In this document: in pieces, positions 1-64,000 of the stretch
Position numbering within the stretch: position 1 is the stretch's first letter
Layout: the number at the start of each line of letters is the position of its first letter
NCBI GenBank assembly: GCA_044070495.1
Contig: JBIPSI010000018.1
Span: 48,120-112,119 of the forward strand
Length of the DNA stretch: 64,000 nucleotides
Reading direction: 5' to 3'
From: Spirulina sp.
GTDB lineage: Bacteria > Cyanobacteriota > Cyanobacteriia > Phormidesmidales > Phormidesmidaceae
Translations under genes and position numbers: made by a program
Notes under the pieces: model-generated
Database searches by the model: none
What the model saw: the letters and a program-made list of their open reading frames with translations, nothing else
What the model was told of the DNA's origin: nothing

Positions 1-201
1 GTGGCCCTGGCCAGCCACAGCGGCGGCGGTGGGCAGAAAGTCGGTCTTGCCATGCGTCAACAGTTATCCCACCTGGGTTGTAACGTGCTGGGCCGAGAAG
101 TGGTGGCCAACGCCCAGAAGGACGCCAACCCCGAAGCCATTGCCGCCCTGGTGGCCCAACTTAGCGTCCTAGAATCGACTGCCGCTGACCTTCCCGCCTA
201 G
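1..201 (+). CDS. C-terminal part of a probable NADPH-dependent FMN reductase/flavodoxin-fold protein (5' end outside the window)
   Basis: ALASHSGGGG..MRQQLSHLG resembles the S-G-G-G...LR..L..LG segment of FMN reductases; frame open from position 1. Confidence 0.5.
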   Translation: MALASHSGGGGQKVGLAMRQQLSHLGCNVLGREVVANAQKDANPEAIAALVAQLSVLESTAADLPA

Positions 202-309
202 GTCTAGCCCTCGGACTTGGGAGCCTCAGCCGCGATGTCCTCTTTGGTTCTGGCTAGTTTTTGGTCAAAATTCGATCCTGTCCCTTAGGATCACGGCATA
301 GATTTTGCC

Positions 310-2901
310 ATGACCATGCCCCAGGACGACGTGACTCCTCCCGACCATTCGCCCCCCACCCAGGACACCCCCAAGGATGCCGTAGACGGTACCCTGCTTG
401 GGCTACTTACCCTGGCACTGTATACCCTGTTCACCCTACTCCCCGGCAGCAGCACCATGATGACGGCTTGGCCGTGGGTGTTTTTGTGGCAGATGGCGTT
501 GCTGTTGCCGATTCTGTGGCTGCTTTGGCAGGTGTGGCAGAAACCCCTGGTGTCCCTGGCCCTGGGGGGCGGGCTGGACTGGGTGGCAGCCTTGGCGGTG
601 GCGGGGTTGGGGATTTCTACCCTGGCGGCAGAGTTTCATGCCCAGGCGCTTTGGTATTCCTGGGCGGCGCTGGGGGGAATTGCGGCCCTCTATGCCCTGC
701 GGGGATGGTTGACGGACATCAACCGGGTGAAAGCGGCGCTGAATTTTCAGGGATATTTAGCCCTAGCCTTTGTGGGGGTGAGTTTGGGCCTGTGGGTGCT
801 GCAAATCTATCGGCCCGAACTGGCTCGGTTGCAGGCGCTTCAGCAGTACGGGGTGGAAACCGCCTTTAGTTTTCAATTCACCAGCCTGCGGAACTGGCAA
901 CCCATTGGCCACCAAAACTATGTGGCGGGCTATCTGGGCCTGGTGATTCCCCTATTTGTGGGGTTGGCTTGGTTGGCGAAGGACTGGCGACGCTGGCTGT
1001 GGCTGGGGGCTATGGGGCTGGGCCTGGTGAATCTCTATACCACCAGTTCTCGCGGCGGCTGGCTGGCGTTGATTGCGGCGGGCTTGGTGGGCTTAGGCGT
1101 GGCGCTGATCTACAGTCCCCTACCCCGGCGCTGGGTGTTGGCGGTCGGGCTAGGGGGCACCGCCCTGGTATTGGCGTTGATATTCAGCAACAGTCGCCTA
1201 CGACAAGCCCTGGCGGGCCTCACCAGCGGCAACTTGGCCGGAGGAGAGTTCTCCTACCGCGCGGTCACCAATGCGGTGGGCTGGAATATGGGCAAAAGCG
1301 CCCCCCTGACCGGGATCGGCCCCGGCAGTGTGCCCCTCGTCTACCAAGCCTATCGCCCCCACTGGGCCGGACGAGATGCCGAACTACAATTTCAACTGCA
1401 CAGCACCCCCGCCCAACTGTGGGGCGAATTAGGGATTTGGGGTGTCATCGTTCCCCTGGCCTTGGTTGGGGTAATTCTCGCCTTGGTGATCCGCTGGATT
1501 CGTGCCGATGCCCGCCACACCCCCTCCAGCCTGCCGCCCCTAATGGTCTGGTGCATCCTCTCGGCCCTGGTTGGCTTTTCTCTGATCAGCCTCACCGACT
1601 ACCAACTCGACATCCTCCCCATCAGCGGCGTTCTCATCCTCTACCTCGCCACCCTTTCCCATACCCTCACCCCGTACGGGCGCACCGCCGTGCGCCCCAA
1701 CCCCAACCCCAGCCGCCTGAACCGTATTCTCGTTGCCCTGGGCCTAGGGATGTCGTTGGCGATGAGTCTGTGGCTGGTGCCTGTGCATCGAGCCTGGGGG
1801 TTGTCTAGCGATGGCTTTGCCGCCCTAGCCAAGCAGGATGTTAATCGTTTTGCCCAAAGCCTGGATCGCGCCCATCAACTGGCTCCCTGGGAACCCTACT
1901 ACCCCTACCAACTGGGCTGGAACCTGGGCGATCTCAGCTACCAGGTGACGGATAACCCCGACCTGCGGGCGGCCCTGTTGCGGGATGCGATTGCTTGGTT
2001 TGAGGTGGGAAATGAAACGGTGCCCTACCAAGAGTTTGGCCACTCTAACCTGGGCTGGCTGCTGCTAGATAATAGTCAACTCGACGAGGCCAAAGCTTCC
2101 TTTCAGCGATCCATTGGTCTCATTCCTGCCAAACCGGGAGTCTTTTTTGGCCTGGGCTTTAGCTGTCTGCGCCAGGACGATACCGCCTGCGCCACCGAGG
2201 CTCTTGCCCTAGAAATCCTTCGTCATCCGGTGCTGCTGACGAGTCCAATCTGGCAGATTGGCCCCCTAGCTGATCTCTATGGCCCCGTTACCGAACGCCT
2301 AGAAACCCTCTATGGCGAAATGCTGAGCCAAAGTACCGATCCTGCCCTGACCAGCTTTTTGCACCAAGGACGGGGCACCCTGCGCTGGTGGCTGGGGGAT
2401 GTGGCCGGGGCCGCTGAGGATTGGGAAACATCCGGTGGCGTCCTCCAATCTGCCCTGCTGACCCTGGCTGAAGGCGGCACCGTGGATCTCGAAACCCTGC
2501 CAGAAATTCCGGCTAAGTACGCCATTGCTGCTTGGCAAACCCCCGACCAACGCCAAGCCCTGCTCGAAAAAGCCTGGGTGACCCAGCCCGAAGACCTGCC
2601 CCAACTGGCCGACAGCCTACCCGATCCAGCGATGATCGCCAACCTAGTCGCCAGCATGGACAACGCCGCCAACTTTAAGGACTGGCTGCAACGCACCGCC
2701 CCAAGCTGGCAGCCCCGCAGCGGTCGCCTGGGGTTTGGGGTGCTCAGCCGCCACATCGACGGGCCAACCCCTTCCGACTTTTACCCCAGGATTGAAAATG
2801 TGCCCATGGTGAAATTCTTCCCGGAGGTGATTGTTTCGCCAATCTTTCTACCAGCCCTAGATCAAGCCTTACAGCCCTATCAGCAGGGGGTTTTGGAGTA
2901 G
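310..2901 (+). CDS. O-antigen ligase-like polytopic membrane protein with C-terminal TPR-like region
   Basis: Many TM segments; motifs GHQNYVAG, TTSSRGGWL, LTGIGPG, QLHST..QL.GELG typical of Wzy_C/IctB-like proteins; helical TPR-like tail. Confidence 0.75.
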   Translation: MTMPQDDVTPPDHSPPTQDTPKDAVDGTLLGLLTLALYTLFTLLPGSSTMMTAWPWVFLWQMALLLPILWLLWQVWQKPLVSLALGGGLDWVAALAVAGLGISTLAAEFHAQALWYSWAALGGIAALYALRGWLTDINRVKAALNFQGYLALAFVGVSLGLWVLQIYRPELARLQALQQYGVETAFSFQFTSLRNWQPIGHQNYVAGYLGLVIPLFVGLAWLAKDWRRWLWLGAMGLGLVNLYTTSSRGGWLALIAAGLVGLGVALIYSPLPRRWVLAVGLGGTALVLALIFSNSRLRQALAGLTSGNLAGGEFSYRAVTNAVGWNMGKSAPLTGIGPGSVPLVYQAYRPHWAGRDAELQFQLHSTPAQLWGELGIWGVIVPLALVGVILALVIRWIRADARHTPSSLPPLMVWCILSALVGFSLISLTDYQLDILPISGVLILYLATLSHTLTPYGRTAVRPNPNPSRLNRILVALGLGMSLAMSLWLVPVHRAWGLSSDGFAALAKQDVNRFAQSLDRAHQLAPWEPYYPYQLGWNLGDLSYQVTDNPDLRAALLRDAIAWFEVGNETVPYQEFGHSNLGWLLLDNSQLDEAKASFQRSIGLIPAKPGVFFGLGFSCLRQDDTACATEALALEILRHPVLLTSPIWQIGPLADLYGPVTERLETLYGEMLSQSTDPALTSFLHQGRGTLRWWLGDVAGAAEDWETSGGVLQSALLTLAEGGTVDLETLPEIPAKYAIAAWQTPDQRQALLEKAWVTQPEDLPQLADSLPDPAMIANLVASMDNAANFKDWLQRTAPSWQPRSGRLGFGVLSRHIDGPTPSDFYPRIENVPMVKFFPEVIVSPIFLPALDQALQPYQQGVLE
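1674..1702 (+). repeat. GTACGGGCGCAC-N4-GTGCGCCCCAACC hairpin repeat, in frame inside the CDS
   Basis: Near-identical to intergenic copies at 2929-2957 (minus), 18440-18468 and 18482-18510. Confidence 0.75.
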
Positions 2902-2928
2902 GAATCTGACGGATAAGATTTTGGCCAA

Positions 2929-2957
2929 GGTTGGGGCGCACCGCTGTGCGCCCGTAC
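2929..2957 (-). repeat. GTACGGGCGCAC-family REP-like hairpin between convergent genes
   Basis: GGGCGCAC-CGCT-GTGCGCCC-GTAC inverted repeat. Confidence 0.75.
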
Positions 2958-2970
2958 GGTGGATTTTGGG

Positions 2971-3948
2971 TTAGGGAGATTCCCGTTGGCGGACGGCTTC
3001 TAGGCCAGCCGAAATTCCCCTAGGGCGATACCCCAGATCCATCGCTCGCTGGTTGTTGGAGGAGACATCGGCGGGGCGGGCGGCGGCCATAGCAACATCG
3101 GCTTGGCGGCAGGGCTGGATGAGTTGGGCATCCAGGTCAAATACCTCGGCCATGCGGAGGCCAAACTCGTAGCGGCTGAGGCGTTCTGGGCCACCAAGAT
3201 GTAGCAGCAGACCAGGATGTTTGAGGGCCAACAGTAGCCCAGCGGCCACGTCTTCCACGTAGGCGGGGGTGCGGTATTCGTCGGTGAATAGATAGAGAGA
3301 CTGTCCCCTTCGCAAACGAGCTAGAAAATCCTGCAAAAAGCAAGCTCCGTGGGCGCTAGGGGGGCCATAGAGCAAGGGTAAACGGCAGAGGGTGGCGGCG
3401 GGGTAGAGGGATCGAATCCGTTGTTCGGCCTCTAGTTTGTGGCGTCCGTAGGTGTTGATGGGGTTGGGGAGGCTGGTTTCGTCGTAGGGGGGCGCTTGGC
3501 CGCCGAAGACCTGATCGGTGGAGGTGAACACCAGGGGAATTTGATCCTCGCGGCAGAGGGTAGCTAGGGTCTCGCTGGCCTGCACATTGATGGCGTAGGA
3601 CAGGTCTGGATTTTGCTCACAGCGGTTGGGCTGGGAGAGGGCGGCGGTGTGGATCACGCCATCGGGTCGCCAATGCTGGAACCACTCCGTCACTGCCGAA
3701 GTATTCGTCAAATCAAGGCGGTGATAGGTCACGCGATCCTCAGTTACGCGATCCTCGGTCAAGCGATCCTCAGTTACGCGATCAATGGTGGCTGTCCTAG
3801 CGGTTGCTGGAACTACAGAATGCCGATGGTAAATGCCTTGTACCTGTCCTTGGGTTTGAGCGAGCTGGATCAGGGGTTCTCCCAAAAAGCCGCTGGCTCC
3901 TGTAATGAGTAAACCGCCGGGGGAGGTGGGGTGGGGAGAATCAGCCAT
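2971..3948 (-). CDS. NAD(P)-dependent oxidoreductase, RmlD/dTDP-4-dehydrorhamnose reductase-like extended SDR
   Basis: ITGASGFLG Rossmann motif, HTAA, STDQVF, YGRHK (YxxxK), DEYRTP, RPADVS. Confidence 0.8.
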   Translation of the reverse strand: MADSPHPTSPGGLLITGASGFLGEPLIQLAQTQGQVQGIYHRHSVVPATARTATIDRVTEDRLTEDRVTEDRVTYHRLDLTNTSAVTEWFQHWRPDGVIHTAALSQPNRCEQNPDLSYAINVQASETLATLCREDQIPLVFTSTDQVFGGQAPPYDETSLPNPINTYGRHKLEAEQRIRSLYPAATLCRLPLLYGPPSAHGACFLQDFLARLRRGQSLYLFTDEYRTPAYVEDVAAGLLLALKHPGLLLHLGGPERLSRYEFGLRMAEVFDLDAQLIQPCRQADVAMAAARPADVSSNNQRAMDLGYRPRGISAGLEAVRQRESP

Positions 3949-3959
3949 GGGTTGAGGGG

Positions 3960-3991
3960 TTGGTTGTTGGTTATTGGTTGTTGGTTATTGG
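3960..3991. repeat. Heptamer tandem repeat (STRR-like) TTGGTT(G/A) x4
   Basis: ttggttg-ttggtta-ttggttg-ttggtta-ttgg; related CCAATCA/CCAACAA/CTAATAA/CGAATAA run at about 53072-53099. Confidence 0.7.
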
Positions 3992-4014
3992 GGGGTGGGG
4001 AGGATTTTTGAGGG

Positions 4015-4980
4015 CTAGCGTAGCGTATTTAAGGCTTGGGCGATTCCGGCACCGATGGCTTCGGCTAGGGTGCTAATTAAGCGGTAGAGCACAACGGCAC
4101 TGAGGATCACCGCCACCGGGAGGGTGTCCTGGAGCAGCGGTACGGCGAGGGCTTCCACAACGCCCAGACCTCCAGGCGCGCCGGGGACGATCAACCCTGC
4201 TAGCCAAGCAAGGCTAAAGCGGCTGATTACCGTTGGCCAAAGGCTCTGAGGGAGGGGACTGAGGGCGCTGACAATCAGCCCAAAGCCCAGGCCCCGCAGC
4301 AGCACAAACCCCACTTCGCCCATCAGGGGTTTGAGGGGATAGTGTGTTAAAAGGGCGGGGGCGGAATTTGGATCTCCAGGGAGTGACGAGGCTGTGGGGG
4401 ATGCTCCTAACGCCTGGGATCCATCTAGGTTGTGATCAGCCGCGAGGGATTTCGCCTTGCCTTGACTCAGTTTTCTCAGCAGGGGATTTAGAACGTTAGG
4501 ATGCAGACCCGCTAGCACTAAGGTCAGCAACGCCAGTTGTCCGGGCCAGTAAATCGTAGGCTTGGCTAAGCCCACCAGCAAGGCCGCCGCCGCCATCAAC
4601 ACTGGATCCAGCACTACGCCCAGAATGGCGGGTACCGTAGCAATGCCCAGACTACGCAGGGCTTGAATGCGCCCATAAAAATGCCAAATGTTCCCCGGCA
4701 GGTATTTCAAAAGGTTCGTTTTGAGGTAGATCACCATACTCCAACGCCCCCCCACGGGTTGCTGAAGGGCTTGTAAAATCCAACTCCAGGCCCAGCCCGA
4801 CCAACCGTGGGCTAGCAGAGTCATGCCTAGGGATGCCCCCAGTCGCCCAGCGGCATCGGGTTGAATCTGAAGGGCCAGCACCTCGGCCCAATGCCCCCTC
4901 AGCGTGCGCCCCAAAAACAGGATCGCCGCCGCCATCACCGCCCACCGCAGGATGCGTTTTATCCGTTGCTGCAAGCGCAA
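4015..4980 (-). CDS. Lysylphosphatidylglycerol-synthase TM domain/UPF0104 (flippase-like) membrane protein
   Basis: KYLPGNIWH..GR, PGAPGGLGV.E and YRLIS motifs; start moved to TTG 4980, which follows GGGAGG and avoids overlap with the divergent gene. Confidence 0.7.
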   Translation of the reverse strand: MRLQQRIKRILRWAVMAAAILFLGRTLRGHWAEVLALQIQPDAAGRLGASLGMTLLAHGWSGWAWSWILQALQQPVGGRWSMVIYLKTNLLKYLPGNIWHFYGRIQALRSLGIATVPAILGVVLDPVLMAAAALLVGLAKPTIYWPGQLALLTLVLAGLHPNVLNPLLRKLSQGKAKSLAADHNLDGSQALGASPTASSLPGDPNSAPALLTHYPLKPLMGEVGFVLLRGLGFGLIVSALSPLPQSLWPTVISRFSLAWLAGLIVPGAPGGLGVVEALAVPLLQDTLPVAVILSAVVLYRLISTLAEAIGAGIAQALNTLR

Positions 4981-5099
4981 TTCCTCCCTTCCTGGGTGAT
5001 CGCGAATGGGTGATCGCTGCGATCTGGCCCTTCCGGCGATCCCCTTCCGTAGGAAAATAGCACTACCGAACCCTTTGGCCCTAGACGCGAGATTTTGCC

Positions 5100-6269
5100 A
5101 TGGTGACCGCATCCTCTGCTTCCCAAACCTCCCCAACCTCAGTCCGCAACACCCATCGGCCCTCCCTTGCGCCTCTGGTGGTGCCCAATCGGCTGCTGCT
5201 GGGGCCAGGGCCATCCAATGCCCACCCCCAGGTGATTGCGGCCATGAATCACCAGCCCATCGGCCACCTGGATCCCGACTACCTGGTGATGATGGACGAA
5301 GTTCAGGAACTGCTGCGCTACACCTGGCAGACCGACAACGCCCTCACCTACGCCATTGCCGGGACGGGATCGGCGGCCATGGAGGCCACCCTAGCCAACG
5401 CCATTGAACCGGGGGATCGGGTGCTGGTGGCGGTGAAGGGCTACTTTGGCCATCGCCTAGTGGCCATGGCCCAGCGCTACGGGGCCGAGGTGGTTACCAT
5501 CCAAAAGCCCTGGGGCGAAGCCTTCACCCTGGAGGAAATTACCGCTGCTCTCCAGACCCACCAGCCTGCGGTGATGGCCATCGTCCATGCCGAAACCTCC
5601 ACCGGGGTGCGTCAGCCCCTAGAGGGCGTAGGGGCCGTCTGCCGAGAACAGGGCTGTCTGCTGGTGGTGGATACGGTCACCAGTTTGGGCGGCGTACCGA
5701 TTTTTCTGGATGACTGGCAGGTGGATTTGGCCTATAGCTGTAGCCAAAAGGGGCTGAGCTGCGCCCCTGGTATTTCCCCCTTCACCATGGGACCAAGGGC
5801 CGTAGAAAAGCTGGAACGCCGCGCCCAGCCCGTAGCCAACTGGTATTTGGATGCGGCCCTGCTGAGGCAATATTGGGGCCGCGAACGAACCTATCACCAC
5901 ACCGCCCCTGTCAACCTCACCTATGCCCTGCGGGAGGCCCTGCGCCTACTGGCGGAGGAAGGCTTAGAGGCTCGCTGGCAGCGCCACCAACACACGGCGG
6001 AATACCTCTGGGCGGGGCTGGCGGATCTGGGCCTCGCCTGCCATGTGCCCCAGGAATTTCGGCTGCCTACCCTGACCACCGTGCGCGTGCCCGATGGCGT
6101 AGATGCCAAGGCCGTGGGGCGGCAACTGCTGACGGAATACAACATTGAAATCGGCGGCGGCCTGGGCGAACTCGCGGGCCGAGTGTGGCGCATCGGCCTG
6201 ATGGGCCACAACAGCGACCCGACCCATGTAGATACCCTGCTGAAAGCTCTGAAGGCTGTGCTTCCCTAG
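5100..6269 (+). CDS. Alanine-glyoxylate/serine-pyruvate aminotransferase (PLP class V)
   Basis: LLLGPGPSN, VHAETSTG, DTVTSLGG, SCSQKGLS (PLP Lys), YHHTAP, WRIGLMG. Confidence 0.92.
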   Translation: MVTASSASQTSPTSVRNTHRPSLAPLVVPNRLLLGPGPSNAHPQVIAAMNHQPIGHLDPDYLVMMDEVQELLRYTWQTDNALTYAIAGTGSAAMEATLANAIEPGDRVLVAVKGYFGHRLVAMAQRYGAEVVTIQKPWGEAFTLEEITAALQTHQPAVMAIVHAETSTGVRQPLEGVGAVCREQGCLLVVDTVTSLGGVPIFLDDWQVDLAYSCSQKGLSCAPGISPFTMGPRAVEKLERRAQPVANWYLDAALLRQYWGRERTYHHTAPVNLTYALREALRLLAEEGLEARWQRHQHTAEYLWAGLADLGLACHVPQEFRLPTLTTVRVPDGVDAKAVGRQLLTEYNIEIGGGLGELAGRVWRIGLMGHNSDPTHVDTLLKALKAVLP

Positions 6270-6318
6270 GGGGATTCCACCGACTTACACCAGGCCCTAG
6301 TTATACCCCCGGTTGAGT

Positions 6319-6470
6319 GGGCGAGAAGACCGCGCCCCTACGTCAGGTTGGACGGCTTAGCCATTAGGGTGATGGGATTCAGCTTGGGGATTACAAAAGA
6401 TTCTGCGCCGGACGCGGAAACCTAGCCCCTACCGTATTGGGTTCATGTAGGGGCTAGGTCTCCTGACCCT
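6319..6470. repeat. Cluster of GTAGGGG-family REP-like hairpins
   Basis: GGGCGAGAAGACCGCGCCCCTAC (6319-6341), CCTAGCCCCTAC, GTAGGGGCTAGGTCTCCTGACCCT (6447-6470); same family at 7157-7183, 10261-10286, 10687-10710, 10726-10747, 15959-16077. Confidence 0.65.
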
Positions 6471-6592
6471 TTGGCGGATATGGGTTCTCGCAAGTGCCGC
6501 CAGTCAATCAGGGTAGGACGACACTGACCCAAATATCGCGAGCTGTATGTAAGGATTGCTATATCCCCTGCGACTAACCGTCAGTCCAGAGT

Positions 6593-6634
6593 TTTGTTGG
6601 CAATAGTTTGTTGGCGATAGTTTGTTGGCGATAA
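6593..6634. repeat. 14-bp tandem repeat TTTGTTGGC(A/G)ATA(G/A) x3
   Basis: Read directly from the sequence. Confidence 0.85.
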
Positions 6635-6877
6635 CCGAGGGCTATTCTACGGAGTTGAACCCCTACGGATCGCTATATATTTGGTGAGGGAACGTAAATT
6701 TGCTGAAGCCTGAGTAATTTCACAGATTCGTTAGAATCAATTAATACCCTAGCTTAATCACTATTGAGCATTTAAATCCTTTTAAGTGCTTCAAATGGGC
6801 CGGAATTGACTCAGGCTAGGCTGTATTTATAGCTACCCTCCTGATTTCCTGTCGTCACCATCGTAAGGCTTTCTAAC

Positions 6878-7072
6878 ATGAATCCAGCAGAGTTTGAAGC
6901 TCGCTATCAAGAGCAAGTTCGCGACATTTTGAACCGTCTGCAATCGGCCATGGCCGTATCCTCCCAGCTTGAAGCCTCCATGGCCGACATTGGCGATTCC
7001 CTACAACAGCTCAGCCGCGAGGTAGAGCTATTTTTGGCCAGCCAGCGCCGATCTCAACCTGACCAACCCTAG
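6878..7072 (+). CDS. Small coiled-coil hypothetical protein (64 aa)
   Basis: ATG start after an AT-rich promoter-like region; amphipathic heptad pattern. Confidence 0.55.
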   Translation: MNPAEFEARYQEQVRDILNRLQSAMAVSSQLEASMADIGDSLQQLSREVELFLASQRRSQPDQP

Positions 7073-7215
7073 GAGAATCGGGTTAGCCCGTTATCCTAGG
7101 CGATCCCCTCCTATCCAATCCGCATCAGAAAAACCCGATTCCCAACCCAGAAAGCCGTAGGGGTGAGGTTTCCTCACCCCTATCGATGGCAGGGGAAAGC
7201 AATCCGAATTTGGCA

Positions 7216-7611
7216 TCAAGGGGCCAATACCTCGCGAATGGTCTGCACCAGTTCCTTCAGGCGCACGGGTTTGACCAAATAGCGACAGGCCCCTAGGGCT
7301 AAGGCTCGTTCCTGGTTTTCTAGGAAGGCATAGCCAGAAACCACCACCACCGGAAGCCTTAGCCCGCCCGATGGGGTTTGCAGCATCTTCAAAAGACAGT
7401 AGCCATCGGGATCCGGCAGGCCCAGATCCAACACCAACAGATCCGGGTGAAAGTCCGCTAGGGTTTTCTGAAGCAACAGGCCATCGGGCAGAGCAAAGAC
7501 CGTAAACCCAGCGAAGGTGAGGTAGTCAAAAAACAGCAGCCGATTGGCGTAGTCATCCTCAATGATGAGGATGCGTGGGGCATAGATGAAGGCTTTTGGA
7601 GATGACACCAT
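7216..7611 (-). CDS. Single-domain response regulator (CheY/DivK-like)
   Basis: LIIEDD, LVLDLGLP (phospho-Asp), VVSG, YLVKP. Confidence 0.88.
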   Translation of the reverse strand: MVSSPKAFIYAPRILIIEDDYANRLLFFDYLTFAGFTVFALPDGLLLQKTLADFHPDLLVLDLGLPDPDGYCLLKMLQTPSGGLRLPVVVVSGYAFLENQERALALGACRYLVKPVRLKELVQTIREVLAP

Positions 7612-7936
7612 AACTCTGGCAAGCTCTCGCTAGGGTCTCGCCCATAGGGCTAACCGTGTTGCTGTTGCATCGTTCTGAGGGATGGTAGGAAAGGACATCC
7701 CCTGGCCATCCATCCTGCCCTGGGAAAAGGGGCTGGGGCCTTTAAACCTTTATGGGGGCCGCAACAGGTTAAGCCGCAACATTCCGAGGGAGACGGGGCA
7801 GTCAGGTTTCTGGGAAAAGGTGAAGACCCTATAACCATGGATTTTAATCTCTGCTGGGCTGACAATATGTCTCCGTCTAGGCCAATAGCCGGGGACACCA
7901 TAGGAATTTATCCATTTAAAGATAGAGGGGGACTCT

Positions 7937-8317
7937 ATGGTTGATCCCACGGTTTTAGATCAGTTTATAGAGGCGCTCCGGGCCTATGGCCAAGCCTACG
8001 GTATGCCCTCCACCCTAGATCGCTGGCAAGGGATAGCGGCCACCCTTTTGCGACTGATGCAGGAGGGGCGCACTCAGCCCTTATCGGCAGACCAGGTCAC
8101 CGATCTCTTAGCTCAATCCACCGCCCTGTGGGACGCCCCTGATCCCACGTTTCCCCGCTCCCCCGGCGAGATCGACACAGATTCTAGGCCTACCCATGCC
8201 TCTGCGATGGATAGCCTAGCGGCGGCTGAACATCTAGGGGATCTGAACAACCCGGAAACCCTGGCCCGGACGGCACACCGTTGGCACCACCACCTACAGC
8301 TGACCTCATCGGTATAA
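7937..8317 (+). CDS. Hypothetical protein, possibly truncated
   Basis: GAGGGG upstream of ATG; helical N-terminus; no recognisable family; ends just before a MITE-like element. Confidence 0.4.
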   Translation: MVDPTVLDQFIEALRAYGQAYGMPSTLDRWQGIAATLLRLMQEGRTQPLSADQVTDLLAQSTALWDAPDPTFPRSPGEIDTDSRPTHASAMDSLAAAEHLGDLNNPETLARTAHRWHHHLQLTSSV

Positions 8318-8377
8318 CTTGGGACAAGCTTCGGCTTTTCAAACGTCCTCTTAGGGCTAGCGGGGCATCGGCCCAAT

Positions 8378-8529
8378 CTATAGCGGATTTCACACGGGTC
8401 AAGCACATGGCGATGATCCCCCCTACCCCCCTTTTTAAGGGGGGTATAGCGTGAACCTTAGACAACTAGGCACTGGGGGGATCTAGAACTCAGCAAAGGT
8501 GTATCTCATGCTATCGAGAACCGCTATAG
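8378..8529. mobile_element. MITE-like element (152 bp) with imperfect terminal inverted repeats
   Basis: Left end CTATAGCGGATTTC, right end GAGAACCGCTATAG; internal GATCCCCCC...GGGGGGATC and CCCCCCTT-TTT-AAGGGGGG palindromes; no transposase. Confidence 0.5.
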
Positions 8530-8544
8530 CCGATGCAATACACG

Positions 8545-8575
8545 CAAAAAGCCGGGGTTATGCCCCGGCTTTTTG
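8545..8575. terminator. Intrinsic terminator (bidirectional shape) downstream of sbtB
   Basis: CAAAAAGCCGGGG-TTATG-CCCCGGCTTTTTG. Confidence 0.85.
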
Positions 8576-8592
8576 GTTGATATCATCTCAAC

Positions 8593-8937
<345 letters not shown>

Positions 8938-9018
8938 TTAGGTCTACATTTGTCTACATTCATTGAATCACTGGGTTAACGGGCCACAGGAACCCCGGCA
9001 AGCCGGAACCCTTTCGGG

Positions 9019-10188
9019 TTAGCCCCCCGTCATCGCCTGGGCGAGGCCGACAAAGAGCGGAATGCACAGGGCAATGGCAACCGGGGTGCCGATGGCGGTG
9101 GATGCCCCAATGTAGGCGGAGGGGTTGGCCGAGGGAATGCCCGCCCGCAGGGTGGGAGGCCCAGAGATATCAGAACTGGAGGCGGCAATCACGGCTAGGA
9201 GGGCAACACCGCCAGGGCTGAAGCCAGTGGCGTAGTGGGCAATCATACCGAGACCGAAGGCAATAAATCCATGGGCAAAGGGTGCGACAAAGGCGTACAG
9301 CGCATACCACTGAGCAACCTTGCGCAGTTCATTTAAGCGTGACCAGGCTTCCATACCCATAATCAACATCAGGATGGATAGCAGACCCCGGAAGAGAGGA
9401 TCGTAAAAGCTCTCGTAGACACTTTCGGGCCGGGTGAGAATCCCTAAGGCAAGACCCAGCAACAGGGCCGATAGGGCAGGGCCTTGGAGGCTTTCTTGAA
9501 TGATGGGCCAAATTTTAACTCGCCCACTGCCAGAGCCGCCCGACTCGCTAGCATAGGCACCGACGGAACCACCCGATTCGCCAGCATAGCTCCCTGAGGA
9601 ACCACCACCCACGGCATCGGTATAGCCACCGACGGCAACGGGCTGCCTGTCCACATACTCCTGGCTGAGAAATTTCTCGTTTTTCAGGTACTTTTCGCGC
9701 TTCTGCTTGCTGGTATAAAGGCTGGCCAAAACGATGGCCGTCACCAAAGCCGAGATATCCATAAAGGGATAGAGTGCGCCAGCCCAGGCTTCAAATTCAA
9801 TGCCTTGGCCCTCCAGCATCGTAATGCCAGCCACCATGGTGGAACCACTCACGGCACCGAACAAGCCCGCCGTCGCCAAGGCATCTACGGTTCTGATTCC
9901 TGGCAGCTTGGCGAAGGTGTAGCGCCCAATCAGCACGATCACAATCCCTGTGACCACCGCAAACAGCGCAGGCAGCAGCATTTCCCCCAGGTTGGCATTG
10001 CGAATGCCCATGCCGCCCGTCAGGCCGACCTTGATCAGCAGCATGAACACGATGAATTTATAGATGGCATCGGGAATGGCCAACTGGCTACCCAGAGCCG
10101 CAATGACGACCCCGCCAATCAGAAAGCCAAGGGTTGGGGACTGCAACTGCGACCCGAACCGGGCTAAGAAATCAAGCAAGAAATCCAC
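9019..10188 (-). CDS. sbtA: SbtA sodium-dependent bicarbonate transporter
   Basis: MDFL..F...LQSPTLGFLIGG, FGAVSGST, YPFMD, SSDISGPPTLRAGIPSANPSAYIG; GTG start after AGGAGG; G/S-rich expanded central loop. Confidence 0.96.
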   Translation of the reverse strand: MDFLLDFLARFGSQLQSPTLGFLIGGVVIAALGSQLAIPDAIYKFIVFMLLIKVGLTGGMGIRNANLGEMLLPALFAVVTGIVIVLIGRYTFAKLPGIRTVDALATAGLFGAVSGSTMVAGITMLEGQGIEFEAWAGALYPFMDISALVTAIVLASLYTSKQKREKYLKNEKFLSQEYVDRQPVAVGGYTDAVGGGSSGSYAGESGGSVGAYASESGGSGSGRVKIWPIIQESLQGPALSALLLGLALGILTRPESVYESFYDPLFRGLLSILMLIMGMEAWSRLNELRKVAQWYALYAFVAPFAHGFIAFGLGMIAHYATGFSPGGVALLAVIAASSSDISGPPTLRAGIPSANPSAYIGASTAIGTPVAIALCIPLFVGLAQAMTGG

Positions 10189-10383
10189 AAAAACCTCCTT
10201 CTACTCCCCCGTAACGAGGAGCGACTCTGGTGATAAATGAGCATGAAAACGTTGAAGAAAGTAAGGGTGAAGGGCCTCACCCCTACAGCACAGGTGTGAT
10301 GAAGGAACCCGCTGACAGGCGGTTCAGCAAGAACCACCCTCGAACCGGAGTTGCCAGGTGGTCGCGAACCTGTAGCGCCCTAC

Positions 10384-10399
10384 ATAGAGCTAGGTCTAT
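10384..10399. promoter_or_regulatory. Putative NdhR/CcmR operator ATAG-N8-CTAT upstream of sbtA
   Basis: ATAG-AGCTAGGT-CTAT matches the known CcmR/NdhR motif; sbtAB is a known member of that regulon. Confidence 0.65.
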
Positions 10400-10937
10400 C
10401 GATTCCTGAATCCCTATGTGCTTAAGTCTATCCCTAAAACCCAGATTCTTTTCGCTTAGATCCGCCGACTTTGAAACGCAATGTCAAATCTGAACCATAA
10501 GTTTTTCTTTTTACTGGCAATCGTTGGCATATTCTTGGCTAATGTAAATTACTGCCCTAGAGTTTTATCAATGCTCTATGGCGTCTTATCAATACCTGGC
10601 TGTGGGTGGATACAGATAGCTGATTGCCCGACACACCTTCAAAGTCTGATTGACGGACAAAACTTGCTAGAACCCAGAATCATCAAAGGGTCAGGAGACC
10701 TGACCCCTACATTATCCCAACGCTTTAGGGGCGAGGTTTTCTCGCCCGGTGCAGAATCTTGGGTCAGTCAACCAGCTCCAAAGTAGTGGCGCGTCAGGTC
10801 TAAAATGTTCGGTCGCTCAAGTCGGCCAGGCTGTTCCAACCCTATCTAGGGGTAATCTGGGCAGGCTAACCCTTTGAACCATGACCTGTCCTCACCCTTT
10901 AACCTCAGGGTTAGCAACAGGCGAAGCCATGGCGGGA

Positions 10938-11192
10938 TTAATCAACCCACATTTCGGGGGGTGTGGTGGCCGGAACGTAGGGGGCTGGTGGGCTAGCTTG
11001 GGCCAGGTTAAACCACCCTATCGCCAGTACTAAGCCAAACCCACAGCCCACCAAAAAGGTCCAGGCGTGGGACGCCTCCAGGACGCAAAGCAGGCGACGG
11101 TCGCCGCTATAGACCTGGACAAGCCAGCCTTCCTGGGTATTATCGAACCGGGTTCGCAGTTTAGAGGAGTCAAACTTGTTCATGGTGTTCAC
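10938..11192 (-). CDS. Small hypothetical membrane protein (one TM helix)
   Basis: Soluble N-terminal part (WLVQVY..DRRLLC), hydrophobic 20-mer, Pro-rich tail. Confidence 0.55.
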   Translation of the reverse strand: MNTMNKFDSSKLRTRFDNTQEGWLVQVYSGDRRLLCVLEASHAWTFLVGCGFGLVLAIGWFNLAQASPPAPYVPATTPPEMWVD

Positions 11193-11626
11193 GCAATGTT
11201 GATCGAATGGGTGTGGCGATAGCGAGGTAGAACCCGACCATGTAGATCCGCCACGATGGAAAAACCTGTCAGCCCTTCACCGGTTCAGGACGATCCTCCC
11301 AAGGCTCAAGACAGGTACAGGAGATCGCAAAAACTCTGTAGGGCGGGCATTCTGCCTGCCATAGCAACAGCCAAGAGGGCTGCCCTACCTTAGAACGACG
11401 ATCTACTGAGGATGAATCGAACCTAACGTTGGGTTAATTGAGTTGGATGGATAGCTGCCAAACGAAAGATAGAAATCTATGCTTTCGGCTTGAACGATAT
11501 TTCTAAGTTTATACCTGGAGTCTTGGTAGCGACCAGGATCTACATCGGTTCACCCTCAATAATTATTTGAACCGATTCATAAGCTGTGCTTTTGAGAGGG
11601 TGATGGTCAGAGGGGTTAGGGTCGCG

Positions 11627-12559
11627 TCAATCACCAGCGTCTATGCTGGCGGGAGTTTCTTGGCTAGAGCCAAGGTGATTGGCCATGTCTTCCTTGAGTT
11701 GGGAGAGTGCCTGCCAGAGATCGGTGCGATGCAGCCAGCCGACATATCCCGCGTAGAGACAAGCGCCACTGGGGGCGATCACAAAAACGTGATCAATGCC
11801 CAGGGGATGCCGCCATACCCGGATCACGGACTGATCCTCTAGGGTCAGAAAGGGTTCCGATTGGGGCAGGTCGCGGGGGTGGGCATCGGTCATGCCGGGG
11901 ATAGCCCGCAGTTGTTCAATCACCGGGTGCTGGGTGAGGGGTTCGCTGAGGTCTTCCCCTGCCCAAAATTGGCGAATGGTTTCTACGACCCAGGGATGGT
12001 TACGCATGGCGGCATGGCTGAGGCCCTCCATCGCCACAAACTGGGCGTGGGGAACCTTGGTGCTTTCCACCGGAATGGTGCCGTCGCTGCCCCTGTCCAC
12101 ATCCCCCGCAATCACCAGGGTTTTGATCTGTTGGGCAAGGGTGCTAGCCATGGTTCGGCGGTCTTGGCCTAGGTCGGCGGCAATGCCCACCCCCATCTGC
12201 AAGGGGTCGATGATCCGGCCCAAATCGGCCCCGCCCACCGGAGAGGCCACCAACACCAGGGAATGGACCTGCGGCCACCAGTCGGGATGGCGGGTCAACA
12301 CCTCCAGCCAAATTAGCCCGCCCATGGAATGGCCAATAATTCGCAGGGGCGCGTCTGGGTAGGTTTTCACCGCCTCCGTGGCAAGGCGTTCCACATCCTC
12401 AACGAGGGGAGCCATCCGCAGCCAGGTCATGGCATAGTTCAGGCTGGGGGCAATGATGTGGGTCTGCTCCGTGGCCAACTGCTGGGCCAGGGCAACCATG
12501 TGTTGGTTATTGTCGGCCCAGCCATGTTGGGCAAAGAGAAGATAATCTGGCGACATCAC
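11627..12559 (-). CDS. Alpha/beta hydrolase (lipase/esterase-like) with extra C-terminal domain
   Basis: QHGW oxyanion motif, GHSMGG nucleophile elbow, SDGTIP, LSH. Confidence 0.85.
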   Translation of the reverse strand: MMSPDYLLFAQHGWADNNQHMVALAQQLATEQTHIIAPSLNYAMTWLRMAPLVEDVERLATEAVKTYPDAPLRIIGHSMGGLIWLEVLTRHPDWWPQVHSLVLVASPVGGADLGRIIDPLQMGVGIAADLGQDRRTMASTLAQQIKTLVIAGDVDRGSDGTIPVESTKVPHAQFVAMEGLSHAAMRNHPWVVETIRQFWAGEDLSEPLTQHPVIEQLRAIPGMTDAHPRDLPQSEPFLTLEDQSVIRVWRHPLGIDHVFVIAPSGACLYAGYVGWLHRTDLWQALSQLKEDMANHLGSSQETPASIDAGD

Positions 12560-12750
12560 CGATTCCTAATGACTGATTCCTAAAACCTCGAAGACCAAGG
12601 CATTGGCGCGGATGGCCATGTGGGCAACCCTGGTATCGACCGATCCTAGTGCCTCATTGTCCTGCGAGTTGGTTGAATAGGCGAGTTTATGGATTGGATG
12701 AGACGACTACATAGGATGTTAGTGACCTGATTGCAGAATATTCCATCGCC

Positions 12751-13218
12751 ATGACTCGCTTCACCACCCTTCGTCAGTTTTTGCCCATTTCAGACACCCT
12801 CGCCACCGCCGGACAGCCTACCGAAGCAGAATTTGCGGCCATTGCCCAGTCGGGCTACAAGGTTGTCATTAACCTGGCCCTGCCCACCTCTGATCATGCT
12901 TTGCCCGATGAACAGGCTACGGTGGAGTCTTTCGGGATGACCTATGTGTCGATTCCGGTGGTGTGGGAAAACCCCACGCTGGCGGATTTAGATCAGTTTT
13001 TTCAGGCGATGGATGCCCATCAGGAACACAAAATCTTCGTCCATTGCGCCCTGAATATGCGGGTTTCGGTGTTTGTCTACCTCTACCGGATACTGAGGCT
13101 GGAGATTGATCCCGCCATGGCCCAGCGAGAGTTGTTCGCCGTCTGGCAACCCAATGACCGCTGGCAACGGTTTATCGACGAGGCCATGGCATCTCACTCC
13201 AACCCTTCCCATCCCTAA
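12751..13218 (+). CDS. Protein-tyrosine-phosphatase-fold protein (DUF442/Blh-like)
   Basis: TAGQP, VINL, IPV, VHCALNMR (HCx4R-like). Confidence 0.8.
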   Translation: MTRFTTLRQFLPISDTLATAGQPTEAEFAAIAQSGYKVVINLALPTSDHALPDEQATVESFGMTYVSIPVVWENPTLADLDQFFQAMDAHQEHKIFVHCALNMRVSVFVYLYRILRLEIDPAMAQRELFAVWQPNDRWQRFIDEAMASHSNPSHP

Positions 13219-13397
13219 ACCGATGGTCATAAAACACGAGAGGGGTTAGCCGTAGCCAACCCCTCTGATGGTGATTTGTTACCGGTTATTGGTTGGTGGC
13301 GATTCAGTGTGAGGGGCCAGATGATCGGTAACTAAGTCGTAGACGACTAGAGGCCGACCCATTTCACCCAACACCGACACCATCCACCAGTAAAGAC

Positions 13398-14903
13398 CTA
13401 CATCACTCCGGTCATGTCGGTGGTGTCCTTCAGGAAACCGCTGTAGGCTTCCATGCCGTGTTCGCCGATATCCAGGCCCTTCATCTCCTCTTCAGCGGAA
13501 ACGCGGATACCCAGGGTGGACTTCAGCACCATCCAGAAGATGGTAGTGGCCACCACGGTGAACAGACCCACGGACAGAACCCCAAGGATTTGCGCCCCCA
13601 GTTGGCCCAGGCCACCGCCGTAGAACAGGCCATTGATGGCATCTTCGGCACCGCCCTGGGTGAAGTTGTTGGCGTTGGCAAACAAGCCCACAGCCAGGGT
13701 GCCCCAGATGCCACAAACCAAGTGGACGGAGGTCGCGCCCACGGGGTCATCAATTTTGATGCTGTCGAAGAAGCCGACGGAGAACACCACGATGATGCCC
13801 GCAATCAGTCCAATCCAGAAGGCTCCGGCATAGCCCACCACATAGCAGCCAGCGGTGACACCCACCAGACCAGCCAAGATGCCGTTGATGCTCATGGACA
13901 GGTCGGGCTTGCCGCTGAGCGCCCAGGAGGTAAAGGTGGCCGCCATGCCGCCTGCTGCCGCCGCAATGTTGGTAGTGACAGCGATGTAGGGCACAGCTAG
14001 GTCAGCCGCCAGTTGAGAACCGGGGTTGAAGCCGAACCAGCCTAGCCACAGAATCAAACAGCCCAGGGTAGCGATACTGAGGTTGTGGCCGGGGAGAGCG
14101 CTCACCTGGCCTTCGGAGGTGTATTTACCCATGCGGGGGCCAAGCAGAGCGGCACCCATGAGGGCAGCCCAGCCACCGACGGAGTGCACGATAGTAGAAC
14201 CGGCAAAGTCGTGGAAACCCTGCTCGGCTAGCCAGCCACCACCCCAGAGCCAGTGGCCTGTAATGGGGTAGGCAATGGCGGTGAGCAGAATGCTAAAAAT
14301 CACGAAGTCGAGGAACTTCACCCGCTCGGCTACCGCACCCGACACGATGGTGGCGGCGGTACCCGCAAAGGCCGCTTGGAACAGGAAGAAGGTGTCCTTG
14401 GTGAGGCCGCCATCGGAGGACAGACCATAGTTTTCGGCGGGGCCACCGAGGAAGATGCCACCCCAGCCAATCCAGCCGTTGCCAGCCAGTCCACCAAACA
14501 TCAGCGAGAAGCCGATGAACCAGAAGGAGAGGGTGGCGAGGGCAAACACCAGCAGGTTTTTGGTGAGAATATTCACCGCGTTCTTTTGGCGACAGAACCC
14601 GGTTTCTACCATGGCGAATCCGGCGTTCATGAAAATCACCAGGAAGGCGGCAATCAGAACCCAGATGTTGTCTAGGACGGTTTGCACATCCGCCGCCGAT
14701 AGCTCATCTTGGGCGTGGGCGGCCATGCCCCAAGTAACGACAATCCCGATGGCGAGAGGAATACAGGCAAGACCAGCCCAGCTTCCAACCCGACCAAAGA
14801 TCCGCTTTGCCGCTTGGTCAAAGGGCGGCACACTGGCGCTCCAGAAGGACGGCTTCGACCGCCTCCGGAACTTAGAACGATTTTTCAACATTAAGTTAGA
14901 CAT
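13398..14903 (-). CDS. amt: Ammonium transporter
   Basis: [63 protein letters not shown]; start set at ATG 14903 after GAAGGA. Confidence 0.96.
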
Positions 14904-15209
14904 CTTGACAGACGTTCCTTCAACACAATCAGACAGCAAACACGGCCTATCTGCCAAACAATCCAGCGAGAGCCAGACAGCGGCGCAGCAGACTTGGTAG
15001 GGGAGCCAACCAGCTACGGTTTAGTTAGCCTATGAACCAAGATGAGACAGGTCAAAACAGCCCCCAGGTCGGCCAAGACCAACCCTGGGAAGCCCACGCC
15101 CCATGGTTTGTTAACTAAAGCACCGTCAGCAAAAACGAATTGGCATCGCTGCAACGTTACCGTAGCTTTACAGAACAAAATGATTCCATCAATTCTGAGG
15201 CCGTCAATC

Positions 15210-15225
15210 TGTATCAGGAAATACA
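15210..15225. promoter_or_regulatory. NtcA box upstream of amt (activating geometry)
   Basis: TGTA-TCAGGAAA-TACA; on the minus strand a -10-like TGGAAT lies 22 nt downstream. Confidence 0.8.
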
Positions 15226-15351
15226 TAACGCCCCAAAACGGCAGGAAAGCCCCGATTTCTGAGGGCTAGACTTGGGATTAACGCGCCTGTAAATGAAGAA
15301 ACGCGCAAAAAGGCTAGATAGTACACGCGGTGCCCTGGGCTGGTCTTGCCT

Positions 15352-15891
15352 CTAGGCCTTGCCCATGTTCTGAAGGTATTTTTGGCTACCGAGGGTCTCT
15401 AGTTGGGCCTGCTTCGCTAGAACTTCGGCCTCTAAGTTGCGGCGATATTCGGCCACCCGATCCAGCAGGGCAGGGCGATCACAGGCCAAAATTTGCACCG
15501 CCAACAGCCCCGCGTTTTTGGCATTGCCAATGGCCACCGTTGCCACCGGAATTCCCCCCGGCATTTGTACAATGCTGTAGAGGGAATCTAGCCCCTGCAT
15601 GGTGCGACTGACCACGGGCACCCCCACCACGGGCAAGGGCGTGAGGGCAGCCACCATCCCCGGCAAATGGGCCGCCCCCCCGGCTCCGGCGATAATCACC
15701 TTCAGCCCCCGTTCCCGTGCTGTTTGGGCATACTGCACCATGCGCTCTGGGGTGCGGTGGGCCGACACAATCGCTACTTCATACGCCACCCCAAAGGCTT
15801 CGCAGACCTCCACCGCCGCCTGCATGGTGGGCAAATCCGAATCGCTGCCCATGATGATGCCAATTTCCGGTGTTGTCGTCGCTGTCGTCAT
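15352..15891 (-). CDS. purE: N5-carboxyaminoimidazole ribonucleotide mutase
   Basis: [40 protein letters not shown]. Confidence 0.97.
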
Positions 15892-15941
15892 TCGATGGAC
15901 TCCTTAAATATGTATACAGTGTGCAAGATGGGGGCGAGGTG

Positions 15942-16077
15942 TTTAGGGCAAGGCATTTAGGGCAAGGAGACCTTGCCCCTACAATCCGGGAGGCCACCCG
16001 TAGGGGAGAGGTTCCCTCGCCCCACCCTATCCCCGCGCAATCTGGGGGAAACCCGTAGGGGAGAGGCTCCCTCGCCC
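15942..16077. repeat. GTAGGGG-family REP-like cluster with a 14-bp duplication
   Basis: TTTAGGGCAAGG x2, AGGGCAAGGAGACCTTGCCCCTAC, GTAGGGGAGAGG(T/C)TCCCTCGCCC x2. Confidence 0.7.
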
Positions 16078-16205
16078 TTCCCCTCGCCCTTCCCCGTTGC
16101 CCAGCACCCGCCCGCCAAAGGTTTCAAATCATGTCGAGGGTGGAAGCCAGTAGCAAAACGTCATAAGATTTTACAGAAGTTATCAACCGCCCCACCCCTG
16201 CCGCC

Positions 16206-16910
16206 ATGACGCTGACCAACGACAAAACCGACGATAAAACCGTAGTCCGCGACTATTTCAACGCCACGGGCTTCGACCGCTGGCGGCGCATCTACGGCGA
16301 TGGCGACGTCAACAAAGTACAGCTCGACATTCGCAAGGGCCACCAAAAAACCGTCGATACCCTGCTGGACTGGCTGAAAGCCGACGGCAACCTCAAAGAC
16401 ATCACCTGCTGCGATGCGGGGTGCGGCGTGGGTAGTCTCTCCATCCCCCTCGCCCAAGAAGGAGCCAAGGTCTACGCCAGCGACATCTCGGCCAAGATGG
16501 TCGAAGAAGCCCAGGAACGGGCACAGGAAGCCCTCAACGGCGAAAATCTGCCTACTTTTGAGGTGAAAGACCTGGAAGAACTATCCGGCAGCTACCACAC
16601 GGTGATTTGCCTAGATGTGCTAATCCACTACCCCAAGGAGCAGGTGGAGGGCATGATTAAGCACCTTAGTTCCCTAGCCGAATCGCGCCTAATCCTCAGC
16701 TTTGCGCCCAAAACCCCCTGTTACACCGTGCTGAAGAAAATTGGCGAATTCTTCCCCGGCCCCAGCAAAACCACCCGCGCCTACCTGCACCGCGAGGCCG
16801 ATATTGTGGCCATCCTAGAGGCTAGCGGCTGGCAAATTGAACGCCGCGCCATGACCAAAACCCAGTTCTACTTCTCTCGAATGCTGGAAGCCGTAAAAGC
16901 TAGCGCCTAG
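16206..16910 (+). CDS. chlM: Magnesium-protoporphyrin IX methyltransferase
   Basis: DYFNATGFDRWRRIYG, DAGCGVGSL, CLDVLIHYP, SFAPKT, FPGPSKTTRAY, FYFSR. Confidence 0.97.
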   Translation: MTLTNDKTDDKTVVRDYFNATGFDRWRRIYGDGDVNKVQLDIRKGHQKTVDTLLDWLKADGNLKDITCCDAGCGVGSLSIPLAQEGAKVYASDISAKMVEEAQERAQEALNGENLPTFEVKDLEELSGSYHTVICLDVLIHYPKEQVEGMIKHLSSLAESRLILSFAPKTPCYTVLKKIGEFFPGPSKTTRAYLHREADIVAILEASGWQIERRAMTKTQFYFSRMLEAVKASA

Positions 16911-17109
16911 CCGTACAACGCCGACTGTTTTTACCCCTGCCGTTGCGTTTCTGCGGTGCTATGGCGCAGGAGATTTCTCCGTCCTAGGTTCAGCCCCAGG
17001 GCAGATGAGGTACCTAGGGGGCTGCTTTAAGCTGACAGGGCATAGGTGCTACCTTGGGTTGATCTATGGCCTGAGTTACAATTCTTTACAGACGTTACGC
17101 ACGGGCATT

Positions 17110-17595
17110 ATGACAGGCAACTTCATCAAGCGCTCCACTCAACGGCGAACCTTCGCTACGGCTTCCCTAGGGGCCATTTTTTTGCTGACTTCAGCGGCGT
17201 GCAGCCCTCAGGGCGGCGACGTTGCAGCTCCTCCCAGTGAAGAGACGACCACCGTTGAAGCGGCAACCGATAGCGATCAACCTGACGGTGATCAATCGAT
17301 GATGTCGATTGCTTTAACGGCGGAAGGGCGCGAATTTTTCCTGGATGGCCAGGGCGACGGCAACCCGGATATTGTGGTGCAGCAGGGTGATGCGGTGGAA
17401 GTGACCCTCTGTGTGACCGGGGGCACCCACGATTGGGTAGTGGATGAATTTGATGCCGCCACCAATGTCATCTCTGTGGGGGATGAGTGCAGCACTGTTG
17501 AATTTGTGGCCGACCAGGTCGGTGAGTTTGAATACTATTGCAGCGTCGGCAACCACCGAGCCGAGGGCATGGTCGGTCGGTTCGTTGTGGAGTAG
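17110..17595 (+). CDS. Cupredoxin (blue copper) domain lipoprotein
   Basis: Lipobox-like LTSAAC; acidic linker; type-1 Cu ligands H (THDW) and YYCSVGNHRAEGM. Confidence 0.8.
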   Translation: MTGNFIKRSTQRRTFATASLGAIFLLTSAACSPQGGDVAAPPSEETTTVEAATDSDQPDGDQSMMSIALTAEGREFFLDGQGDGNPDIVVQQGDAVEVTLCVTGGTHDWVVDEFDAATNVISVGDECSTVEFVADQVGEFEYYCSVGNHRAEGMVGRFVVE

Positions 17596-17777
17596 GCTAT
17601 TCGTCCATTCAGAATGTACGGATGGGTTCGACTCTGTTAATTTTGAGGGGTCGTGGCGGGCAGTGCCCACCCTACCTACTATCCATGGACCTAACGTCCG
17701 TCAGCCTAGTCCTACACACGGTTGCAACTAGGCTGCTAGACGACTCTCGCTAGACGACTCTCCTTGGCCGGATGGCC

Positions 17778-18353
17778 CTAGCGCATGACGGGGGGCTGCC
17801 ACTCGCTGAAGGTTTCGAGGTGCCCCCAATAGGCTAGGTAGCCGATGAAAGCCCAGATCGCTGCCGCCAGTAGCAGCACCACCGCCCCCACGGTACGCCA
17901 GGTTTTGTTGTCTCGGAAATAGACCAGCGTTGGGGCCGCCAACACGCCCCCCAATCCCGTGAGGATGAACCCTAGTCCGGCAATTAGGGGGCGGCGGGTT
18001 TGTTCCAGATCAATAATGCGTGCCCCTACTACAATGGCGGCCAGTCCTGCAAAAAAGGCGTAGACCGTGAGGGTGAGCAAGTCCCAGCCCTGGGCAATGG
18101 CAATCGCCGCCGCCAGGTAAAGCCCGCCAAACAGCACCGTGGTTTCGCCAAAGGAAATATTGAAACTACCGGGAACGGGCCACGTCCACATCATGTGTAG
18201 CCCTGTGGCTAGGGCGATGCCCCCCACCAGGCCAAAGCCGGGAATCCAGCGCTTTAGATTAGCGCCATCCAGGCCGCGATAGACAAAATCCGCTAGCAGC
18301 ACCAACCCCGCCACCATATTGATCAGCATCAGGGTGATGTAGTCGATAAACAT
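17778..18353 (-). CDS. DUF981-like membrane protein
   Basis: MFIDYITLML, TWP.PGSFNI.FGE, about 6 TM segments, C-terminal YWGHL. Confidence 0.7.
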   Translation of the reverse strand: MFIDYITLMLINMVAGLVLLADFVYRGLDGANLKRWIPGFGLVGGIALATGLHMMWTWPVPGSFNISFGETTVLFGGLYLAAAIAIAQGWDLLTLTVYAFFAGLAAIVVGARIIDLEQTRRPLIAGLGFILTGLGGVLAAPTLVYFRDNKTWRTVGAVVLLLAAAIWAFIGYLAYWGHLETFSEWQPPVMR

Positions 18354-18439
18354 AGGGCTTTTCTCCAGTTTGCTAAAACCATGGAAAACACCGGGTCAAA
18401 ACCCCGCAATCCGTCAGCATCCTAACAAACTCTCAACCT

Positions 18440-18510
18440 GTACGGGCGCACGGCGGTGCGCCCCAACCTGCTCAATTCTTCGTACGGGCGCACGGCGGTA
18501 GGCCCCAACC
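18440..18510 (+). repeat. Two direct copies of the GTACGGGCGCAC hairpin repeat (42-bp period)
   Basis: GTACGGGCGCACGGCGGT(GC/AG)GCCCCAACC x2. Confidence 0.8.
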
Positions 18511-18563
18511 TTGCCCCGACGGGAACAATCAGAGTATGCTGCGGCCAAAACCGTTGTGTTGCC

Positions 18564-19616
18564 ATGGCTGCTATCCACCCCTCCATTGACTTTCGCTCTG
18601 ATACCGTAACCTGGCCCACCGACGAGATGCGGGCGGCCATGGCGGCGGCTGAGGTGGGCGACGATGTCTATGGCGAAGACCCAACGATATCGGCCCTAGA
18701 AGCCTTGGCGGCGGAAATGCTGGGCAAAGAGGCGGGGCTGTTTGTGACCAGCGGTACCCAGGGCAATTTGATCGCCGCCCTCAGCCATGCCCAACGGGGG
18801 GACGAGGCCATCATGGGAGAAGATGCCCACACCTATTGCTGGGAGGCCGGAGGGATGGCTGTTTTAGGCGGAATCACCCCCCGTCCACTGCCCACCGATA
18901 GCCGGGGACGAATGGATTTGACCCACATTCGCCAAGCCATCCGAGGGGATGATCCCCACCTGCCCACCAGCCGCCTGATTTTGCTGGAAAATAGCTCCGG
19001 CGGCAACCATGGGGCCGCTATCGAGCCAGCCTATTTTGAGGGGGTTCATGCCATTGCACAATCCCACGGACTCAACAGTCACCTCGATGGTGCCCGTCTA
19101 TTCAACGCTACGACGGCCCTGAAATGTGACCCCATCACCATTACCCGATGGGTGGATTCCGTCAGCATTTGCCTGAGTAAAGGGCTGTGTGCCCCCGTGG
19201 GATCGGTGCTGGTGGGCAATCGGGACTTCATCAAAACTGCCCGTCGCAATCGAAAACTGCTGGGGGGCGGCATGCGTCAGGCTGGAGTATTAGCCGCCGC
19301 TGGATTGATTGCCCTCAAAACCATGAGCCAACGGCTCCAATCCGACCACGACAAGGCTCAACAATTAGCTCAGGGATTAGCGACGATTCCTGGCATTGAC
19401 ATCAACCCCGCCCAGGTGGAAACCAACATGGTTTTTTTCGCCCTCGCCGATGATCTATCCCTCTCTCCCACCGACCTGGTGAATCGCCTAAACCAAGACT
19501 ACGGCCTCCACATTGGCGGCTACGATCACCGCACCCTGCGGGCCGTCACCCACTATTGGATTGCGCCAGAACAGGTGGATAACTTGGTGACGGCCATTCG
19601 GGCGATTTGCGGCTAA
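18564..19616 (+). CDS. ltaE: Low-specificity L-threonine aldolase
   Basis: DFRSDTVT, GDDVYGEDP, SGTQGN, HLDGARLFNA, CLSKGL.APVGS, GGGMRQAG; start moved to ATG 18564. Confidence 0.93.
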   Translation: MAAIHPSIDFRSDTVTWPTDEMRAAMAAAEVGDDVYGEDPTISALEALAAEMLGKEAGLFVTSGTQGNLIAALSHAQRGDEAIMGEDAHTYCWEAGGMAVLGGITPRPLPTDSRGRMDLTHIRQAIRGDDPHLPTSRLILLENSSGGNHGAAIEPAYFEGVHAIAQSHGLNSHLDGARLFNATTALKCDPITITRWVDSVSICLSKGLCAPVGSVLVGNRDFIKTARRNRKLLGGGMRQAGVLAAAGLIALKTMSQRLQSDHDKAQQLAQGLATIPGIDINPAQVETNMVFFALADDLSLSPTDLVNRLNQDYGLHIGGYDHRTLRAVTHYWIAPEQVDNLVTAIRAICG

Positions 19617-19736
19617 GGTTAACCTTGAATCCCCATAGCAGCAGATTTATAAGATCGCGACCTGAGGCAACCGCTAGGTCTTGCGAGATAGCACCGCTAT
19701 GATAAAAGGAGCCTATCTGCAACCAGACGTTTGGCC

Positions 19737-20054
19737 ATGACGGCAACCCCAGATCCCAGTAACTTCCAAACCGAATTGTTTGAGCGCTTTGATCGGCTGG
19801 AGCAAAGCTTAAATCAGCGCATTCAGGATCTAGAGCACAATATTCAGGGCCTAGAGCAAAAACTTGATACCGATATTCAGCGTATTGATGAGCGCACCAA
19901 CAAGTGGGAAGAGCGCTTCTTGCAACTGTCCAAAGATAACCTGATGATTTCGCGCACCGTCATTATTGCTGCCGCTACGGTGGTGATTTTCGGCAGCGTG
20001 TTGGATAAAGCCGAAGTGTTGGTGGAAGGCTTTGCTCGACTGGTGGGTAAGTAG
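19737..20054 (+). CDS. Small coiled-coil protein with C-terminal hydrophobic helix
   Basis: Heptad pattern (FDRLEQ..IQDLE..IQGLEQKL) followed by TVIIAAATVVIFG. Confidence 0.65.
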   Translation: MTATPDPSNFQTELFERFDRLEQSLNQRIQDLEHNIQGLEQKLDTDIQRIDERTNKWEERFLQLSKDNLMISRTVIIAAATVVIFGSVLDKAEVLVEGFARLVGK

Positions 20055-20072
20055 CCTTAAAAATTAACTGAT

Positions 20073-20588
20073 TTAGTGAAACCCTAAATCGGTGCTTTTG
20101 CCCGCATGGACGAGGGCGAGTTGGTAATACTTGTGGGCGTGTTCAATCAGGTCAAGGGCTTGGGCTTCGGAAACGTCGCGAATCACCTTGCCGGGAACGC
20201 CCATCACCAGGGAACGGGGGGGAACATCTTTGGTCACAACCGCCCCCGCTCCGATGATGCTGCCGCTGCCGATGCGCACGCCGTTCAACACCACCGCTCC
20301 AATGCCGATCAGGCTACCCGTTTCCACATGGGCGCTATGGATGACGGCCCGATGGCCCACCGTGACGCGATCCGCTAGATAGGTGGGTTGGCCCGGATCG
20401 CCGTGGAGGATGGCCCCATCCTGCACGTTACTGTAGGGGCCGATGGTGATCGACTCCACATCGCCCCGCAGCACCGCTCCATACCAAACACTGCATCCCT
20501 CTTGGAGAATGACCTGGCCGATCACCGTGGCATTGGGGGCCACAAAGGCCGCTTGAGAAGTATCGGGGGTGGGCCAAATTAATGACAT
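20073..20588 (-). CDS. Gamma-class carbonic anhydrase family (hexapeptide repeat) protein
   Basis: [24 protein letters not shown], hexapeptide repeats. Confidence 0.9.
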
Positions 20589-20924
20589 AGATAACCTTTT
20601 GAGGGCTAGAAATCATCAGGACGGTAGGGGATCATCAGGATTCAAAAAATCAATCGTTCCCCCTTCGTCCCGTCGTCAGTAAACCATAGAATCCAGGGTT
20701 CGACGAAGATGGGTAGAGCAGACGGCCTGCCTGCCCTAGAGACAGCCCAAGGATCGTTTTGCCGTAGAGCGGCAATCCGTTGAACGGAATTTTCTCCAGG
20801 GTTTTAGGGAATTTCGGTCGTCCTCGGCCATCCTGATGACAAAGTCCACTGAATCCCAAAGGTATAATACGGCTACAGCATCGTTTTGATTCGCTCCTCA
20901 GAGGAAGTGTCTGGTTTCTGCCCA

Positions 20925-21437
20925 ATGGTTAATTCCGCCCTGCAATACCCCATCTACGGCCCAGAAATCCAGTGTCCTCACTGTCGGCAAACCATCCCGG
21001 CCCTCACCCTGACGGATACTTACCTGTGTACACGCCACGGAGCCTTTGAGGCCAACCCCGACACCAAGGAACTGGTGCATTTGCAATCGGGGCGGCACTG
21101 GCGGCAGTGGGACGGGGAGTGGTATCGCCAACACACCCATCCCGATGGCATTCGCTTTGAAATTCACGAAGCCCTGGATCGTCTCTACACCGAGGGCTAT
21201 CGGGCCACCAGGGTGATCATTGCCGAGCGCTACAAGGACTTGGTAAACGGCTATCTAGAGCGAAATTCGCCCTGGCGAGGGCAGGGGGATGTGACGGCGG
21301 CTCCCAAGCTCTACGGCTTGCCGGTGGAATTTAGCCCCCCCGAATCCGAAGATCCCCAATGGTCGGTGATCAACTTCACCCTAGAAAAGGAGCCAGGGGT
21401 GCCCGTTCGTTATCCCTACTTTCGGCTGTTTGAGTAA
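20925..21437 (+). CDS. TIGR02652 family conserved cyanobacterial protein
   Basis: YPIYGPEIQCPHCRQTIPALTLTDTYLC.RHG, YRQHTHPDGIRFEIHEALDRL, RYPYFRLFE. Confidence 0.85.
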   Translation: MVNSALQYPIYGPEIQCPHCRQTIPALTLTDTYLCTRHGAFEANPDTKELVHLQSGRHWRQWDGEWYRQHTHPDGIRFEIHEALDRLYTEGYRATRVIIAERYKDLVNGYLERNSPWRGQGDVTAAPKLYGLPVEFSPPESEDPQWSVINFTLEKEPGVPVRYPYFRLFE

Positions 21438-21505
21438 CGGCCCATCGCTAGCCTCACCGCCAAGCCAGGTTCCGCCGACCTCCCTCTGAGACGCTACAGG
21501 GAATC

Positions 21506-21712
21506 GATCCCCCCTAGCCCCCCTTAGAAAGGGGGGAACCGGAGTCAAAGTCCCCCTTTCTAAGGGGGATTGAGGGGGATCTCCGAGGACTTGCGGCATA
21601 AAAACCAGATGTGTACACACAGTAGCTCTGAGCCCCTACCGCTTATAGAAAAGTCTCTATTCCGCTTGGTTCCTAGGGTTGATCCCCCCTAGCCCCCTTA
21701 GAAAAGGGGGAA
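21506..21712. repeat. GATCCCCCCTAGCCCCCTT-AGA-AAGGGGG palindromic repeat family
   Basis: Inverted doublet at 21506-21581, single copy at 21681-21712, related copy at 8415-8444. Confidence 0.75.
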
Positions 21713-21746
21713 TCGACTTCAAAATTCGGATTTGCTATGGGATTCC

Positions 21747-23564
21747 TTACTCCTCGGCCAGTTTCAGTTCGTGGATGTTCCAGAATGCGCCGCCAATGGC
21801 CGTATATTGCACCCCTTCCACGGTGTTGCGCACCGCCGACAGGGAGAGGTTGTTGATCAGGTAAATAAAGGGCAGATACTCCTGGGTAAGCTGCTGGGTT
21901 TCTTTGTAGAGTTCAAAGCGTTGGGCTTCGTCCACTTCCTGGGCCGCTTGGATGTAAAGATCGGCGATGCGGCGTTCCCAGTCGGCAGCCTGCCAACCCT
22001 CTAGGGGCGTTTGGCTAGGGCCAGCCTGTTGGTTAAAGGCGTGGAGTGCTCCATCCAGCAGCCATACGTTTGCGCCGCCGTTGGGTTCTAGCCCTCCGGT
22101 TAGCCCCAGAATGCAGGCTTCCCACTCCAGGCTATCGGTGAGGCGATCTACCAGCACATTGAAGGCGAGGGGCTGAAAGTCTACCTGAATGCCCAATTTT
22201 TCCAGGTCGCTTTTAATTTGTGCCCCAATAGATTCGCGGATTTTGTTGCCGGAGTTGGTGATCAACGTGAACCGTACCCGGTTGCCGTCGGGGTCTACCA
22301 ATTGACCAGAACCATTCAGGGAAAAGCCCGCTGAGGTCAGCAATTCCTTGGCCTTTTCGGGGTTGTAGGGATAGGTGCGAATGCCCATTTCCGGCGGTGC
22401 AAAGAAGGGATTGGGCACGGAAATGGGGGAGGTTTGGGGTGAGCCTAGCCCTTGGAAAATATTGTTGACCATGGTGTCGCGGTCGATGCCGTAGGAAACG
22501 GCCTGCCGAAAGGCGACGTTATTAAACCATCGAGAACGCACAGGGTCTACCAAGGGCTTCCCATCCCGGCTAGCCTGGTTGAGGTTAAAAAAGAAAAAGC
22601 TGGTGCCCAGGTCGGGGCCGCCGTTGTAAATGGTGAAATTGCCCCGTTCCTCCTCCTGTTTTAGCAAGGAGAAAAAGGTGGGCTGAACCCCCACAGAATC
22701 TAATCCGCCGGAGCGAAACTGCAAAAAGGCGGTATCGGTGGAGCTGACAATTTGCCAAACAATTTGCTCGATGTAGGGCTGGGAGTTGCCTGCGGTGTCC
22801 TTGCGCCAGTAGTGGGGGTTGCGCTCAAAAATCACCCGCTCGCCGGGGATATATTGCCCTAGACGGTAGGGGCCGTTGGTAATAATGTCGGTGGGGGAGG
22901 TATCAGTACCCCAGGTCGATAAAAAGAGTGGCGTGCCGTCGGCCCCTGTGGTTTCCACCGCCGAGCGCAAAATGTGGGCGGGAATGATTTCTGTAGCGGT
23001 GTTGCGCAGAATGGGGGCAAAGGGTTCTGGTAAGGAAAACTGCACCCGCCGATCATCCACCGCCGTCACGGTCGGCAGCAAACCCTGGGTGCCAATGCGG
23101 AAACTATCGCGGCTATTGGTGGGAATGTCGGGGTTAAATAGGGTGTCGTAGGTGAAGACCACATCCTCCACGGTCAGCGGTTCCCCATCCGACCACTGCA
23201 ACCCGTCGCGCAGGGTAAACACAATGGTTTTGCCGTCCTCGGAAATATCCCAGCTTTCCGCTAGGGCCGGAATGACCTCTCCCGTTAGGCCATCGGTGCC
23301 CGTCAACCCCTCAAAGGTAAAACTAAACACATTGGGAAACTCCTGGCTCAGCACCGGGTTAAAGGTTTTGGGATCGCTGAGGGTACTTAACACCAGACGC
23401 GGCACATTGGCTTCGGCTTTGGCAAATTGCTCTAGGCTGCATCCGCCCAGGGGCAGCATTAGCACAACGATCAGCAGCGCCACTACTATCTCGCGCCACC
23501 TTACCCAGGGCAGCGATGGCCGTGTCTGCCAAAATTGCCAGCCCAGAATGGACAGTTGTGCCAT
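21747..23564 (-). CDS. ABC transporter substrate-binding lipoprotein, family 5 (peptide/nickel)
   Basis: Lipobox LGGC, SDPKTFNP, PALAESW, FTLRDGLQWSDGEPLTVEDVVFT, NGPY, RNPHYW. Confidence 0.9.
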   Translation of the reverse strand: MAQLSILGWQFWQTRPSLPWVRWREIVVALLIVVLMLPLGGCSLEQFAKAEANVPRLVLSTLSDPKTFNPVLSQEFPNVFSFTFEGLTGTDGLTGEVIPALAESWDISEDGKTIVFTLRDGLQWSDGEPLTVEDVVFTYDTLFNPDIPTNSRDSFRIGTQGLLPTVTAVDDRRVQFSLPEPFAPILRNTATEIIPAHILRSAVETTGADGTPLFLSTWGTDTSPTDIITNGPYRLGQYIPGERVIFERNPHYWRKDTAGNSQPYIEQIVWQIVSSTDTAFLQFRSGGLDSVGVQPTFFSLLKQEEERGNFTIYNGGPDLGTSFFFFNLNQASRDGKPLVDPVRSRWFNNVAFRQAVSYGIDRDTMVNNIFQGLGSPQTSPISVPNPFFAPPEMGIRTYPYNPEKAKELLTSAGFSLNGSGQLVDPDGNRVRFTLITNSGNKIRESIGAQIKSDLEKLGIQVDFQPLAFNVLVDRLTDSLEWEACILGLTGGLEPNGGANVWLLDGALHAFNQQAGPSQTPLEGWQAADWERRIADLYIQAAQEVDEAQRFELYKETQQLTQEYLPFIYLINNLSLSAVRNTVEGVQYTAIGGAFWNIHELKLAEE

Positions 23565-23713
23565 GGAATCTCCCTCTGCCAATCTTCTCAATCACTATAG
23601 CGACTGAGGGCGCGATAATCCGTCGCCCTTGCGCCCAGACAAACCATGAACGAATGTATCGCCAGGATTGCTGACTATGAACAAAGATTGCTTTTCATGA
23701 CGGCTTTTCATTT

Positions 23714-23729
23714 TGTAGCTATTTATACA
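23714..23729. promoter_or_regulatory. NtcA box in the gifA promoter (repressing geometry)
   Basis: TGTA-GCTATTTA-TACA, only 12 nt upstream of a TAN3T (TACTTT, 23741-23746), so it overlaps the -35/spacer region. Confidence 0.8.
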
Positions 23730-23815
23730 GTTTTTTGGATTACTTTGATTAAAGAAGGGGTCGTTCCATCCCCTCGTTTGCGCTACTCCACCCCGTCTTA
23801 TCCAGAGGTTTCGCC

Positions 23816-24013
23816 ATGTCTGCCCAAGAACAAGCCCGCGCGCTGATGATGCGTCACCACCACATGATTAAGAATCGCCAGCAATCGATGCTGTGCCGCA
23901 CCAACGAAGAAGTGGGGATGCCCGGTGACGCCCACTACTGGAGCGCCATTCAAGGGAAGCCCTCCGCCAATGCCGCCCGCAACTACGACCGCAGCGGATC
24001 CGCCATGAGCTAG
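23816..24013 (+). CDS. gifA: Glutamine synthetase inactivating factor IF7
   Basis: MSAQEQARALMMRHH..IKNRQQSML.R...E.G...W..IQGKP....YDRS matches IF7. Confidence 0.93.
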   Translation: MSAQEQARALMMRHHHMIKNRQQSMLCRTNEEVGMPGDAHYWSAIQGKPSANAARNYDRSGSAMS

Positions 24014-24049
24014 GATTCCACCAATCATAGGAACTCAGCTACCCTCGTC

Positions 24050-25897
24050 CTAGGAATTCACAGATATCCCAGGGGCGGGGGTAATTTGTGGATGTTGGGC
24101 GTGTGGATCTTGGGAGTTGGGCTGCCGTCCGCGCAGCCAGAAGGTTTCCATCTCGCCGCGCCCCTTAACGTGGATGGAACCCCGTGGCTCTAGCTGGTAG
24201 CTGTCCTTAAGTCGTTCGTAGGTGCTAGCGGTAACTTGGATGAGGCCCGGTTCCCCCAAGGATTCCATGCGGCTGGCTATGTTGACGGCATCGCCCCAGA
24301 GGTCGTAGATAAACTTTTTGGTGCCGATCACTCCGGCGACGACAACTCCGGTGTTGATGCCAATGCGAATTTGCAGGGGCACGCCGACCTCTGCCTCAAA
24401 GGTGGCGGTGACCTGCTGCATGGCGAGGGCCATTTCGGCCATGGCTTCGGCATGGTCGGGGCGGGGGGTGGGCAGGCCAGCCGCCACCATGTAGGCATCG
24501 CCAATGGTTTTAATTTTCTCTAGGCCAAACTGTTCGGCTAGGGCATCGAAGCTAGAGAAAATTTGGTTGAGCAAATTCACGAGCTGAATCGGCGACAAAC
24601 GGCTGGAGAGGCTGGTAAAGCCCACAATGTCGGCAAACAAAATGGAGACTTCATCAAAATGCTGGGGCACCGAAGCCTGGGTTTGCATCAGCTCATCGGC
24701 GATGGGTTCCGGCAGAATATTGAGCAGCAGATCCTCGGCCCGCTGTTGCTCCTCTTGCAGCCTCTCAGCACTCACCTGTAGCTCGCCCAGCATGTCGTTC
24801 ACGCGCTGGCTAAGCTGGCTGAGTTCGTCGTGGCCTTGCACCACCACCCGTTGCGTCAGGTCGTTGGATCGACCAATCTGCTGCACCTCCTGGCTGAGTT
24901 TGACCACACGGCGCAAAATCACCCGATCCAGCAGCAGCAAAATGGCGGCGGTGGAAATGAGGCAAGCCCCCAGCAGCGCTAAACCCAGGGATCGCTGGCT
25001 GAGTTGCCCCTGGCGGTGGATGTCGCGGGGGAGGGTGACGTCTACCAGGGCTTGGGGGTGGCCATAGATATCCGGCCATAGGGCATAGCCCTTGAGCAGG
25101 TTGCGATCCTGGGCTTGCAGCCGAGTCGGAGACGGGACACGCCCCAAGGTTGGGGTCTGCACTCGGTTGGCGGCGCGGCGGTTGTTAATTTCGGCCATCA
25201 TCGGATCTAGCAAGCCCTGAAGGTCGGGCGGATTGGCCCCCTGGCCCTCCCGATTTTCCAGGTTGTCAACATCGGGATGCACGGTCAGGCTGACCTGGGT
25301 GCGACGCGAGAGATCTTCTACCATCGCCGAATTCAGATAGCGCCCCATCAGCATGGCTCCCCTCGGTGGGCCAGTGGCATCGCTTCGCAAAATCGGCTCT
25401 ACCACCGCCAGAATCAGGAGATCCTCCACCCGCATCAAACCCTGGTGATGGTAGGCCACATGGGGAAACCTCAGCAGCGGGCTATCGGCCTCCAGTTGGG
25501 CCAACACGCCGGGGGGAACCGGGGCAAACTCGCCCTTTTCTAGGTCGTAGGCGTTGCTATAGATTACCTCGCCTTCGGTGTTCACCAGCACCAAAACGTT
25601 CATCCTCAGACTTTCAAAGGCGTATTTTTGAAAGTTAGACTCCACATAGGCGGCGTTGCCGTCTCGGATAAATTGGTAGGTGTCATCCCAGGCCGCCCAG
25701 TCCTCGGTGAGGCTATGCAAATGGTTCAGATCGCTGATGACGGCTTCCTCCACCCGCTGCACGTTGCGTTGGGCATCCTGCTGCTCTAGGCGGCTATAGC
25801 TGCGCTGCAAAATCACCGACAAACTGGCATAGACCAGCACCAGAAACCCCAGCAGGGGCACCGTGGTCAACAGTAGGGTCTTGTGGCGTAGATTCAT
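24050..25897 (-). CDS. Membrane adenylate cyclase, CHASE4-HAMP-class III cyclase
   Basis: DWAAWDDTY (CHASE4), DELSQL HAMP, FADIVGFT, KIKTIGDAYM, YDLWGDAVNIASRMES (K/D ATP-specifying pair). Confidence 0.9.
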   Translation of the reverse strand: MNLRHKTLLLTTVPLLGFLVLVYASLSVILQRSYSRLEQQDAQRNVQRVEEAVISDLNHLHSLTEDWAAWDDTYQFIRDGNAAYVESNFQKYAFESLRMNVLVLVNTEGEVIYSNAYDLEKGEFAPVPPGVLAQLEADSPLLRFPHVAYHHQGLMRVEDLLILAVVEPILRSDATGPPRGAMLMGRYLNSAMVEDLSRRTQVSLTVHPDVDNLENREGQGANPPDLQGLLDPMMAEINNRRAANRVQTPTLGRVPSPTRLQAQDRNLLKGYALWPDIYGHPQALVDVTLPRDIHRQGQLSQRSLGLALLGACLISTAAILLLLDRVILRRVVKLSQEVQQIGRSNDLTQRVVVQGHDELSQLSQRVNDMLGELQVSAERLQEEQQRAEDLLLNILPEPIADELMQTQASVPQHFDEVSILFADIVGFTSLSSRLSPIQLVNLLNQIFSSFDALAEQFGLEKIKTIGDAYMVAAGLPTPRPDHAEAMAEMALAMQQVTATFEAEVGVPLQIRIGINTGVVVAGVIGTKKFIYDLWGDAVNIASRMESLGEPGLIQVTASTYERLKDSYQLEPRGSIHVKGRGEMETFWLRGRQPNSQDPHAQHPQITPAPGISVNS

Positions 25898-26191
25898 GGT
25901 GGGGTGGGCGGTTCATCGGGCGTTTTGGCAAGATGGGAGAAGCCGCCTAGGACGGATGGGCAACGCTGCCCCCTTGTAGCCTACTTCCTGACTACCGTAA
26001 GTGACGAGGGGAATTCGGATGGCCTGGGAAAAATATAGGACTTTAAACACCTTGAGTCCCTGGGACGCTGGATAGACGGGTGTTGTTGCCCTGGCCTCAG
26101 CAGCCTAGTCGAGCTTTGCAATATTTGTTTACATTAAGACAGGGGTTGCTGACCCCAAAGCCGTGATCACCTCATCGGGGAGCCTTCCACC

Positions 26192-27508
26192 GTGACCATT
26201 TTTTCCACCTTTAGCCCATCGGTGCGGGCCAATTTAGCCGTCCTGTTTGCCGCAGGGCTGTGCTTTTGGTCGGGGTTGGCGGGGCTGCTGCCCACCCTGC
26301 CCCTGTTCATCGAAACCCTGGGCGGCAGCGGTCAGCAAATTGGCATTGTGATGGCCTCCTTTGCCATTGGCCTGCTGGTGGCCCGCCCCACCCTGGCCCA
26401 CCTCGCCGATACCCGTGGCCGCAAACTGGTGATGATCATTGGCCTAATTGCCGTGGCCCTGGCCCCCTTTGGCTATCTGCTGGTGCAAATGCTGCCCCAC
26501 CTTCAGGTGCCAATCTCCCTGGCGGGGCAAGATTTTATTGTGGATGGGTCGATCCTGGCTCTGATTGCCATTCGCGCCTTCCATGGCCTCAGCATCGCCG
26601 CCTTTGTGGTGGCCTACAGCGCCCTGGTAGTGGATCTCGCGCCCCCGGCCAATCGCGGTGAACTGATTGGTTATATGACCCTGGTGAACCCCATCGGCCT
26701 TGCCCTGGGGCCAGCCCTAGGCGGCTTTTTATACGAAGCATCCGGCTTTCGGGTGGCGTTTTTGGTGATGGGGATTCTGGGATTTTTGGGCCTGATCCTA
26801 GTGCTGCGCCTAGAGGAACCCTATCGTCCCCAGGCAGACCGTTCCGGCGATGCCGCCATCCCCGCCTTTTGGAGCCAACTGTGGTCGGGCCGAGTGCGTA
26901 CCCCCGCGATGATTTTGCTGCTGGTGGGTCTCGCCTTTGGCACCCTCAGCACCTTTGTGCCCCTCTATGTGCGTGAGGCGGGGTTAGCGCTGAACGTGGG
27001 CCTGATCTACACCGCCTCCGCCGTGGCTAGCTTCACCTCCCGCATTGTTGTGGGCCGTGCCTCCGACCGCTACGGACGGGGACGATTCATCACCGCTAGC
27101 CTGCTGATCTACAGCCTCGCCATGGGGATGTTCTGGCTGGCCGATAGCGCTCCTCTGTTCCTACTGGCTGGGGTGATTCAAGGCTTTGGGGCCGGAACCC
27201 TAATTCCCATGATTGCGGCGCTGATGGGCGACCGCTCCAGCCCCACCGACCGAGGCCGCACCTTTGGCCTTGCCATGGTGGGGTTTGATGTGGGCATTGC
27301 CCTGGCTGGCCCCATCTTTGGCACCATCGCCGATGCCCTCAGCTATCGCGGCATCTTCGGCCTCGCCGGGGTGATGACCTTCACTGGGCTGCTGATTTTT
27401 ATCACCGCCTGTAGCAAAGACCTGCCCCACTCCCTGCGCTTTGCCCTCGGCCAAGGGCGCGACATCTACGCCGTAGATGGCTGGCAAGGCCAAGCCACCC
27501 CAGACTAG
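26192..27508 (+). CDS. Major facilitator superfamily transporter
   Basis: About 12 TM segments; motif A copies LADTRGRK and ASDRYGRG; GLALGPALGG. Confidence 0.9.
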   Translation: MTIFSTFSPSVRANLAVLFAAGLCFWSGLAGLLPTLPLFIETLGGSGQQIGIVMASFAIGLLVARPTLAHLADTRGRKLVMIIGLIAVALAPFGYLLVQMLPHLQVPISLAGQDFIVDGSILALIAIRAFHGLSIAAFVVAYSALVVDLAPPANRGELIGYMTLVNPIGLALGPALGGFLYEASGFRVAFLVMGILGFLGLILVLRLEEPYRPQADRSGDAAIPAFWSQLWSGRVRTPAMILLLVGLAFGTLSTFVPLYVREAGLALNVGLIYTASAVASFTSRIVVGRASDRYGRGRFITASLLIYSLAMGMFWLADSAPLFLLAGVIQGFGAGTLIPMIAALMGDRSSPTDRGRTFGLAMVGFDVGIALAGPIFGTIADALSYRGIFGLAGVMTFTGLLIFITACSKDLPHSLRFALGQGRDIYAVDGWQGQATPD

Positions 27509-27565
27509 CGCCAAGGAATCGCCACACTGTGCAGATCGTAGGGCTGAGGTCTTACGCGAATCGAC

Positions 27566-28498
27566 CTACTCCGAGGTGACCGGAGTTGGGTTGACCGTGT
27601 TGCGCAGACGATAGCTCAACAGCGACAACGGGTCGTTGGGGTTTTCGGCCTCTAGATCGGCCAAGCTAAGTACCAAGTCGCGGCGATAGCTAACCTCAAC
27701 GGGAGACAGGGGAGGCTGGGCAAGTAGGGCAATTGCATCGTACCAAAGCCCCGCCTCAGCGTATTGCTGAGCCTGCTGTGAGGAATCCCCGGTGATTTCG
27801 ATATCGGTGGGCATCGCCACCACCTGTAAATCTGCCTCGTCAATCCTGTTGCGGGAGGGCTGGCTCTCGCTGCACTGGGCAATAATCTTCCAGCGATAGG
27901 TTTCGCCCACCACCAGGGGAGGCAGATCGTCGGGCAGGGTGAAGGTCATCCACCCCGTCTGGCTCCGGCCTAGATCAAAGAAAGCGACGGGTTCTAACCG
28001 ATCATCCGTTGGATCTTCCGAGGTATATCGGTAGATCTGAAGCTCAAGGGGCACTGGCATGGTGTCAGCAATGTACCAGGTTAGCGTTGGGTGCAGACTG
28101 GCGGTTTGTCCAATGTGGGCTTGGGGGGCCATGGCCGTAAGGCTGGTGGCGGCCCGTCCATCGCATCCGCCTCGGGTGCCCCCGCCCGTGGTGCGGCGAG
28201 GGTAGCCAGGGTCGGCGGGGGGCTGATAGGCGCGAGTCCCGCCCCTAGGGCCTGGGCCTGCGGGGGATAAAGGCTGTCCCCTTCTATCTTCAAAGGCAAT
28301 ATCTTCAAAGGCGGCGGCCAAGGGCCAGGATTGTGGTCTAGCGTCTGTCCCTAGTACCTGTTCCTGGGCAACCCTGGATGAGGGGTTCTCGCGCCCCCAG
28401 GCCGCCCCATGGAGAGGGAGGGAAAAGGCCGCAACATGTCCTAAAAGTAGCAAGGAGAGGACTGGCCCTGCTGCATGGTTCCCTAGGTCTTGTCTCAT
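27566..28498 (-). CDS. DUF928 domain protein with signal-peptide-like N-terminus
   Basis: GGGTRGGC, GQTASLHP.L.WYI, L.VGETYRW....C, YAEAGLWYDAI; start uncertain (ATG 28498 chosen). Confidence 0.8.
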   Translation of the reverse strand: MRQDLGNHAAGPVLSLLLLGHVAAFSLPLHGAAWGRENPSSRVAQEQVLGTDARPQSWPLAAAFEDIAFEDRRGQPLSPAGPGPRGGTRAYQPPADPGYPRRTTGGGTRGGCDGRAATSLTAMAPQAHIGQTASLHPTLTWYIADTMPVPLELQIYRYTSEDPTDDRLEPVAFFDLGRSQTGWMTFTLPDDLPPLVVGETYRWKIIAQCSESQPSRNRIDEADLQVVAMPTDIEITGDSSQQAQQYAEAGLWYDAIALLAQPPLSPVEVSYRRDLVLSLADLEAENPNDPLSLLSYRLRNTVNPTPVTSE

Positions 28499-28974
28499 AG
28501 CTTTACACCCGGTTTTGTGTGGTTCTAATACAGCGCTGCCCTGGACAATGGTCAACTTGAAAAACGGTTCAAAGGAGCAGAATGAACAACATATCTTCGT
28601 TAAAGGCTAAAGCCATGCTCTTAAGGATTTAGAAGATCATTAGCAATGTATTGGGCAATGGCTAGGATTGGATAAAAGTTGTTTACCCATCGAGGTTCGG
28701 GCCAGCCTAGACCGATAGTGAAGGGCTATGGAATCAACTATATCAGGTCTAACAAAAAGAGAGAAATCACCGGAAGAATTTCAGTCTAACGAGGATGAAT
28801 CCTAGAATTCTAGGAGTTCTAGAAAAATTAACCATCCCGACCACTGTGATTTTATCGCAATCGCTTAGCACCTTGGTCGAGATATCGTTAGATTACAAAA
28901 ACATGACTCTAAAGGCACCGAATTTTTCTGCTAACTTAGCTGCCTTTAAATACCTAGCGTATGACCGTTTTCTG

Positions 28975-30909
28975 TCAAGGGCACCCCCAGGGGAACCACC
29001 TTGGCCAAGGCTGCATCGGAGGCTCAATGGGCCAGCGCAGTTCGCAGCAGGTGCCCGATGCAGTGGATCGTCGTTGAAACGTTCCCCCCAGCCGTTGGGC
29101 CAACTGCTTTGCCTGACGGGTACCGCGTCCGCTGAGTTGGGAGGGGGAAGACCCCTCCGCTAACCGCTGACCATTATCCTTGATCTGAATCAGATTTTCC
29201 TGGTCGGTAGCCAAGCAGGTGACCGTGAGGCGGGTGGCATTGACGGCATGTTTGCCCACGTTGCAGAGGGCTTCTTCGAGAAACCATCCTAGGGCCTGAT
29301 ACTCGTCGGGGGAGAGCCTCTGGATCTTGAGAGGCTCGAAGCTGACAATGTTGGGGCCGAGGCTTCTAAAGCCCGGAAAATCTCGCTGGAGAGTTCTGGC
29401 GTAGATTTCGTAGAGGGTTTCGTGGATTGGAACGGCGTCAACCATGCCCGACCCTGGTTCTGCGGTAGGCGTTTGCAGGCTGTTCAGCAGCCCTTCGTAG
29501 ATCTGGCGCAGGTCGTAATCCATTTGCTGAAGCTTGGGTTGCACCTCTGGCCAGCTTAGGGTTTCGTCAGAGTCGCGCAGCAGCAGGGCCAGGGTTTGCA
29601 GGGGGCCGTTGTGGATAGCGTTGTAGGTTTGTTCGATCACCCACTGGCGTTCCTCTAGGCGAGAACGCAGCCCCTTGTCATAGAGATAAAACCCAGAAAT
29701 GACCAGCCCATTCACCGTAAAAGCCAGCAGAGAAGGCACCAGGGGCACCCACCAACCCCCTAGCAGCAAGAGGGCATAGCTAACGGACACCAAACCCAGT
29801 CCAACCACCCCAATCACCAGCAAATACTGGGAGGGTGCGGTGATACGCCGAATGATGACCATTCCCACCCCGCCCCACAGAATAATCCACAGGTATTCCA
29901 AGGCTTCGGGCCAGGTGCGCAGGAGAGCCCGATCCTCTAGGGCGGTGCTCACCAGTTGGCTGACAACGTGGGCATGCATCTCCACGCCGTAGATGAGATA
30001 GGTGCCCTCCGAGGAAACAACGGCGGCAGAGTTCAGCACGTCCTTGGTGCTGGGGGCGGTCATCCCAATCAGCACGATGGCATCCCGAATCCAGGCTGGG
30101 TTCACGCGGCCATCGAGCACATCCGCCAAGGACGCCTTGCGAAAGGGCTGGGCACCGCTGCGCCCATGGATGAGGATCTGGTATCCGCCGGTATCGGCCC
30201 GTCGATAGCCGCCGGTATTGGGGGAAATGGCAGGAAACTCGGCGGTGCCAAACCGCATGGCCAAGGGATCCCGAATCCCGTTTGTCAGGGTCATGCCCTG
30301 GGGGCGCAAATAGAGTTCCGCCAGCCGAATCGCCAGGGAAAACCGATAGTCGCCAGCCGTATTTGCAGACCCAAGCAGGGCACGGCGGACAAAGCCATCG
30401 ACATCGGCCTGAAAATCTACAAACCCCACTTGGACATCAGGCAAAAACGATGGGGCCTGGATGGGTGGGTTGCTGGTAATGCTTTCAATACCGATGACGT
30501 GGGGCCGGGTGGTGAGGGTTTCTATCAAGGCCTGATGGCCCGGTTCTACGGGCAGGTCGCGATAGATATCAATGCCAATGGCACGGGGTTTGTGGACATC
30601 TAGGGCTTCCACTAAGTCTGCGAGCACCCCATCGGGAACCGGATAGGTGCCGAGGCGCTGAACATCCGCTTCGGTCACTCCGATGATCAGAATGCGCTCG
30701 TCGGTTGCCTCGGCGGGCCGCCACCGCAGCAGCGTATCCAGCATTTTCAGCTCTAGCCCCTGAAAGGCCCCCAGTAGCCGTGCCGCCACAATGACGCTGA
30801 GCACCACAAAACCAGGCCCCAACTGCCGGAACAACGGCCCGCTAGGACGCTTGCCCCCTAGGCCAGAGATGTTGCGCCAATTTTGCCAGATTGTACGAGG
30901 GCGATCCAT
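28975..30909 (-). CDS. CHASE2 sensor histidine kinase (NarX/DesK-type HisKA_3 plus HATPase)
   Basis: CHASE2 (DERILII, YPVPD, PRAIGIDIYRDLP, DVDGFVRR, GVEMHAHVVSQL), 3 TM, H-box IHNGPLQTL, N-box EALCNVGKHA, DNG, GRG. Confidence 0.85.
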   Translation of the reverse strand: MDRPRTIWQNWRNISGLGGKRPSGPLFRQLGPGFVVLSVIVAARLLGAFQGLELKMLDTLLRWRPAEATDERILIIGVTEADVQRLGTYPVPDGVLADLVEALDVHKPRAIGIDIYRDLPVEPGHQALIETLTTRPHVIGIESITSNPPIQAPSFLPDVQVGFVDFQADVDGFVRRALLGSANTAGDYRFSLAIRLAELYLRPQGMTLTNGIRDPLAMRFGTAEFPAISPNTGGYRRADTGGYQILIHGRSGAQPFRKASLADVLDGRVNPAWIRDAIVLIGMTAPSTKDVLNSAAVVSSEGTYLIYGVEMHAHVVSQLVSTALEDRALLRTWPEALEYLWIILWGGVGMVIIRRITAPSQYLLVIGVVGLGLVSVSYALLLLGGWWVPLVPSLLAFTVNGLVISGFYLYDKGLRSRLEERQWVIEQTYNAIHNGPLQTLALLLRDSDETLSWPEVQPKLQQMDYDLRQIYEGLLNSLQTPTAEPGSGMVDAVPIHETLYEIYARTLQRDFPGFRSLGPNIVSFEPLKIQRLSPDEYQALGWFLEEALCNVGKHAVNATRLTVTCLATDQENLIQIKDNGQRLAEGSSPSQLSGRGTRQAKQLAQRLGGTFQRRSTASGTCCELRWPIEPPMQPWPRWFPWGCP

Positions 30910-31055
30910 GGGCTAATAGGGAAACGACCTTCCAGGGGATGGGATTTCGAGGGAATGGGCCAAGCCAATAGCCTGGCCCACGGGGTACCTAGCCACTACT
31001 ATCCAATAACCTTAGGGTTTTGGCCCTCGAATGGCAAACCCCAGGGGAATCGCCC

Positions 31056-31922
31056 CTACACAAAGGGATTATCGGCTATGGAGACAAAGTTCCCATAGTC
31101 TTGCCATGCGTTCATAAAGTCGGCATAGGCAATTTCGGAGGCCATGCCGTTGGGGGTGCCGCTGTCGTTCAAAATAATGCTCACGGAGCCATCCCAGCCA
31201 TAGTTGATGCCCGTTACCCACACCGCATGACCACCGTTCTCCTGCTCTAGTGGATTGCCAAAGTAGTCGTAGATGGGGTTCCAAATTTCGTTGGCATCTA
31301 GGCCGACAATGGGCTTGTCGCCCATGGCCAAGGCGTATTGTAAATCGGCAAGAGAGGCTCCAAAAAATTCGATGGTAGGAATCCCTAGGGAATCTAAAAT
31401 ATGGCCTACATACATTAAAGGAGTCCCCGTTAAGGGATCAAACCAGCCCTGGTTTTGGGCAAAATTACCCGCAATATCCTCCGAAATATACACCCCTGTT
31501 AGAGACTCATACACAGAAATTTGAGCCACCACGGCGCAGGACGCAGGCCCCTGCTGCTGCCTCCAATACCAGGCATCCACAAAGGGGGTGCCAAATTCAA
31601 CGGGATCATAATAGCCCCAGCTTGTCGAAGCCCAAGATGTGGTCGCCCATCCCCCCAAGGTGATCTCTAACTGGGGGGCAGAAAACTCAACCAACAGATC
31701 GCTGCCGGACGTAGGAATCAGCGGTTCCCACATCATCAAAAAGTCGTCTATAGAGCCAGGAGTCTCCTCGGAGAAAACTGGAATTGGTAGACTATCTAAG
31801 GTAAAGAAGTCAATCTCTGAGGAACCGAACGCTTCCGTTACACTAACGAAATCAGTGTTCAACGTTTCGCTAATATCATCAGCCTCTAACCATTCCAAAG
31901 CGATCAAAGCTGTAGTAGACAT
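31056..31922 (-). CDS. Very acidic protein with C-terminal C39-like (papain-fold) cysteine peptidase domain
   Basis: QQQGPASCA (Q..C), GHAVWVTG (H), ILNDSG (D), F.NAW; ATG 31922 after AGGA; more AT-rich than its neighbours. Confidence 0.7.
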   Translation of the reverse strand: MSTTALIALEWLEADDISETLNTDFVSVTEAFGSSEIDFFTLDSLPIPVFSEETPGSIDDFLMMWEPLIPTSGSDLLVEFSAPQLEITLGGWATTSWASTSWGYYDPVEFGTPFVDAWYWRQQQGPASCAVVAQISVYESLTGVYISEDIAGNFAQNQGWFDPLTGTPLMYVGHILDSLGIPTIEFFGASLADLQYALAMGDKPIVGLDANEIWNPIYDYFGNPLEQENGGHAVWVTGINYGWDGSVSIILNDSGTPNGMASEIAYADFMNAWQDYGNFVSIADNPFV

Positions 31923-32112
31923 CTGACGTTCCTGCTGCGATGGAATTAACGATGTACCCAAGCTGTTTTCCTTCCACAAACCCGATTTAAGGAAAACGCT
32001 TGTTACTCAACTGTCTACAGTTTAGGATGGCATCCCCAGGGGCGATGGGGAATTTTTAACCAGGCTAACGACTCAATTCAGCCGTTTCTGTTGCTTCTTT
32101 CAGAGGAAGGGT

Positions 32113-32128
32113 TTGCAGAAAACTGCAA
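32113..32128. promoter_or_regulatory. Palindrome TTGCAG-AAAA-CTGCAA, candidate operator
   Basis: Perfect 6-4-6 inverted repeat; near-identical copy at 49010-49025. Confidence 0.55.
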
Positions 32129-32269
32129 GCGGAGGTCTTTTTGATCGGGTTTAATTCTCCTGAGTGGCCGATTTTACAATCCTGACCCAGGGGTCTAGAC
32201 TTGTCCCTAAGCCATCCTTGGTGCTAACACGCTATACCCACAGGCCTGATTGCCTGACACATCTCCAAA

Positions 32270-32354
32270 GTAGGTTGGGTGCAGCGAAGCGGAACCCAAC
32301 ACTCGCCGCGAATGGTGGGCTTGTTGGGTTCTGCTATCGCGCCACCCAACCTAC
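32270..32354. repeat. REPIN-like inverted doublet of GTAGGTTGGGT-type hairpins
   Basis: GTAGGTTGGGT...GAACCCAACA / TGTTGGGTTC...ACCCAACCTAC. Confidence 0.75.
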
Positions 32355-32537
32355 GAGATATCAATGCTTTTCGGCGTTATGTCAGTCAGCCAGCCCACAG
32401 GTTTCGCTAAGGTGTGCTTTTCTCGTCAGGATGATATTTGTTCCGCCCTAGGTTGAATCTGGTGTTACCAGGAATCGTTCCGCCCCTAGGGGTGCCCTAT
32501 CCCCTAGCGTCCTAGCCCCTACTCCCCTTGCCTACCC

Positions 32538-35500
32538 ATGCCTTCACTCCATCGCCCTTGGTGGCTGGCTAGCCTTCTCGCCCCCGGCCTATGGTTGTCT
32601 ACACCCGCCCTGGCCCAACTCCTCCCCGATGCCACCCTGGGGGGCGAAGCTTCTCTGGTGTTGCCGGGGGCACTCATCCAGGGGGATCTGGCCGATCAAA
32701 TTGGGGGCGGAGCCATCCGAGGGGGTAACCTATTCCACAGTTTTCTAGAGTTCAATATCGATGCAGGCCAGCGGGTTTACTTTGCCAACCCGGCGGGCAT
32801 TGAGGCCATCCTCACCCGCGTAACGGGCGGCAATCCATCCAACATTTTGGGCACCCTGGGCGTGGATGGCGCGGCGGATTTGTTCTTCATCAACCCCAAC
32901 GGCCTAGTGTTTGGGGAGAATGCCACCCTCGATATTCCCGGCTCATTCTATGCCAGCACCGCCGAGGCGATTTCCCTAGGGGAGGGCGTCTACAGCGCCA
33001 CGGTGCCAGAGCAAAGCAGTCTGCTGACGGTTAACCCCAGTGCCCTGTTTAGCAACCATCTAACGGCGGCTTCTGGCGATATCCAAAGCCTTGGTCAATT
33101 AGCTGCCCAAGGCAATCTGACCCTAGCCGCCAACACCGTGGATTTGCAAGGGCAGGTGGCCGCTGGGGGCGATCTCACCCTGCTGGGGCTAGATACCGTA
33201 CGCATTCGCGACGGGGTGGAGGCCCCCTTTGTGGGCTTTGCCGGGGGCAACCTGCTGGTGCAGGGCCACGACCAGGTGGATATTGTGGCCCTCAGCCATC
33301 CCGATAGTGGCCTGTATAGCTATGGCGACATGGTGCTGCGGTCGGGCAACCCCGTGGGCGGCGATGCCTACTACTGGAGCGGCGGCAACTTTCGGGTAGA
33401 AACCCTAGATGGCGATCCTGGGAGCTTATTCAGCCCCATCGACCCCGTGATCCGTGCCCTGGGGGATGTGGAGATGTTTGGCTATGCGGGGGGATCGCTG
33501 CATATCCTGGCGGGGGGATCGGTCAATATTGGCACCGCCATCATCACCGCTGCCGACCCTGGGGTGCTTGGGGTCGATTTCTTGCAGGAAACCATCACCC
33601 TCTCCGATGGCACCGTCGTCGCCATTGATGGCGGGGCACAGCCGACCCTAGATGTGCGGGCGGGATTAGCTCCTGAAGCTATTGGGGTAATTTCTCCTGG
33701 CAATATTAGTGGACTGAATCCGGACGCTATTCTTTTGGATCTGGCTACTACCAATGAGCCTTTGAGGGGGGATATTACCGTTGGTGATGTGTTTATAGAT
33801 GCCCCCAATGGGCTGGTGCTGTTGACCAATCAGTACCAGCCTAACCCCACTCTGGCGGGCGGTAATATTGCTGTCACCGGGGAGGGCATCTATGGCGATG
33901 GCATTGATGCCCGAGGCTTTGGCGGTCAAGGCGGAACCGTGTACCTCGATGCCCGTAATGATGTGTTAGTGACCAATAGCTCCATTGAAACCACAGGGGC
34001 TGGAGTGGTTGGTGATGTGGTGATCAATGCGGGCAATGCCGTGCGCCTTGAAGAACAAAATCGTCGAACGGTGGTGGGTAGCAGCATTGCCGCAGGGGCA
34101 ACGGGGACGGGGGGCGATGTTCGCATTCGGGCCGCCACGGTAGAAGTCTTGGGTGGGGCACAGATCTCGGCCAGCGTCTTTGGCAATGGCGATGCGGGCA
34201 ATGTGGAAATTACGGCCCGTGATCAGGTCGTTTTTGATGGCACCACCGCCGATGGTCAATTCAGTAGTGCGGCCTTTAGCACCGTTGAAAATGGGGCCGT
34301 GGGTACTGGAGGTAACATTATTATTCGCACAGGTTCCCTAGCCGTTACCGATGGAGCCTTGCTATCCACCAGCACGTTGGGCGTCGGCCATGCGGGCCAT
34401 GTGGAGATTGAGGCCCGTGATCGGGTTGTCTTTGAAAATGCTGATATCTTCAGCCGTGTGGGTTCTGATGCCATTGGGGATGGCGGCAATATCACGATTC
34501 GCACAGGCTTCTTAGATGCCACCAATGGGGGATTCCTATCCGCCAGCACCCTGGGCACTGGCCATGCAGGCAACATCGACATTGAAGCCCGTGAAGCCGT
34601 CGTTTTTGATAGCAGCGATGCCGTGAGCGATATTGGAACTGGGGCCGTCGGGGTCGGGGGGAGTGTCATCATTCGGGCTGGATCCCTGGATGTCTTAAAT
34701 GGGGCGCAGTTGTCGGCCAGCACCTTGGGCATCGGAGATGCGGGCAACGTGGAGATTGAGGCCCGCGACACCGTTACGTTTGAGGGCAGAAGCGCCGATG
34801 GCCGGTTTGCCAGTGCCGCCTTTAGTCGGGTAGAGGCTGAAGGTCAAGGGCGAGCGGGCGACATCGTCATTTCGGCCAATGCCGTCAGAGTAGCCAATGG
34901 GGCATCGGTAGAATCATCCACCTTGGGTTCTGGCGATGCCGGTGATGTGCTCATTACAGCCCAAGATCAGGTCGCCCTAGACAATGCCAGCACCTTTAGT
35001 CGCGTTGGTACTTCGGGCGTGGGGAGCGGGGGCAATGTAATCATCCACACTGGATCCTTAGAGGTTAGGAATGGAGGGCAACTATCATCCAGTACCCTGG
35101 GCCTTGGGGATGCGGGCAACGTGGAGATTACGGCCCGTGACCGAGTTGCCTTTGACGGCGTCAACACCAACAGCCAGCTTAGAAGTGCTGCGTTTAGCAC
35201 CGTCCAAGCCGGGGCAGAGGGGGCCGGAGGGAACATCGTAATTCGTACCGACACCCTGGAAATGACCAACGGGGCAGGGTTATCGGCCAGTACCTTTGGC
35301 ACTGGCCGAGCAGGCAATGTGGACATTGAGGCCCAGGGCCAGGTCATCTTTGATACCACAGCCAATGCTTTGAGCAATGTGGGGCTTGGGGCCGTGGGGG
35401 AGGGCGGCAGTGTGGCGATTCGGGCAGATTCCCTAGCGGTGCTGAATGGGGCACAACTCAACGCCAGTACCTTGGGTATCGGAGATGCCGGCAATGTAGA

Positions 35501-38177
35501 AATTACGGCTCAAGACCGAATTATCTTCGACGGTACGAGTGCCGATGGACGGTTCAGCAGTGCAGTCTTGAGTAGGGTAGGGCCTGATGCCCAAGGGAAT
35601 GGCGGCAATGTGGTGATTCGCACGGGGTCTCTGACGGTCACCAACGGGGCACAGATCCTAGCCAACACCGAAGGCACCGGCGATGCGGGCAATGTGGACA
35701 TTGAGGCCCGTGACCAGGTGGTTTTTGACGGCAGGAGTGCCAATGGCCAATTGATCAGCGCCGCCTTTAGTCGGGTGAATACTGGGGCAGAGGGGGCGGG
35801 CGGCAATGTGGTGATTCGCACGGGTTCCCTATCCCTCACGGATGGGGCGCAACTCCTCGCCAACACTGAAGGCACGGGCAATGCAGGCAACGTGGTGATT
35901 ACAGCCCAAGATCAGGTTCTCTTAGACAATGCCAACCTCTTTAGTAGTGTGGGTTCTGAAGCCATCGGGACTGGGGGCAACGTGGTGATTCGCACCGGTT
36001 CCCTCGCGGTGCTGAATGGGGCGCAACTCCTCGCCAACACTTCGGGCGCGGGGGATGCGGGAGACATAAACATTGAGGCCCGTGACACCGTTGTCTTTGA
36101 CGGCACCGGCACCAATGGCCAATTTAGCAGTGCCGCCTTTAGCCGGGTTGATGCTGGGGCGGTAGGGAACGGGGGCAACGTGGTGATTCGCACGGGTTCC
36201 CTCGCGGTGCTGAATGGGGCGCAACTCCTCGCCAACACTTTGGGCACGGGAGATGCCGGTGATGTGGCCATCGAGGCCCGCGACACCATTGTTTTTGATG
36301 GCACGAGCGTTGATGGTCAGTTTCTCAGCGCTGCGTTTAGCAGTGTAGGCGCTGAAGCGGCGGGAGCCGGGGGCAACGTGATCCTTCGCACCGGTTCCCT
36401 AACGGTGAGCAATGGCGCACAACTTGCCGCCAGCACCTTTGGCAGGGGCAATGCGGGTAATGTCGAGATTGAAGCCCGTGGCACCGTCGTTTTTGACGGC
36501 ACTAGCGCTGATGACCAATTTGTCACAGCGGCCTTGAGCAACGTGGGATCTGAGGCAACGGGGGCTGGGGGGGATGTGGTAATTCGCACGGGATCCTTGG
36601 AGGTCACCAATGGGGCGCAACTCGTGGCTAGCACCTTTGGCACTGGCAACGCAGGCAATGTAAACATTACCGCGCAGGATTGGGTCATCTTTGATGGCGT
36701 CAGTGCCGATGGCCGGTTTGGTAGTGCCGCCTTCAGCACCGTCGAAGCGGGGGGCATCGGCACTGGGGGCAACGTGATCCTTCGTACCGGTTCCCTAGCG
36801 GTGACTAATGGAGGGCAACTCCTCGCCAGCACCAGAGGCAATGGCAATGCGGGCAATGTAGAGATTGAGGCCCGTGATGCCGTCGTTTTTGAGGGCAGAA
36901 GCGCCAATGGCCAGCTTGCTAGTGCCGCCTTTAGCTCTGTCGAGGCAGGGGCCATCGGCGATGGCGGCAACGTGGTCGTGCGCACAGGAAGCTTGGACAT
37001 CCTTAATGGAGCCGCCCTAACCACGAACACCCTGGGCGATGGCGATGCTGGAAATGTAGACATTTTGGCCCGAGACCAAGTCAATCTTCAGGGCACGAGT
37101 CGCCAGGGGAACCCCAGCGGGATTTTCACCAACAACACCGTTACCTCCACCGGGCGCAGCAACAATATCCAAATCACGGCCCCCGTCTTAACGGTGCAGG
37201 ATGGTGCGGTCATGCTGGCCAGCACGAGCAACGGTCAGCCTGGGGGGAATATCACCCTGACCTTGGGGTCGCTAGAGGTGCTCAATGGCGGGCAAGTGGC
37301 CACCGGAAGCGTGGGGACTGGCCCGGCGGGAACGATTCGCATCAACGCTACGGAGGGCCTTCTCATCACCGGGAGTGACCCAAACTTTGCAAATCGGGTG
37401 GCGCAAGTTCCTGAAACAGCGAGCTTGCTTCTGCCCCAGAGTGCCATTTCGGTACAGGCCAGCGGATCCGGAACGGCGGGCAACATCATCCTAGGCGACC
37501 TCGGCACAACGCCGCTGCTGGTGTTAGACCAGGGGGGCCGCATCGTGGCCGAGGCGGCGGCAGGGGATGGGGGCAATATTGTCCTTCGTCTTAGCGATCT
37601 GCTGCTGCTGCGCAATGGCAGCCTCATTTCCACCACCGCTGGCACTGCCCAGACCGGAGGGGACGGCGGCAATATCACCATTACCGTACCCTTCATCATT
37701 GCCCTGCGCGAAGAGAATAGCGACATTGCGGCGGATGCCTTTGCCGGAACGGGGGGCAGAGTCACCATCAATGCCAGGGGCATCTTTGGCATCGAGCCTC
37801 GTCCCCAGCGCACCCCCTTCAGCGACATTACCGCCAGTTCTGAGCTAGGCATTAGCGGCGTGGTCACCCTCAACACCCTAGACACCAGCGCCATTACCAA
37901 CAGTCTCACCAGCCTAGACGACGCTGTGATCGACACCAGCCTGCTCACGGCGGGGAGTTGCATTGCCCGCACTGGCCCTAATCAGGGATCGTTTGTGGTC
38001 ACCGGCAGCGGCGGTTTGCCCCTGCGCCCTGGGGATAGCGCTATTTCCAGCTACCCCACGGGCACCGTGCGCACCCTCGCTACCCCCACCGCCGCCCTGC
38101 AAGAACCCGATGGCGTGTATCAGTTACCCGATGGTCGGCTCGTCCTCAGTCGGGCCTGCGAGTCGGTTACTCCGTAG
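32538..38177 (+). CDS. Filamentous-haemagglutinin-family TpsA exoprotein 1 (1879 aa)
   Basis: Signal peptide ending ALA-Q; TPS domain (NLFHSF, RVTGGNPS, INPNG); about 15 beta-helix repeats of 58/66 aa; C-terminal C...SFVVTGSGGLP...GRLVL..C. Confidence 0.9.
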   Translation: MPSLHRPWWLASLLAPGLWLSTPALAQLLPDATLGGEASLVLPGALIQGDLADQIGGGAIRGGNLFHSFLEFNIDAGQRVYFANPAGIEAILTRVTGGNPSNILGTLGVDGAADLFFINPNGLVFGENATLDIPGSFYASTAEAISLGEGVYSATVPEQSSLLTVNPSALFSNHLTAASGDIQSLGQLAAQGNLTLAANTVDLQGQVAAGGDLTLLGLDTVRIRDGVEAPFVGFAGGNLLVQGHDQVDIVALSHPDSGLYSYGDMVLRSGNPVGGDAYYWSGGNFRVETLDGDPGSLFSPIDPVIRALGDVEMFGYAGGSLHILAGGSVNIGTAIITAADPGVLGVDFLQETITLSDGTVVAIDGGAQPTLDVRAGLAPEAIGVISPGNISGLNPDAILLDLATTNEPLRGDITVGDVFIDAPNGLVLLTNQYQPNPTLAGGNIAVTGEGIYGDGIDARGFGGQGGTVYLDARNDVLVTNSSIETTGAGVVGDVVINAGNAVRLEEQNRRTVVGSSIAAGATGTGGDVRIRAATVEVLGGAQISASVFGNGDAGNVEITARDQVVFDGTTADGQFSSAAFSTVENGAVGTGGNIIIRTGSLAVTDGALLSTSTLGVGHAGHVEIEARDRVVFENADIFSRVGSDAIGDGGNITIRTGFLDATNGGFLSASTLGTGHAGNIDIEAREAVVFDSSDAVSDIGTGAVGVGGSVIIRAGSLDVLNGAQLSASTLGIGDAGNVEIEARDTVTFEGRSADGRFASAAFSRVEAEGQGRAGDIVISANAVRVANGASVESSTLGSGDAGDVLITAQDQVALDNASTFSRVGTSGVGSGGNVIIHTGSLEVRNGGQLSSSTLGLGDAGNVEITARDRVAFDGVNTNSQLRSAAFSTVQAGAEGAGGNIVIRTDTLEMTNGAGLSASTFGTGRAGNVDIEAQGQVIFDTTANALSNVGLGAVGEGGSVAIRADSLAVLNGAQLNASTLGIGDAGNVEITAQDRIIFDGTSADGRFSSAVLSRVGPDAQGNGGNVVIRTGSLTVTNGAQILANTEGTGDAGNVDIEARDQVVFDGRSANGQLISAAFSRVNTGAEGAGGNVVIRTGSLSLTDGAQLLANTEGTGNAGNVVITAQDQVLLDNANLFSSVGSEAIGTGGNVVIRTGSLAVLNGAQLLANTSGAGDAGDINIEARDTVVFDGTGTNGQFSSAAFSRVDAGAVGNGGNVVIRTGSLAVLNGAQLLANTLGTGDAGDVAIEARDTIVFDGTSVDGQFLSAAFSSVGAEAAGAGGNVILRTGSLTVSNGAQLAASTFGRGNAGNVEIEARGTVVFDGTSADDQFVTAALSNVGSEATGAGGDVVIRTGSLEVTNGAQLVASTFGTGNAGNVNITAQDWVIFDGVSADGRFGSAAFSTVEAGGIGTGGNVILRTGSLAVTNGGQLLASTRGNGNAGNVEIEARDAVVFEGRSANGQLASAAFSSVEAGAIGDGGNVVVRTGSLDILNGAALTTNTLGDGDAGNVDILARDQVNLQGTSRQGNPSGIFTNNTVTSTGRSNNIQITAPVLTVQDGAVMLASTSNGQPGGNITLTLGSLEVLNGGQVATGSVGTGPAGTIRINATEGLLITGSDPNFANRVAQVPETASLLLPQSAISVQASGSGTAGNIILGDLGTTPLLVLDQGGRIVAEAAAGDGGNIVLRLSDLLLLRNGSLISTTAGTAQTGGDGGNITITVPFIIALREENSDIAADAFAGTGGRVTINARGIFGIEPRPQRTPFSDITASSELGISGVVTLNTLDTSAITNSLTSLDDAVIDTSLLTAGSCIARTGPNQGSFVVTGSGGLPLRPGDSAISSYPTGTVRTLATPTAALQEPDGVYQLPDGRLVLSRACESVTP

Positions 38178-38433
38178 GGTTTACCCCAGGGGCGGCTGGT
38201 TAAGTCGCTGCCTGAGGCTAAGGGTCTGGTCGTCAGGATCCGTCGTGGTGGTAGGGCCATGGGGCAAGGCTATGGCTCGTCTGCGCGGTGGGGCGACGAC
38301 GGTGAGCAAGTCGGGCCAGGATGGTGAGGATTAAACCGTCGGAGTCGGTCGCAACTTCTATACTTGGGGAGAAGCCTGGGCCTGCGGGCTGGGCTATGGG
38401 GGCACTACAACCCACGCTACCGTATCTTCAGCC

Positions 38434-40332
38434 ATGCCGAGAATAACCGTTAAACCCCCGTCCTGGCTCCGTCGCCTCCCCTGGGAAGCGGTGGGGCCGG
38501 GGGGAATAGTGCTGGGGTTGATCCTGCTGGCCCAGGGGTTGGGGATGTTCCACGGGCTAGAACTCAAGGTCTTAGACAGCCTGCTGCGTCTGCGCCCCAC
38601 CGAACCGATGGATGAGCGCATTTTAGTTGTGGCTATTGATGAGGACGACATCCAGGCGCTCGGCACCTATCCCATCCCTGATCAGGTGTTGGCCGATCTG
38701 CTCAACCGCCTCCAGCCGCACCAGCCCAGGGCGGTGGGCATCGATATTTTCCGAGACTTTGTGGTAGAACCAGGGCACGACAACCTCGTGGCCACCTTGA
38801 AGGCCATGCCCCAGGTGATCGGCATAGAAAAGGTGCTGGATTACCCGATTCGGCCCCCAGCCATGCTGCCTCCAGAACGGGTTGGGTTTGTAGATTTACC
38901 CCTAGACGACGATGGCTTTGTGCGCCAGGTGTTGCTGGGCACCTACAGCCCCACGGGGGACTATCACTTTGCCCTATCGCTGCGGCTGGCGGAGCAGTAC
39001 TTAGGGGCCGAGGGGTTAGGGCTAGAAAATGGCCTGCAAGACCCCGCTGCCATGCGCTTTGGCCAAACGGAACTGACGCGATTTCGTGGCCAGGGCGGCG
39101 GCTGGAACCCTGAACCCACGGGCAATCAAATGCTGCTGAATCCCCGTGCCGGACGTACCCCCTTTCGGCGAGTCACCCTGAAGCAGGTGATGGCCAATGA
39201 CGTTAACCCCGCCTGGATGCGGGAGGCCATTGTGCTGATTGGGATTACCTCCCTCAGCGTTAAGGACTTAGTCAATTCAGCGGCGATTGTCTCCGATAAC
39301 CCAGGGCTGGTCTACGGTGTGGATTTCCATGCCCACGCCGTCAGCCAAATCGTCAGTGCAGTGCTGGACGGTCGGCCCCTGCTGCGGGAGTGGCCCCTGG
39401 GGCTTACCTACGGCTGGACAATGATCTGGGGGCTGGGGGGGCTAGGGCTGGCCCTGCTCACCCGGCAACTCTGGATCTCGGTGGCGGTGGCGGCGGTGGC
39501 CCTAGGGTGCTTGGGCCTAGCGGCAGGAGTTTGGGTTGGAGCGGGGCTTTGGGTGCCCGTGGTCAGTCCGGCCCTGGCGTTTATGCTCACTAGCGCCATC
39601 ACCACCAGCCTGCGCCTTGCCCAAACCCAGCAGCACATCCTGCTCAGCCGTCGCCTACTGGGGCAGCAAACGTCGCCGGAAATTGCCCAGGCCCTCTGGG
39701 ACGGACGCCAACAACTGCTTCAAGACGGCAAACTTTCGGCCCAAATGCTCACGGCTACCATTCTTTTCTCCGACATCTGCGCCTTTACCAGCCTCTCCGA
39801 ACAACAGCCGCCCCAGCAGCTTCTAGGCTGGCTCAACGACTATTTCATGGCCATGACGGAGGCCGTCCAAGACCACCAGGGCGTGGTGACCAAGTTTATT
39901 GGCGATGGCCTGATGGCGGTGTTTGGGGTACCCATTGCCCGCACCAGTGCCCTAGAGATTGCCGCCGATGCCGAACGAGCCGTGGCCTGTGCCCTAGCCA
40001 TGGATCAACGGCTGGCCCAACTCAACCAACAATGGCAGCGCCAAGGGTTACCCCCCATCCGCATCCGCATTGGCATTTTTACGGGGCCGGTGATGGTGGG
40101 CAGTTTGGGGGGCCGTCAACGGCTGGAATACGGTGTCGTGGGAGATAGCGTCAACACCGCATCCCGACTGGAAAGTTGCACCAAGCATCGCCAACCCGCC
40201 CCCTGCCGCATCCTCATTGCCGAGGAAACCCTGCAATACCTCAAAACTCCCTTCCAGCTTGAGCCATGGGGAGAGATGCCCCTGCGCGGCAAACACAAAA
40301 CCGTCCGGGTCTACCGCGTCTTGTCGGCCTAA
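38434..40332 (+). CDS. CHASE2 domain class III adenylate/guanylate cyclase
   Basis: CHASE2 plus 3 TM; FSDICAFT, KFIGDGLMA, EYGVVGDSVNTASRLE. Confidence 0.9.
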   Translation: MPRITVKPPSWLRRLPWEAVGPGGIVLGLILLAQGLGMFHGLELKVLDSLLRLRPTEPMDERILVVAIDEDDIQALGTYPIPDQVLADLLNRLQPHQPRAVGIDIFRDFVVEPGHDNLVATLKAMPQVIGIEKVLDYPIRPPAMLPPERVGFVDLPLDDDGFVRQVLLGTYSPTGDYHFALSLRLAEQYLGAEGLGLENGLQDPAAMRFGQTELTRFRGQGGGWNPEPTGNQMLLNPRAGRTPFRRVTLKQVMANDVNPAWMREAIVLIGITSLSVKDLVNSAAIVSDNPGLVYGVDFHAHAVSQIVSAVLDGRPLLREWPLGLTYGWTMIWGLGGLGLALLTRQLWISVAVAAVALGCLGLAAGVWVGAGLWVPVVSPALAFMLTSAITTSLRLAQTQQHILLSRRLLGQQTSPEIAQALWDGRQQLLQDGKLSAQMLTATILFSDICAFTSLSEQQPPQQLLGWLNDYFMAMTEAVQDHQGVVTKFIGDGLMAVFGVPIARTSALEIAADAERAVACALAMDQRLAQLNQQWQRQGLPPIRIRIGIFTGPVMVGSLGGRQRLEYGVVGDSVNTASRLESCTKHRQPAPCRILIAEETLQYLKTPFQLEPWGEMPLRGKHKTVRVYRVLSA

Positions 40333-40365
40333 AGACCAGGCCAAAGACCGAGGATCAGACCAGGT

Positions 40366-43005
40366 CTACAGCCAATTGCCCACCAGCACCAGGGGAGCCC
40401 ACTTACCCGGTAGCAGGTTAGGATTGTCCCGAATCGCCTGGATTTGCGCCTTCTGAAGCGCCTGGGCCTTATTTAGGGTGGGATCCTTCAACAAGCGGTA
40501 AAAGTCTTGGGTGATGGTGGCCGTCGCTCGATCCTCCACCTGCCACAAAGAGGCAATGGCACTGCGCGCCCCCGCCCGAATGGCCACCCCCGCCAAGCCC
40601 AAGGTAGCCCGATCATCGCCGATGGCAGTTTCGCAGGCCGTTAGCACGACCAGGTCAATCTGCTGATTGTCGTCGGTGCTGGCGCGAATGAAGGATTCGA
40701 GCTGACCAAAGGTGACCTTTTCGCCCTGGCCCGTAATGATGAAATTGTTGTCGGGGTCGGGGCTAAAGAGGCCGTGGGTGGCCAGGTGCACAATGGGATA
40801 GGGGGTGGCTTGCAACGCCTGCTGAAGCTGCCGTTTGCTGAAATCTTGATCGAGGAAGACCTGACTGCCCGGTAACTGAGCCACCACCGATGCCACCTCG
40901 GTGGGCACATAGGCTAAGGCTGAAAACACCTGATCCCCCACCGCCACCTCCTGGCTAATGCCCAGCACCAACGCCTGTAAATTTTCGGGTCGCAGGGTGG
41001 GGGCGGCGGTGAGGGTGAGGGCTGGAGTCGTTGCAATTGCATACTTTTCAATCAAGAATTGCTGGCCATCATGGAGTGCGGCCATCGGCACACTGCGTAA
41101 AAAACCATCGTGAATGAAGACGAGAGTATTGATTTTCGCCTCCTCCAGGGCCGGGGCTAACGGCTCAATGATTTGCCCATAAAGTTGTTCGGCAATCGTG
41201 GTGTCAAAGGGTTCTGTATACAAATTCTCCAAGCCCACTCGAAAATCGATTACAGTTGCTTGCAACTGCTGGCTGTCATCAATCCAAATAAGTTGGGGTA
41301 ATTGATTGGGAATGTTTGCAATCAGGGCGGTGCGGTCGGGAAACACCACCGAGCTAATCACGGCGGTTTGGCTACTCTGGGCCAAGAGATCCACTCGTGC
41401 CCCGGCCACGGGATTAAGGATGCAGTCGTTACCAAAGTAGTTTTGCAGTTCCGCCAGTCGTAGGGTATCGGCGGTTTCTAGGGCCTCCTCCAGCAGCGCC
41501 GGATTGGCCGAGGTGGGAGCATCCCCCTGCTTGGTTGCCACCAGGGGCGCATCCACCGCCGCCGCCAACTGAAGCTCAATCAACTCGCGATAGATGGGGG
41601 CCACGGTGTCGCGAAAGTCGAACTGTACGTCTTGATCGGCCACCAAAATTTCGGTACGCAGAGAATCGAGGGTGGTCACCGCCTGGTTGTAGGCCGCCAG
41701 GGACGCCGGATTGTCGCCCTGCCGTCGGTAAATGCGGCCCGCCTGCCACTGCCATAGGTAAAGGCTATCGGCGGATCCAGCCTCTTGGAGTGCCTTCACC
41801 TGGGCCTGCTGGGTCAGCGCCAGGGCGGCATTGAGATCCCCCTGACACTCGGCCAAATGCCCCAATTCACCCAGCGCAAAGGACTCAGACCGCGCATCGC
41901 CAATTTGGGCGGCAATGGCGAATCCGCGTTCCAGCCACCGACGAGCCTGGGCCTCCTGCCCTGGCACAACGCAGCGAAAGGCGGTGTTGACGGGCTGGTA
42001 GGATCGCCCTAGAGCAATGGATCCGTAGGCTAGGTCGCGGCTGGCGGGCCGTTGATCGATCAGCGCCCCCAACCGCTGGCGGGTTGAGGCCACCGCTGCC
42101 GAGTTGTTCTGGCGGCGATAAATGGGCAGCAGATTCAGCAGGGTTTGAAACTCTCCCCCTGGGTTGGCCTGCCGTTGGGCCACGGCGAGGGCGTTCTCAA
42201 AATGCGCCTGGGCCTGGGCTTCATACCCCTGAGCGACCTGGAAAAACTCGTCCCCAATGTCTACTAGGCCAATCTGGTTGGCCCCATCGGCGCGACGAAA
42301 ATTTACCTGGGACTGGCGACTGGCAATACTGCCCAGACTATTCAGCATCGGCACCTCAAAGGAGGCATACGCGGGATCCTCCGCCAAGGCCAGCCCCAGC
42401 TGCAAAAACGCCTCCGCCTCTGCATAGTCGCCCTGGAGCCGATAGGCCTCCCCCAAACTGCCGAGGGTCGCCATTTGCCCCAGGGTGTCGTTGGCCGCCA
42501 TGGCCATGGGGAGAGCCGAACCGGGTTCGCAGTCGTCCACCTGAGTTCCGGCCTTAGGCAAGCACAGCAGCGCAATGGCCCGCCGCTGCTGCCCCAACCC
42601 CAGATACACCTGCGCTTGCTCCGTCAGCATCCGCCCCACCTGGGCTGGCTGGCCCAGGTGGCGATACAGCGCTTCCGCCGCCGCCCAAGCCTGAAGGGCC
42701 GCTGTGGTTTGGCCAAGCTGCTGATAGGCCCTAGCTAAGTTCTCCTGCACAATGGCCTGATCGCCCGATGAATCACCGGGGGGATAGGCTTCCAGCGCCG
42801 CCCGCCAGCGCTCCACCGCCCCCTGATAATCCCCAGCCTGGTACCGCGACACCCCCTCCTGCACCCACTGCGCCGGGGTCGCCGCCTGGGCCGGAGATGC
42901 CCCTACCCACCCTAGCGCCTGCCCCAACAGCAACGCCAGGGCCAGCCCTAGCCCGAACAACACACTCAGCCAACCGCGCCCAAGGCGACGAAGACGTGGG
43001 GACAT
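40366..43005 (-). CDS. Exported TPR plus CHAT (caspase/HetF-like) protease
   Basis: Signal peptide ending AQA; TPRs; YLWQWQAGR, LRLAELQNYF..C, HLATHG (catalytic His), LTACETA.GD (catalytic Cys), ASLWQV.D, WAP.VLVGNWL. Confidence 0.92.
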   Translation of the reverse strand: MSPRLRRLGRGWLSVLFGLGLALALLLGQALGWVGASPAQAATPAQWVQEGVSRYQAGDYQGAVERWRAALEAYPPGDSSGDQAIVQENLARAYQQLGQTTAALQAWAAAEALYRHLGQPAQVGRMLTEQAQVYLGLGQQRRAIALLCLPKAGTQVDDCEPGSALPMAMAANDTLGQMATLGSLGEAYRLQGDYAEAEAFLQLGLALAEDPAYASFEVPMLNSLGSIASRQSQVNFRRADGANQIGLVDIGDEFFQVAQGYEAQAQAHFENALAVAQRQANPGGEFQTLLNLLPIYRRQNNSAAVASTRQRLGALIDQRPASRDLAYGSIALGRSYQPVNTAFRCVVPGQEAQARRWLERGFAIAAQIGDARSESFALGELGHLAECQGDLNAALALTQQAQVKALQEAGSADSLYLWQWQAGRIYRRQGDNPASLAAYNQAVTTLDSLRTEILVADQDVQFDFRDTVAPIYRELIELQLAAAVDAPLVATKQGDAPTSANPALLEEALETADTLRLAELQNYFGNDCILNPVAGARVDLLAQSSQTAVISSVVFPDRTALIANIPNQLPQLIWIDDSQQLQATVIDFRVGLENLYTEPFDTTIAEQLYGQIIEPLAPALEEAKINTLVFIHDGFLRSVPMAALHDGQQFLIEKYAIATTPALTLTAAPTLRPENLQALVLGISQEVAVGDQVFSALAYVPTEVASVVAQLPGSQVFLDQDFSKRQLQQALQATPYPIVHLATHGLFSPDPDNNFIITGQGEKVTFGQLESFIRASTDDNQQIDLVVLTACETAIGDDRATLGLAGVAIRAGARSAIASLWQVEDRATATITQDFYRLLKDPTLNKAQALQKAQIQAIRDNPNLLPGKWAPLVLVGNWL

Positions 43006-43145
43006 GGAAACGGCACCTCAGCCAACGTAGGATACAGATTTTTAAGCCCAGTTCCAGTATTCTAAGTAATTACAATGAGGTCTCAGTATTCGCTCAGTGT
43101 TTACAGCTAGCTTTCAGGGTACCAGAGGTCTACCACGGAGGGAGG

Positions 43146-46100
43146 ATGCCAGGGTACAAAAGGAACCGTTGGCCGCTCAGATTGCTCGTTTTAGGGGTTG
43201 TGGGGGGCGCTAGCGGCCTCGTCCTGCCCAAAGCGGCCCTCGCCCAAAACGCCATCACCCCCGATGCCACCCTCGGCGGCGAGGCATCTCAGGTATTTGC
43301 CTTTCCTTTCTTCCCTACCCTAGACTTCATCCAAGGTGGTGCGCTCCGAGGCACCAACCTCTTCCACAGCTTTGAGCAGTTCAGCATTGGCGAGGGTTTC
43401 GCCGCTTATTTTGTCGCCCCCACGGTAGATACCGCCAATATCTTTGCCCGTGTTACGGGGGGCAATCCATCGGAAATCTTGGGTCTTTTGGGAACCGTTC
43501 AGGCGGACTTCTCACCCTCTGCGGCCAACCTATTTTTGCTCAACCCCAACGGCATTCTCTTTGGCCCTGGGGCCAGCTTGGATATTGGCGGTTCCTTTGT
43601 TGCCACCACCGCCGATGCTATTCAGTTTGGCGATCAGGGAATCTTTAGCGCCCTAGTTCCAGAGTCAGATAACTTATTAGAAATTAATCCATCAGCCCTG
43701 TGGTTTAGCGGTCTTACTGCACCAAAAAATATTGAAGTTCGTGGCGATTCACCTGTCAATCTGGTTACCTTGCGAGTCTTAGAAGAACGAAACCTAACTC
43801 TGATTGGAGGCAACATCAATTTCGATTATGGACAATTATTTACCCCAGGAGGACGAACCAATATTGTGGCGTTAGCCGCAGGCGGTATCGTAGAACTCAA
43901 CAACCTAGACAGTTCATTAGCCGTACCCGCAATGAGTCAGCGGGCCGATGTAGTATTCAATAATTCATCCGCTATAAACGCCGTGTCGGGCGGCGGCGGA
44001 GATATTTCTATCATTGCCGACAATGTGACTATCTCTAATTCTAGCGGGATTTTTACAGGTATAGGCCCTAATCTTGGTGATGATGAAAGCCAATCTGGAG
44101 ATATTCGTGTTGACGCAAGCGGAACTGTCACTGTTCTCAATAATAGCTTCATTGGCAATGCCGTATTGGGTCAGGGGAGGGGTGGCGGCATTATCGTTCA
44201 GGCTCAGGACATTTCGATGATCAATGGTAGCCAAATTTCGGCGGCAGGCATTGGAACCGGCAGCGTTGGCAATGTTACTCTTGAGGCCACTGAAAATATA
44301 TCTCTGTCGGGGGTAGGAGTTAACGGAACACCGAGTGGTATTTTAAGCTCTGTGGCACAAAACGTTCCTGGGTTCGAGAACTTTCCTGGCCAGGGTGATA
44401 GTGGCAGTATTAACCTAAGAGCGACCAATCTAACTCTGTCGGATCGAGCCATAATATCTAGTTCTAGCGTATTTGCCCCAGGTCGCTCAGGTAATATCGA
44501 CGTTGTCGTCGATAGCTTCACCTTAAATGGAGGTGCTCAGCTTTTTAGCAGCACCTTCGGTGATGGAAATGCTGGTGACGTTTCGATTTCTACTCGATTG
44601 CTAACGGTGCAAGGCGGTAGCTCGATTCGGAGTGATACTTCTGGCTCAGGGCAGGGTGGATCTCTAATCATACGAGCAACGGAAGCCACTAATTTAATTG
44701 GGTCGGATCCCTCAGAAGCTGGAGGTGGAGGTAGCAGATTGTCCACAGAAGCAGCTAACTCCGGTGATGCAGGGCTACTGCGCTTAGAAACGGGACAATT
44801 AACATTACAAGATGGGGCTGGCATTGATGCCTCAACTTTTGGCTCTGGCTCAGCGGGAAGTGTTGAGATTACTGCTGATTCAATTTATCTAACGGGAGTT
44901 CGAGCTGATCGCCAATTTGCCAGCACCATTCGTAGTATTTCTGGCATTAGCTCAGATCTAATTCCTGCAACAGGAAATGCAGGCAATCTTTCGATTACTA
45001 CCCGCCTGCTTTCTGTGGAAGATGGTAGTTCCATTGAAACCGCAACCTATGGCGCAGGTCAAGGTGGAGCTTTGACCGTACGAGCCATAGAAACGATAGG
45101 GTTAATCGGTTCAGGTTCTCTAACTACTGGGGATACGAGTAGTGGGCTTGCCACTCAAACCTTTGGATCTGGCAATGCAGGCCAATTTAGATTATACGTA
45201 GGAGAACTTAGTCTTCAAGACGGAGCGGGTATTAGCACCTCCACCTTCGATGCGGGCAATGCAGGAAGTCTTGAAATCAATGCAGACTCCATTCGTCTGA
45301 CAGGGATTCGGGCCGATCAAAACTTTTCTAGCAGTATCCGAAGTATTGCTGGGGTTACCTTTGAGGGTATCCCAGCAACGGGCAATGCAGGTAACCTTTC
45401 TATCAACACTCGATTGCTCAGTGTGGAGGATGGAGGCTCCATCCAAACCACAACTGCTGGCCCAGGGCGGGGTGGGAATTTAGTGGTAGATGTCACGGAA
45501 AAAACGGAGTTGATTGGCTCTGGTTCACTCACCACTGGAGTTGCAAGTAGTGGATTATCTACGGGCACGACGGGTTCTGGTGATGCAGGCTTGTTAAGCC
45601 TTTCTACCGGGCAACTGATCGTGCGGGATGGGGCTACGGTGAACGCCTCGACCTTTGGCGGTTCCGGCTCGGCTGGAAATTTATCGATAACGGCAGACTC
45701 GATTCATTTATCAGGTATTCGATCAGATCTGCAATTTGCAAGCACTATCCAAAGCATTTCTGGCTTTAGTCCTGATTTTGTTCCTGCAACGGGCAACGCA
45801 GGCAATCTTTCCATCTCTACCCGGTTGCTGACTGTGGAAGATGGCGGATCTATTGAAACGGCAACCTATGGCCCAGGACAGGGCGGCGATCTAACCATAA
45901 ACGCAACGGAAGCTGTAAATTTAACGGGTTCAGGTGCTCTGTCCTTTAGAACGATCAGTAGCGGACTAGGCACCCAAGCCTTCGGTGCTGGCAATGCGGG
46001 TAATTTGCGATTAGCAACAGAGCAACTCACCATTCAGGACGGAGCGGGGATGAGTACCTCCACCTTTGGCGGTTCAGGCTCGGCGGGAAATCTCACGGTT

Positions 46101-47201
46101 GATGCAGACTCTATTCGTCTCATTGGCGTTCGATCTGACGGACAATTTCCCAGCAGCATTCAAAGTGTTGCTGGCCTTAACTTTGATCTCACTCCCTCCA
46201 CAGGTAATGCAGGCGATCTTTCCATCAACACACGGTTGCTGACCCTGGAAAATGGGGGATCGATTCAAACCACAACCTCTGGCCCAGGGCGGGGGGGAGC
46301 GCTGAACATAAGAGCCACGGAAGCGGTGGAATTAACGGGAACAGGTTTTCTCGTTACCAGCCCCTTTGCTGGCCCCCTTGGCAGCAATCTGTTTACGGGT
46401 ACCTTTGGCGAGGGCAATGCGGGGCCACTGAATCTGCAAACGGATCAACTGCGATTGCGGGATGGCGGCGTTATTTCCACCCGCAGCGAAAGTGCTGGGC
46501 GGGGAGGAGACATTAGCCTGACGGTCAGCCACCTAGACATGGTGAATGGCACCCTCGAAACCGAGGCCCCGTTTTCCCAAGGGGGAAACATAAGCGTCAA
46601 CACCAGCCGCAACGGCACCACGGGGTTGATTACCCTGCGCGGCGACAGCGACATTACCACTAACAGCTTTGGCCGTGGTGGCAACATCACCCTGAACGGC
46701 ATTGTTATTGCCTTTGATGACAGCGATATTCTGGCCCGTTCTGAGGATGCAGCGGGGGGCAACATTACCCTGGGGCCATTTTTTAGCGATACCTTGCCCG
46801 TGGGAGCCATTTCACCCACCGAAAATAATAACCGAGTGGATGTGAGCGCAGCGGGGCGGTTGGCCGATGGGAACATTACCCTGCCGAATCTCAGCTTCAT
46901 TGAAAATAGCCTTGCCAGTTTGCAGGAGGTGACGGTGGATCCTAACCTGCTAACGGCGGGAAGCTGCATCGCCCGCAGCCCTGGCAATCAAGCTTCCTTC
47001 GTGGTCACGGGGAGTGGTGGTCTGCCAGTGCAGCCTGGGGATAACGTGATTTCCGCCTATCCCACGGGGGCTGTTCAAACCCTGCCAGGGGCCGATCCGC
47101 CAGCCGTTTGGCAACCGGGGGATCCCATCGTGGAGCCAACGGGGGTGTTTGCGTTGCCCAATGGTCGCCTTGTGCTTGCGCGGGCCTGTGATGATGAATA
47201 A
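43146..47201 (+). CDS. Filamentous-haemagglutinin-family TpsA exoprotein 2
   Basis: ATG 43146 after GGAGGGAGG; signal peptide ending ALA-Q; TPS domain (NLFHSF, RVTGGNPS, LNPNG); about 136-aa repeats; same Cys-bracketed C-terminus as TpsA1. Confidence 0.9.
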   Translation: MPGYKRNRWPLRLLVLGVVGGASGLVLPKAALAQNAITPDATLGGEASQVFAFPFFPTLDFIQGGALRGTNLFHSFEQFSIGEGFAAYFVAPTVDTANIFARVTGGNPSEILGLLGTVQADFSPSAANLFLLNPNGILFGPGASLDIGGSFVATTADAIQFGDQGIFSALVPESDNLLEINPSALWFSGLTAPKNIEVRGDSPVNLVTLRVLEERNLTLIGGNINFDYGQLFTPGGRTNIVALAAGGIVELNNLDSSLAVPAMSQRADVVFNNSSAINAVSGGGGDISIIADNVTISNSSGIFTGIGPNLGDDESQSGDIRVDASGTVTVLNNSFIGNAVLGQGRGGGIIVQAQDISMINGSQISAAGIGTGSVGNVTLEATENISLSGVGVNGTPSGILSSVAQNVPGFENFPGQGDSGSINLRATNLTLSDRAIISSSSVFAPGRSGNIDVVVDSFTLNGGAQLFSSTFGDGNAGDVSISTRLLTVQGGSSIRSDTSGSGQGGSLIIRATEATNLIGSDPSEAGGGGSRLSTEAANSGDAGLLRLETGQLTLQDGAGIDASTFGSGSAGSVEITADSIYLTGVRADRQFASTIRSISGISSDLIPATGNAGNLSITTRLLSVEDGSSIETATYGAGQGGALTVRAIETIGLIGSGSLTTGDTSSGLATQTFGSGNAGQFRLYVGELSLQDGAGISTSTFDAGNAGSLEINADSIRLTGIRADQNFSSSIRSIAGVTFEGIPATGNAGNLSINTRLLSVEDGGSIQTTTAGPGRGGNLVVDVTEKTELIGSGSLTTGVASSGLSTGTTGSGDAGLLSLSTGQLIVRDGATVNASTFGGSGSAGNLSITADSIHLSGIRSDLQFASTIQSISGFSPDFVPATGNAGNLSISTRLLTVEDGGSIETATYGPGQGGDLTINATEAVNLTGSGALSFRTISSGLGTQAFGAGNAGNLRLATEQLTIQDGAGMSTSTFGGSGSAGNLTVDADSIRLIGVRSDGQFPSSIQSVAGLNFDLTPSTGNAGDLSINTRLLTLENGGSIQTTTSGPGRGGALNIRATEAVELTGTGFLVTSPFAGPLGSNLFTGTFGEGNAGPLNLQTDQLRLRDGGVISTRSESAGRGGDISLTVSHLDMVNGTLETEAPFSQGGNISVNTSRNGTTGLITLRGDSDITTNSFGRGGNITLNGIVIAFDDSDILARSEDAAGGNITLGPFFSDTLPVGAISPTENNNRVDVSAAGRLADGNITLPNLSFIENSLASLQEVTVDPNLLTAGSCIARSPGNQASFVVTGSGGLPVQPGDNVISAYPTGAVQTLPGADPPAVWQPGDPIVEPTGVFALPNGRLVLARACDDE

Positions 47202-48909
47202 GTTCTCCCTCTGGATGGTGTGGCTATTGCGCTTTGGGTTAGGTGGCCTAGTGCTGGGGATGGCAGTTTGGGCAGGGGTGGCCCAAGCTCAAACGTTGCC
47301 GCCCCTGCCCGATCTCACCGAACCCACGCGGCCTGCGCCCCTGCCGCCCGTTTCGCCACCGCCCCAGCCAGAGGTTCCCCTAGAGGTGCCCCCCACGACC
47401 GAACCCAGCCCGCCCACCGTGCCCCCCGATCTTGAGGAAATGCGCTTTTTAATCGAGCGCATTGAGGTGTTGGGGAATACGGTGCTGGAGGCCGAAATTG
47501 ACGCCCTAACGCAACCCCTAGAGGGGACAGAGCTATCCCTTGGCGACCTGCTCAAGCTGCGTACCGACATCACCAGCCTCTACGGCCAGAACGGCTATGT
47601 GACCTCAGGGGCGTTTTTGCCCACCAACCAGGATTTGACCACCGGGGTCGTGCAAATTCAGGTGATTGAGGGACGTCTGGAGGCGATTCAGGTGAACGGG
47701 CTAACCCGCCTCAGGGAGGCCTACGTTCGGGATCGGGTGGCCCTGGCGGCGCAGCCTCCCCTGAATTTGCCACGGCTGGAGGAGTCCCTGCGACTGTTGC
47801 AAATTGACCCCCTGCTGGATCAGGTCAATGCGGAACTAACGGCGGGCAGCGGCCCTGGCCAAGACTTGCTGATTCTCGATCTCGCCGAGGCGGACCCCTT
47901 TACCCTGGGGTTCACCCTCGACAATGCCCGTTCCGCCAGTACCGGATCGGTGCAGATCGAGGCCCTGGCCCTCCACCGCAATGTGTGGGGGTTGGGCGAC
48001 TTTGCCAGTCTGCGCTATGGCCACACCCAGGGTCTCGATCTCTACGAACTGCGCTACGGCGTGCCCCTCAATGCCTACGATGGGGTGCTCCAGGTGCGCT
48101 ACGAAAGCGCCAATAGCCGCATCATTACGCCCCAGTTTGTGGATGTGGGCATTCGCAACGAAAGCGAAACCCTGGCCCTATCGTTTCGCCAACCCCTCAC
48201 CCGCTCGATTCGGGAGGAATGGGCGCTGGGCCTCGCCTTTGATCTGCGCGAAAGCCGTAGCTTTATCCTCAACGACATCCCCTTTTCCTTTTCCGTAGGG
48301 CCAGAAAATGGGGTGTCTCGGGTGAGTGCACTGCGGTTTTCCCAGGAATGGCTGCGGCGGGATGTGACGCGGGTACTGGCGGCGCGGTCGCAGTTTAGTT
48401 TGGGCCTAGACCTGTTTAATGCCACCGTCAACAATACGGGTACCGATGGGCGGTTTTTGGCGTGGCTGGGGCAATTTCAGTGGGTGGAGCAACTGCCCCC
48501 AGGGTGGCTTTTGGTGAGTCGGGTGAATGCTCAGCTCACCCCCGATTCGCTGCTGCCGCTGGAGCGCTTTAGCCTGGGGGGGCCAGATACGGTGCGTGGC
48601 TATGGCCAAAACCAGATCGTGACCGATAATGCGGTGCTAGGTTCCATTGAGCTGCGCATTCCCCTGTCAGCCCGTCCCAACGAGCTTCAGATCATCCCCT
48701 TTTTGGATGCGGGCACTGGGTGGAACAATCAAACCGCCAACCCCAACCCCACGACCCTGGTGGGCACGGGGCTGGGTCTTCAGTGGCAACCCGTGGATGA
48801 CCTCAACCTTAACCTCACCTACGGGCTACCCTTGGTGGGCCTTCCCAACCGGGGCACCTCCCTGCAAGAGAACGGCTTCTACTTTTCCCTCACCTATCAG
48901 CCGTTTTAG
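47191..48909 (+). CDS. TpsB (ShlB/FhaC/HecB family) outer-membrane transporter
   Basis: Signal peptide; Pro-rich linker; POTRA (IEVLGNT, Y...GYVTSGA, IEGRLE); TVRGY motif; C-terminal Phe; start overlaps the TpsA2 stop. Confidence 0.92.
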   Translation: MMNKFSLWMVWLLRFGLGGLVLGMAVWAGVAQAQTLPPLPDLTEPTRPAPLPPVSPPPQPEVPLEVPPTTEPSPPTVPPDLEEMRFLIERIEVLGNTVLEAEIDALTQPLEGTELSLGDLLKLRTDITSLYGQNGYVTSGAFLPTNQDLTTGVVQIQVIEGRLEAIQVNGLTRLREAYVRDRVALAAQPPLNLPRLEESLRLLQIDPLLDQVNAELTAGSGPGQDLLILDLAEADPFTLGFTLDNARSASTGSVQIEALALHRNVWGLGDFASLRYGHTQGLDLYELRYGVPLNAYDGVLQVRYESANSRIITPQFVDVGIRNESETLALSFRQPLTRSIREEWALGLAFDLRESRSFILNDIPFSFSVGPENGVSRVSALRFSQEWLRRDVTRVLAARSQFSLGLDLFNATVNNTGTDGRFLAWLGQFQWVEQLPPGWLLVSRVNAQLTPDSLLPLERFSLGGPDTVRGYGQNQIVTDNAVLGSIELRIPLSARPNELQIIPFLDAGTGWNNQTANPNPTTLVGTGLGLQWQPVDDLNLNLTYGLPLVGLPNRGTSLQENGFYFSLTYQPF

Positions 48910-49009
48910 GGCCATGGGGCGAGAATCCTAGGGGCGAGGCCTCCTGGTTGGCCTAAACCGAGGGAGTCAGATGGGGGCTAGTATGATACTTTTTTCTGGG
49001 GTCGCGACT

Positions 49010-49047
49010 TTGCAGAAAAGTGCAACGCAACTGGCGACAAACTGACA
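49010..49047. promoter_or_regulatory. Tandem candidate operator sites upstream of the pseudokinase-regulator pair
   Basis: TTGCAG-AAAA-GTGCAA (49010-49025), then TGGCG-ACAAAC-TGACA starting 22 bp later. Confidence 0.5.
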
Positions 49048-49103
49048 GTTCATAGGGGCAAGACGCGCTTAAATTTAATGGGGTGTAATGCCCTGTACCC
49101 TTT

Positions 49104-49763
49104 TTGGCTGGTGTCTGGCCTATAGACACGGAGAAAGTCTCCTTGACTGAGCAATGGCGTTCCGCAACCGATTCAGCCCAGTTGTTGCGTTGGTGGCACC
49201 AGCATCAGGCCCGGTGGCTGGTGGGTGAAGCCGATGCGGTGCGTAATGGTATTTTGCAAGACCTGTTTGCCGTGCGGCGTCAGCTAGAAATGATGGCCGG
49301 AGACGACGCCCAGGCCCTTGCCACCATTGAACATCTGTATAGCGCTCTAGAGAACCTGGGGGATCGACTCAGTTCGCCCTACCTCTTCGAGTCGTTGCCC
49401 CTAGCCCTTCAGCACGCCCTCAAGCAATGGCCTGCGGATCTGGCCCTTGAGGTGAAGCTGCCCAGCCAATGGCCCAAGGAGCCGATGGAGCGCGTTACCC
49501 TGGTGCTCTCAGTGGTTGACCATATCCAACAAACCCTAGCGGCCCTATCGACCCAGCCCCAGACCGGCACCGTAGAACTAGCGGAAACCCAGGGCCACAG
49601 GCAGCTTACTATCGCTATTCACCTAAAACCGCTGTCCCAGGCTATCGAGGGCGAGCAATCCTTAGATTGGGCCTACCACCTCTCTACCTTTGAGGCCATC
49701 ACCGGTGGGCAGGCCCACTGCACGCACACGGGCTCCAGCGTAACCTGGCAACTGACCTGGTAG
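49104..49763 (+). CDS. Degenerate histidine-kinase-like protein lacking the phospho-His
   Basis: EADAVRNGILQDLF aligns with the HisKA_3 H-box but has R at the His position; SLPLAL and GHKL-like strand pattern without N/G boxes; start uncertain (TTG). Confidence 0.6.
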   Translation: MAGVWPIDTEKVSLTEQWRSATDSAQLLRWWHQHQARWLVGEADAVRNGILQDLFAVRRQLEMMAGDDAQALATIEHLYSALENLGDRLSSPYLFESLPLALQHALKQWPADLALEVKLPSQWPKEPMERVTLVLSVVDHIQQTLAALSTQPQTGTVELAETQGHRQLTIAIHLKPLSQAIEGEQSLDWAYHLSTFEAITGGQAHCTHTGSSVTWQLTW

Positions 49764-49812
49764 ATTACCCTTGTCCCAGCCTTGTCCCATTGTCGCAACC
49801 TCACCCAAGCCC

Positions 49813-50475
49813 ATGTCTAGCCCCCAGCCCCGCCAACAACTGCTTGTGGTTGATGACCACGAAGCCGTCCTCCATGGCACCATTGCCGCTCTCCAGCAAA
49901 CCTATCCCGATGCAGATATTCGCACGGCCCGTACCGCCCAGGAGGTCGAAACTAGCCTAGCGAGTGCCCTCCCTGCCCTAGTGGTGATGGACTTGTCCAT
50001 TCCCGAAAAGTCAGGGGATACGTCCCAAACCGAGACAGGAATTCGCCTGCTGCGGTTGCTGATGCAGCAATACCCAGACCTCAACATTGTGGTGCAGAGT
50101 GCCCATGTGAAGGCGCTGGTGCGACTAAAGCCCGCCATTGCCAACCACCAAGGCGGCTTCACCATCGTAGACAAAAACCTACCCCTGCGCGAAATGCTCA
50201 CCAAGGTAGACTGGGCCTTGCAGGGCATTATTTACACCCCCAAGGACATGCGGGCCACCCTAGAAATCAAACCCGAATGGCTAACGGTGCTTCAGTTGGC
50301 CTTTCAAGAGGGGCTGCAAGATAAAGCCATTGCCGAGCAAATGAACGTGGCCGAGCGCACCGTCCGCCACTACTGGACTAAGGTGCAAGACGCCCTAGAC
50401 GTCTACCCCGACCCCGGTAAAAACATTCGTATTCAAACCGAAATTCGTGCCCGCGAAGAGGGGCTGATTGATTAG
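49813..50475 (+). CDS. NarL/LuxR-family response regulator
   Basis: VVDDH, VMDLSIP, C-terminal HTH GLQDKAIAEQMNVAERTVRHY. Confidence 0.9.
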   Translation: MSSPQPRQQLLVVDDHEAVLHGTIAALQQTYPDADIRTARTAQEVETSLASALPALVVMDLSIPEKSGDTSQTETGIRLLRLLMQQYPDLNIVVQSAHVKALVRLKPAIANHQGGFTIVDKNLPLREMLTKVDWALQGIIYTPKDMRATLEIKPEWLTVLQLAFQEGLQDKAIAEQMNVAERTVRHYWTKVQDALDVYPDPGKNIRIQTEIRAREEGLID

Positions 50476-50690
50476 CTTCTGGTTCAACAGCGACTATGGA
50501 CGGCTAGGCCCCTGTCACTTTTCGGCCAAGCTATACCGTTATTTCGGCAGCGAACTCGGCATAAAAGGTAAATGATCTCCATGGATGAGTTGCCTATTCT
50601 AAGGCCATGGAAAGCAACCGAGCCAAGGCTTAATCAACCAAGGCAAGCTTGAATCGCACTCTACAAAACTCATCCCCTCCGGAGATCACC

Positions 50691-52169
50691 ATGGCTATTA
50701 TCATTGGATCTATCTTCAGCGATGTTGTTGTTGATACCGTGTTCAACGACGCGATCTATACCTACGAAGGAAACGACTATATCTATGGCGGTATTGGTTT
50801 CGATTACATCAATGGTGGATTTGGTCTTGATACGGTAGATTACGGCTTTCTCGGCCTAGGCATTACCCTAGAAGCCGGTGGTTTTGTTAACAAAGGAATT
50901 GCAGGTATCGACGAGTTGTTCTCCGTTGAAAACATCGTTGGCTCCGCCGGTTACATCAATACTATCGACGGCTCAACGGATCTCAGCGGCACCCTGGCAC
51001 TCAACGTTGATCTCTCACTCAATAGCGCAACCTTTACTAGCCTGCTAGGGTTGGGTAGCCAAAGTTTCCTGGTGCAAAACTTCATTGATGTCATTGGCAC
51101 CATCAACGATGACATCATCATTGGAGACTTTCAAAACAACGTCCTGAGCGGATGGGGTGGCGATGATTACATCTTTGGCGGCAGCGGCAACGACTTAATT
51201 TATGGCGGCAGCGGCAATGACACCCTAGACGGTGGTTCGGGTAGCGATGCCCTCTATGGTGGTTCGGGTAGCGACTATATCTACGGCAGCTTCGGCTCTG
51301 ATTTTATCGACGGCGGATCGGGTTTCGACACGGTAGACTACGGTTTCCTCAGCACGGGCATTGTGTTAGATGCTAACGGCTTTATCAATAAGGGTATTGA
51401 AGGTATTGACAGCTTGGTCTCCGTTGAAAAGGTGATCGGTTCTGGCAACTATGTCAACACCATTGATGGCTCCACGGAACTCACTGGCTTAGTTTCACTC
51501 AATGCCAATCTATCTCTCAATACGGTTTCCTTCAATAGCCTCCTGGGCTGGGGTTCCCTAGAGTTTACTGTGCAAAATTTCATCGACGTAATCGGCACTG
51601 TCAACGATGACACCATCCTTGGCGACCTGCAAAACAATATCTTGAGCGGCTGGGGCGGCGATGATTACATCTTTGGTGCGGGCGGCAACGACGTCATTTA
51701 TGGCGGCAGCGGTAACGACACCCTAGATGGTGGATCGGGCAGTGATTCCATCTATGGGGGATCGGGCAACGATGTGCTGTACGGCGGTAGCGGCCATGAC
51801 TATCTCTCTGGCGGTAGCGGCAGCGATCTATTGGTAGGGGAATCGGGTAATGATACCTTGGTCGGCTATGGCTTTGGATTGGCGGAATACGACACCCTTT
51901 CCGGTGGTTCTGGGGCCGATCTATTTGTGCTTGGCGATGCGAGTGGGGTTTACTATCTAGGCGCTGGCTATGCCACCATCACCGATTTTAACTACCTAGA
52001 GGGCGACAAAATTCAGGTGGCGGGCAGCAGCAGCAACTACAGCCTATCCTTCCAAAACTGGTCGGGAGGATTCGCCCTAGATACCCTCATCTATTTCGGC
52101 AGCGACCTGATTGGCGTTGTTCAAGACAATACCAATGTTATTCCCTACTTCGATTTTGTCTCCGCTTAG
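50691..52169 (+). CDS. RTX/hemolysin-type calcium-binding repeat protein
   Basis: Many GGxGxD nonapeptides; 166-aa internal duplication; no signal peptide; ATG after GGAG. Confidence 0.88.
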   Translation: MAIIIGSIFSDVVVDTVFNDAIYTYEGNDYIYGGIGFDYINGGFGLDTVDYGFLGLGITLEAGGFVNKGIAGIDELFSVENIVGSAGYINTIDGSTDLSGTLALNVDLSLNSATFTSLLGLGSQSFLVQNFIDVIGTINDDIIIGDFQNNVLSGWGGDDYIFGGSGNDLIYGGSGNDTLDGGSGSDALYGGSGSDYIYGSFGSDFIDGGSGFDTVDYGFLSTGIVLDANGFINKGIEGIDSLVSVEKVIGSGNYVNTIDGSTELTGLVSLNANLSLNTVSFNSLLGWGSLEFTVQNFIDVIGTVNDDTILGDLQNNILSGWGGDDYIFGAGGNDVIYGGSGNDTLDGGSGSDSIYGGSGNDVLYGGSGHDYLSGGSGSDLLVGESGNDTLVGYGFGLAEYDTLSGGSGADLFVLGDASGVYYLGAGYATITDFNYLEGDKIQVAGSSSNYSLSFQNWSGGFALDTLIYFGSDLIGVVQDNTNVIPYFDFVSA

Positions 52170-52215
52170 TTCAGGCTAGGGGGCTGAGTTTCGCTCCCTC
52201 GACTTCATCACCAAG

Positions 52216-52251
52216 CCCTAGGATTTCAAGGCCGTGGAAATCCTAGGGTTT
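52216..52251 (+). terminator. Hairpin terminator after the RTX gene
   Basis: CCCTAGGATTTC-N9-GAAATCCTAGGG-TTT. Confidence 0.65.
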
Positions 52252-52367
52252 CCTGTTGTTTACGTCCTTGATATTTGGGCTGTCGTGGGATCTATCTGTC
52301 CCTTCGTCTGCCTAGACGATGATAGACACGCGATAGAATAGAGCCAGTTTTACCGCGAGGGTTCCCC

Positions 52368-52994
52368 CTGACTGCTTCTCCTACGTCCTCTGCTGATGCC
52401 ATTGCCCTAGACCAAAGCTGGCGGGGGCAGGTGTTGCCCTGGCTAGAACATCAGATGCCTAAACCCCGGTTGGCCCACAGCCTGCGGGTAGAAGCCATGG
52501 CGGTGGATCTGGCTCAGCACCACGGGTTAGATCCGGTAAAAGCGGCCCAGGCGGGGCTGATGCACGACTTGGCCAAGTATTTCCCAGCCGAGAAACTGCT
52601 GTCTATGGCCCGCGACGCCGGATTAGACATCGACCCCGTGGCGGAGGCTCATCCCCAATTACTCCATGCCGACGTAAGCGCCCTAGTCGCCCAGCACGAC
52701 TTGGGCATTACCGACCCGGAGGTGTTGGCGGCCATTGCCAACCATACTCTAGGGCGTCCGGCCATGTCGCCCCTCAGTTGTGTGGTGTTTTTGGCCGATA
52801 CCCTAGAACCCGGACGCGGTAAAAGCGACGACCTCAAGCGATTGCGACGGCTCAGCTACCGCCACCTGCCCCAGGCCGTCTACCGAACCTGCGACTATAC
52901 CTTCGCCCACTTAATCGAAAAAGCCAAACCCATCCACCCCCGCGCCCTGCACACCCGCAACTGGTTCCTCACCCACCACCGCACCAACCCCTAA
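52368..52994 (+). CDS. yqeK: YqeK HD-domain symmetrical Ap4A hydrolase
   Basis: RLAHSLRV, GLMHDLAK, LLH, AIANHT.G, VFLAD.LEPGR; upstream of rsfS; CTG start at 52368 proposed (GTG 52431 is the alternative). Confidence 0.88.
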   Translation: MTASPTSSADAIALDQSWRGQVLPWLEHQMPKPRLAHSLRVEAMAVDLAQHHGLDPVKAAQAGLMHDLAKYFPAEKLLSMARDAGLDIDPVAEAHPQLLHADVSALVAQHDLGITDPEVLAAIANHTLGRPAMSPLSCVVFLADTLEPGRGKSDDLKRLRRLSYRHLPQAVYRTCDYTFAHLIEKAKPIHPRALHTRNWFLTHHRTNP

Positions 52995-53102
52995 TCTGCC
53001 CCCATGCCCCTTGCCTACCTACACACCCCCTGCTCTGTGTGAGCGCACGGCGGTGCGCCCACACAGAGCCCCCAATCACCAACAACTAATAACGAATAAC
53101 CC

Positions 53103-53540
53103 ATGACCAATCCCCAAAACACCGACACCACCACCCTGCAAGCTTCCGCCGGATTTCCCCCTGTGGAAGAAGATGCTGCCCTGCAATTGGCCTATGCCAT
53201 CGCCGCCGCCGCCGATGAGCGCAAGGGGGGCAACATTACCCTGGTGCAGGTGGGAGATGTGTCGTACCTGGCGGATTACTTTGTGATTGTGACGGGTTTT
53301 TCTACGGTGCAGGTGCGGGCTATTACCCGTTCCATCGAAGCCACCCTGGAGGATGACTATAACCGTCGGCCCCTACGGATGGAGGGACAAATGGAGGGCA
53401 ACTGGATTGTGATGGACTACGGGGAAGTGATTGTCCATGTATTCATGCCGGAAGCCCGCGAATTCTACGACTTAGAAGCTTTTTGGGGCCATGCCAACCA
53501 AATGCTGTACTATCCCCCCACGCCGCCATCCAGCCGTTAA
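53103..53540 (+). CDS. rsfS: Ribosome silencing factor (Iojap)
   Basis: DERKG, ADYFVIVTG, QVRAI, WIVMDYGEVIVHVF..EAREFYDLE.FW. Confidence 0.95.
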   Translation: MTNPQNTDTTTLQASAGFPPVEEDAALQLAYAIAAAADERKGGNITLVQVGDVSYLADYFVIVTGFSTVQVRAITRSIEATLEDDYNRRPLRMEGQMEGNWIVMDYGEVIVHVFMPEAREFYDLEAFWGHANQMLYYPPTPPSSR

Positions 53541-53875
53541 AACGCCATACCTAAGGTTGTGACTCACCTTCCCGACCCTGGAATCGGGCCAAATAGTGCT
53601 AAATAGATATCTGAAGCGAGATATCTGAAGCGATTGAGGTCTTGCCATCCCCATCAATGCTTATTTTTTAGGATAGGCATCTTGCCTATGTAGGCAAGGC
53701 TCCTTGTTTAGGATGTTCCACAATGTCCTGAACGGGGCTGAGGATGGTGATTGATCTTTCTAGCAGTCGGTCTGTTGGGAACAGCGCTAGGGTGGCTTTG
53801 CCGCCAGTTTGGGGGCGTTGCAACCGTGGGTGGTGGTAGTCACAGTTTTACCATTTGAGGAGTCAATCAACGCCT

Positions 53876-55372
53876 ATGAAGCCAAGCTTAGGACTATTTG
53901 CTAGGTCGGTTCTGGCCCAGGTCAGACGTTGGATCGGGTTAAGTACTTGGCTATTGTGGGCTCCCATGACCGGCTATATCCTCTGGCTAAACCAGGGGCA
54001 CACCCTGCTTTTAATCCAAATTGCCCTCTTGCTGGTGGCCGTCGTTGGACTGGTGGTAATCAACGGAGAAACCGCCGTGGTTGCCCTTCAGCGACGATGT
54101 GCGCCCTATCAATCGCGACGGGGGTGGATGCAGCGCTGGCTTTATCCTAGGGCCACTCGGAGGCGTCTGTTGGCGGCTAGCCCGGTGGCTCATTGGGCTG
54201 ATTCCCCAGCACTGCCCGTGGTGTCGGTGGTGATCGCCGCCTACCTGCCCAACGAGCAAGACATCATCGAAGAAACCCTGCTCCATTGGCTTACCCAGGT
54301 CGATAGCCCAGCGGCGGGCTGGGAGGTAATTTTGGCCTACAACACCCCCACCTGGCTGCCCGTAGAGCATCGGCTTCAGCGGTTGGCTCGGCGCTATCCG
54401 GCCCTGGTGCTGCTGCCCGTGGAGGGAAGCCATTCTAAGGCCGAAAACCTCAATGCCGCCCTCGGTATCGTCAAAGGGGCCATGACCTGCATTTTTGATG
54501 CCGATCACCACCCTGCCCCCGACTGTCTACGGCGGGCCTGGGCTTGGCTGGCCACGGGGCAATACGACGGAGTACAGGGGCGCAACATCATCCGCAATGC
54601 TCAAGACAACTGGATCACCCACCTGGTGGCTGTGGAATTTGAATGCACCTACGGCGTTAGCCACTATGGTCGATCCCTGCTGGCGGATACGGCCCTGTTT
54701 GGCGGATCCAATGGCTACTGGCGCACGACGGCCCTGCGGGAACTGGGCTTTTCGGCCACCCGCCTCACCGAAGACATTGATGCCACCGTGCGCGGCCTGC
54801 TGCGGGGGCGTCGCCTCGTCCACGATCCGGCCATCATCACCACCGAACTGGCCCCCAACCAACTGCGGGGCCTATGGCTGCAACGGCAGCGCTGGAGCCA
54901 AGGCTGGCTGGAGGTGGCCGGACTGTATCTCGGTCGGGTGGCCCGATCCCCCCACCTCGACCCGGTTCAAAAGGGCTACTGGCTGCTGATGTTGCTGTTT
55001 AGCCAGGGCTTTTATCTGCTGGTGTGGCAGGTGGTGCCGATGATGTTCAGCATCCACCTCAGCATCTCAGATCGAGACGTGGTGTTTGAAAACCTCAATC
55101 TGGCCATGATGGGCCTGCTGGCCCTCAGCACCCTGCTTCAGGTAGCCCTCGCCATGCGCTTCCGGCCCGCCTCTTCCAGCTACTCCCGCCGCCATGGTCT
55201 GTTCTACTGTCTGCTGTCCCCCGTTTATTTTTGGTTCAAGGTCGCCATTGGCATGGTGGCGCTCTATAACCACCTCTGCGGCAGCCGGGTGTGGCATGTC
55301 ACCGCCCGCACCCCCCGTCGCCCCGTCAAATGGTCGCCAAATCAATCCCCTGCCCCGGTGAAAACCCGATAG
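53876..55372 (+). CDS. Processive family 2 glycosyltransferase (cellulose-synthase-like)
   Basis: KAENLN, FDAD, TED and QRQRW (D,D,D,QxxRW) with flanking TM helices. Confidence 0.88.
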   Translation: MKPSLGLFARSVLAQVRRWIGLSTWLLWAPMTGYILWLNQGHTLLLIQIALLLVAVVGLVVINGETAVVALQRRCAPYQSRRGWMQRWLYPRATRRRLLAASPVAHWADSPALPVVSVVIAAYLPNEQDIIEETLLHWLTQVDSPAAGWEVILAYNTPTWLPVEHRLQRLARRYPALVLLPVEGSHSKAENLNAALGIVKGAMTCIFDADHHPAPDCLRRAWAWLATGQYDGVQGRNIIRNAQDNWITHLVAVEFECTYGVSHYGRSLLADTALFGGSNGYWRTTALRELGFSATRLTEDIDATVRGLLRGRRLVHDPAIITTELAPNQLRGLWLQRQRWSQGWLEVAGLYLGRVARSPHLDPVQKGYWLLMLLFSQGFYLLVWQVVPMMFSIHLSISDRDVVFENLNLAMMGLLALSTLLQVALAMRFRPASSSYSRRHGLFYCLLSPVYFWFKVAIGMVALYNHLCGSRVWHVTARTPRRPVKWSPNQSPAPVKTR

Positions 55373-55454
55373 CCGGACGTGCTTGAGCCGTTGTATCAAC
55401 TATTCAACGGTTTAACCACTATTCAATTAAATAGTACGGTCAGTGATGCCTTGG

Positions 55455-55790
55455 CTAGGCAGCCCCATAGGTGGTGTAGGGGCGCTTGTAGGGAGGCTGC
55501 AAGCCTAAAATAATATCTTCCCTGGGCACGCCTAGCGCGACTAGATCTTCGGCGGGGTTTTGGTCAGTGAGGTTTTGCTGAAGCCAGATTTTTCCGTCTT
55601 GGATATCGAAGTGGACAACACAGCGATACACTCGATGCAACTGTTGCCAGCCCACATTCATCCATTGGTAGTGGTCTCGATCAGTATCAAAAATAAGCTG
55701 TACCTCAACGCCTTCAGGCACTACGTCATCTTGGGCATATTGGCTGAGTAGTGTCTGAATATATTTTCGGTATTGGCTTACCTTATCCAT
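55455..55790 (-). CDS. xisI: XisI family protein
   Basis: IFDTDRDHYQ..VGW, HFDIQDGKIWLQQN.T, LVALGVP.EDIILG..PP..R. Confidence 0.93.
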   Translation of the reverse strand: MDKVSQYRKYIQTLLSQYAQDDVVPEGVEVQLIFDTDRDHYQWMNVGWQQLHRVYRCVVHFDIQDGKIWLQQNLTDQNPAEDLVALGVPREDIILGLQPPYKRPYTTYGAA

Positions 55791-56193
55791 TGCAAAATCA
55801 CCTCATTCATTGGGTCGTAGACGATGAGCAGAACTTGATACCGTTGCACGGCAGTCTGCGTAAATTCGTATTGAAAAAGGTGTCATACACATCTAGGGGA
55901 ACAGCTAGGTACAAGTTCCGCGCTGGCTCAACCGACTCCAGGGCAAGACGATAACTGAGAAATTGCCCCAAGGCCGCATAAAAGTCTGTAATTGCAGAAG
56001 GATTTAAAAAACTCTTAATTTCAACCGCTATCTTTTCATCAGCCCTTTCTGCCGCCAATAACCGCTCGGCACCTAGGTCTACCTGAAAGTTAACGTTGCC
56101 AAACTTAAACCTGAGTGGGTCATCCGTGATCACCCACTGCTCTTTTTGTAGCGCTCGTTTCACGGTCTCATGGAAAAGATCCTTGGCAGACAC
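55778..56193 (-). pseudogene. xisH: XisH family protein, frameshifted near its 3' end
   Basis: MSAKDLFH..VK.AL.K..W.IT.DP, DLGAE, IAVEIKSF, ALGQF..YR; the typical tail (QYEF...LIVYDP..EVI.QWIR*) continues in the -1 frame after the A5 run at 55874-55878. Confidence 0.8.
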
Positions 56194-56348
56194 AGGCTGT
56201 TGGACAACGCTGCCCTTTTATCATACTTATCGTGGGCCGTTGATGGGCGGCATTTCTAGGACTGAATAGCCCTCAACGATCCGCCTTAAACCTAGCCCCA
56301 AGCATGGTGGCGGTGGGGCCAGGGCTGCGGTGGAGGTGCTTGGCGGGT

Positions 56349-56381
56349 AGAACCCAGGGTTTTTGAAAAACCCTGGGTTCT
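56349..56381. terminator. Perfect 16-bp-arm palindrome downstream of flv3 (terminator or REP-like)
   Basis: AGAACCCAGGGTTTTT-G-AAAAACCCTGGGTTCT. Confidence 0.6.
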
Positions 56382-56400
56382 GAATACCTAGGGTCAAACC

Positions 56401-58131
56401 CTAGTAGTAGTTGCCCACCTTGCGATGGTGAACCGCCGTGAGGCCGTCGGGGTGAGAGACTTTGCCGTCCTGCACCGTGCAGTAGACGATCCAGTGGTCG
56501 CTCACCTCCATGCGGCTGGTGACTTCGCATTCTAGGTAGGCCAGGGCATCGGCCAGAATGGGGGAACCATTGGTGGCGGGGCGGGTGCGAATGCCAGCGA
56601 AACGGTCGGCACCGGGGGCGAAGCGCTTCAGGAAGTGCTTCATCAGCGGTAGGTGCTTGCCTTCTTCGAGGACGTTGAGCACCAAGGTATCGCCCACCTG
56701 CATCAGGGATTCGATGGCCCGATCCTTCGCCACCGCCACCGTAAAGCCGAGGGGTTGGAAGCTGGCCTGGGTCACCCAGGAGGCCAGCATGGCGCTGGAA
56801 ACCTCACCCTTTTTGGCGGTGATGATATAGAGGCCGCTGCTGATTCGGCCTAGGGCTTTTTCAAGATCGGCATCCAGGGATTTGATCTTTTTCATCTTGC
56901 CCGCCTGGGCCAGGGCCTGGCCGAGGTCGGTGCCCATTTCTTCGCAGCGCTGGTAGAGGGTTTCGCTGGGGGTGTCTTTGACGCGCAGGGGGGCAAAGGC
57001 GGCAGCCAGTTCCAGGTCTTGGAACTTGTTGGCCAGGGGGTCGATGGGTTCATCGTTGCCGCCATAGGACTCGAATAGCCCCACGGTTTGTTTGTTGTTC
57101 ACGGCGGCGAGGATAGTGCCCAGGGTGGCCTGGGTTTCGTTGGCGATGGGGCCAGAGGCCGGGGGCAGACCAATCACCAGCCCCTTGGCACGGCTGACCA
57201 GTTCGGTGACCTCCTGGGGGTCGGCGGAGCGCATATCCATCATTTCCACCGCTACGCTGGTTTTGGTGATGCCCCGTGCTAGGGCTTGGGAGAGGCGGTC
57301 GCTGTAGCCGTAGTCCGACACGTAGAACACCGCCACTAGGTCTTCAGCCTTGGTTTTCTCCTGGCTCCAGCGCTGGTAGCGCCCGGTGAGTTCAGCGACG
57401 TTGTAGCGCAGCAGGGGGCCGTGGCCGGTGGCGATCATGGTGATCGGGGGCAGGGCGGCCATCCGCTTCATGGCCGCCAGCACCGAGCGGGCGTTGGGGG
57501 CCATCAGACACTCGTAGTAAAAGCGAAAGTCGGGGGAGAGGATTGCCAGGTCTTCGTCGTAGGTGGCATCGCTGCAAAAGTGCATGCCAAAGGCATCGCA
57601 GGTGAAGAGAATGCCCGTTTTGTGGTCGTAGGTAAAGATGGTGTCGGGCCAGTGCAGGTTGGGAGCGCTGACAAACTCTAGGGTGTGGCCGTTGCCCAAT
57701 TCCAGGGTGTCGCCATTTTTCACGATCAACCGCTCGAAGGGGCGGTGGACTAGGTCTTCCAAAAAAGCAATGGCCACCTTGGCCCCGACGACCGTAGCCT
57801 GGGGGGCCAGTTCTAGCACATCGCGCACTAGGCCGCTGTGGTCGGGTTCGGTGTGGCTAATAACAATGTAGTCGATGGTTTTGGGGTCAATTTCCCCGGT
57901 CAGTGCCTTCAGGTACAACTCCCGAAACTTGGCGTGGGAGGTATCCACCAAGGCGGTCTTTTCGCCGCGAATGATAAAGGAGTTGTAGGTGGTGCCATTT
58001 TGCAGGCCAAACTCAATGTCAAAGCGATCTCGATCCCAGTCGAGGGATCGAATCGTGGTCACGTCTTCAGCGATGGGCTCCACCGCAAGGGTCAAGCGCT
58101 TCTGTTGAGGATTGGCGACGGCGGCAACCAT
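56401..58131 (-). CDS. flv3: Class C flavodiiron protein, Flv3 type
   Basis: RSLDWDRDRFDIEFGLQNGTTYNS, canonical SHTEPDH, LHWPD, CD, GHG ligands; flavodoxin and flavin-reductase domains; HHRKVGNYY end. Confidence 0.88.
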   Translation of the reverse strand: MVAAVANPQQKRLTLAVEPIAEDVTTIRSLDWDRDRFDIEFGLQNGTTYNSFIIRGEKTALVDTSHAKFRELYLKALTGEIDPKTIDYIVISHTEPDHSGLVRDVLELAPQATVVGAKVAIAFLEDLVHRPFERLIVKNGDTLELGNGHTLEFVSAPNLHWPDTIFTYDHKTGILFTCDAFGMHFCSDATYDEDLAILSPDFRFYYECLMAPNARSVLAAMKRMAALPPITMIATGHGPLLRYNVAELTGRYQRWSQEKTKAEDLVAVFYVSDYGYSDRLSQALARGITKTSVAVEMMDMRSADPQEVTELVSRAKGLVIGLPPASGPIANETQATLGTILAAVNNKQTVGLFESYGGNDEPIDPLANKFQDLELAAAFAPLRVKDTPSETLYQRCEEMGTDLGQALAQAGKMKKIKSLDADLEKALGRISSGLYIITAKKGEVSSAMLASWVTQASFQPLGFTVAVAKDRAIESLMQVGDTLVLNVLEEGKHLPLMKHFLKRFAPGADRFAGIRTRPATNGSPILADALAYLECEVTSRMEVSDHWIVYCTVQDGKVSHPDGLTAVHHRKVGNYY

Positions 58132-58512
58132 GGGCCTGTTCTCCCTATCGTGTGGTCAAACAATCGGTACGTTACGAGCGCTAAGGGCAATCCGTTGAAC
58201 TGCCTTCGTCAAAGACCGGATAGCTTCAAAGACTATCCTAATCTCCCACGGCTCCTAGGTTAGCGTAGTTGCCAACGGGCTTAGGGTCTCGCTGCCCATA
58301 GTCCTAGCCAGGAGGCAGATCCCAGTGACAAATCCTAACGTTCCGTGGACTTTAACAACCAGATTGTTTTTAATGTAACTATTCTGACGCAAAACCTGAG
58401 CAGGCAGGGTCAAAATTGCTTATTGCTGCCATGGCGAAATGTAATTTATCGCTATAAGTACCCAATCATTCCGGGTATCCTAGGGGCGCATCCATTCAGT
58501 AAGAAACGTGAG

Positions 58513-59442
58513 ATGCCTAAGCCAGTTTCCCCTTCCCCTCCATCCCCATTACCCACCGGATCCCTCACTCCAGAGCCCACCGCCGATGGTTCGTTTACCC
58601 TGTTTTCCGAAGATTTTGGCGAATGGTTCCACAGCCGCGAAGGGGCCTACACCGAAGCCTACACCACCTATGTCGAGGCCACGAATCTCACTGAGATGGC
58701 CCAGGCCGATGCCCTAACCCTGCTGGATGTCTGCTACGGGTTGGGCTACAACACCGCCGCTGCCCTGGCTACGATTCAGCAGGTGAATCCCCAATGTCAA
58801 GTTCATCTCATTGGCCTGGAACTGGATGGCCGAGTGCCCAAGCAGGCGGTGGCAACGGGGTTGGTGGATCGGTGGTCGCCAGACATTCAGGACATTTTGG
58901 CGCAATTGGCCCACCGGGGACAGGTCAATGGCCCCACCCTACGGGCCGAACTGCGCCTAGGGGATGCCCGTCAGACGATTCAAGCCCTGGCCGAAGCAGG
59001 CTTTCAGGCCGATGTGATCTTTTTTGACCCCTTTTCGCCGCCCCATTGTCCGGAACTGTGGACGGTGGATTTTATTCAGCACGTGGCCCGCTGTCTTGGC
59101 CCCCAGGGCAAGCTCGCGACCTATTCCTGTGCCGCTGCGGTGCGGGCGGCGTTTTTGGAGGTTGGCTTACACCTTGGCCCCATTGCCGCTGCGGGTCGTC
59201 GCTGGCCGGGAACTTTGGCGCAATGGTCGCTCGTTGGCCTTGCGCCACTATCTCAACAGGAGCAAGAACACCTACAAACTCGCGCCGCTGTTCCCTACCG
59301 AGACCCCACCCTACAAGACCGTGCTGACGCCATCCGCCAGCGCCGCCAGCAAGAACAAGCCCTGTCTTCCCTCAAGCCCACCTCCCAGTGGCGGAAACGC
59401 TGGCTGCCTAGCCCAGCCCCTTCCCTATCCTCAGAATGCTGA
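58513..59442 (+). CDS. MnmC N-terminal-like SAM-dependent methyltransferase
   Basis: TADGSFTL.S..FGEWFHS..GA, DVCYGLGYN, GDAR, FFDPFSP...PELWT, LATYS. Confidence 0.85.
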   Translation: MPKPVSPSPPSPLPTGSLTPEPTADGSFTLFSEDFGEWFHSREGAYTEAYTTYVEATNLTEMAQADALTLLDVCYGLGYNTAAALATIQQVNPQCQVHLIGLELDGRVPKQAVATGLVDRWSPDIQDILAQLAHRGQVNGPTLRAELRLGDARQTIQALAEAGFQADVIFFDPFSPPHCPELWTVDFIQHVARCLGPQGKLATYSCAAAVRAAFLEVGLHLGPIAAAGRRWPGTLAQWSLVGLAPLSQQEQEHLQTRAAVPYRDPTLQDRADAIRQRRQQEQALSSLKPTSQWRKRWLPSPAPSLSSEC

Positions 59443-59461
59443 ACCCTATCCCTCTCTGCCT

Positions 59462-60481
59462 ATGTCCCCCCTAAATTCTCCCTCTCCTCCGCCCCGAGTG
59501 CTCGTGGTGGATGACCATGCCCCCAGTCGGATGACAGCGGTGGCCTTGTTATCCGTCGATGGCTATCAGGTGGAGCAGGCCGATTGTGGCCACAGCGCCC
59601 TGAGTCGCGTCGCCTACCATCCCCCTGACCTAATTGTGCTGGATGTGATGATGCCGGGAATTGACGGCTACGAAGTCTGTCGGCGGCTGAAGCGCAGTGA
59701 TGCGACCCGACTGATTCCGATTATTTTTGTCACCGCCCTAGAGGATCGAGAAGCCCGACTCAAGGGGATCGAAGCCGGTGGCGATGACTTTATTACCAAA
59801 CCCTTCGATGCCCTAGAACTCTCGGCGCGGGCCAGATCGCTAATTCACCAAAAGCGCCTGAACGAAGACCTCGATCATGCGGAAAAGGTGCTGTTCTCCA
59901 TTGCCCGCACCATCGAAAGCCGCGACCCCAACACTGGCGATCACTGTGATCGATTGGTGAGCCTCGCCCAGGAGTTTGGTCAATACCTGAATCTGCCGCC
60001 CCAGCCCCTGCGAAATTTAGCCTGGGCGGGGTACCTCCATGACATCGGTAAGGTGGGTATTCCCGATGCCATTCTGCTCAAAACTGGCCCCCTCTCCCCA
60101 GCGGAACGATCCATCATGGAGCAGCATGTGGTGATTGGGGAATCGATCTGCCAACCCCTGCACACCATGCGCGGCGTTGTCCCTATCATTCGCCACCACC
60201 ACGAACGCTGGAATGGCAGCGGCTATCCCGATGGCCTAGTGGGAGAGGCGATTCCTCGACTGGCCCAAATTTTTCAGGTGATTGATATCTTTGATGCCCT
60301 TACCCATGCCCGTCCCTATAAACCGGCCTTTTCCGTGGAAGAATCCCTGGCGATCTTGGCCCAAGAGGTGAACGCTGGCTGGCGCGATCCCCTCCTCGTC
60401 GATCAGTTTGCGGCCTTCCTAGGGCAACGTCCCGTCCGGTTTACCCTAGAACCTGATCGCCCATCGATGCTTAGGAGGTGA
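59462..60481 (+). CDS. REC plus HD-GYP response regulator (RpfG-like c-di-GMP phosphodiesterase)
   Basis: VVDD, LDVMMP, TKP; T..H..R, LHDIGKVGIPD, HHHERWNGSGYP, RPYK. Confidence 0.92.
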   Translation: MSPLNSPSPPPRVLVVDDHAPSRMTAVALLSVDGYQVEQADCGHSALSRVAYHPPDLIVLDVMMPGIDGYEVCRRLKRSDATRLIPIIFVTALEDREARLKGIEAGGDDFITKPFDALELSARARSLIHQKRLNEDLDHAEKVLFSIARTIESRDPNTGDHCDRLVSLAQEFGQYLNLPPQPLRNLAWAGYLHDIGKVGIPDAILLKTGPLSPAERSIMEQHVVIGESICQPLHTMRGVVPIIRHHHERWNGSGYPDGLVGEAIPRLAQIFQVIDIFDALTHARPYKPAFSVEESLAILAQEVNAGWRDPLLVDQFAAFLGQRPVRFTLEPDRPSMLRR

Positions 60482-60694
60482 AGGGGTTGCCCGCATCGCC
60501 CATCAGAGGGGTCGCCATAGCCTTCACTTCATTGTGAACAAGCGCTAAACTCAATGGGCTAGGCGTTGCGGATGGGCGACGACAATGCCAGACTCGTTGC
60601 CATGGGGATAAGTCGTCTACCTCAAGTCAGCGGCCAAGATATCGAAGGCCGAGATCAATCATGAGCGTATTTTTGTCCCTAAGACCTTACTGCT

Positions 60695-61636
60695 ATGGAT
60701 ACTCAATCTAAAATTTACGTGGCGGGTTCCCGTGGGCTAGTTGGCAGCGCCATGGTGCGCACCCTTCAGGCCCAGGGCTACCACAACCTAGTCTTGCCCA
60801 CCAGCCAAGATTTGGATTTGCGGAACCAGGCCGCCGTCGATGCCTTTTTTGCCCAAACACAGCCGGAATACGTCTTCCTGGCCGCCGCTAAGGTGGGTGG
60901 CATTCAGGCCAACAACACCTACCGAGCTGAGTTTCTGTACGATAATTTGATGATTGAGGCCAACATCATCCACAGCGCCTACCGCCATGGGGCAAAAAAG
61001 CTGCTGTTTTTGGGATCCTCCTGCATCTATCCCAAGCTGTGCCCCCAGCCGATGAAGGAAGACTACCTGCTGACGGGCTTTTTAGAACCCACGAACGAAC
61101 CCTACGCCATCGCCAAAATTGCCGGACTGAAGCTCTGCGAAAACTATAGCCGCCAATACGGCGTGAACTTTATTTCGGCGATGCCCACCAACCTCTATGG
61201 CATCAACGACAACTTTAACCTGGCGAACTCCCACGTGCTGCCCGCCCTGATGCGGAAGTTCCACGAGGCCAAGCTTGAGAATCAGCCCACGGTAACGGTA
61301 TGGGGCACGGGCACCCCCTTGCGCGAATTTCTCTACGTAGACGATCTGGCCGATGCCCTGGTGTTTTTGATGAACACCTACAACCAGGTGGACTTTGTCA
61401 ACGTGGGCACCGGCCAAGAGGTGTCTATCAAAGAACTGGCCCTCACCCTCAAAGCCGTGGTGGGCTATGAGGGCGACCTCGTGTTTGACACCACTAAACC
61501 CGATGGTACCCCCCGCAAGCTGCTGGATGTCTCTCGCCTAGAGGCCGCAGGCTGGCAGGCCAAAACTGACCTCAAAACGGGCATCGAACAAACCTACGCC
61601 TGGTTTGTCAGCCACTACGACACCCTGCGTCGATAG
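60695..61636 (+). CDS. fcl: GDP-L-fucose synthase
   Basis: [70 protein letters not shown]. Confidence 0.95.
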
Positions 61637-61669
61637 GCGCATAGACTACGCAAGATTGGGCTGGCCTAC

Positions 61670-62182
61670 TTAATACTGCATCAGGGTGGTAATGGGAATG
61701 TCGGGCAATTTGGCGCGGCCCTCTAGGGCAAGGAGTTCAATCACAAAGCCAAAGCCCACCACGGTACTGCCCACCTTTTCCACCAGGTCATAGGTGGCGG
61801 CGGCGGTTCCCCCCGTGGCAATCAGATCGTCTACAACCAAGATGCGGCTGCCCGTTGGAAAGGCATCCTGGTGCAGTTCTAGGGAGTCGCTGCCATACTC
61901 CAAATCGTAGGAGGCGGAGTGAACCGCCGCCGGAAGCTTGCCCGGTTTTCGCACGGGGGCAAAGCCAACCCCCAGCTTATAGGCCAAGGGCATCCCAAAG
62001 ATAAACCCCCGGGACTCGATGCCCACGATGTAGTCAGGCTGGTAGTTGGAAACCTGCTCTGCAAAGGCATCAATGCTGTACTGCAAAGCTTCGGGATTCG
62101 ACAGCAGCGGAGTGATATCGCGAAACAAAATACCCGGCTTAGGAAAGTCTGGGATATCACGAACGTGGGATTTCAAATCCAT
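61670..62182 (-). CDS. apt: Adenine phosphoribosyltransferase
   Basis: [41 protein letters not shown]. Confidence 0.97.
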
Positions 62183-62290
62183 GGCGGCAAAGGGCAAAGA
62201 CCGTTGCTATGCTATCACCGCCCTGGCCTAGATCAAGCCTGGACACCAAGACGAACCCAGGGAGGAACCGTCCTGGTGTCTGAGCACACC

Positions 62291-63667
62291 CTACTGAGGC
62301 AGGGCTAGGGCTGGATCCGCCACCTTGCGAGTAATTCTCGCGCCGAGACCGCGCAGTTTTCCTTCGAGGTTGTCGTAGCCCCGATCCAGGTGTTGCAGCC
62401 CTTGGATAACCGTGGTGCCCTCGGCAGCTAGCCCCGCCAGGACTAAAGCCGCCGATGCCCGCAAATCCGTGGCCAACACCGGGGCACCCGACAGGCGGTG
62501 AACCCCCTTGATGATGGCGCAGTTGCCGTTGAGGCGAATATCGGCCCCCATGCGGTTTAGCTCGGCCACATGGCGAAGACGATTTTCAAACACCGTCTCG
62601 GTAATCAGGCTGTTGCCGTCGCACAGAGCCATCAGCGCCATAAACTGAGCCTGCATATCCGTGGGAAACCCAGGGAACGGCCCGGTTTGAATATCCACCG
62701 GGGCAATCACGTCCCCAGGAATGTAGCGCACCCGGCTAGGGCCATCGACCACCACCTGGCCGCCTACCTCGTGCAGTTTGGCAATCACGGCGGTTAGGTG
62801 CTCAGGAATCACCGGAGACAGGCTGATTTCCGAGCGGGTAATGGCGGCGGCCACCAGGAAGGTACCCGCTTCGATGCGGTCGGGGATAATGCCGTAGTCG
62901 GTGGTGTGGAGGCTGGGTACGCCCACAATGGTGATGGTGTTGGTGCCTGCGCCCCGAATTTTGGCCCCCATGGCCCGACAGAAGTTGGCTAAGTCCGTCA
63001 CCTCTGGCTCTTGGGCCGCGTTTTCGATGATGGTTTCCCCATCGGCCAGGGTCGCCGCCATCATCAGGGTTTCGGTGGCCCCCACACTGGGGTAATCCAG
63101 GTAAATTTTGGCCCCCTTCAGGCGCTTGCCGCTGCCGGGGATGTAGGCATTCACTGTGCCGTGGTCAATATGCACATCGGCCCCCATCGCTTGAAGACCC
63201 CGCACATGGAGTTCCACCGGACGGGCACCAATGGCACAACCACCGGGCAGGGGCACCCTGGCCACCCCCATCCGGGCAAGCAGAGGCCCAATAACAAAAA
63301 AGCTGGCCCGCAGACGGCTGACCAGATCGTAGGGGGCTTTGGTTGAGGAAATTGAACTAGGGTTAATGTCGAGGGCGTCGCCGTCTCGGTGGATGGAAAC
63401 GCCAAGGGCCGTCAACACCTCACCCATGCGTTCAATATCCACCAAGTTGGGGATGTTGCGGAGGCGGCAGGGTTGGGAACAGAGCAGCGTTCCGGCCATC
63501 ACCACCAGGGCCGAATTTTTGGCTCCGCTAATGGTGACATGCCCAGAGAGAGGTGTACTGCCCGCGATCTCCAGCACGGCGTTGTCGGCCTCTGCGGTGG
63601 CTAGGGGGTTGGATAATCCAAGAGAAGTAACGATAGCGGTATCCTCCACGGCGCTTAACTCTATCAT
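62291..63667 (-). CDS. murA: UDP-N-acetylglucosamine 1-carboxyvinyltransferase
   Basis: [57 protein letters not shown]; exact start uncertain. Confidence 0.97.
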
Positions 63668-63799
63668 TTCCCGAATTTTCGTCTAAATTTTACCCGAAAT
63701 CTTTTTTTTGACTAGGGGGGGAATCAAAACCAGATGAGATGCACAAGGCCACATCAGAATAGCCGATTCCTTCAAATAACGAAATCTTTTTTGTAGGGG

Positions 63800-63828
63800 T
63801 TGACTCTAGAACAAACCTAGGGCATAGT
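63800..63828 (+). promoter_or_regulatory. Sigma70-type promoter of the tRNA gene
   Basis: TTGACT-N17-CATAGT about 30 bp upstream of the tRNA. Confidence 0.6.
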
Positions 63829-63860
63829 TGTAAATCGCGACGCAAATGCGACGCAGCCGC

Positions 63861-63944
63861 GCGGAACTGGCGGAATTGGTAGACGCGCTAGGTTCAGGTC
63901 CTAGTGTTAGCAATAACATCCGGGTTCAAGTCCCGGGTTCCGCA
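63861..63944 (+). tRNA. tRNA-Leu (anticodon CAG)
   Basis: Acceptor stem GCGGAAC/GTTCCGC; D-loop GGAATTGGTAGAC; anticodon arm CTAGG-TTCAGGT-CCTAG; long variable arm; GGTTCAAGTCC; CCA not encoded. Confidence 0.95.
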
Positions 63945-64000
63945 TTCAAACCAGGTCGTTTTTGTAACGAACCGTCTGACCGAGAAGGTCGATCCTAGCG

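Follow-up and report, generated by a model that had tools for sequence, protein, structure and literature searches.

Ten neighbouring cyanobacterial genes likely encode one co-inherited cell-envelope signalling system

In Pseudomonas aeruginosa, a periplasmic cysteine protease, LapG, cuts CdrA, a TpsA adhesin, from the surface of the cell (PMC4694147), and in Sinorhizobium meliloti CHASE2 cyclases increase cAMP when a proteinaceous signal is perceived via an outer-membrane beta-barrel protein (the NsrA - CyaD1/CyaD2/CyaK - Clr pathway, PMC13001267). CHASE2 is also described in other settings: in magnetotactic bacteria mtxA is followed by a CHASE2-adenylate cyclase gene (PDB 4Z29; PMC4439547), and EACC2-caspase systems combine variable C-terminal sensors, including CHASE2, with an ECF sigma factor and DUF1822 (Kaur, Iyer, Burroughs, Aravind 2021, PMC8195603). 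Here we compare these systems, as described in the portions of the papers available to us, with a cyanobacterial gene block located in a window of 64,000 nucleotides (the whole stretch of DNA that was analysed).

The LapD/LapG-CdrA/CdrB system resembles the block in that it places a periplasmic cysteine protease on a TpsA pathway and connects a receptor of the inner membrane with a nucleotide second messenger; its parts act across the envelope, as those of the window are predicted to do. The protease of the window is, however, of the CHAT type (clan CD) and LapG is transglutaminase-like, its receptors are CHASE2 proteins with kinase and cyclase outputs instead of a c-di-GMP-binding GGDEF-EAL receptor like LapD, and it adds an exported DUF928 protein and a phosphorelay with a pseudokinase. 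Moreover, cleavage of CdrA by LapG is established (PMC4694147), whereas that of the window TpsA proteins is only putative. The S. meliloti pathway shares CHASE2 cyclases and an outer-membrane barrel with the block, but NsrA is not a TpsB, its signal is a host ribosomal protein whereas the candidate here is a self-encoded exported protein, and the available portion of that paper is silent on CHAT proteases, DUF928, a kinase branch and pseudokinases (PMC13001267). MtxA, like DUF928, is an exported protein with Ig-like and TPR-like domains that is encoded beside a CHASE2 cyclase (PMC4439547), but the N-terminal halves of the two proteins differ. The EACC2 systems likewise link a caspase-superfamily protease to CHASE2 sensing in multicellular-type bacteria (PMC8195603); their caspase is cytoplasmic and fused to the receptor, whereas the window has a separate exported TPR-CHAT protein, lacks the sigma factor and DUF1822 and has a kinase/regulator pair plus a cyclase as output. 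One sister cluster (C16) is of the EACC2-caspase type and carries DUF928, TpsA, TPR-CHAT and TpsB as well. The words 'hemagglutinin' and 'two-partner' are absent from the main text of PMC8195603 as available to us, that paper did not come up in our literature search on DUF928, and our literature searches retrieved no paper describing the system as one pathway, in line with the expectation that it lacks a functional description.

Domains of the window ORFs were called by Pfam profile search, and export signals and membrane topology were read by eye together with a Kyte-Doolittle scan. The original prediction of eleven contiguous ORFs without a housekeeping gene among them between positions 27566 and 52169 held, as all are present at or near the predicted coordinates (Table 1) and the Pfam calls disclosed no housekeeping function. 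The Pfam search also bore out the proposed domains, namely DUF928, two CHASE2, two TPS, CHAT, ShlB and the regulator. Overall, the gene set, the export signal, the catalytic dyad and the pseudokinase were supported and the membership of the right-hand acidic protein was not. The C39-like peptidase, the RTX identity, the split operon and the Cys-bracketed C-terminal module of the TpsA proteins had been missed. The block is flanked on the left by genes for an MFS transporter and a CHASE4-HAMP cyclase and on the right by HD-domain and RsfS genes, all unrelated to it.

Table 1. Positions of the genes and sequence features of the block within the window.
Feature	Position	Strand	Remarks
DUF928 exported protein, 310 aa	27566..28498	-	from Met20 of ORF 27566-28555; PF06051, E 3.4e-28
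DUF928 N-terminal motif YQPPADPGYPRRTTGGGTRGGC	28163..28228	-	candidate ligand or cleavage site; Arg invariant
CHASE2 sensor histidine kinase, 644 aa	28975..30909	-	CHASE2 2e-60; HATPase_c 7.9e-6
C39-like papain-fold cysteine peptidase, 288 aa	31056..31922	-	from Met20 of 307-aa ORF 31056-31979
TpsA1, 1879 aa	32538..38177	+	TPS 1.2e-37
TpsA1 Cys-bracketed C-terminal module	37956-38159	+	
CHASE2 + class III nucleotide cyclase, 632 aa	38434..40332	+	CHASE2 2.3e-56; Guanylate_cyc 3.7e-30
Exported TPR-CHAT protease, 879 aa	40366..43005	-	CHAT 2.4e-59 + TPR families
CHAT Cys791 (TACE)	40633-40635	-	dyad column in paralogue alignment
CHAT His744 (ATHG)	40774-40776	-	dyad column in paralogue alignment
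TPR-CHAT signal peptide	42880-43005	-	N-terminus ...ASPAQA/A, by eye
TpsA2, 1351 aa	43146..47201	+	TPS 1.5e-41; Pfam-scanned ORF 42768-47201
TpsA2 Cys-bracketed C-terminal module	46962-47189	+	
TpsB outer-membrane transporter	47149..48909	+	ShlB 1.7e-27, POTRA_2 1.7e-20, Omp85 1.3e-14
Cytoplasmic pseudo-histidine-kinase, 219 aa	49104..49763	+	no Pfam family; DesK-like fold
NarL/LuxR-type response regulator, 234 aa	49771..50475	+	Response_reg 4.7e-9
RTX-repeat protein, 506 aa, pI 4.05	50649..52169	+	HemolysinCabind 4.8e-45, 8 stretches

The gene set is kept together across cyanobacterial families, and neighbourhood counts in the genome that carries the window and in five complete genomes from five families confirmed that its genes co-occur far beyond chance. 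In the window's own genome, each of the four DUF928 genes adjoins a CHASE2 gene and has a CHAT gene within 15 kb, three of these four pairs have TPS genes nearby, and all four TPS and all three ShlB matches of the genome lie inside the four DUF928 clusters, two of which contain CHAT fusions, with TpsA or with POTRA domains. The five other genomes contain 25 DUF928 places (26 rows before two stretches in a single frame were merged), for which the chance expectation was derived from 2000 trials with random positions. CHASE2 lies within 3 kb of DUF928 in 13 of the 25 (random mean 0.19, maximum 3), CHAT within 15 kb in nine (mean 1.9, maximum 7) and TPS within 15 kb in five (mean 0.55, maximum 4); conversely, 12 places lack a CHASE2 gene within 3 kb and 16 lack CHAT within 15 kb. 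The closest linkage is that between TPS and CHAT: among the 25 TPS places of these genomes, 12 share a frame with CHAT and 10 are within 11 kb of a separate CHAT gene (22/25 together), leaving three with none.

Outside the window's genome the pseudokinase occurs at 25 places, and the arrangement of the kinase genes was traced at 21 of these. The regulator gene lies directly downstream of the pseudokinase gene in 19/21, and a kinase of the same core comes next, also in 19/21, this being a CHASE2-kinase in 12 cases and a short, CHASE2-less kinase in seven. DUF928 follows directly after the CHASE2-kinase in 6/12 and after the short kinase in 0/7, and a CHAT gene adjoins DUF928 in four of those six loci. 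The usual operon order is thus pseudokinase, regulator, CHASE2-kinase, DUF928. In the window this operon is split, with the CHASE2-kinase and DUF928 at the left end and the pseudokinase and regulator at the right end; as the split encloses the secretion and protease genes, it ties both ends of the block together. Within the same genus (6 loci) the split around the secretion genes is retained while the gene order is reshuffled, TpsB being directly upstream of the pseudokinase in four loci and TpsA in one, and at one locus the regulator has a CHASE2-cyclase as its partner. Two loci (L061 and L081) encode the kinase module with full-length DUF928 and no CHAT in the DNA fetched, and in genome G017 the nearest CHAT gene is 483 kb away, so that CHAT is not obligatory unless a distant copy serves.

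Structure prediction and alignment substantiated the pseudokinase. The model (pLDDT 87.7) consists of a DHp hairpin and a CA-like domain, and its top Foldseek match is the cytoplasmic part of DesK (3gie_B, E 2.7e-7, 213 of 219 columns), with DivL (4q20) and ChpT (4fmt), themselves histidine-less kinase relatives, also among the matches. In the family alignment Arg47 (49242-49244) occupies the position of the phospho-His, and neither an N box nor a G1 box, i.e. no ATP-binding box, is visible. Compared to the DesK-DesR pair of a HisKA_3 kinase and a NarL-type regulator, the protein is free-standing and soluble and has Arg for the phospho-accepting His, and it is the neighbouring CHASE2-kinase that has the matching H-box. 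The family comprises 207 representatives and is present in 23/251 genomes of the phylum; the protein may serve as a scaffold, phosphatase or inhibitor. The NarL-type regulator is likewise present, its GerE match (23.2 bits) being slightly below the cut-off of 23.5 and its NCBIfam matches all sub-cut-off, and it is 66% identical to the regulator at the same operon position in G017.

The two predicted inner-membrane sensors are supported by the Pfam matches and by the hydrophobic segments, one ahead of the CHASE2 domain and a hydrophobic block behind it in both proteins. They are close paralogues (48% identity over 380 aa) with different outputs. The kinase combines a periplasmic CHASE2 domain with a DesK/NarL-type kinase core (His433, H-box AIHNGPLQ; HATPase_c at 26.7 bits versus a cut-off of 26.4) and is 43% identical to its orthologue in G017. 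At the cell surface, TPS and ShlB/POTRA_2 matches agree with the proposed two TpsA proteins and one TpsB. TpsA1 has a signal-peptide-like N-terminus (...ALA/Q) followed by the TPS domain and some 16 beta-helix repeats, each of 58 or 66 aa (periods 198 and 174 nt). TpsA2, whose start we corrected from that of the ORF to the ATG at 43146, preceded by GGAGGGAGG, has a signal peptide (...ALA/Q), the TPS domain and repeats roughly 136 aa long. TpsB, with POTRA and a ShlB/Omp85 barrel, likely starts at Met15 (47191) and has a signal-peptide-like N-terminus. The C-termini of the two TpsA paralogues are conserved between each other and across families; in other genomes, stand-alone TpsA proteins at five further loci likewise end in the two-Cys module. 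Sister cluster C16 has a variant with one Cys, and the TpsA-CHAT fusion of cluster C6 lacks the module. CdrA, for its part, carries a 'cysteine hook'.

As predicted, the CHAT protein has a signal peptide, judged by eye, and an intact His/Cys dyad, the two columns holding H in 17/17 and C in 16/17 CHAT paralogues of the genome; orthologues adjoining DUF928 have signal-like N-termini in 4/4. DUF928, which a database record also begins at M20 of the ORF, has a signal-peptide-like N-terminus (by eye and Kyte-Doolittle) followed by a disordered linker, a conserved N-terminal peptide and a body that is modelled (pLDDT 78.8) as an Ig-like plus a TPR-like domain. The body (model residues 119-304) has MtxA as top structural match (4z29_B, rmsd 4.1, 141 residues aligned) at Z 8.0, a borderline value that the structure tool grades as possibly just a common arrangement; the next match is at Z 6.8, and a sequence search gave no match between DUF928 and MtxA. 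The peptide (Y-x-PP ... GGGTR) is loosely attached and ends in an invariant Arg: P100, R109 and other residues are invariant across 33 aligned sequences, and in the model residues 91-100 are packed on the body (pLDDT about 90) and residues 1-88 are disordered.

The original prediction that a DUF928-derived product is sensed by CHASE2 gained indirect support from this conserved peptide and from free-standing copies of it. At two (L067 and L078) of the six CHASE2-kinase loci without DUF928, a small gene behind the CHASE2-kinase encodes a signal peptide and a DUF928-type peptide alone, which in one case stops exactly at the Arg, and the 20 kb fetched per locus contain neither DUF928 nor a CHAT gene. 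That these loci encode the peptide alone lends indirect support to its probable action on CHASE2. Both copies come from a single family and have weak HMM E-values (0.7), and the free peptide was not found in the four other CHASE2-kinase loci without DUF928, in 23 further CHASE2 loci without DUF928 or in the window's own genome.

Two acidic proteins (both pI 4.05) were correctly predicted to flank the regulatory genes, but their identities had been missed. The left-hand protein, the C39-like peptidase, has no Pfam match in its own sequence; its Atlas neighbours are Peptidase_C39_2 clusters (score 0.93), many of its 140 homologues have PF13529, and Q123, C129, H232, N252 and D253 are the same in all of 24 sequences. 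Its N-terminal region is acidic, variable and without a signal peptide. Module genes are near its homologues at 5/44 loci, and we infer that it is an occasional accessory of the module. The right-hand protein, of the RTX-repeat type, is probably a mere neighbour; its membership is unsupported, a similar gene being found at only 1/21 pseudokinase loci.

The tight TPS-CHAT linkage (22/25), the fusion of CHAT to the C-terminal end of TpsA in 12/25 and, in one sister cluster, to POTRA, the two-Cys module that stand-alone TpsA proteins carry at five further loci and the precedent of CdrA cleavage by LapG (PMC4694147) would all fit regulated adhesin release as in LapD/LapG-CdrA/CdrB. Periplasmic CHAT would here cut the tail of TpsA adhesins that are held in TpsB by their Cys-bracketed module, DUF928 and CHASE2 would control or report the protease, and signalling would tune adhesion instead of sensing a DUF928 peptide. 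The block has, however, no LapG-type protease, its receptors carry kinase and cyclase outputs instead of the degenerate GGDEF-EAL module that serves LapD as input for its inside-out control, DUF928 tracks CHASE2 (13/25 within 3 kb in the five genomes) and not TPS (1/25), and the free DUF928-tail peptides would be left unexplained. We regard adhesin release as conceivable but on the unlikely side; it is compatible with a peptide signal.

A looser association, of a CHASE2/DUF928 two-component sensor and a TpsA/TpsB/CHAT secretion unit that merely travel together, the sole link being a NarL-type regulator that switches on the secretion genes, strikes us as doubtful. The kinase operon often lacks TPS and CHAT (TPS within 10 kb in just 3/21), seven of 21 pseudokinase loci have a short kinase without CHASE2, TpsA-CHAT fusions are often distant from any DUF928 or CHASE2 gene, and TpsB has its place directly upstream of the pseudokinase-regulator pair in the window and at 4/6 same-genus loci, which fits co-transcription. 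Yet all four DUF928/CHASE2 pairs of the window's genome are near CHAT and three near TPS, CHAT adjoins DUF928 in 4/6 orthologous loci, within the genus the kinase operon, though reshuffled, stays split around the secretion genes, and the exported parts all share one compartment. Conflict or kin recognition, with TpsA proteins that deliver to or display on neighbours as in contact-dependent inhibition and the caspase-like protease as effector or executioner, after the fashion of the caspase-based death and immunity systems of bacteria catalogued by Aravind's group, would accommodate the many CHAT paralogues (11 CHAT matches lie in one island on contig C35), the gene order shuffled among close relatives and sister cluster C16, which with its sigma factor and DUF1822 is of the published EACC2-caspase-CHASE2 type (PMC8195603, as available to us). 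We consider it very improbable, as the block has no toxin/immunity pair, no variable toxin tip (the C-terminus is conserved in the TpsA proteins), no EACC2-caspase module on its CHASE2 proteins and no STAND NTPase or other conflict-system marker.

We tentatively favour, while granting it not quite an even chance, one co-inherited envelope system with a peptide signal that is likely made outside the cytoplasm, its DUF928, CHAT, TpsA and CHASE2 contacts being predicted. DUF928 would be the periplasmic partner of the CHASE2 domains, and its N-terminal peptide would be the part acting on them and the predicted signal for the sensors. Exported CHAT may free or remodel this peptide with a cut close to the invariant Arg; as CHAT proteases differ in cleavage specificity, a cut after Arg is a guess. 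TpsA filaments may couple events at the cell surface to the CHAT protease, the Cys-bracketed module probably remaining at or in the TpsB pore. The signal would then have two outputs, phosphotransfer from CHASE2-kinase to regulator, with the pseudokinase tuning it, and a cyclic nucleotide made by the CHASE2-cyclase. With the RTX gene excluded, the ten neighbouring genes are thus likely to represent one co-inherited cell-envelope signalling system of cyanobacteria.

Pfam scanning of the block confirmed the original prediction of eleven contiguous genes without a housekeeping gene among them (Table), and the NCBIfam models gave nothing beyond the N-terminal domain of filamentous haemagglutinin and matches below threshold. 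The neighbours are unrelated on the left (a CHASE4-HAMP cyclase and an MFS transporter) and on the right (HD and RsfS), and the window, which is cyanobacterial DNA, encodes SbtA, DUF2396, XisH, ChlM and a flavodiiron protein in its flanks. Counting the CHASE4-HAMP cyclase two genes to the left of the cluster, the number of membrane sensors with a nucleotide or kinase output within 30 kb rises to three. A repeat search of the block retrieved the coding repeats of TpsA1, TpsA2 and the RTX protein plus the CHASE2 paralogy, and no shared intergenic regulatory motif. The nearest protein relatives carry the source names Nodosilinea, Leptolyngbya or Leptothoe, and the sequencing runs listed for 40366-50365 are four metagenome DNA runs, with no RNA run among them.

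Table. Genes of the block in their order, with further features of the window and of one other contig of the genome
Feature	Position	Strand	Content
Block	27566-52169		eleven ORFs
Segment read as one unit	27566-50475		
DUF928 protein			DUF928
DUF928 linker	28229-28390	-	unusually long, Pro/Gly/Arg-rich; GPRGGTRAY, a partial second tail motif, directly precedes the conserved copy
CHASE2-kinase			CHASE2, HATPase_c
C39-like peptidase (288 aa from Met20 of the 307-aa ORF)	31056-31922	-	no family
TpsA1			TPS; 1879 aa
CHASE2-cyclase			CHASE2, class III cyclase
TPR-CHAT protease			TPR, CHAT
TpsA2	43146 (ATG)		TPS
TpsB			POTRA, ShlB
Pseudokinase (219-aa ORF)			no family
Regulator			receiver, weak GerE
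RTX protein			RTX repeats (PF00353, 4.8e-45)
CHASE4-HAMP-class III cyclase	24050-25897	-	two genes left of the cluster
XisH	55807-56193	-	PF08814, 3.7e-48; alone among scanned ORFs
Possible XisI partner of XisH	~55455-55790		
Small dual-specificity-phosphatase-like protein	12751-13218	+	weak matches to PTP-NADK and to a polymorphic-toxin-system phosphatase model
CHAT genes on contig C35 (same genome)	~1500-44600		eleven CHAT-domain matches in ~45 kb, mostly ORFs of 800-1200 aa

The 219-aa protein belongs to a family of 207 representative sequences in which a conserved helix, EAE-x-IRNGLLQ, mirrors the H-box of the CHASE2-kinase (AIHNGPLQ, whose His433 is conserved in 35 sequences) with Arg for His; at this position Arg47 is nearly invariant. 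Its structural model (pLDDT 87.7) comprises a helical hairpin and an alpha/beta domain, and the best Foldseek matches are cytoplasmic DesK structures (213 of 219 columns, E 2.7e-7), with DivL and ChpT also listed. The link to kinases is weak at the sequence level (hhalign E 0.002, probability 13.8%), BLASTP against the CHASE2-kinase gave no significant match, and PDB sequence searches with the protein and its profile returned nothing useful. As sequence evidence alone is weak, we assign the protein as a pseudokinase on the basis of the model fold and the DesK-type matches; the original prediction was right in this respect, with a DesK fold (DHp and CA) carrying Arg at the phospho-His site.

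Members of this pseudokinase family, found in 23 of the phylum's 251 sampled genomes, represent 14 of 117 genera, and 21 of the 25 places in other genomes were examined (four omitted, genus already sampled; two at contig ends). An orthologous regulator directly follows the pseudokinase in 19 of the 21 loci (66% identity in G017, another genome with an orthologous operon), and a kinase with the same core comes next, likewise in 19 of 21: 12 are CHASE2-kinases (610-660 aa; 43% identity in G017) and 7 are short kinases without CHASE2. DUF928 stands behind 6 of the 12 CHASE2-kinases and behind 0 of the 7 short kinases, and in 4 of these 6 loci a CHAT gene lies beside DUF928, its product having a signal-like N-terminus in 4/4. 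From these neighbour counts, the usual order is pseudokinase, regulator, CHASE2-kinase, DUF928, with CHAT often next in line. The window carries the core operon in two parts, with the CHASE2-kinase and DUF928 at the left end, the pseudokinase and regulator at the right end, and the C39-like peptidase, TpsA1, the CHASE2-cyclase, CHAT, TpsA2 and TpsB between the halves. The split core operon is the best single argument that the segment from one half to the other is one unit. Six loci examined from the same genus keep the gene set and shuffle its order: the gene immediately upstream of the pseudokinase is TpsB in 4/6 and TpsA in 1/6, one locus places a CHASE2-cyclase against the regulator, and one combines the four-gene core and CHAT with two TpsA and one TpsB. 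At 7 of the 21 pseudokinase loci (L063, L069, L073, L074, L077, L079 and L082), a short kinase of 304-322 aa follows the pseudokinase-regulator pair and both CHASE2 and DUF928 are absent, so the core can work with another input.

The twin CHASE2 membrane receptors that had been proposed, one kinase and one cyclase, were borne out by Pfam (PF05226, 2e-60 and 2.3e-56; outputs HATPase_c and Guanylate_cyc) and by hydrophobic segments at residues 34-52 and 356-399 of one protein and 15-43 and 339-384 of the other; here as elsewhere, membrane segments and signal peptides were judged by eye plus a hydrophobicity scan. In the kinase, HATPase_c narrowly exceeded its cut-off of 26.4 bits, at 26.7. In the cyclase, comparison by eye with class III cyclase motifs suggests that the metal-binding Asp residues are kept, as is a Lys/Asp pair typical of adenylate cyclases. 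The two CHASE2 parts share 48% identity over 380 residues, and a quick tree placed both in one subgroup that excludes the sensors of the other three DUF928/CHASE2/CHAT clusters of the genome (the sister clusters). Such a pair of like receptors that differ in output suggests a single input with two read-outs. The regulator matched Response_reg (36.9 bits versus 30.2) and fell just below the cut-off of GerE (23.2 versus 23.5 bits), all its NCBIfam matches being sub-cut-off as well.

Co-occurrence of these genes extends beyond the block. The genome has 4 DUF928, 11 CHASE2, 23 CHAT, 4 TPS and 3 ShlB matches; each of the four DUF928 genes is beside a CHASE2 gene and at most 15 kb from a CHAT gene, and all TPS and ShlB matches sit in the four DUF928 clusters. 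One sister cluster (C6) encodes a TpsA-CHAT fusion of 1947 aa, TpsB, DUF928 and a Ser/Thr-kinase-CHASE2 protein, and another encodes CHASE2, DUF928 and a POTRA-TPR-CHAT fusion. In the third (C16), DUF928 and TpsA are joined by a sigma-like protein, DUF1822 and a CHAT-like-CHASE2 fusion, and TPR-CHAT and TpsB follow at a distance of 12 kb. DUF928 is found in 78 of the 251 genomes sampled from the phylum (53/117 genera). Read as linkage and not as probability (relatives are non-independent, and the random null ignores general gene clustering), the counts around 25 DUF928 places in five complete genomes, each of a different family, were 13 for CHASE2 within 3 kb (random positions: mean 0.19, maximum 3, 2000 trials), 9 for CHAT within 15 kb (mean 1.9, maximum 7), 5 for TPS within 15 kb (mean 0.55, maximum 4) and 4 for ShlB within 15 kb (mean 0.44, maximum 4). 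Linkage is closest between TPS and CHAT: at 12 of the 25 TPS places in these genomes CHAT is encoded in the same open frame, at 10 by a separate gene within 11 kb, and at 3 not at all. The gene-neighbourhood check thus came out in favour of linkage, above random positions in the five genomes and in every DUF928 cluster of the genome itself.

The identities predicted for TpsA and TpsB also held. Both TpsA proteins have a TPS domain (PF05860, 1.2e-37 and 1.5e-41) and score above the cut-off of TIGR01901, and TpsB, whose gene abuts TpsA2, matches PF08479 (1.7e-20) and PF03865 (1.7e-27); with TPS, POTRA and Omp85/ShlB barrel domains, the pair has the predicted features of type Vb (two-partner) secretion. 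TpsA1 has a signal peptide ending in ALA/Q by eye, as does TpsA2 when started from the ATG behind GGAGGGAGG, a start with which TpsA2 and the CHAT gene do not overlap. N-termini of TpsB and DUF928 are signal-like by eye; those of the 307-aa, 219-aa, regulator and RTX proteins are not, by eye and hydrophobicity scan. The repeats number about 16 in TpsA1, each of 58 or 66 residues, and four in TpsA2, of ~136 residues; both proteins end in a conserved C-terminal module of 70-90 residues, SC(I/V)AR ... GSF(V/I)VTGSGGLP-x-RPGD ... PTG-x-V ... GVY-x-LP-x-GRLVLSR-x-C. CdrA is known to have a cysteine hook. The module recurs in the TpsA beside the orthologous modules of L017, L061, L075 and L076, loci of other genomes; the TpsA of C16 has a single-Cys variant, and the C6 TpsA-CHAT fusion has none.

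The CHAT domain scores above the Pfam cut-off (PF12770, 201.6 bits versus 24), and the protein starts with a signal-like N-terminus by eye, MSPRLRRLGRGW...ASPAQA/A. His744 and Cys791, which we take to be the catalytic pair from established knowledge of clan CD, fall in columns that are H in 17/17 and C in 16/17 paralogues of the genome, consistent with the prediction of an exported CHAT protein with an intact dyad. A PDB sequence search with the domain found no CHAT chain. CHAT cannot be strictly required, because the orthologous modules of L061 and L081 are without it in the DNA fetched, unless a distant copy serves.

In an alignment of 33 DUF928 sequences, proteobacterial ones included, the signal peptide leads into a variable linker and then the conserved tail, behind which come a beta-rich domain and a C-terminal helical part containing AGLWYDA, and the tail reads Y-x-PP-(6-10)-P-x-R-x-x-GGGTRGG(C) with one invariant Arg. 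The Cys behind the motif and a Cys of the beta domain, both present in cyanobacteria and both absent from the proteobacterial sequences, may form a disulfide. In the structural model (pLDDT 78.8), residues 1-88 are disordered, residues 91-100 reach a pLDDT of ~90, and the body is an Ig-like sandwich with TPR-like helices. Foldseek with this model returned only generic beta-sandwich matches (TM 0.2-0.3). On re-alignment, MtxA (4z29_B) reached a borderline Z of 8.0 (rmsd 4.1, 141 aligned, model 119-304; next match 6.8), which makes it the sole PDB chain with Z of at least 8, and it is also the sole listed chain aligned across most of both DUF928 domains; a PDB sequence search with DUF928 gave no relevant match, and none to MtxA. 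The published account of MtxA (PMC4439547) assigns it a signal peptide and places a CHASE2-adenylate cyclase gene behind mtxA, which thus lies beside a CHASE2 receptor gene as DUF928 does in the window.

At two of the six CHASE2-kinase loci without DUF928, a small gene for an exported tail peptide lies directly downstream on the same strand, encoding a signal peptide followed by AGYEPPDDQKPPKESSDSSGVRVMDG in L067 and by AEYQSPPEQKAPSGYTDSSGVR, which stops exactly at the conserved Arg, in L078. Both tails closely resemble the DUF928 tail of the same-genus locus L068, and no CHAT gene was found in the 20 kb fetched for either. A free peptide without CHAT is to be expected of a tail that is itself active and that needs the protease only when tethered, a pattern seen here in a small sample of two loci from one family with weak HMM E-values. 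Searches with a weak motif HMM that may miss copies detected no free tail peptides in L064, L070, L071 and L072, in 23 fetched CHASE2 loci without DUF928 from five genomes, or near the 11 CHASE2 matches of the genome itself.

The acidic protein of the 307-aa ORF, 288 aa long when started at Met20, belongs to a mostly cyanobacterial family; it has no Pfam match itself, PF13529 (Peptidase_C39_2) being absent, and many of its homologues carry PF13529. An alignment of 24 family sequences shows Q123, C129, H232, N252 and D253 to be invariant, and a protein atlas places the protein among C39-like clusters (structure rows with TM 0.52-0.59); a PDB sequence search with it gave no relevant match. Across 44 family loci taken from a genome collection, module genes (DUF928, CHASE2, TPS or ShlB) occur in the fetched flanks of 5, and one more has a weak CHAT match only, so we rejected the peptidase as a core member and regard it as an accessory part. 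Dynamin-like GTPase genes are its usual neighbours (30/44), with one to three per locus in cyanobacteria, actinomycetes (Embleya, Streptomyces), Acidobacteria, Chloroflexota and others (loci L023-L057); we know of no description of this pairing. Membership of the RTX protein is unsupported, a similar neighbour being present at 1/21 pseudokinase loci and 1/44 C39-like loci, and no ABC, MFP or TolC genes were found among the window ORFs scanned.

Our preferred reading, held at slightly less than even odds, is a mechanism whose steps are given here in order of falling confidence: CHASE2 would have DUF928 as its partner in the periplasm, the active element would be the DUF928 tail peptide, CHAT would process DUF928, TpsA or both, a TpsA filament would couple the cell surface to the CHAT protease, and the pseudokinase would tune phosphotransfer from kinase to regulator. 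In its complete form, DUF928 would be a tethered pro-ligand that the TpsA-gated, exported CHAT cuts after the invariant Arg, yielding a CHASE2 ligand of ~20 residues, so that surface contact or damage would be read as a phosphorelay and a cyclic nucleotide, and some lineages would bypass the protease and encode the peptide directly. In this complete form the pathway is improbable. The strongest rival of the preferred mechanism, itself unlikely, is regulated adhesin release, in which the protease would control a type Vb adhesin. A two-cysteine C-terminal plug at TpsB with a periplasmic protease acting there would parallel CdrA and LapG (PMC4694147), and the likeness is functional only: by Pfam, the eleven proteins include no LapG-type transglutaminase-like protease and no LapD GGDEF-EAL receptor, and membership of the Lap system was rejected.

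That the block consists of two units linked only by transcription is an improbable reading that ranks behind adhesin release; the split core operon, with TpsA, TpsB and CHAT between its halves, argues for one unit. A conflict system is very improbable indeed. The EACC2-caspase systems were considered separately. Kaur et al. 2021 (PMC8195603) describe a form in which an EACC2-caspase module is fused to the N-terminal side of the CHASE2 sensor, with an ECF sigma factor and DUF1822 nearby, a feature that we found in sister cluster C16 and not in the window, where the CHASE2 proteins lack a CHAT or caspase part and the block has neither sigma factor nor DUF1822; membership of the window was thus rejected.

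No functional description of these domains as one pathway had been known, and outside subscription journals we indeed found no description of the DUF928/CHASE2/CHAT/two-partner-secretion gene set; for DUF928, we found only a WD40 survey noting one CHASE2-DUF928 pair (PMC5587647). New here are the pseudokinase family and the core operon of four genes to which it belongs, the argument from the split of that operon, the count of TPS-CHAT fusions, the module at the C-terminus of TpsA, and the C39-like identity of the peptidase with its dynamin link. The CHASE2 domain was defined in 2003. The only studied case known to us, that of S. meliloti, points to a signal of protein nature (PMC13001267). The locus and its relatives offer a concrete and cheap test of CHASE2 input, namely whether it is the DUF928 tail peptide, made by an exported caspase-like protease. 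The locus would further assign periplasmic CHAT proteases and the many cyanobacterial TpsA-CHAT fusions their first role, and would add a newly defined pseudokinase family that is always accompanied by a NarL-type pair; if adhesin release is the true function, the locus would be a second, unrelated version of protease-controlled type Vb adhesin release.
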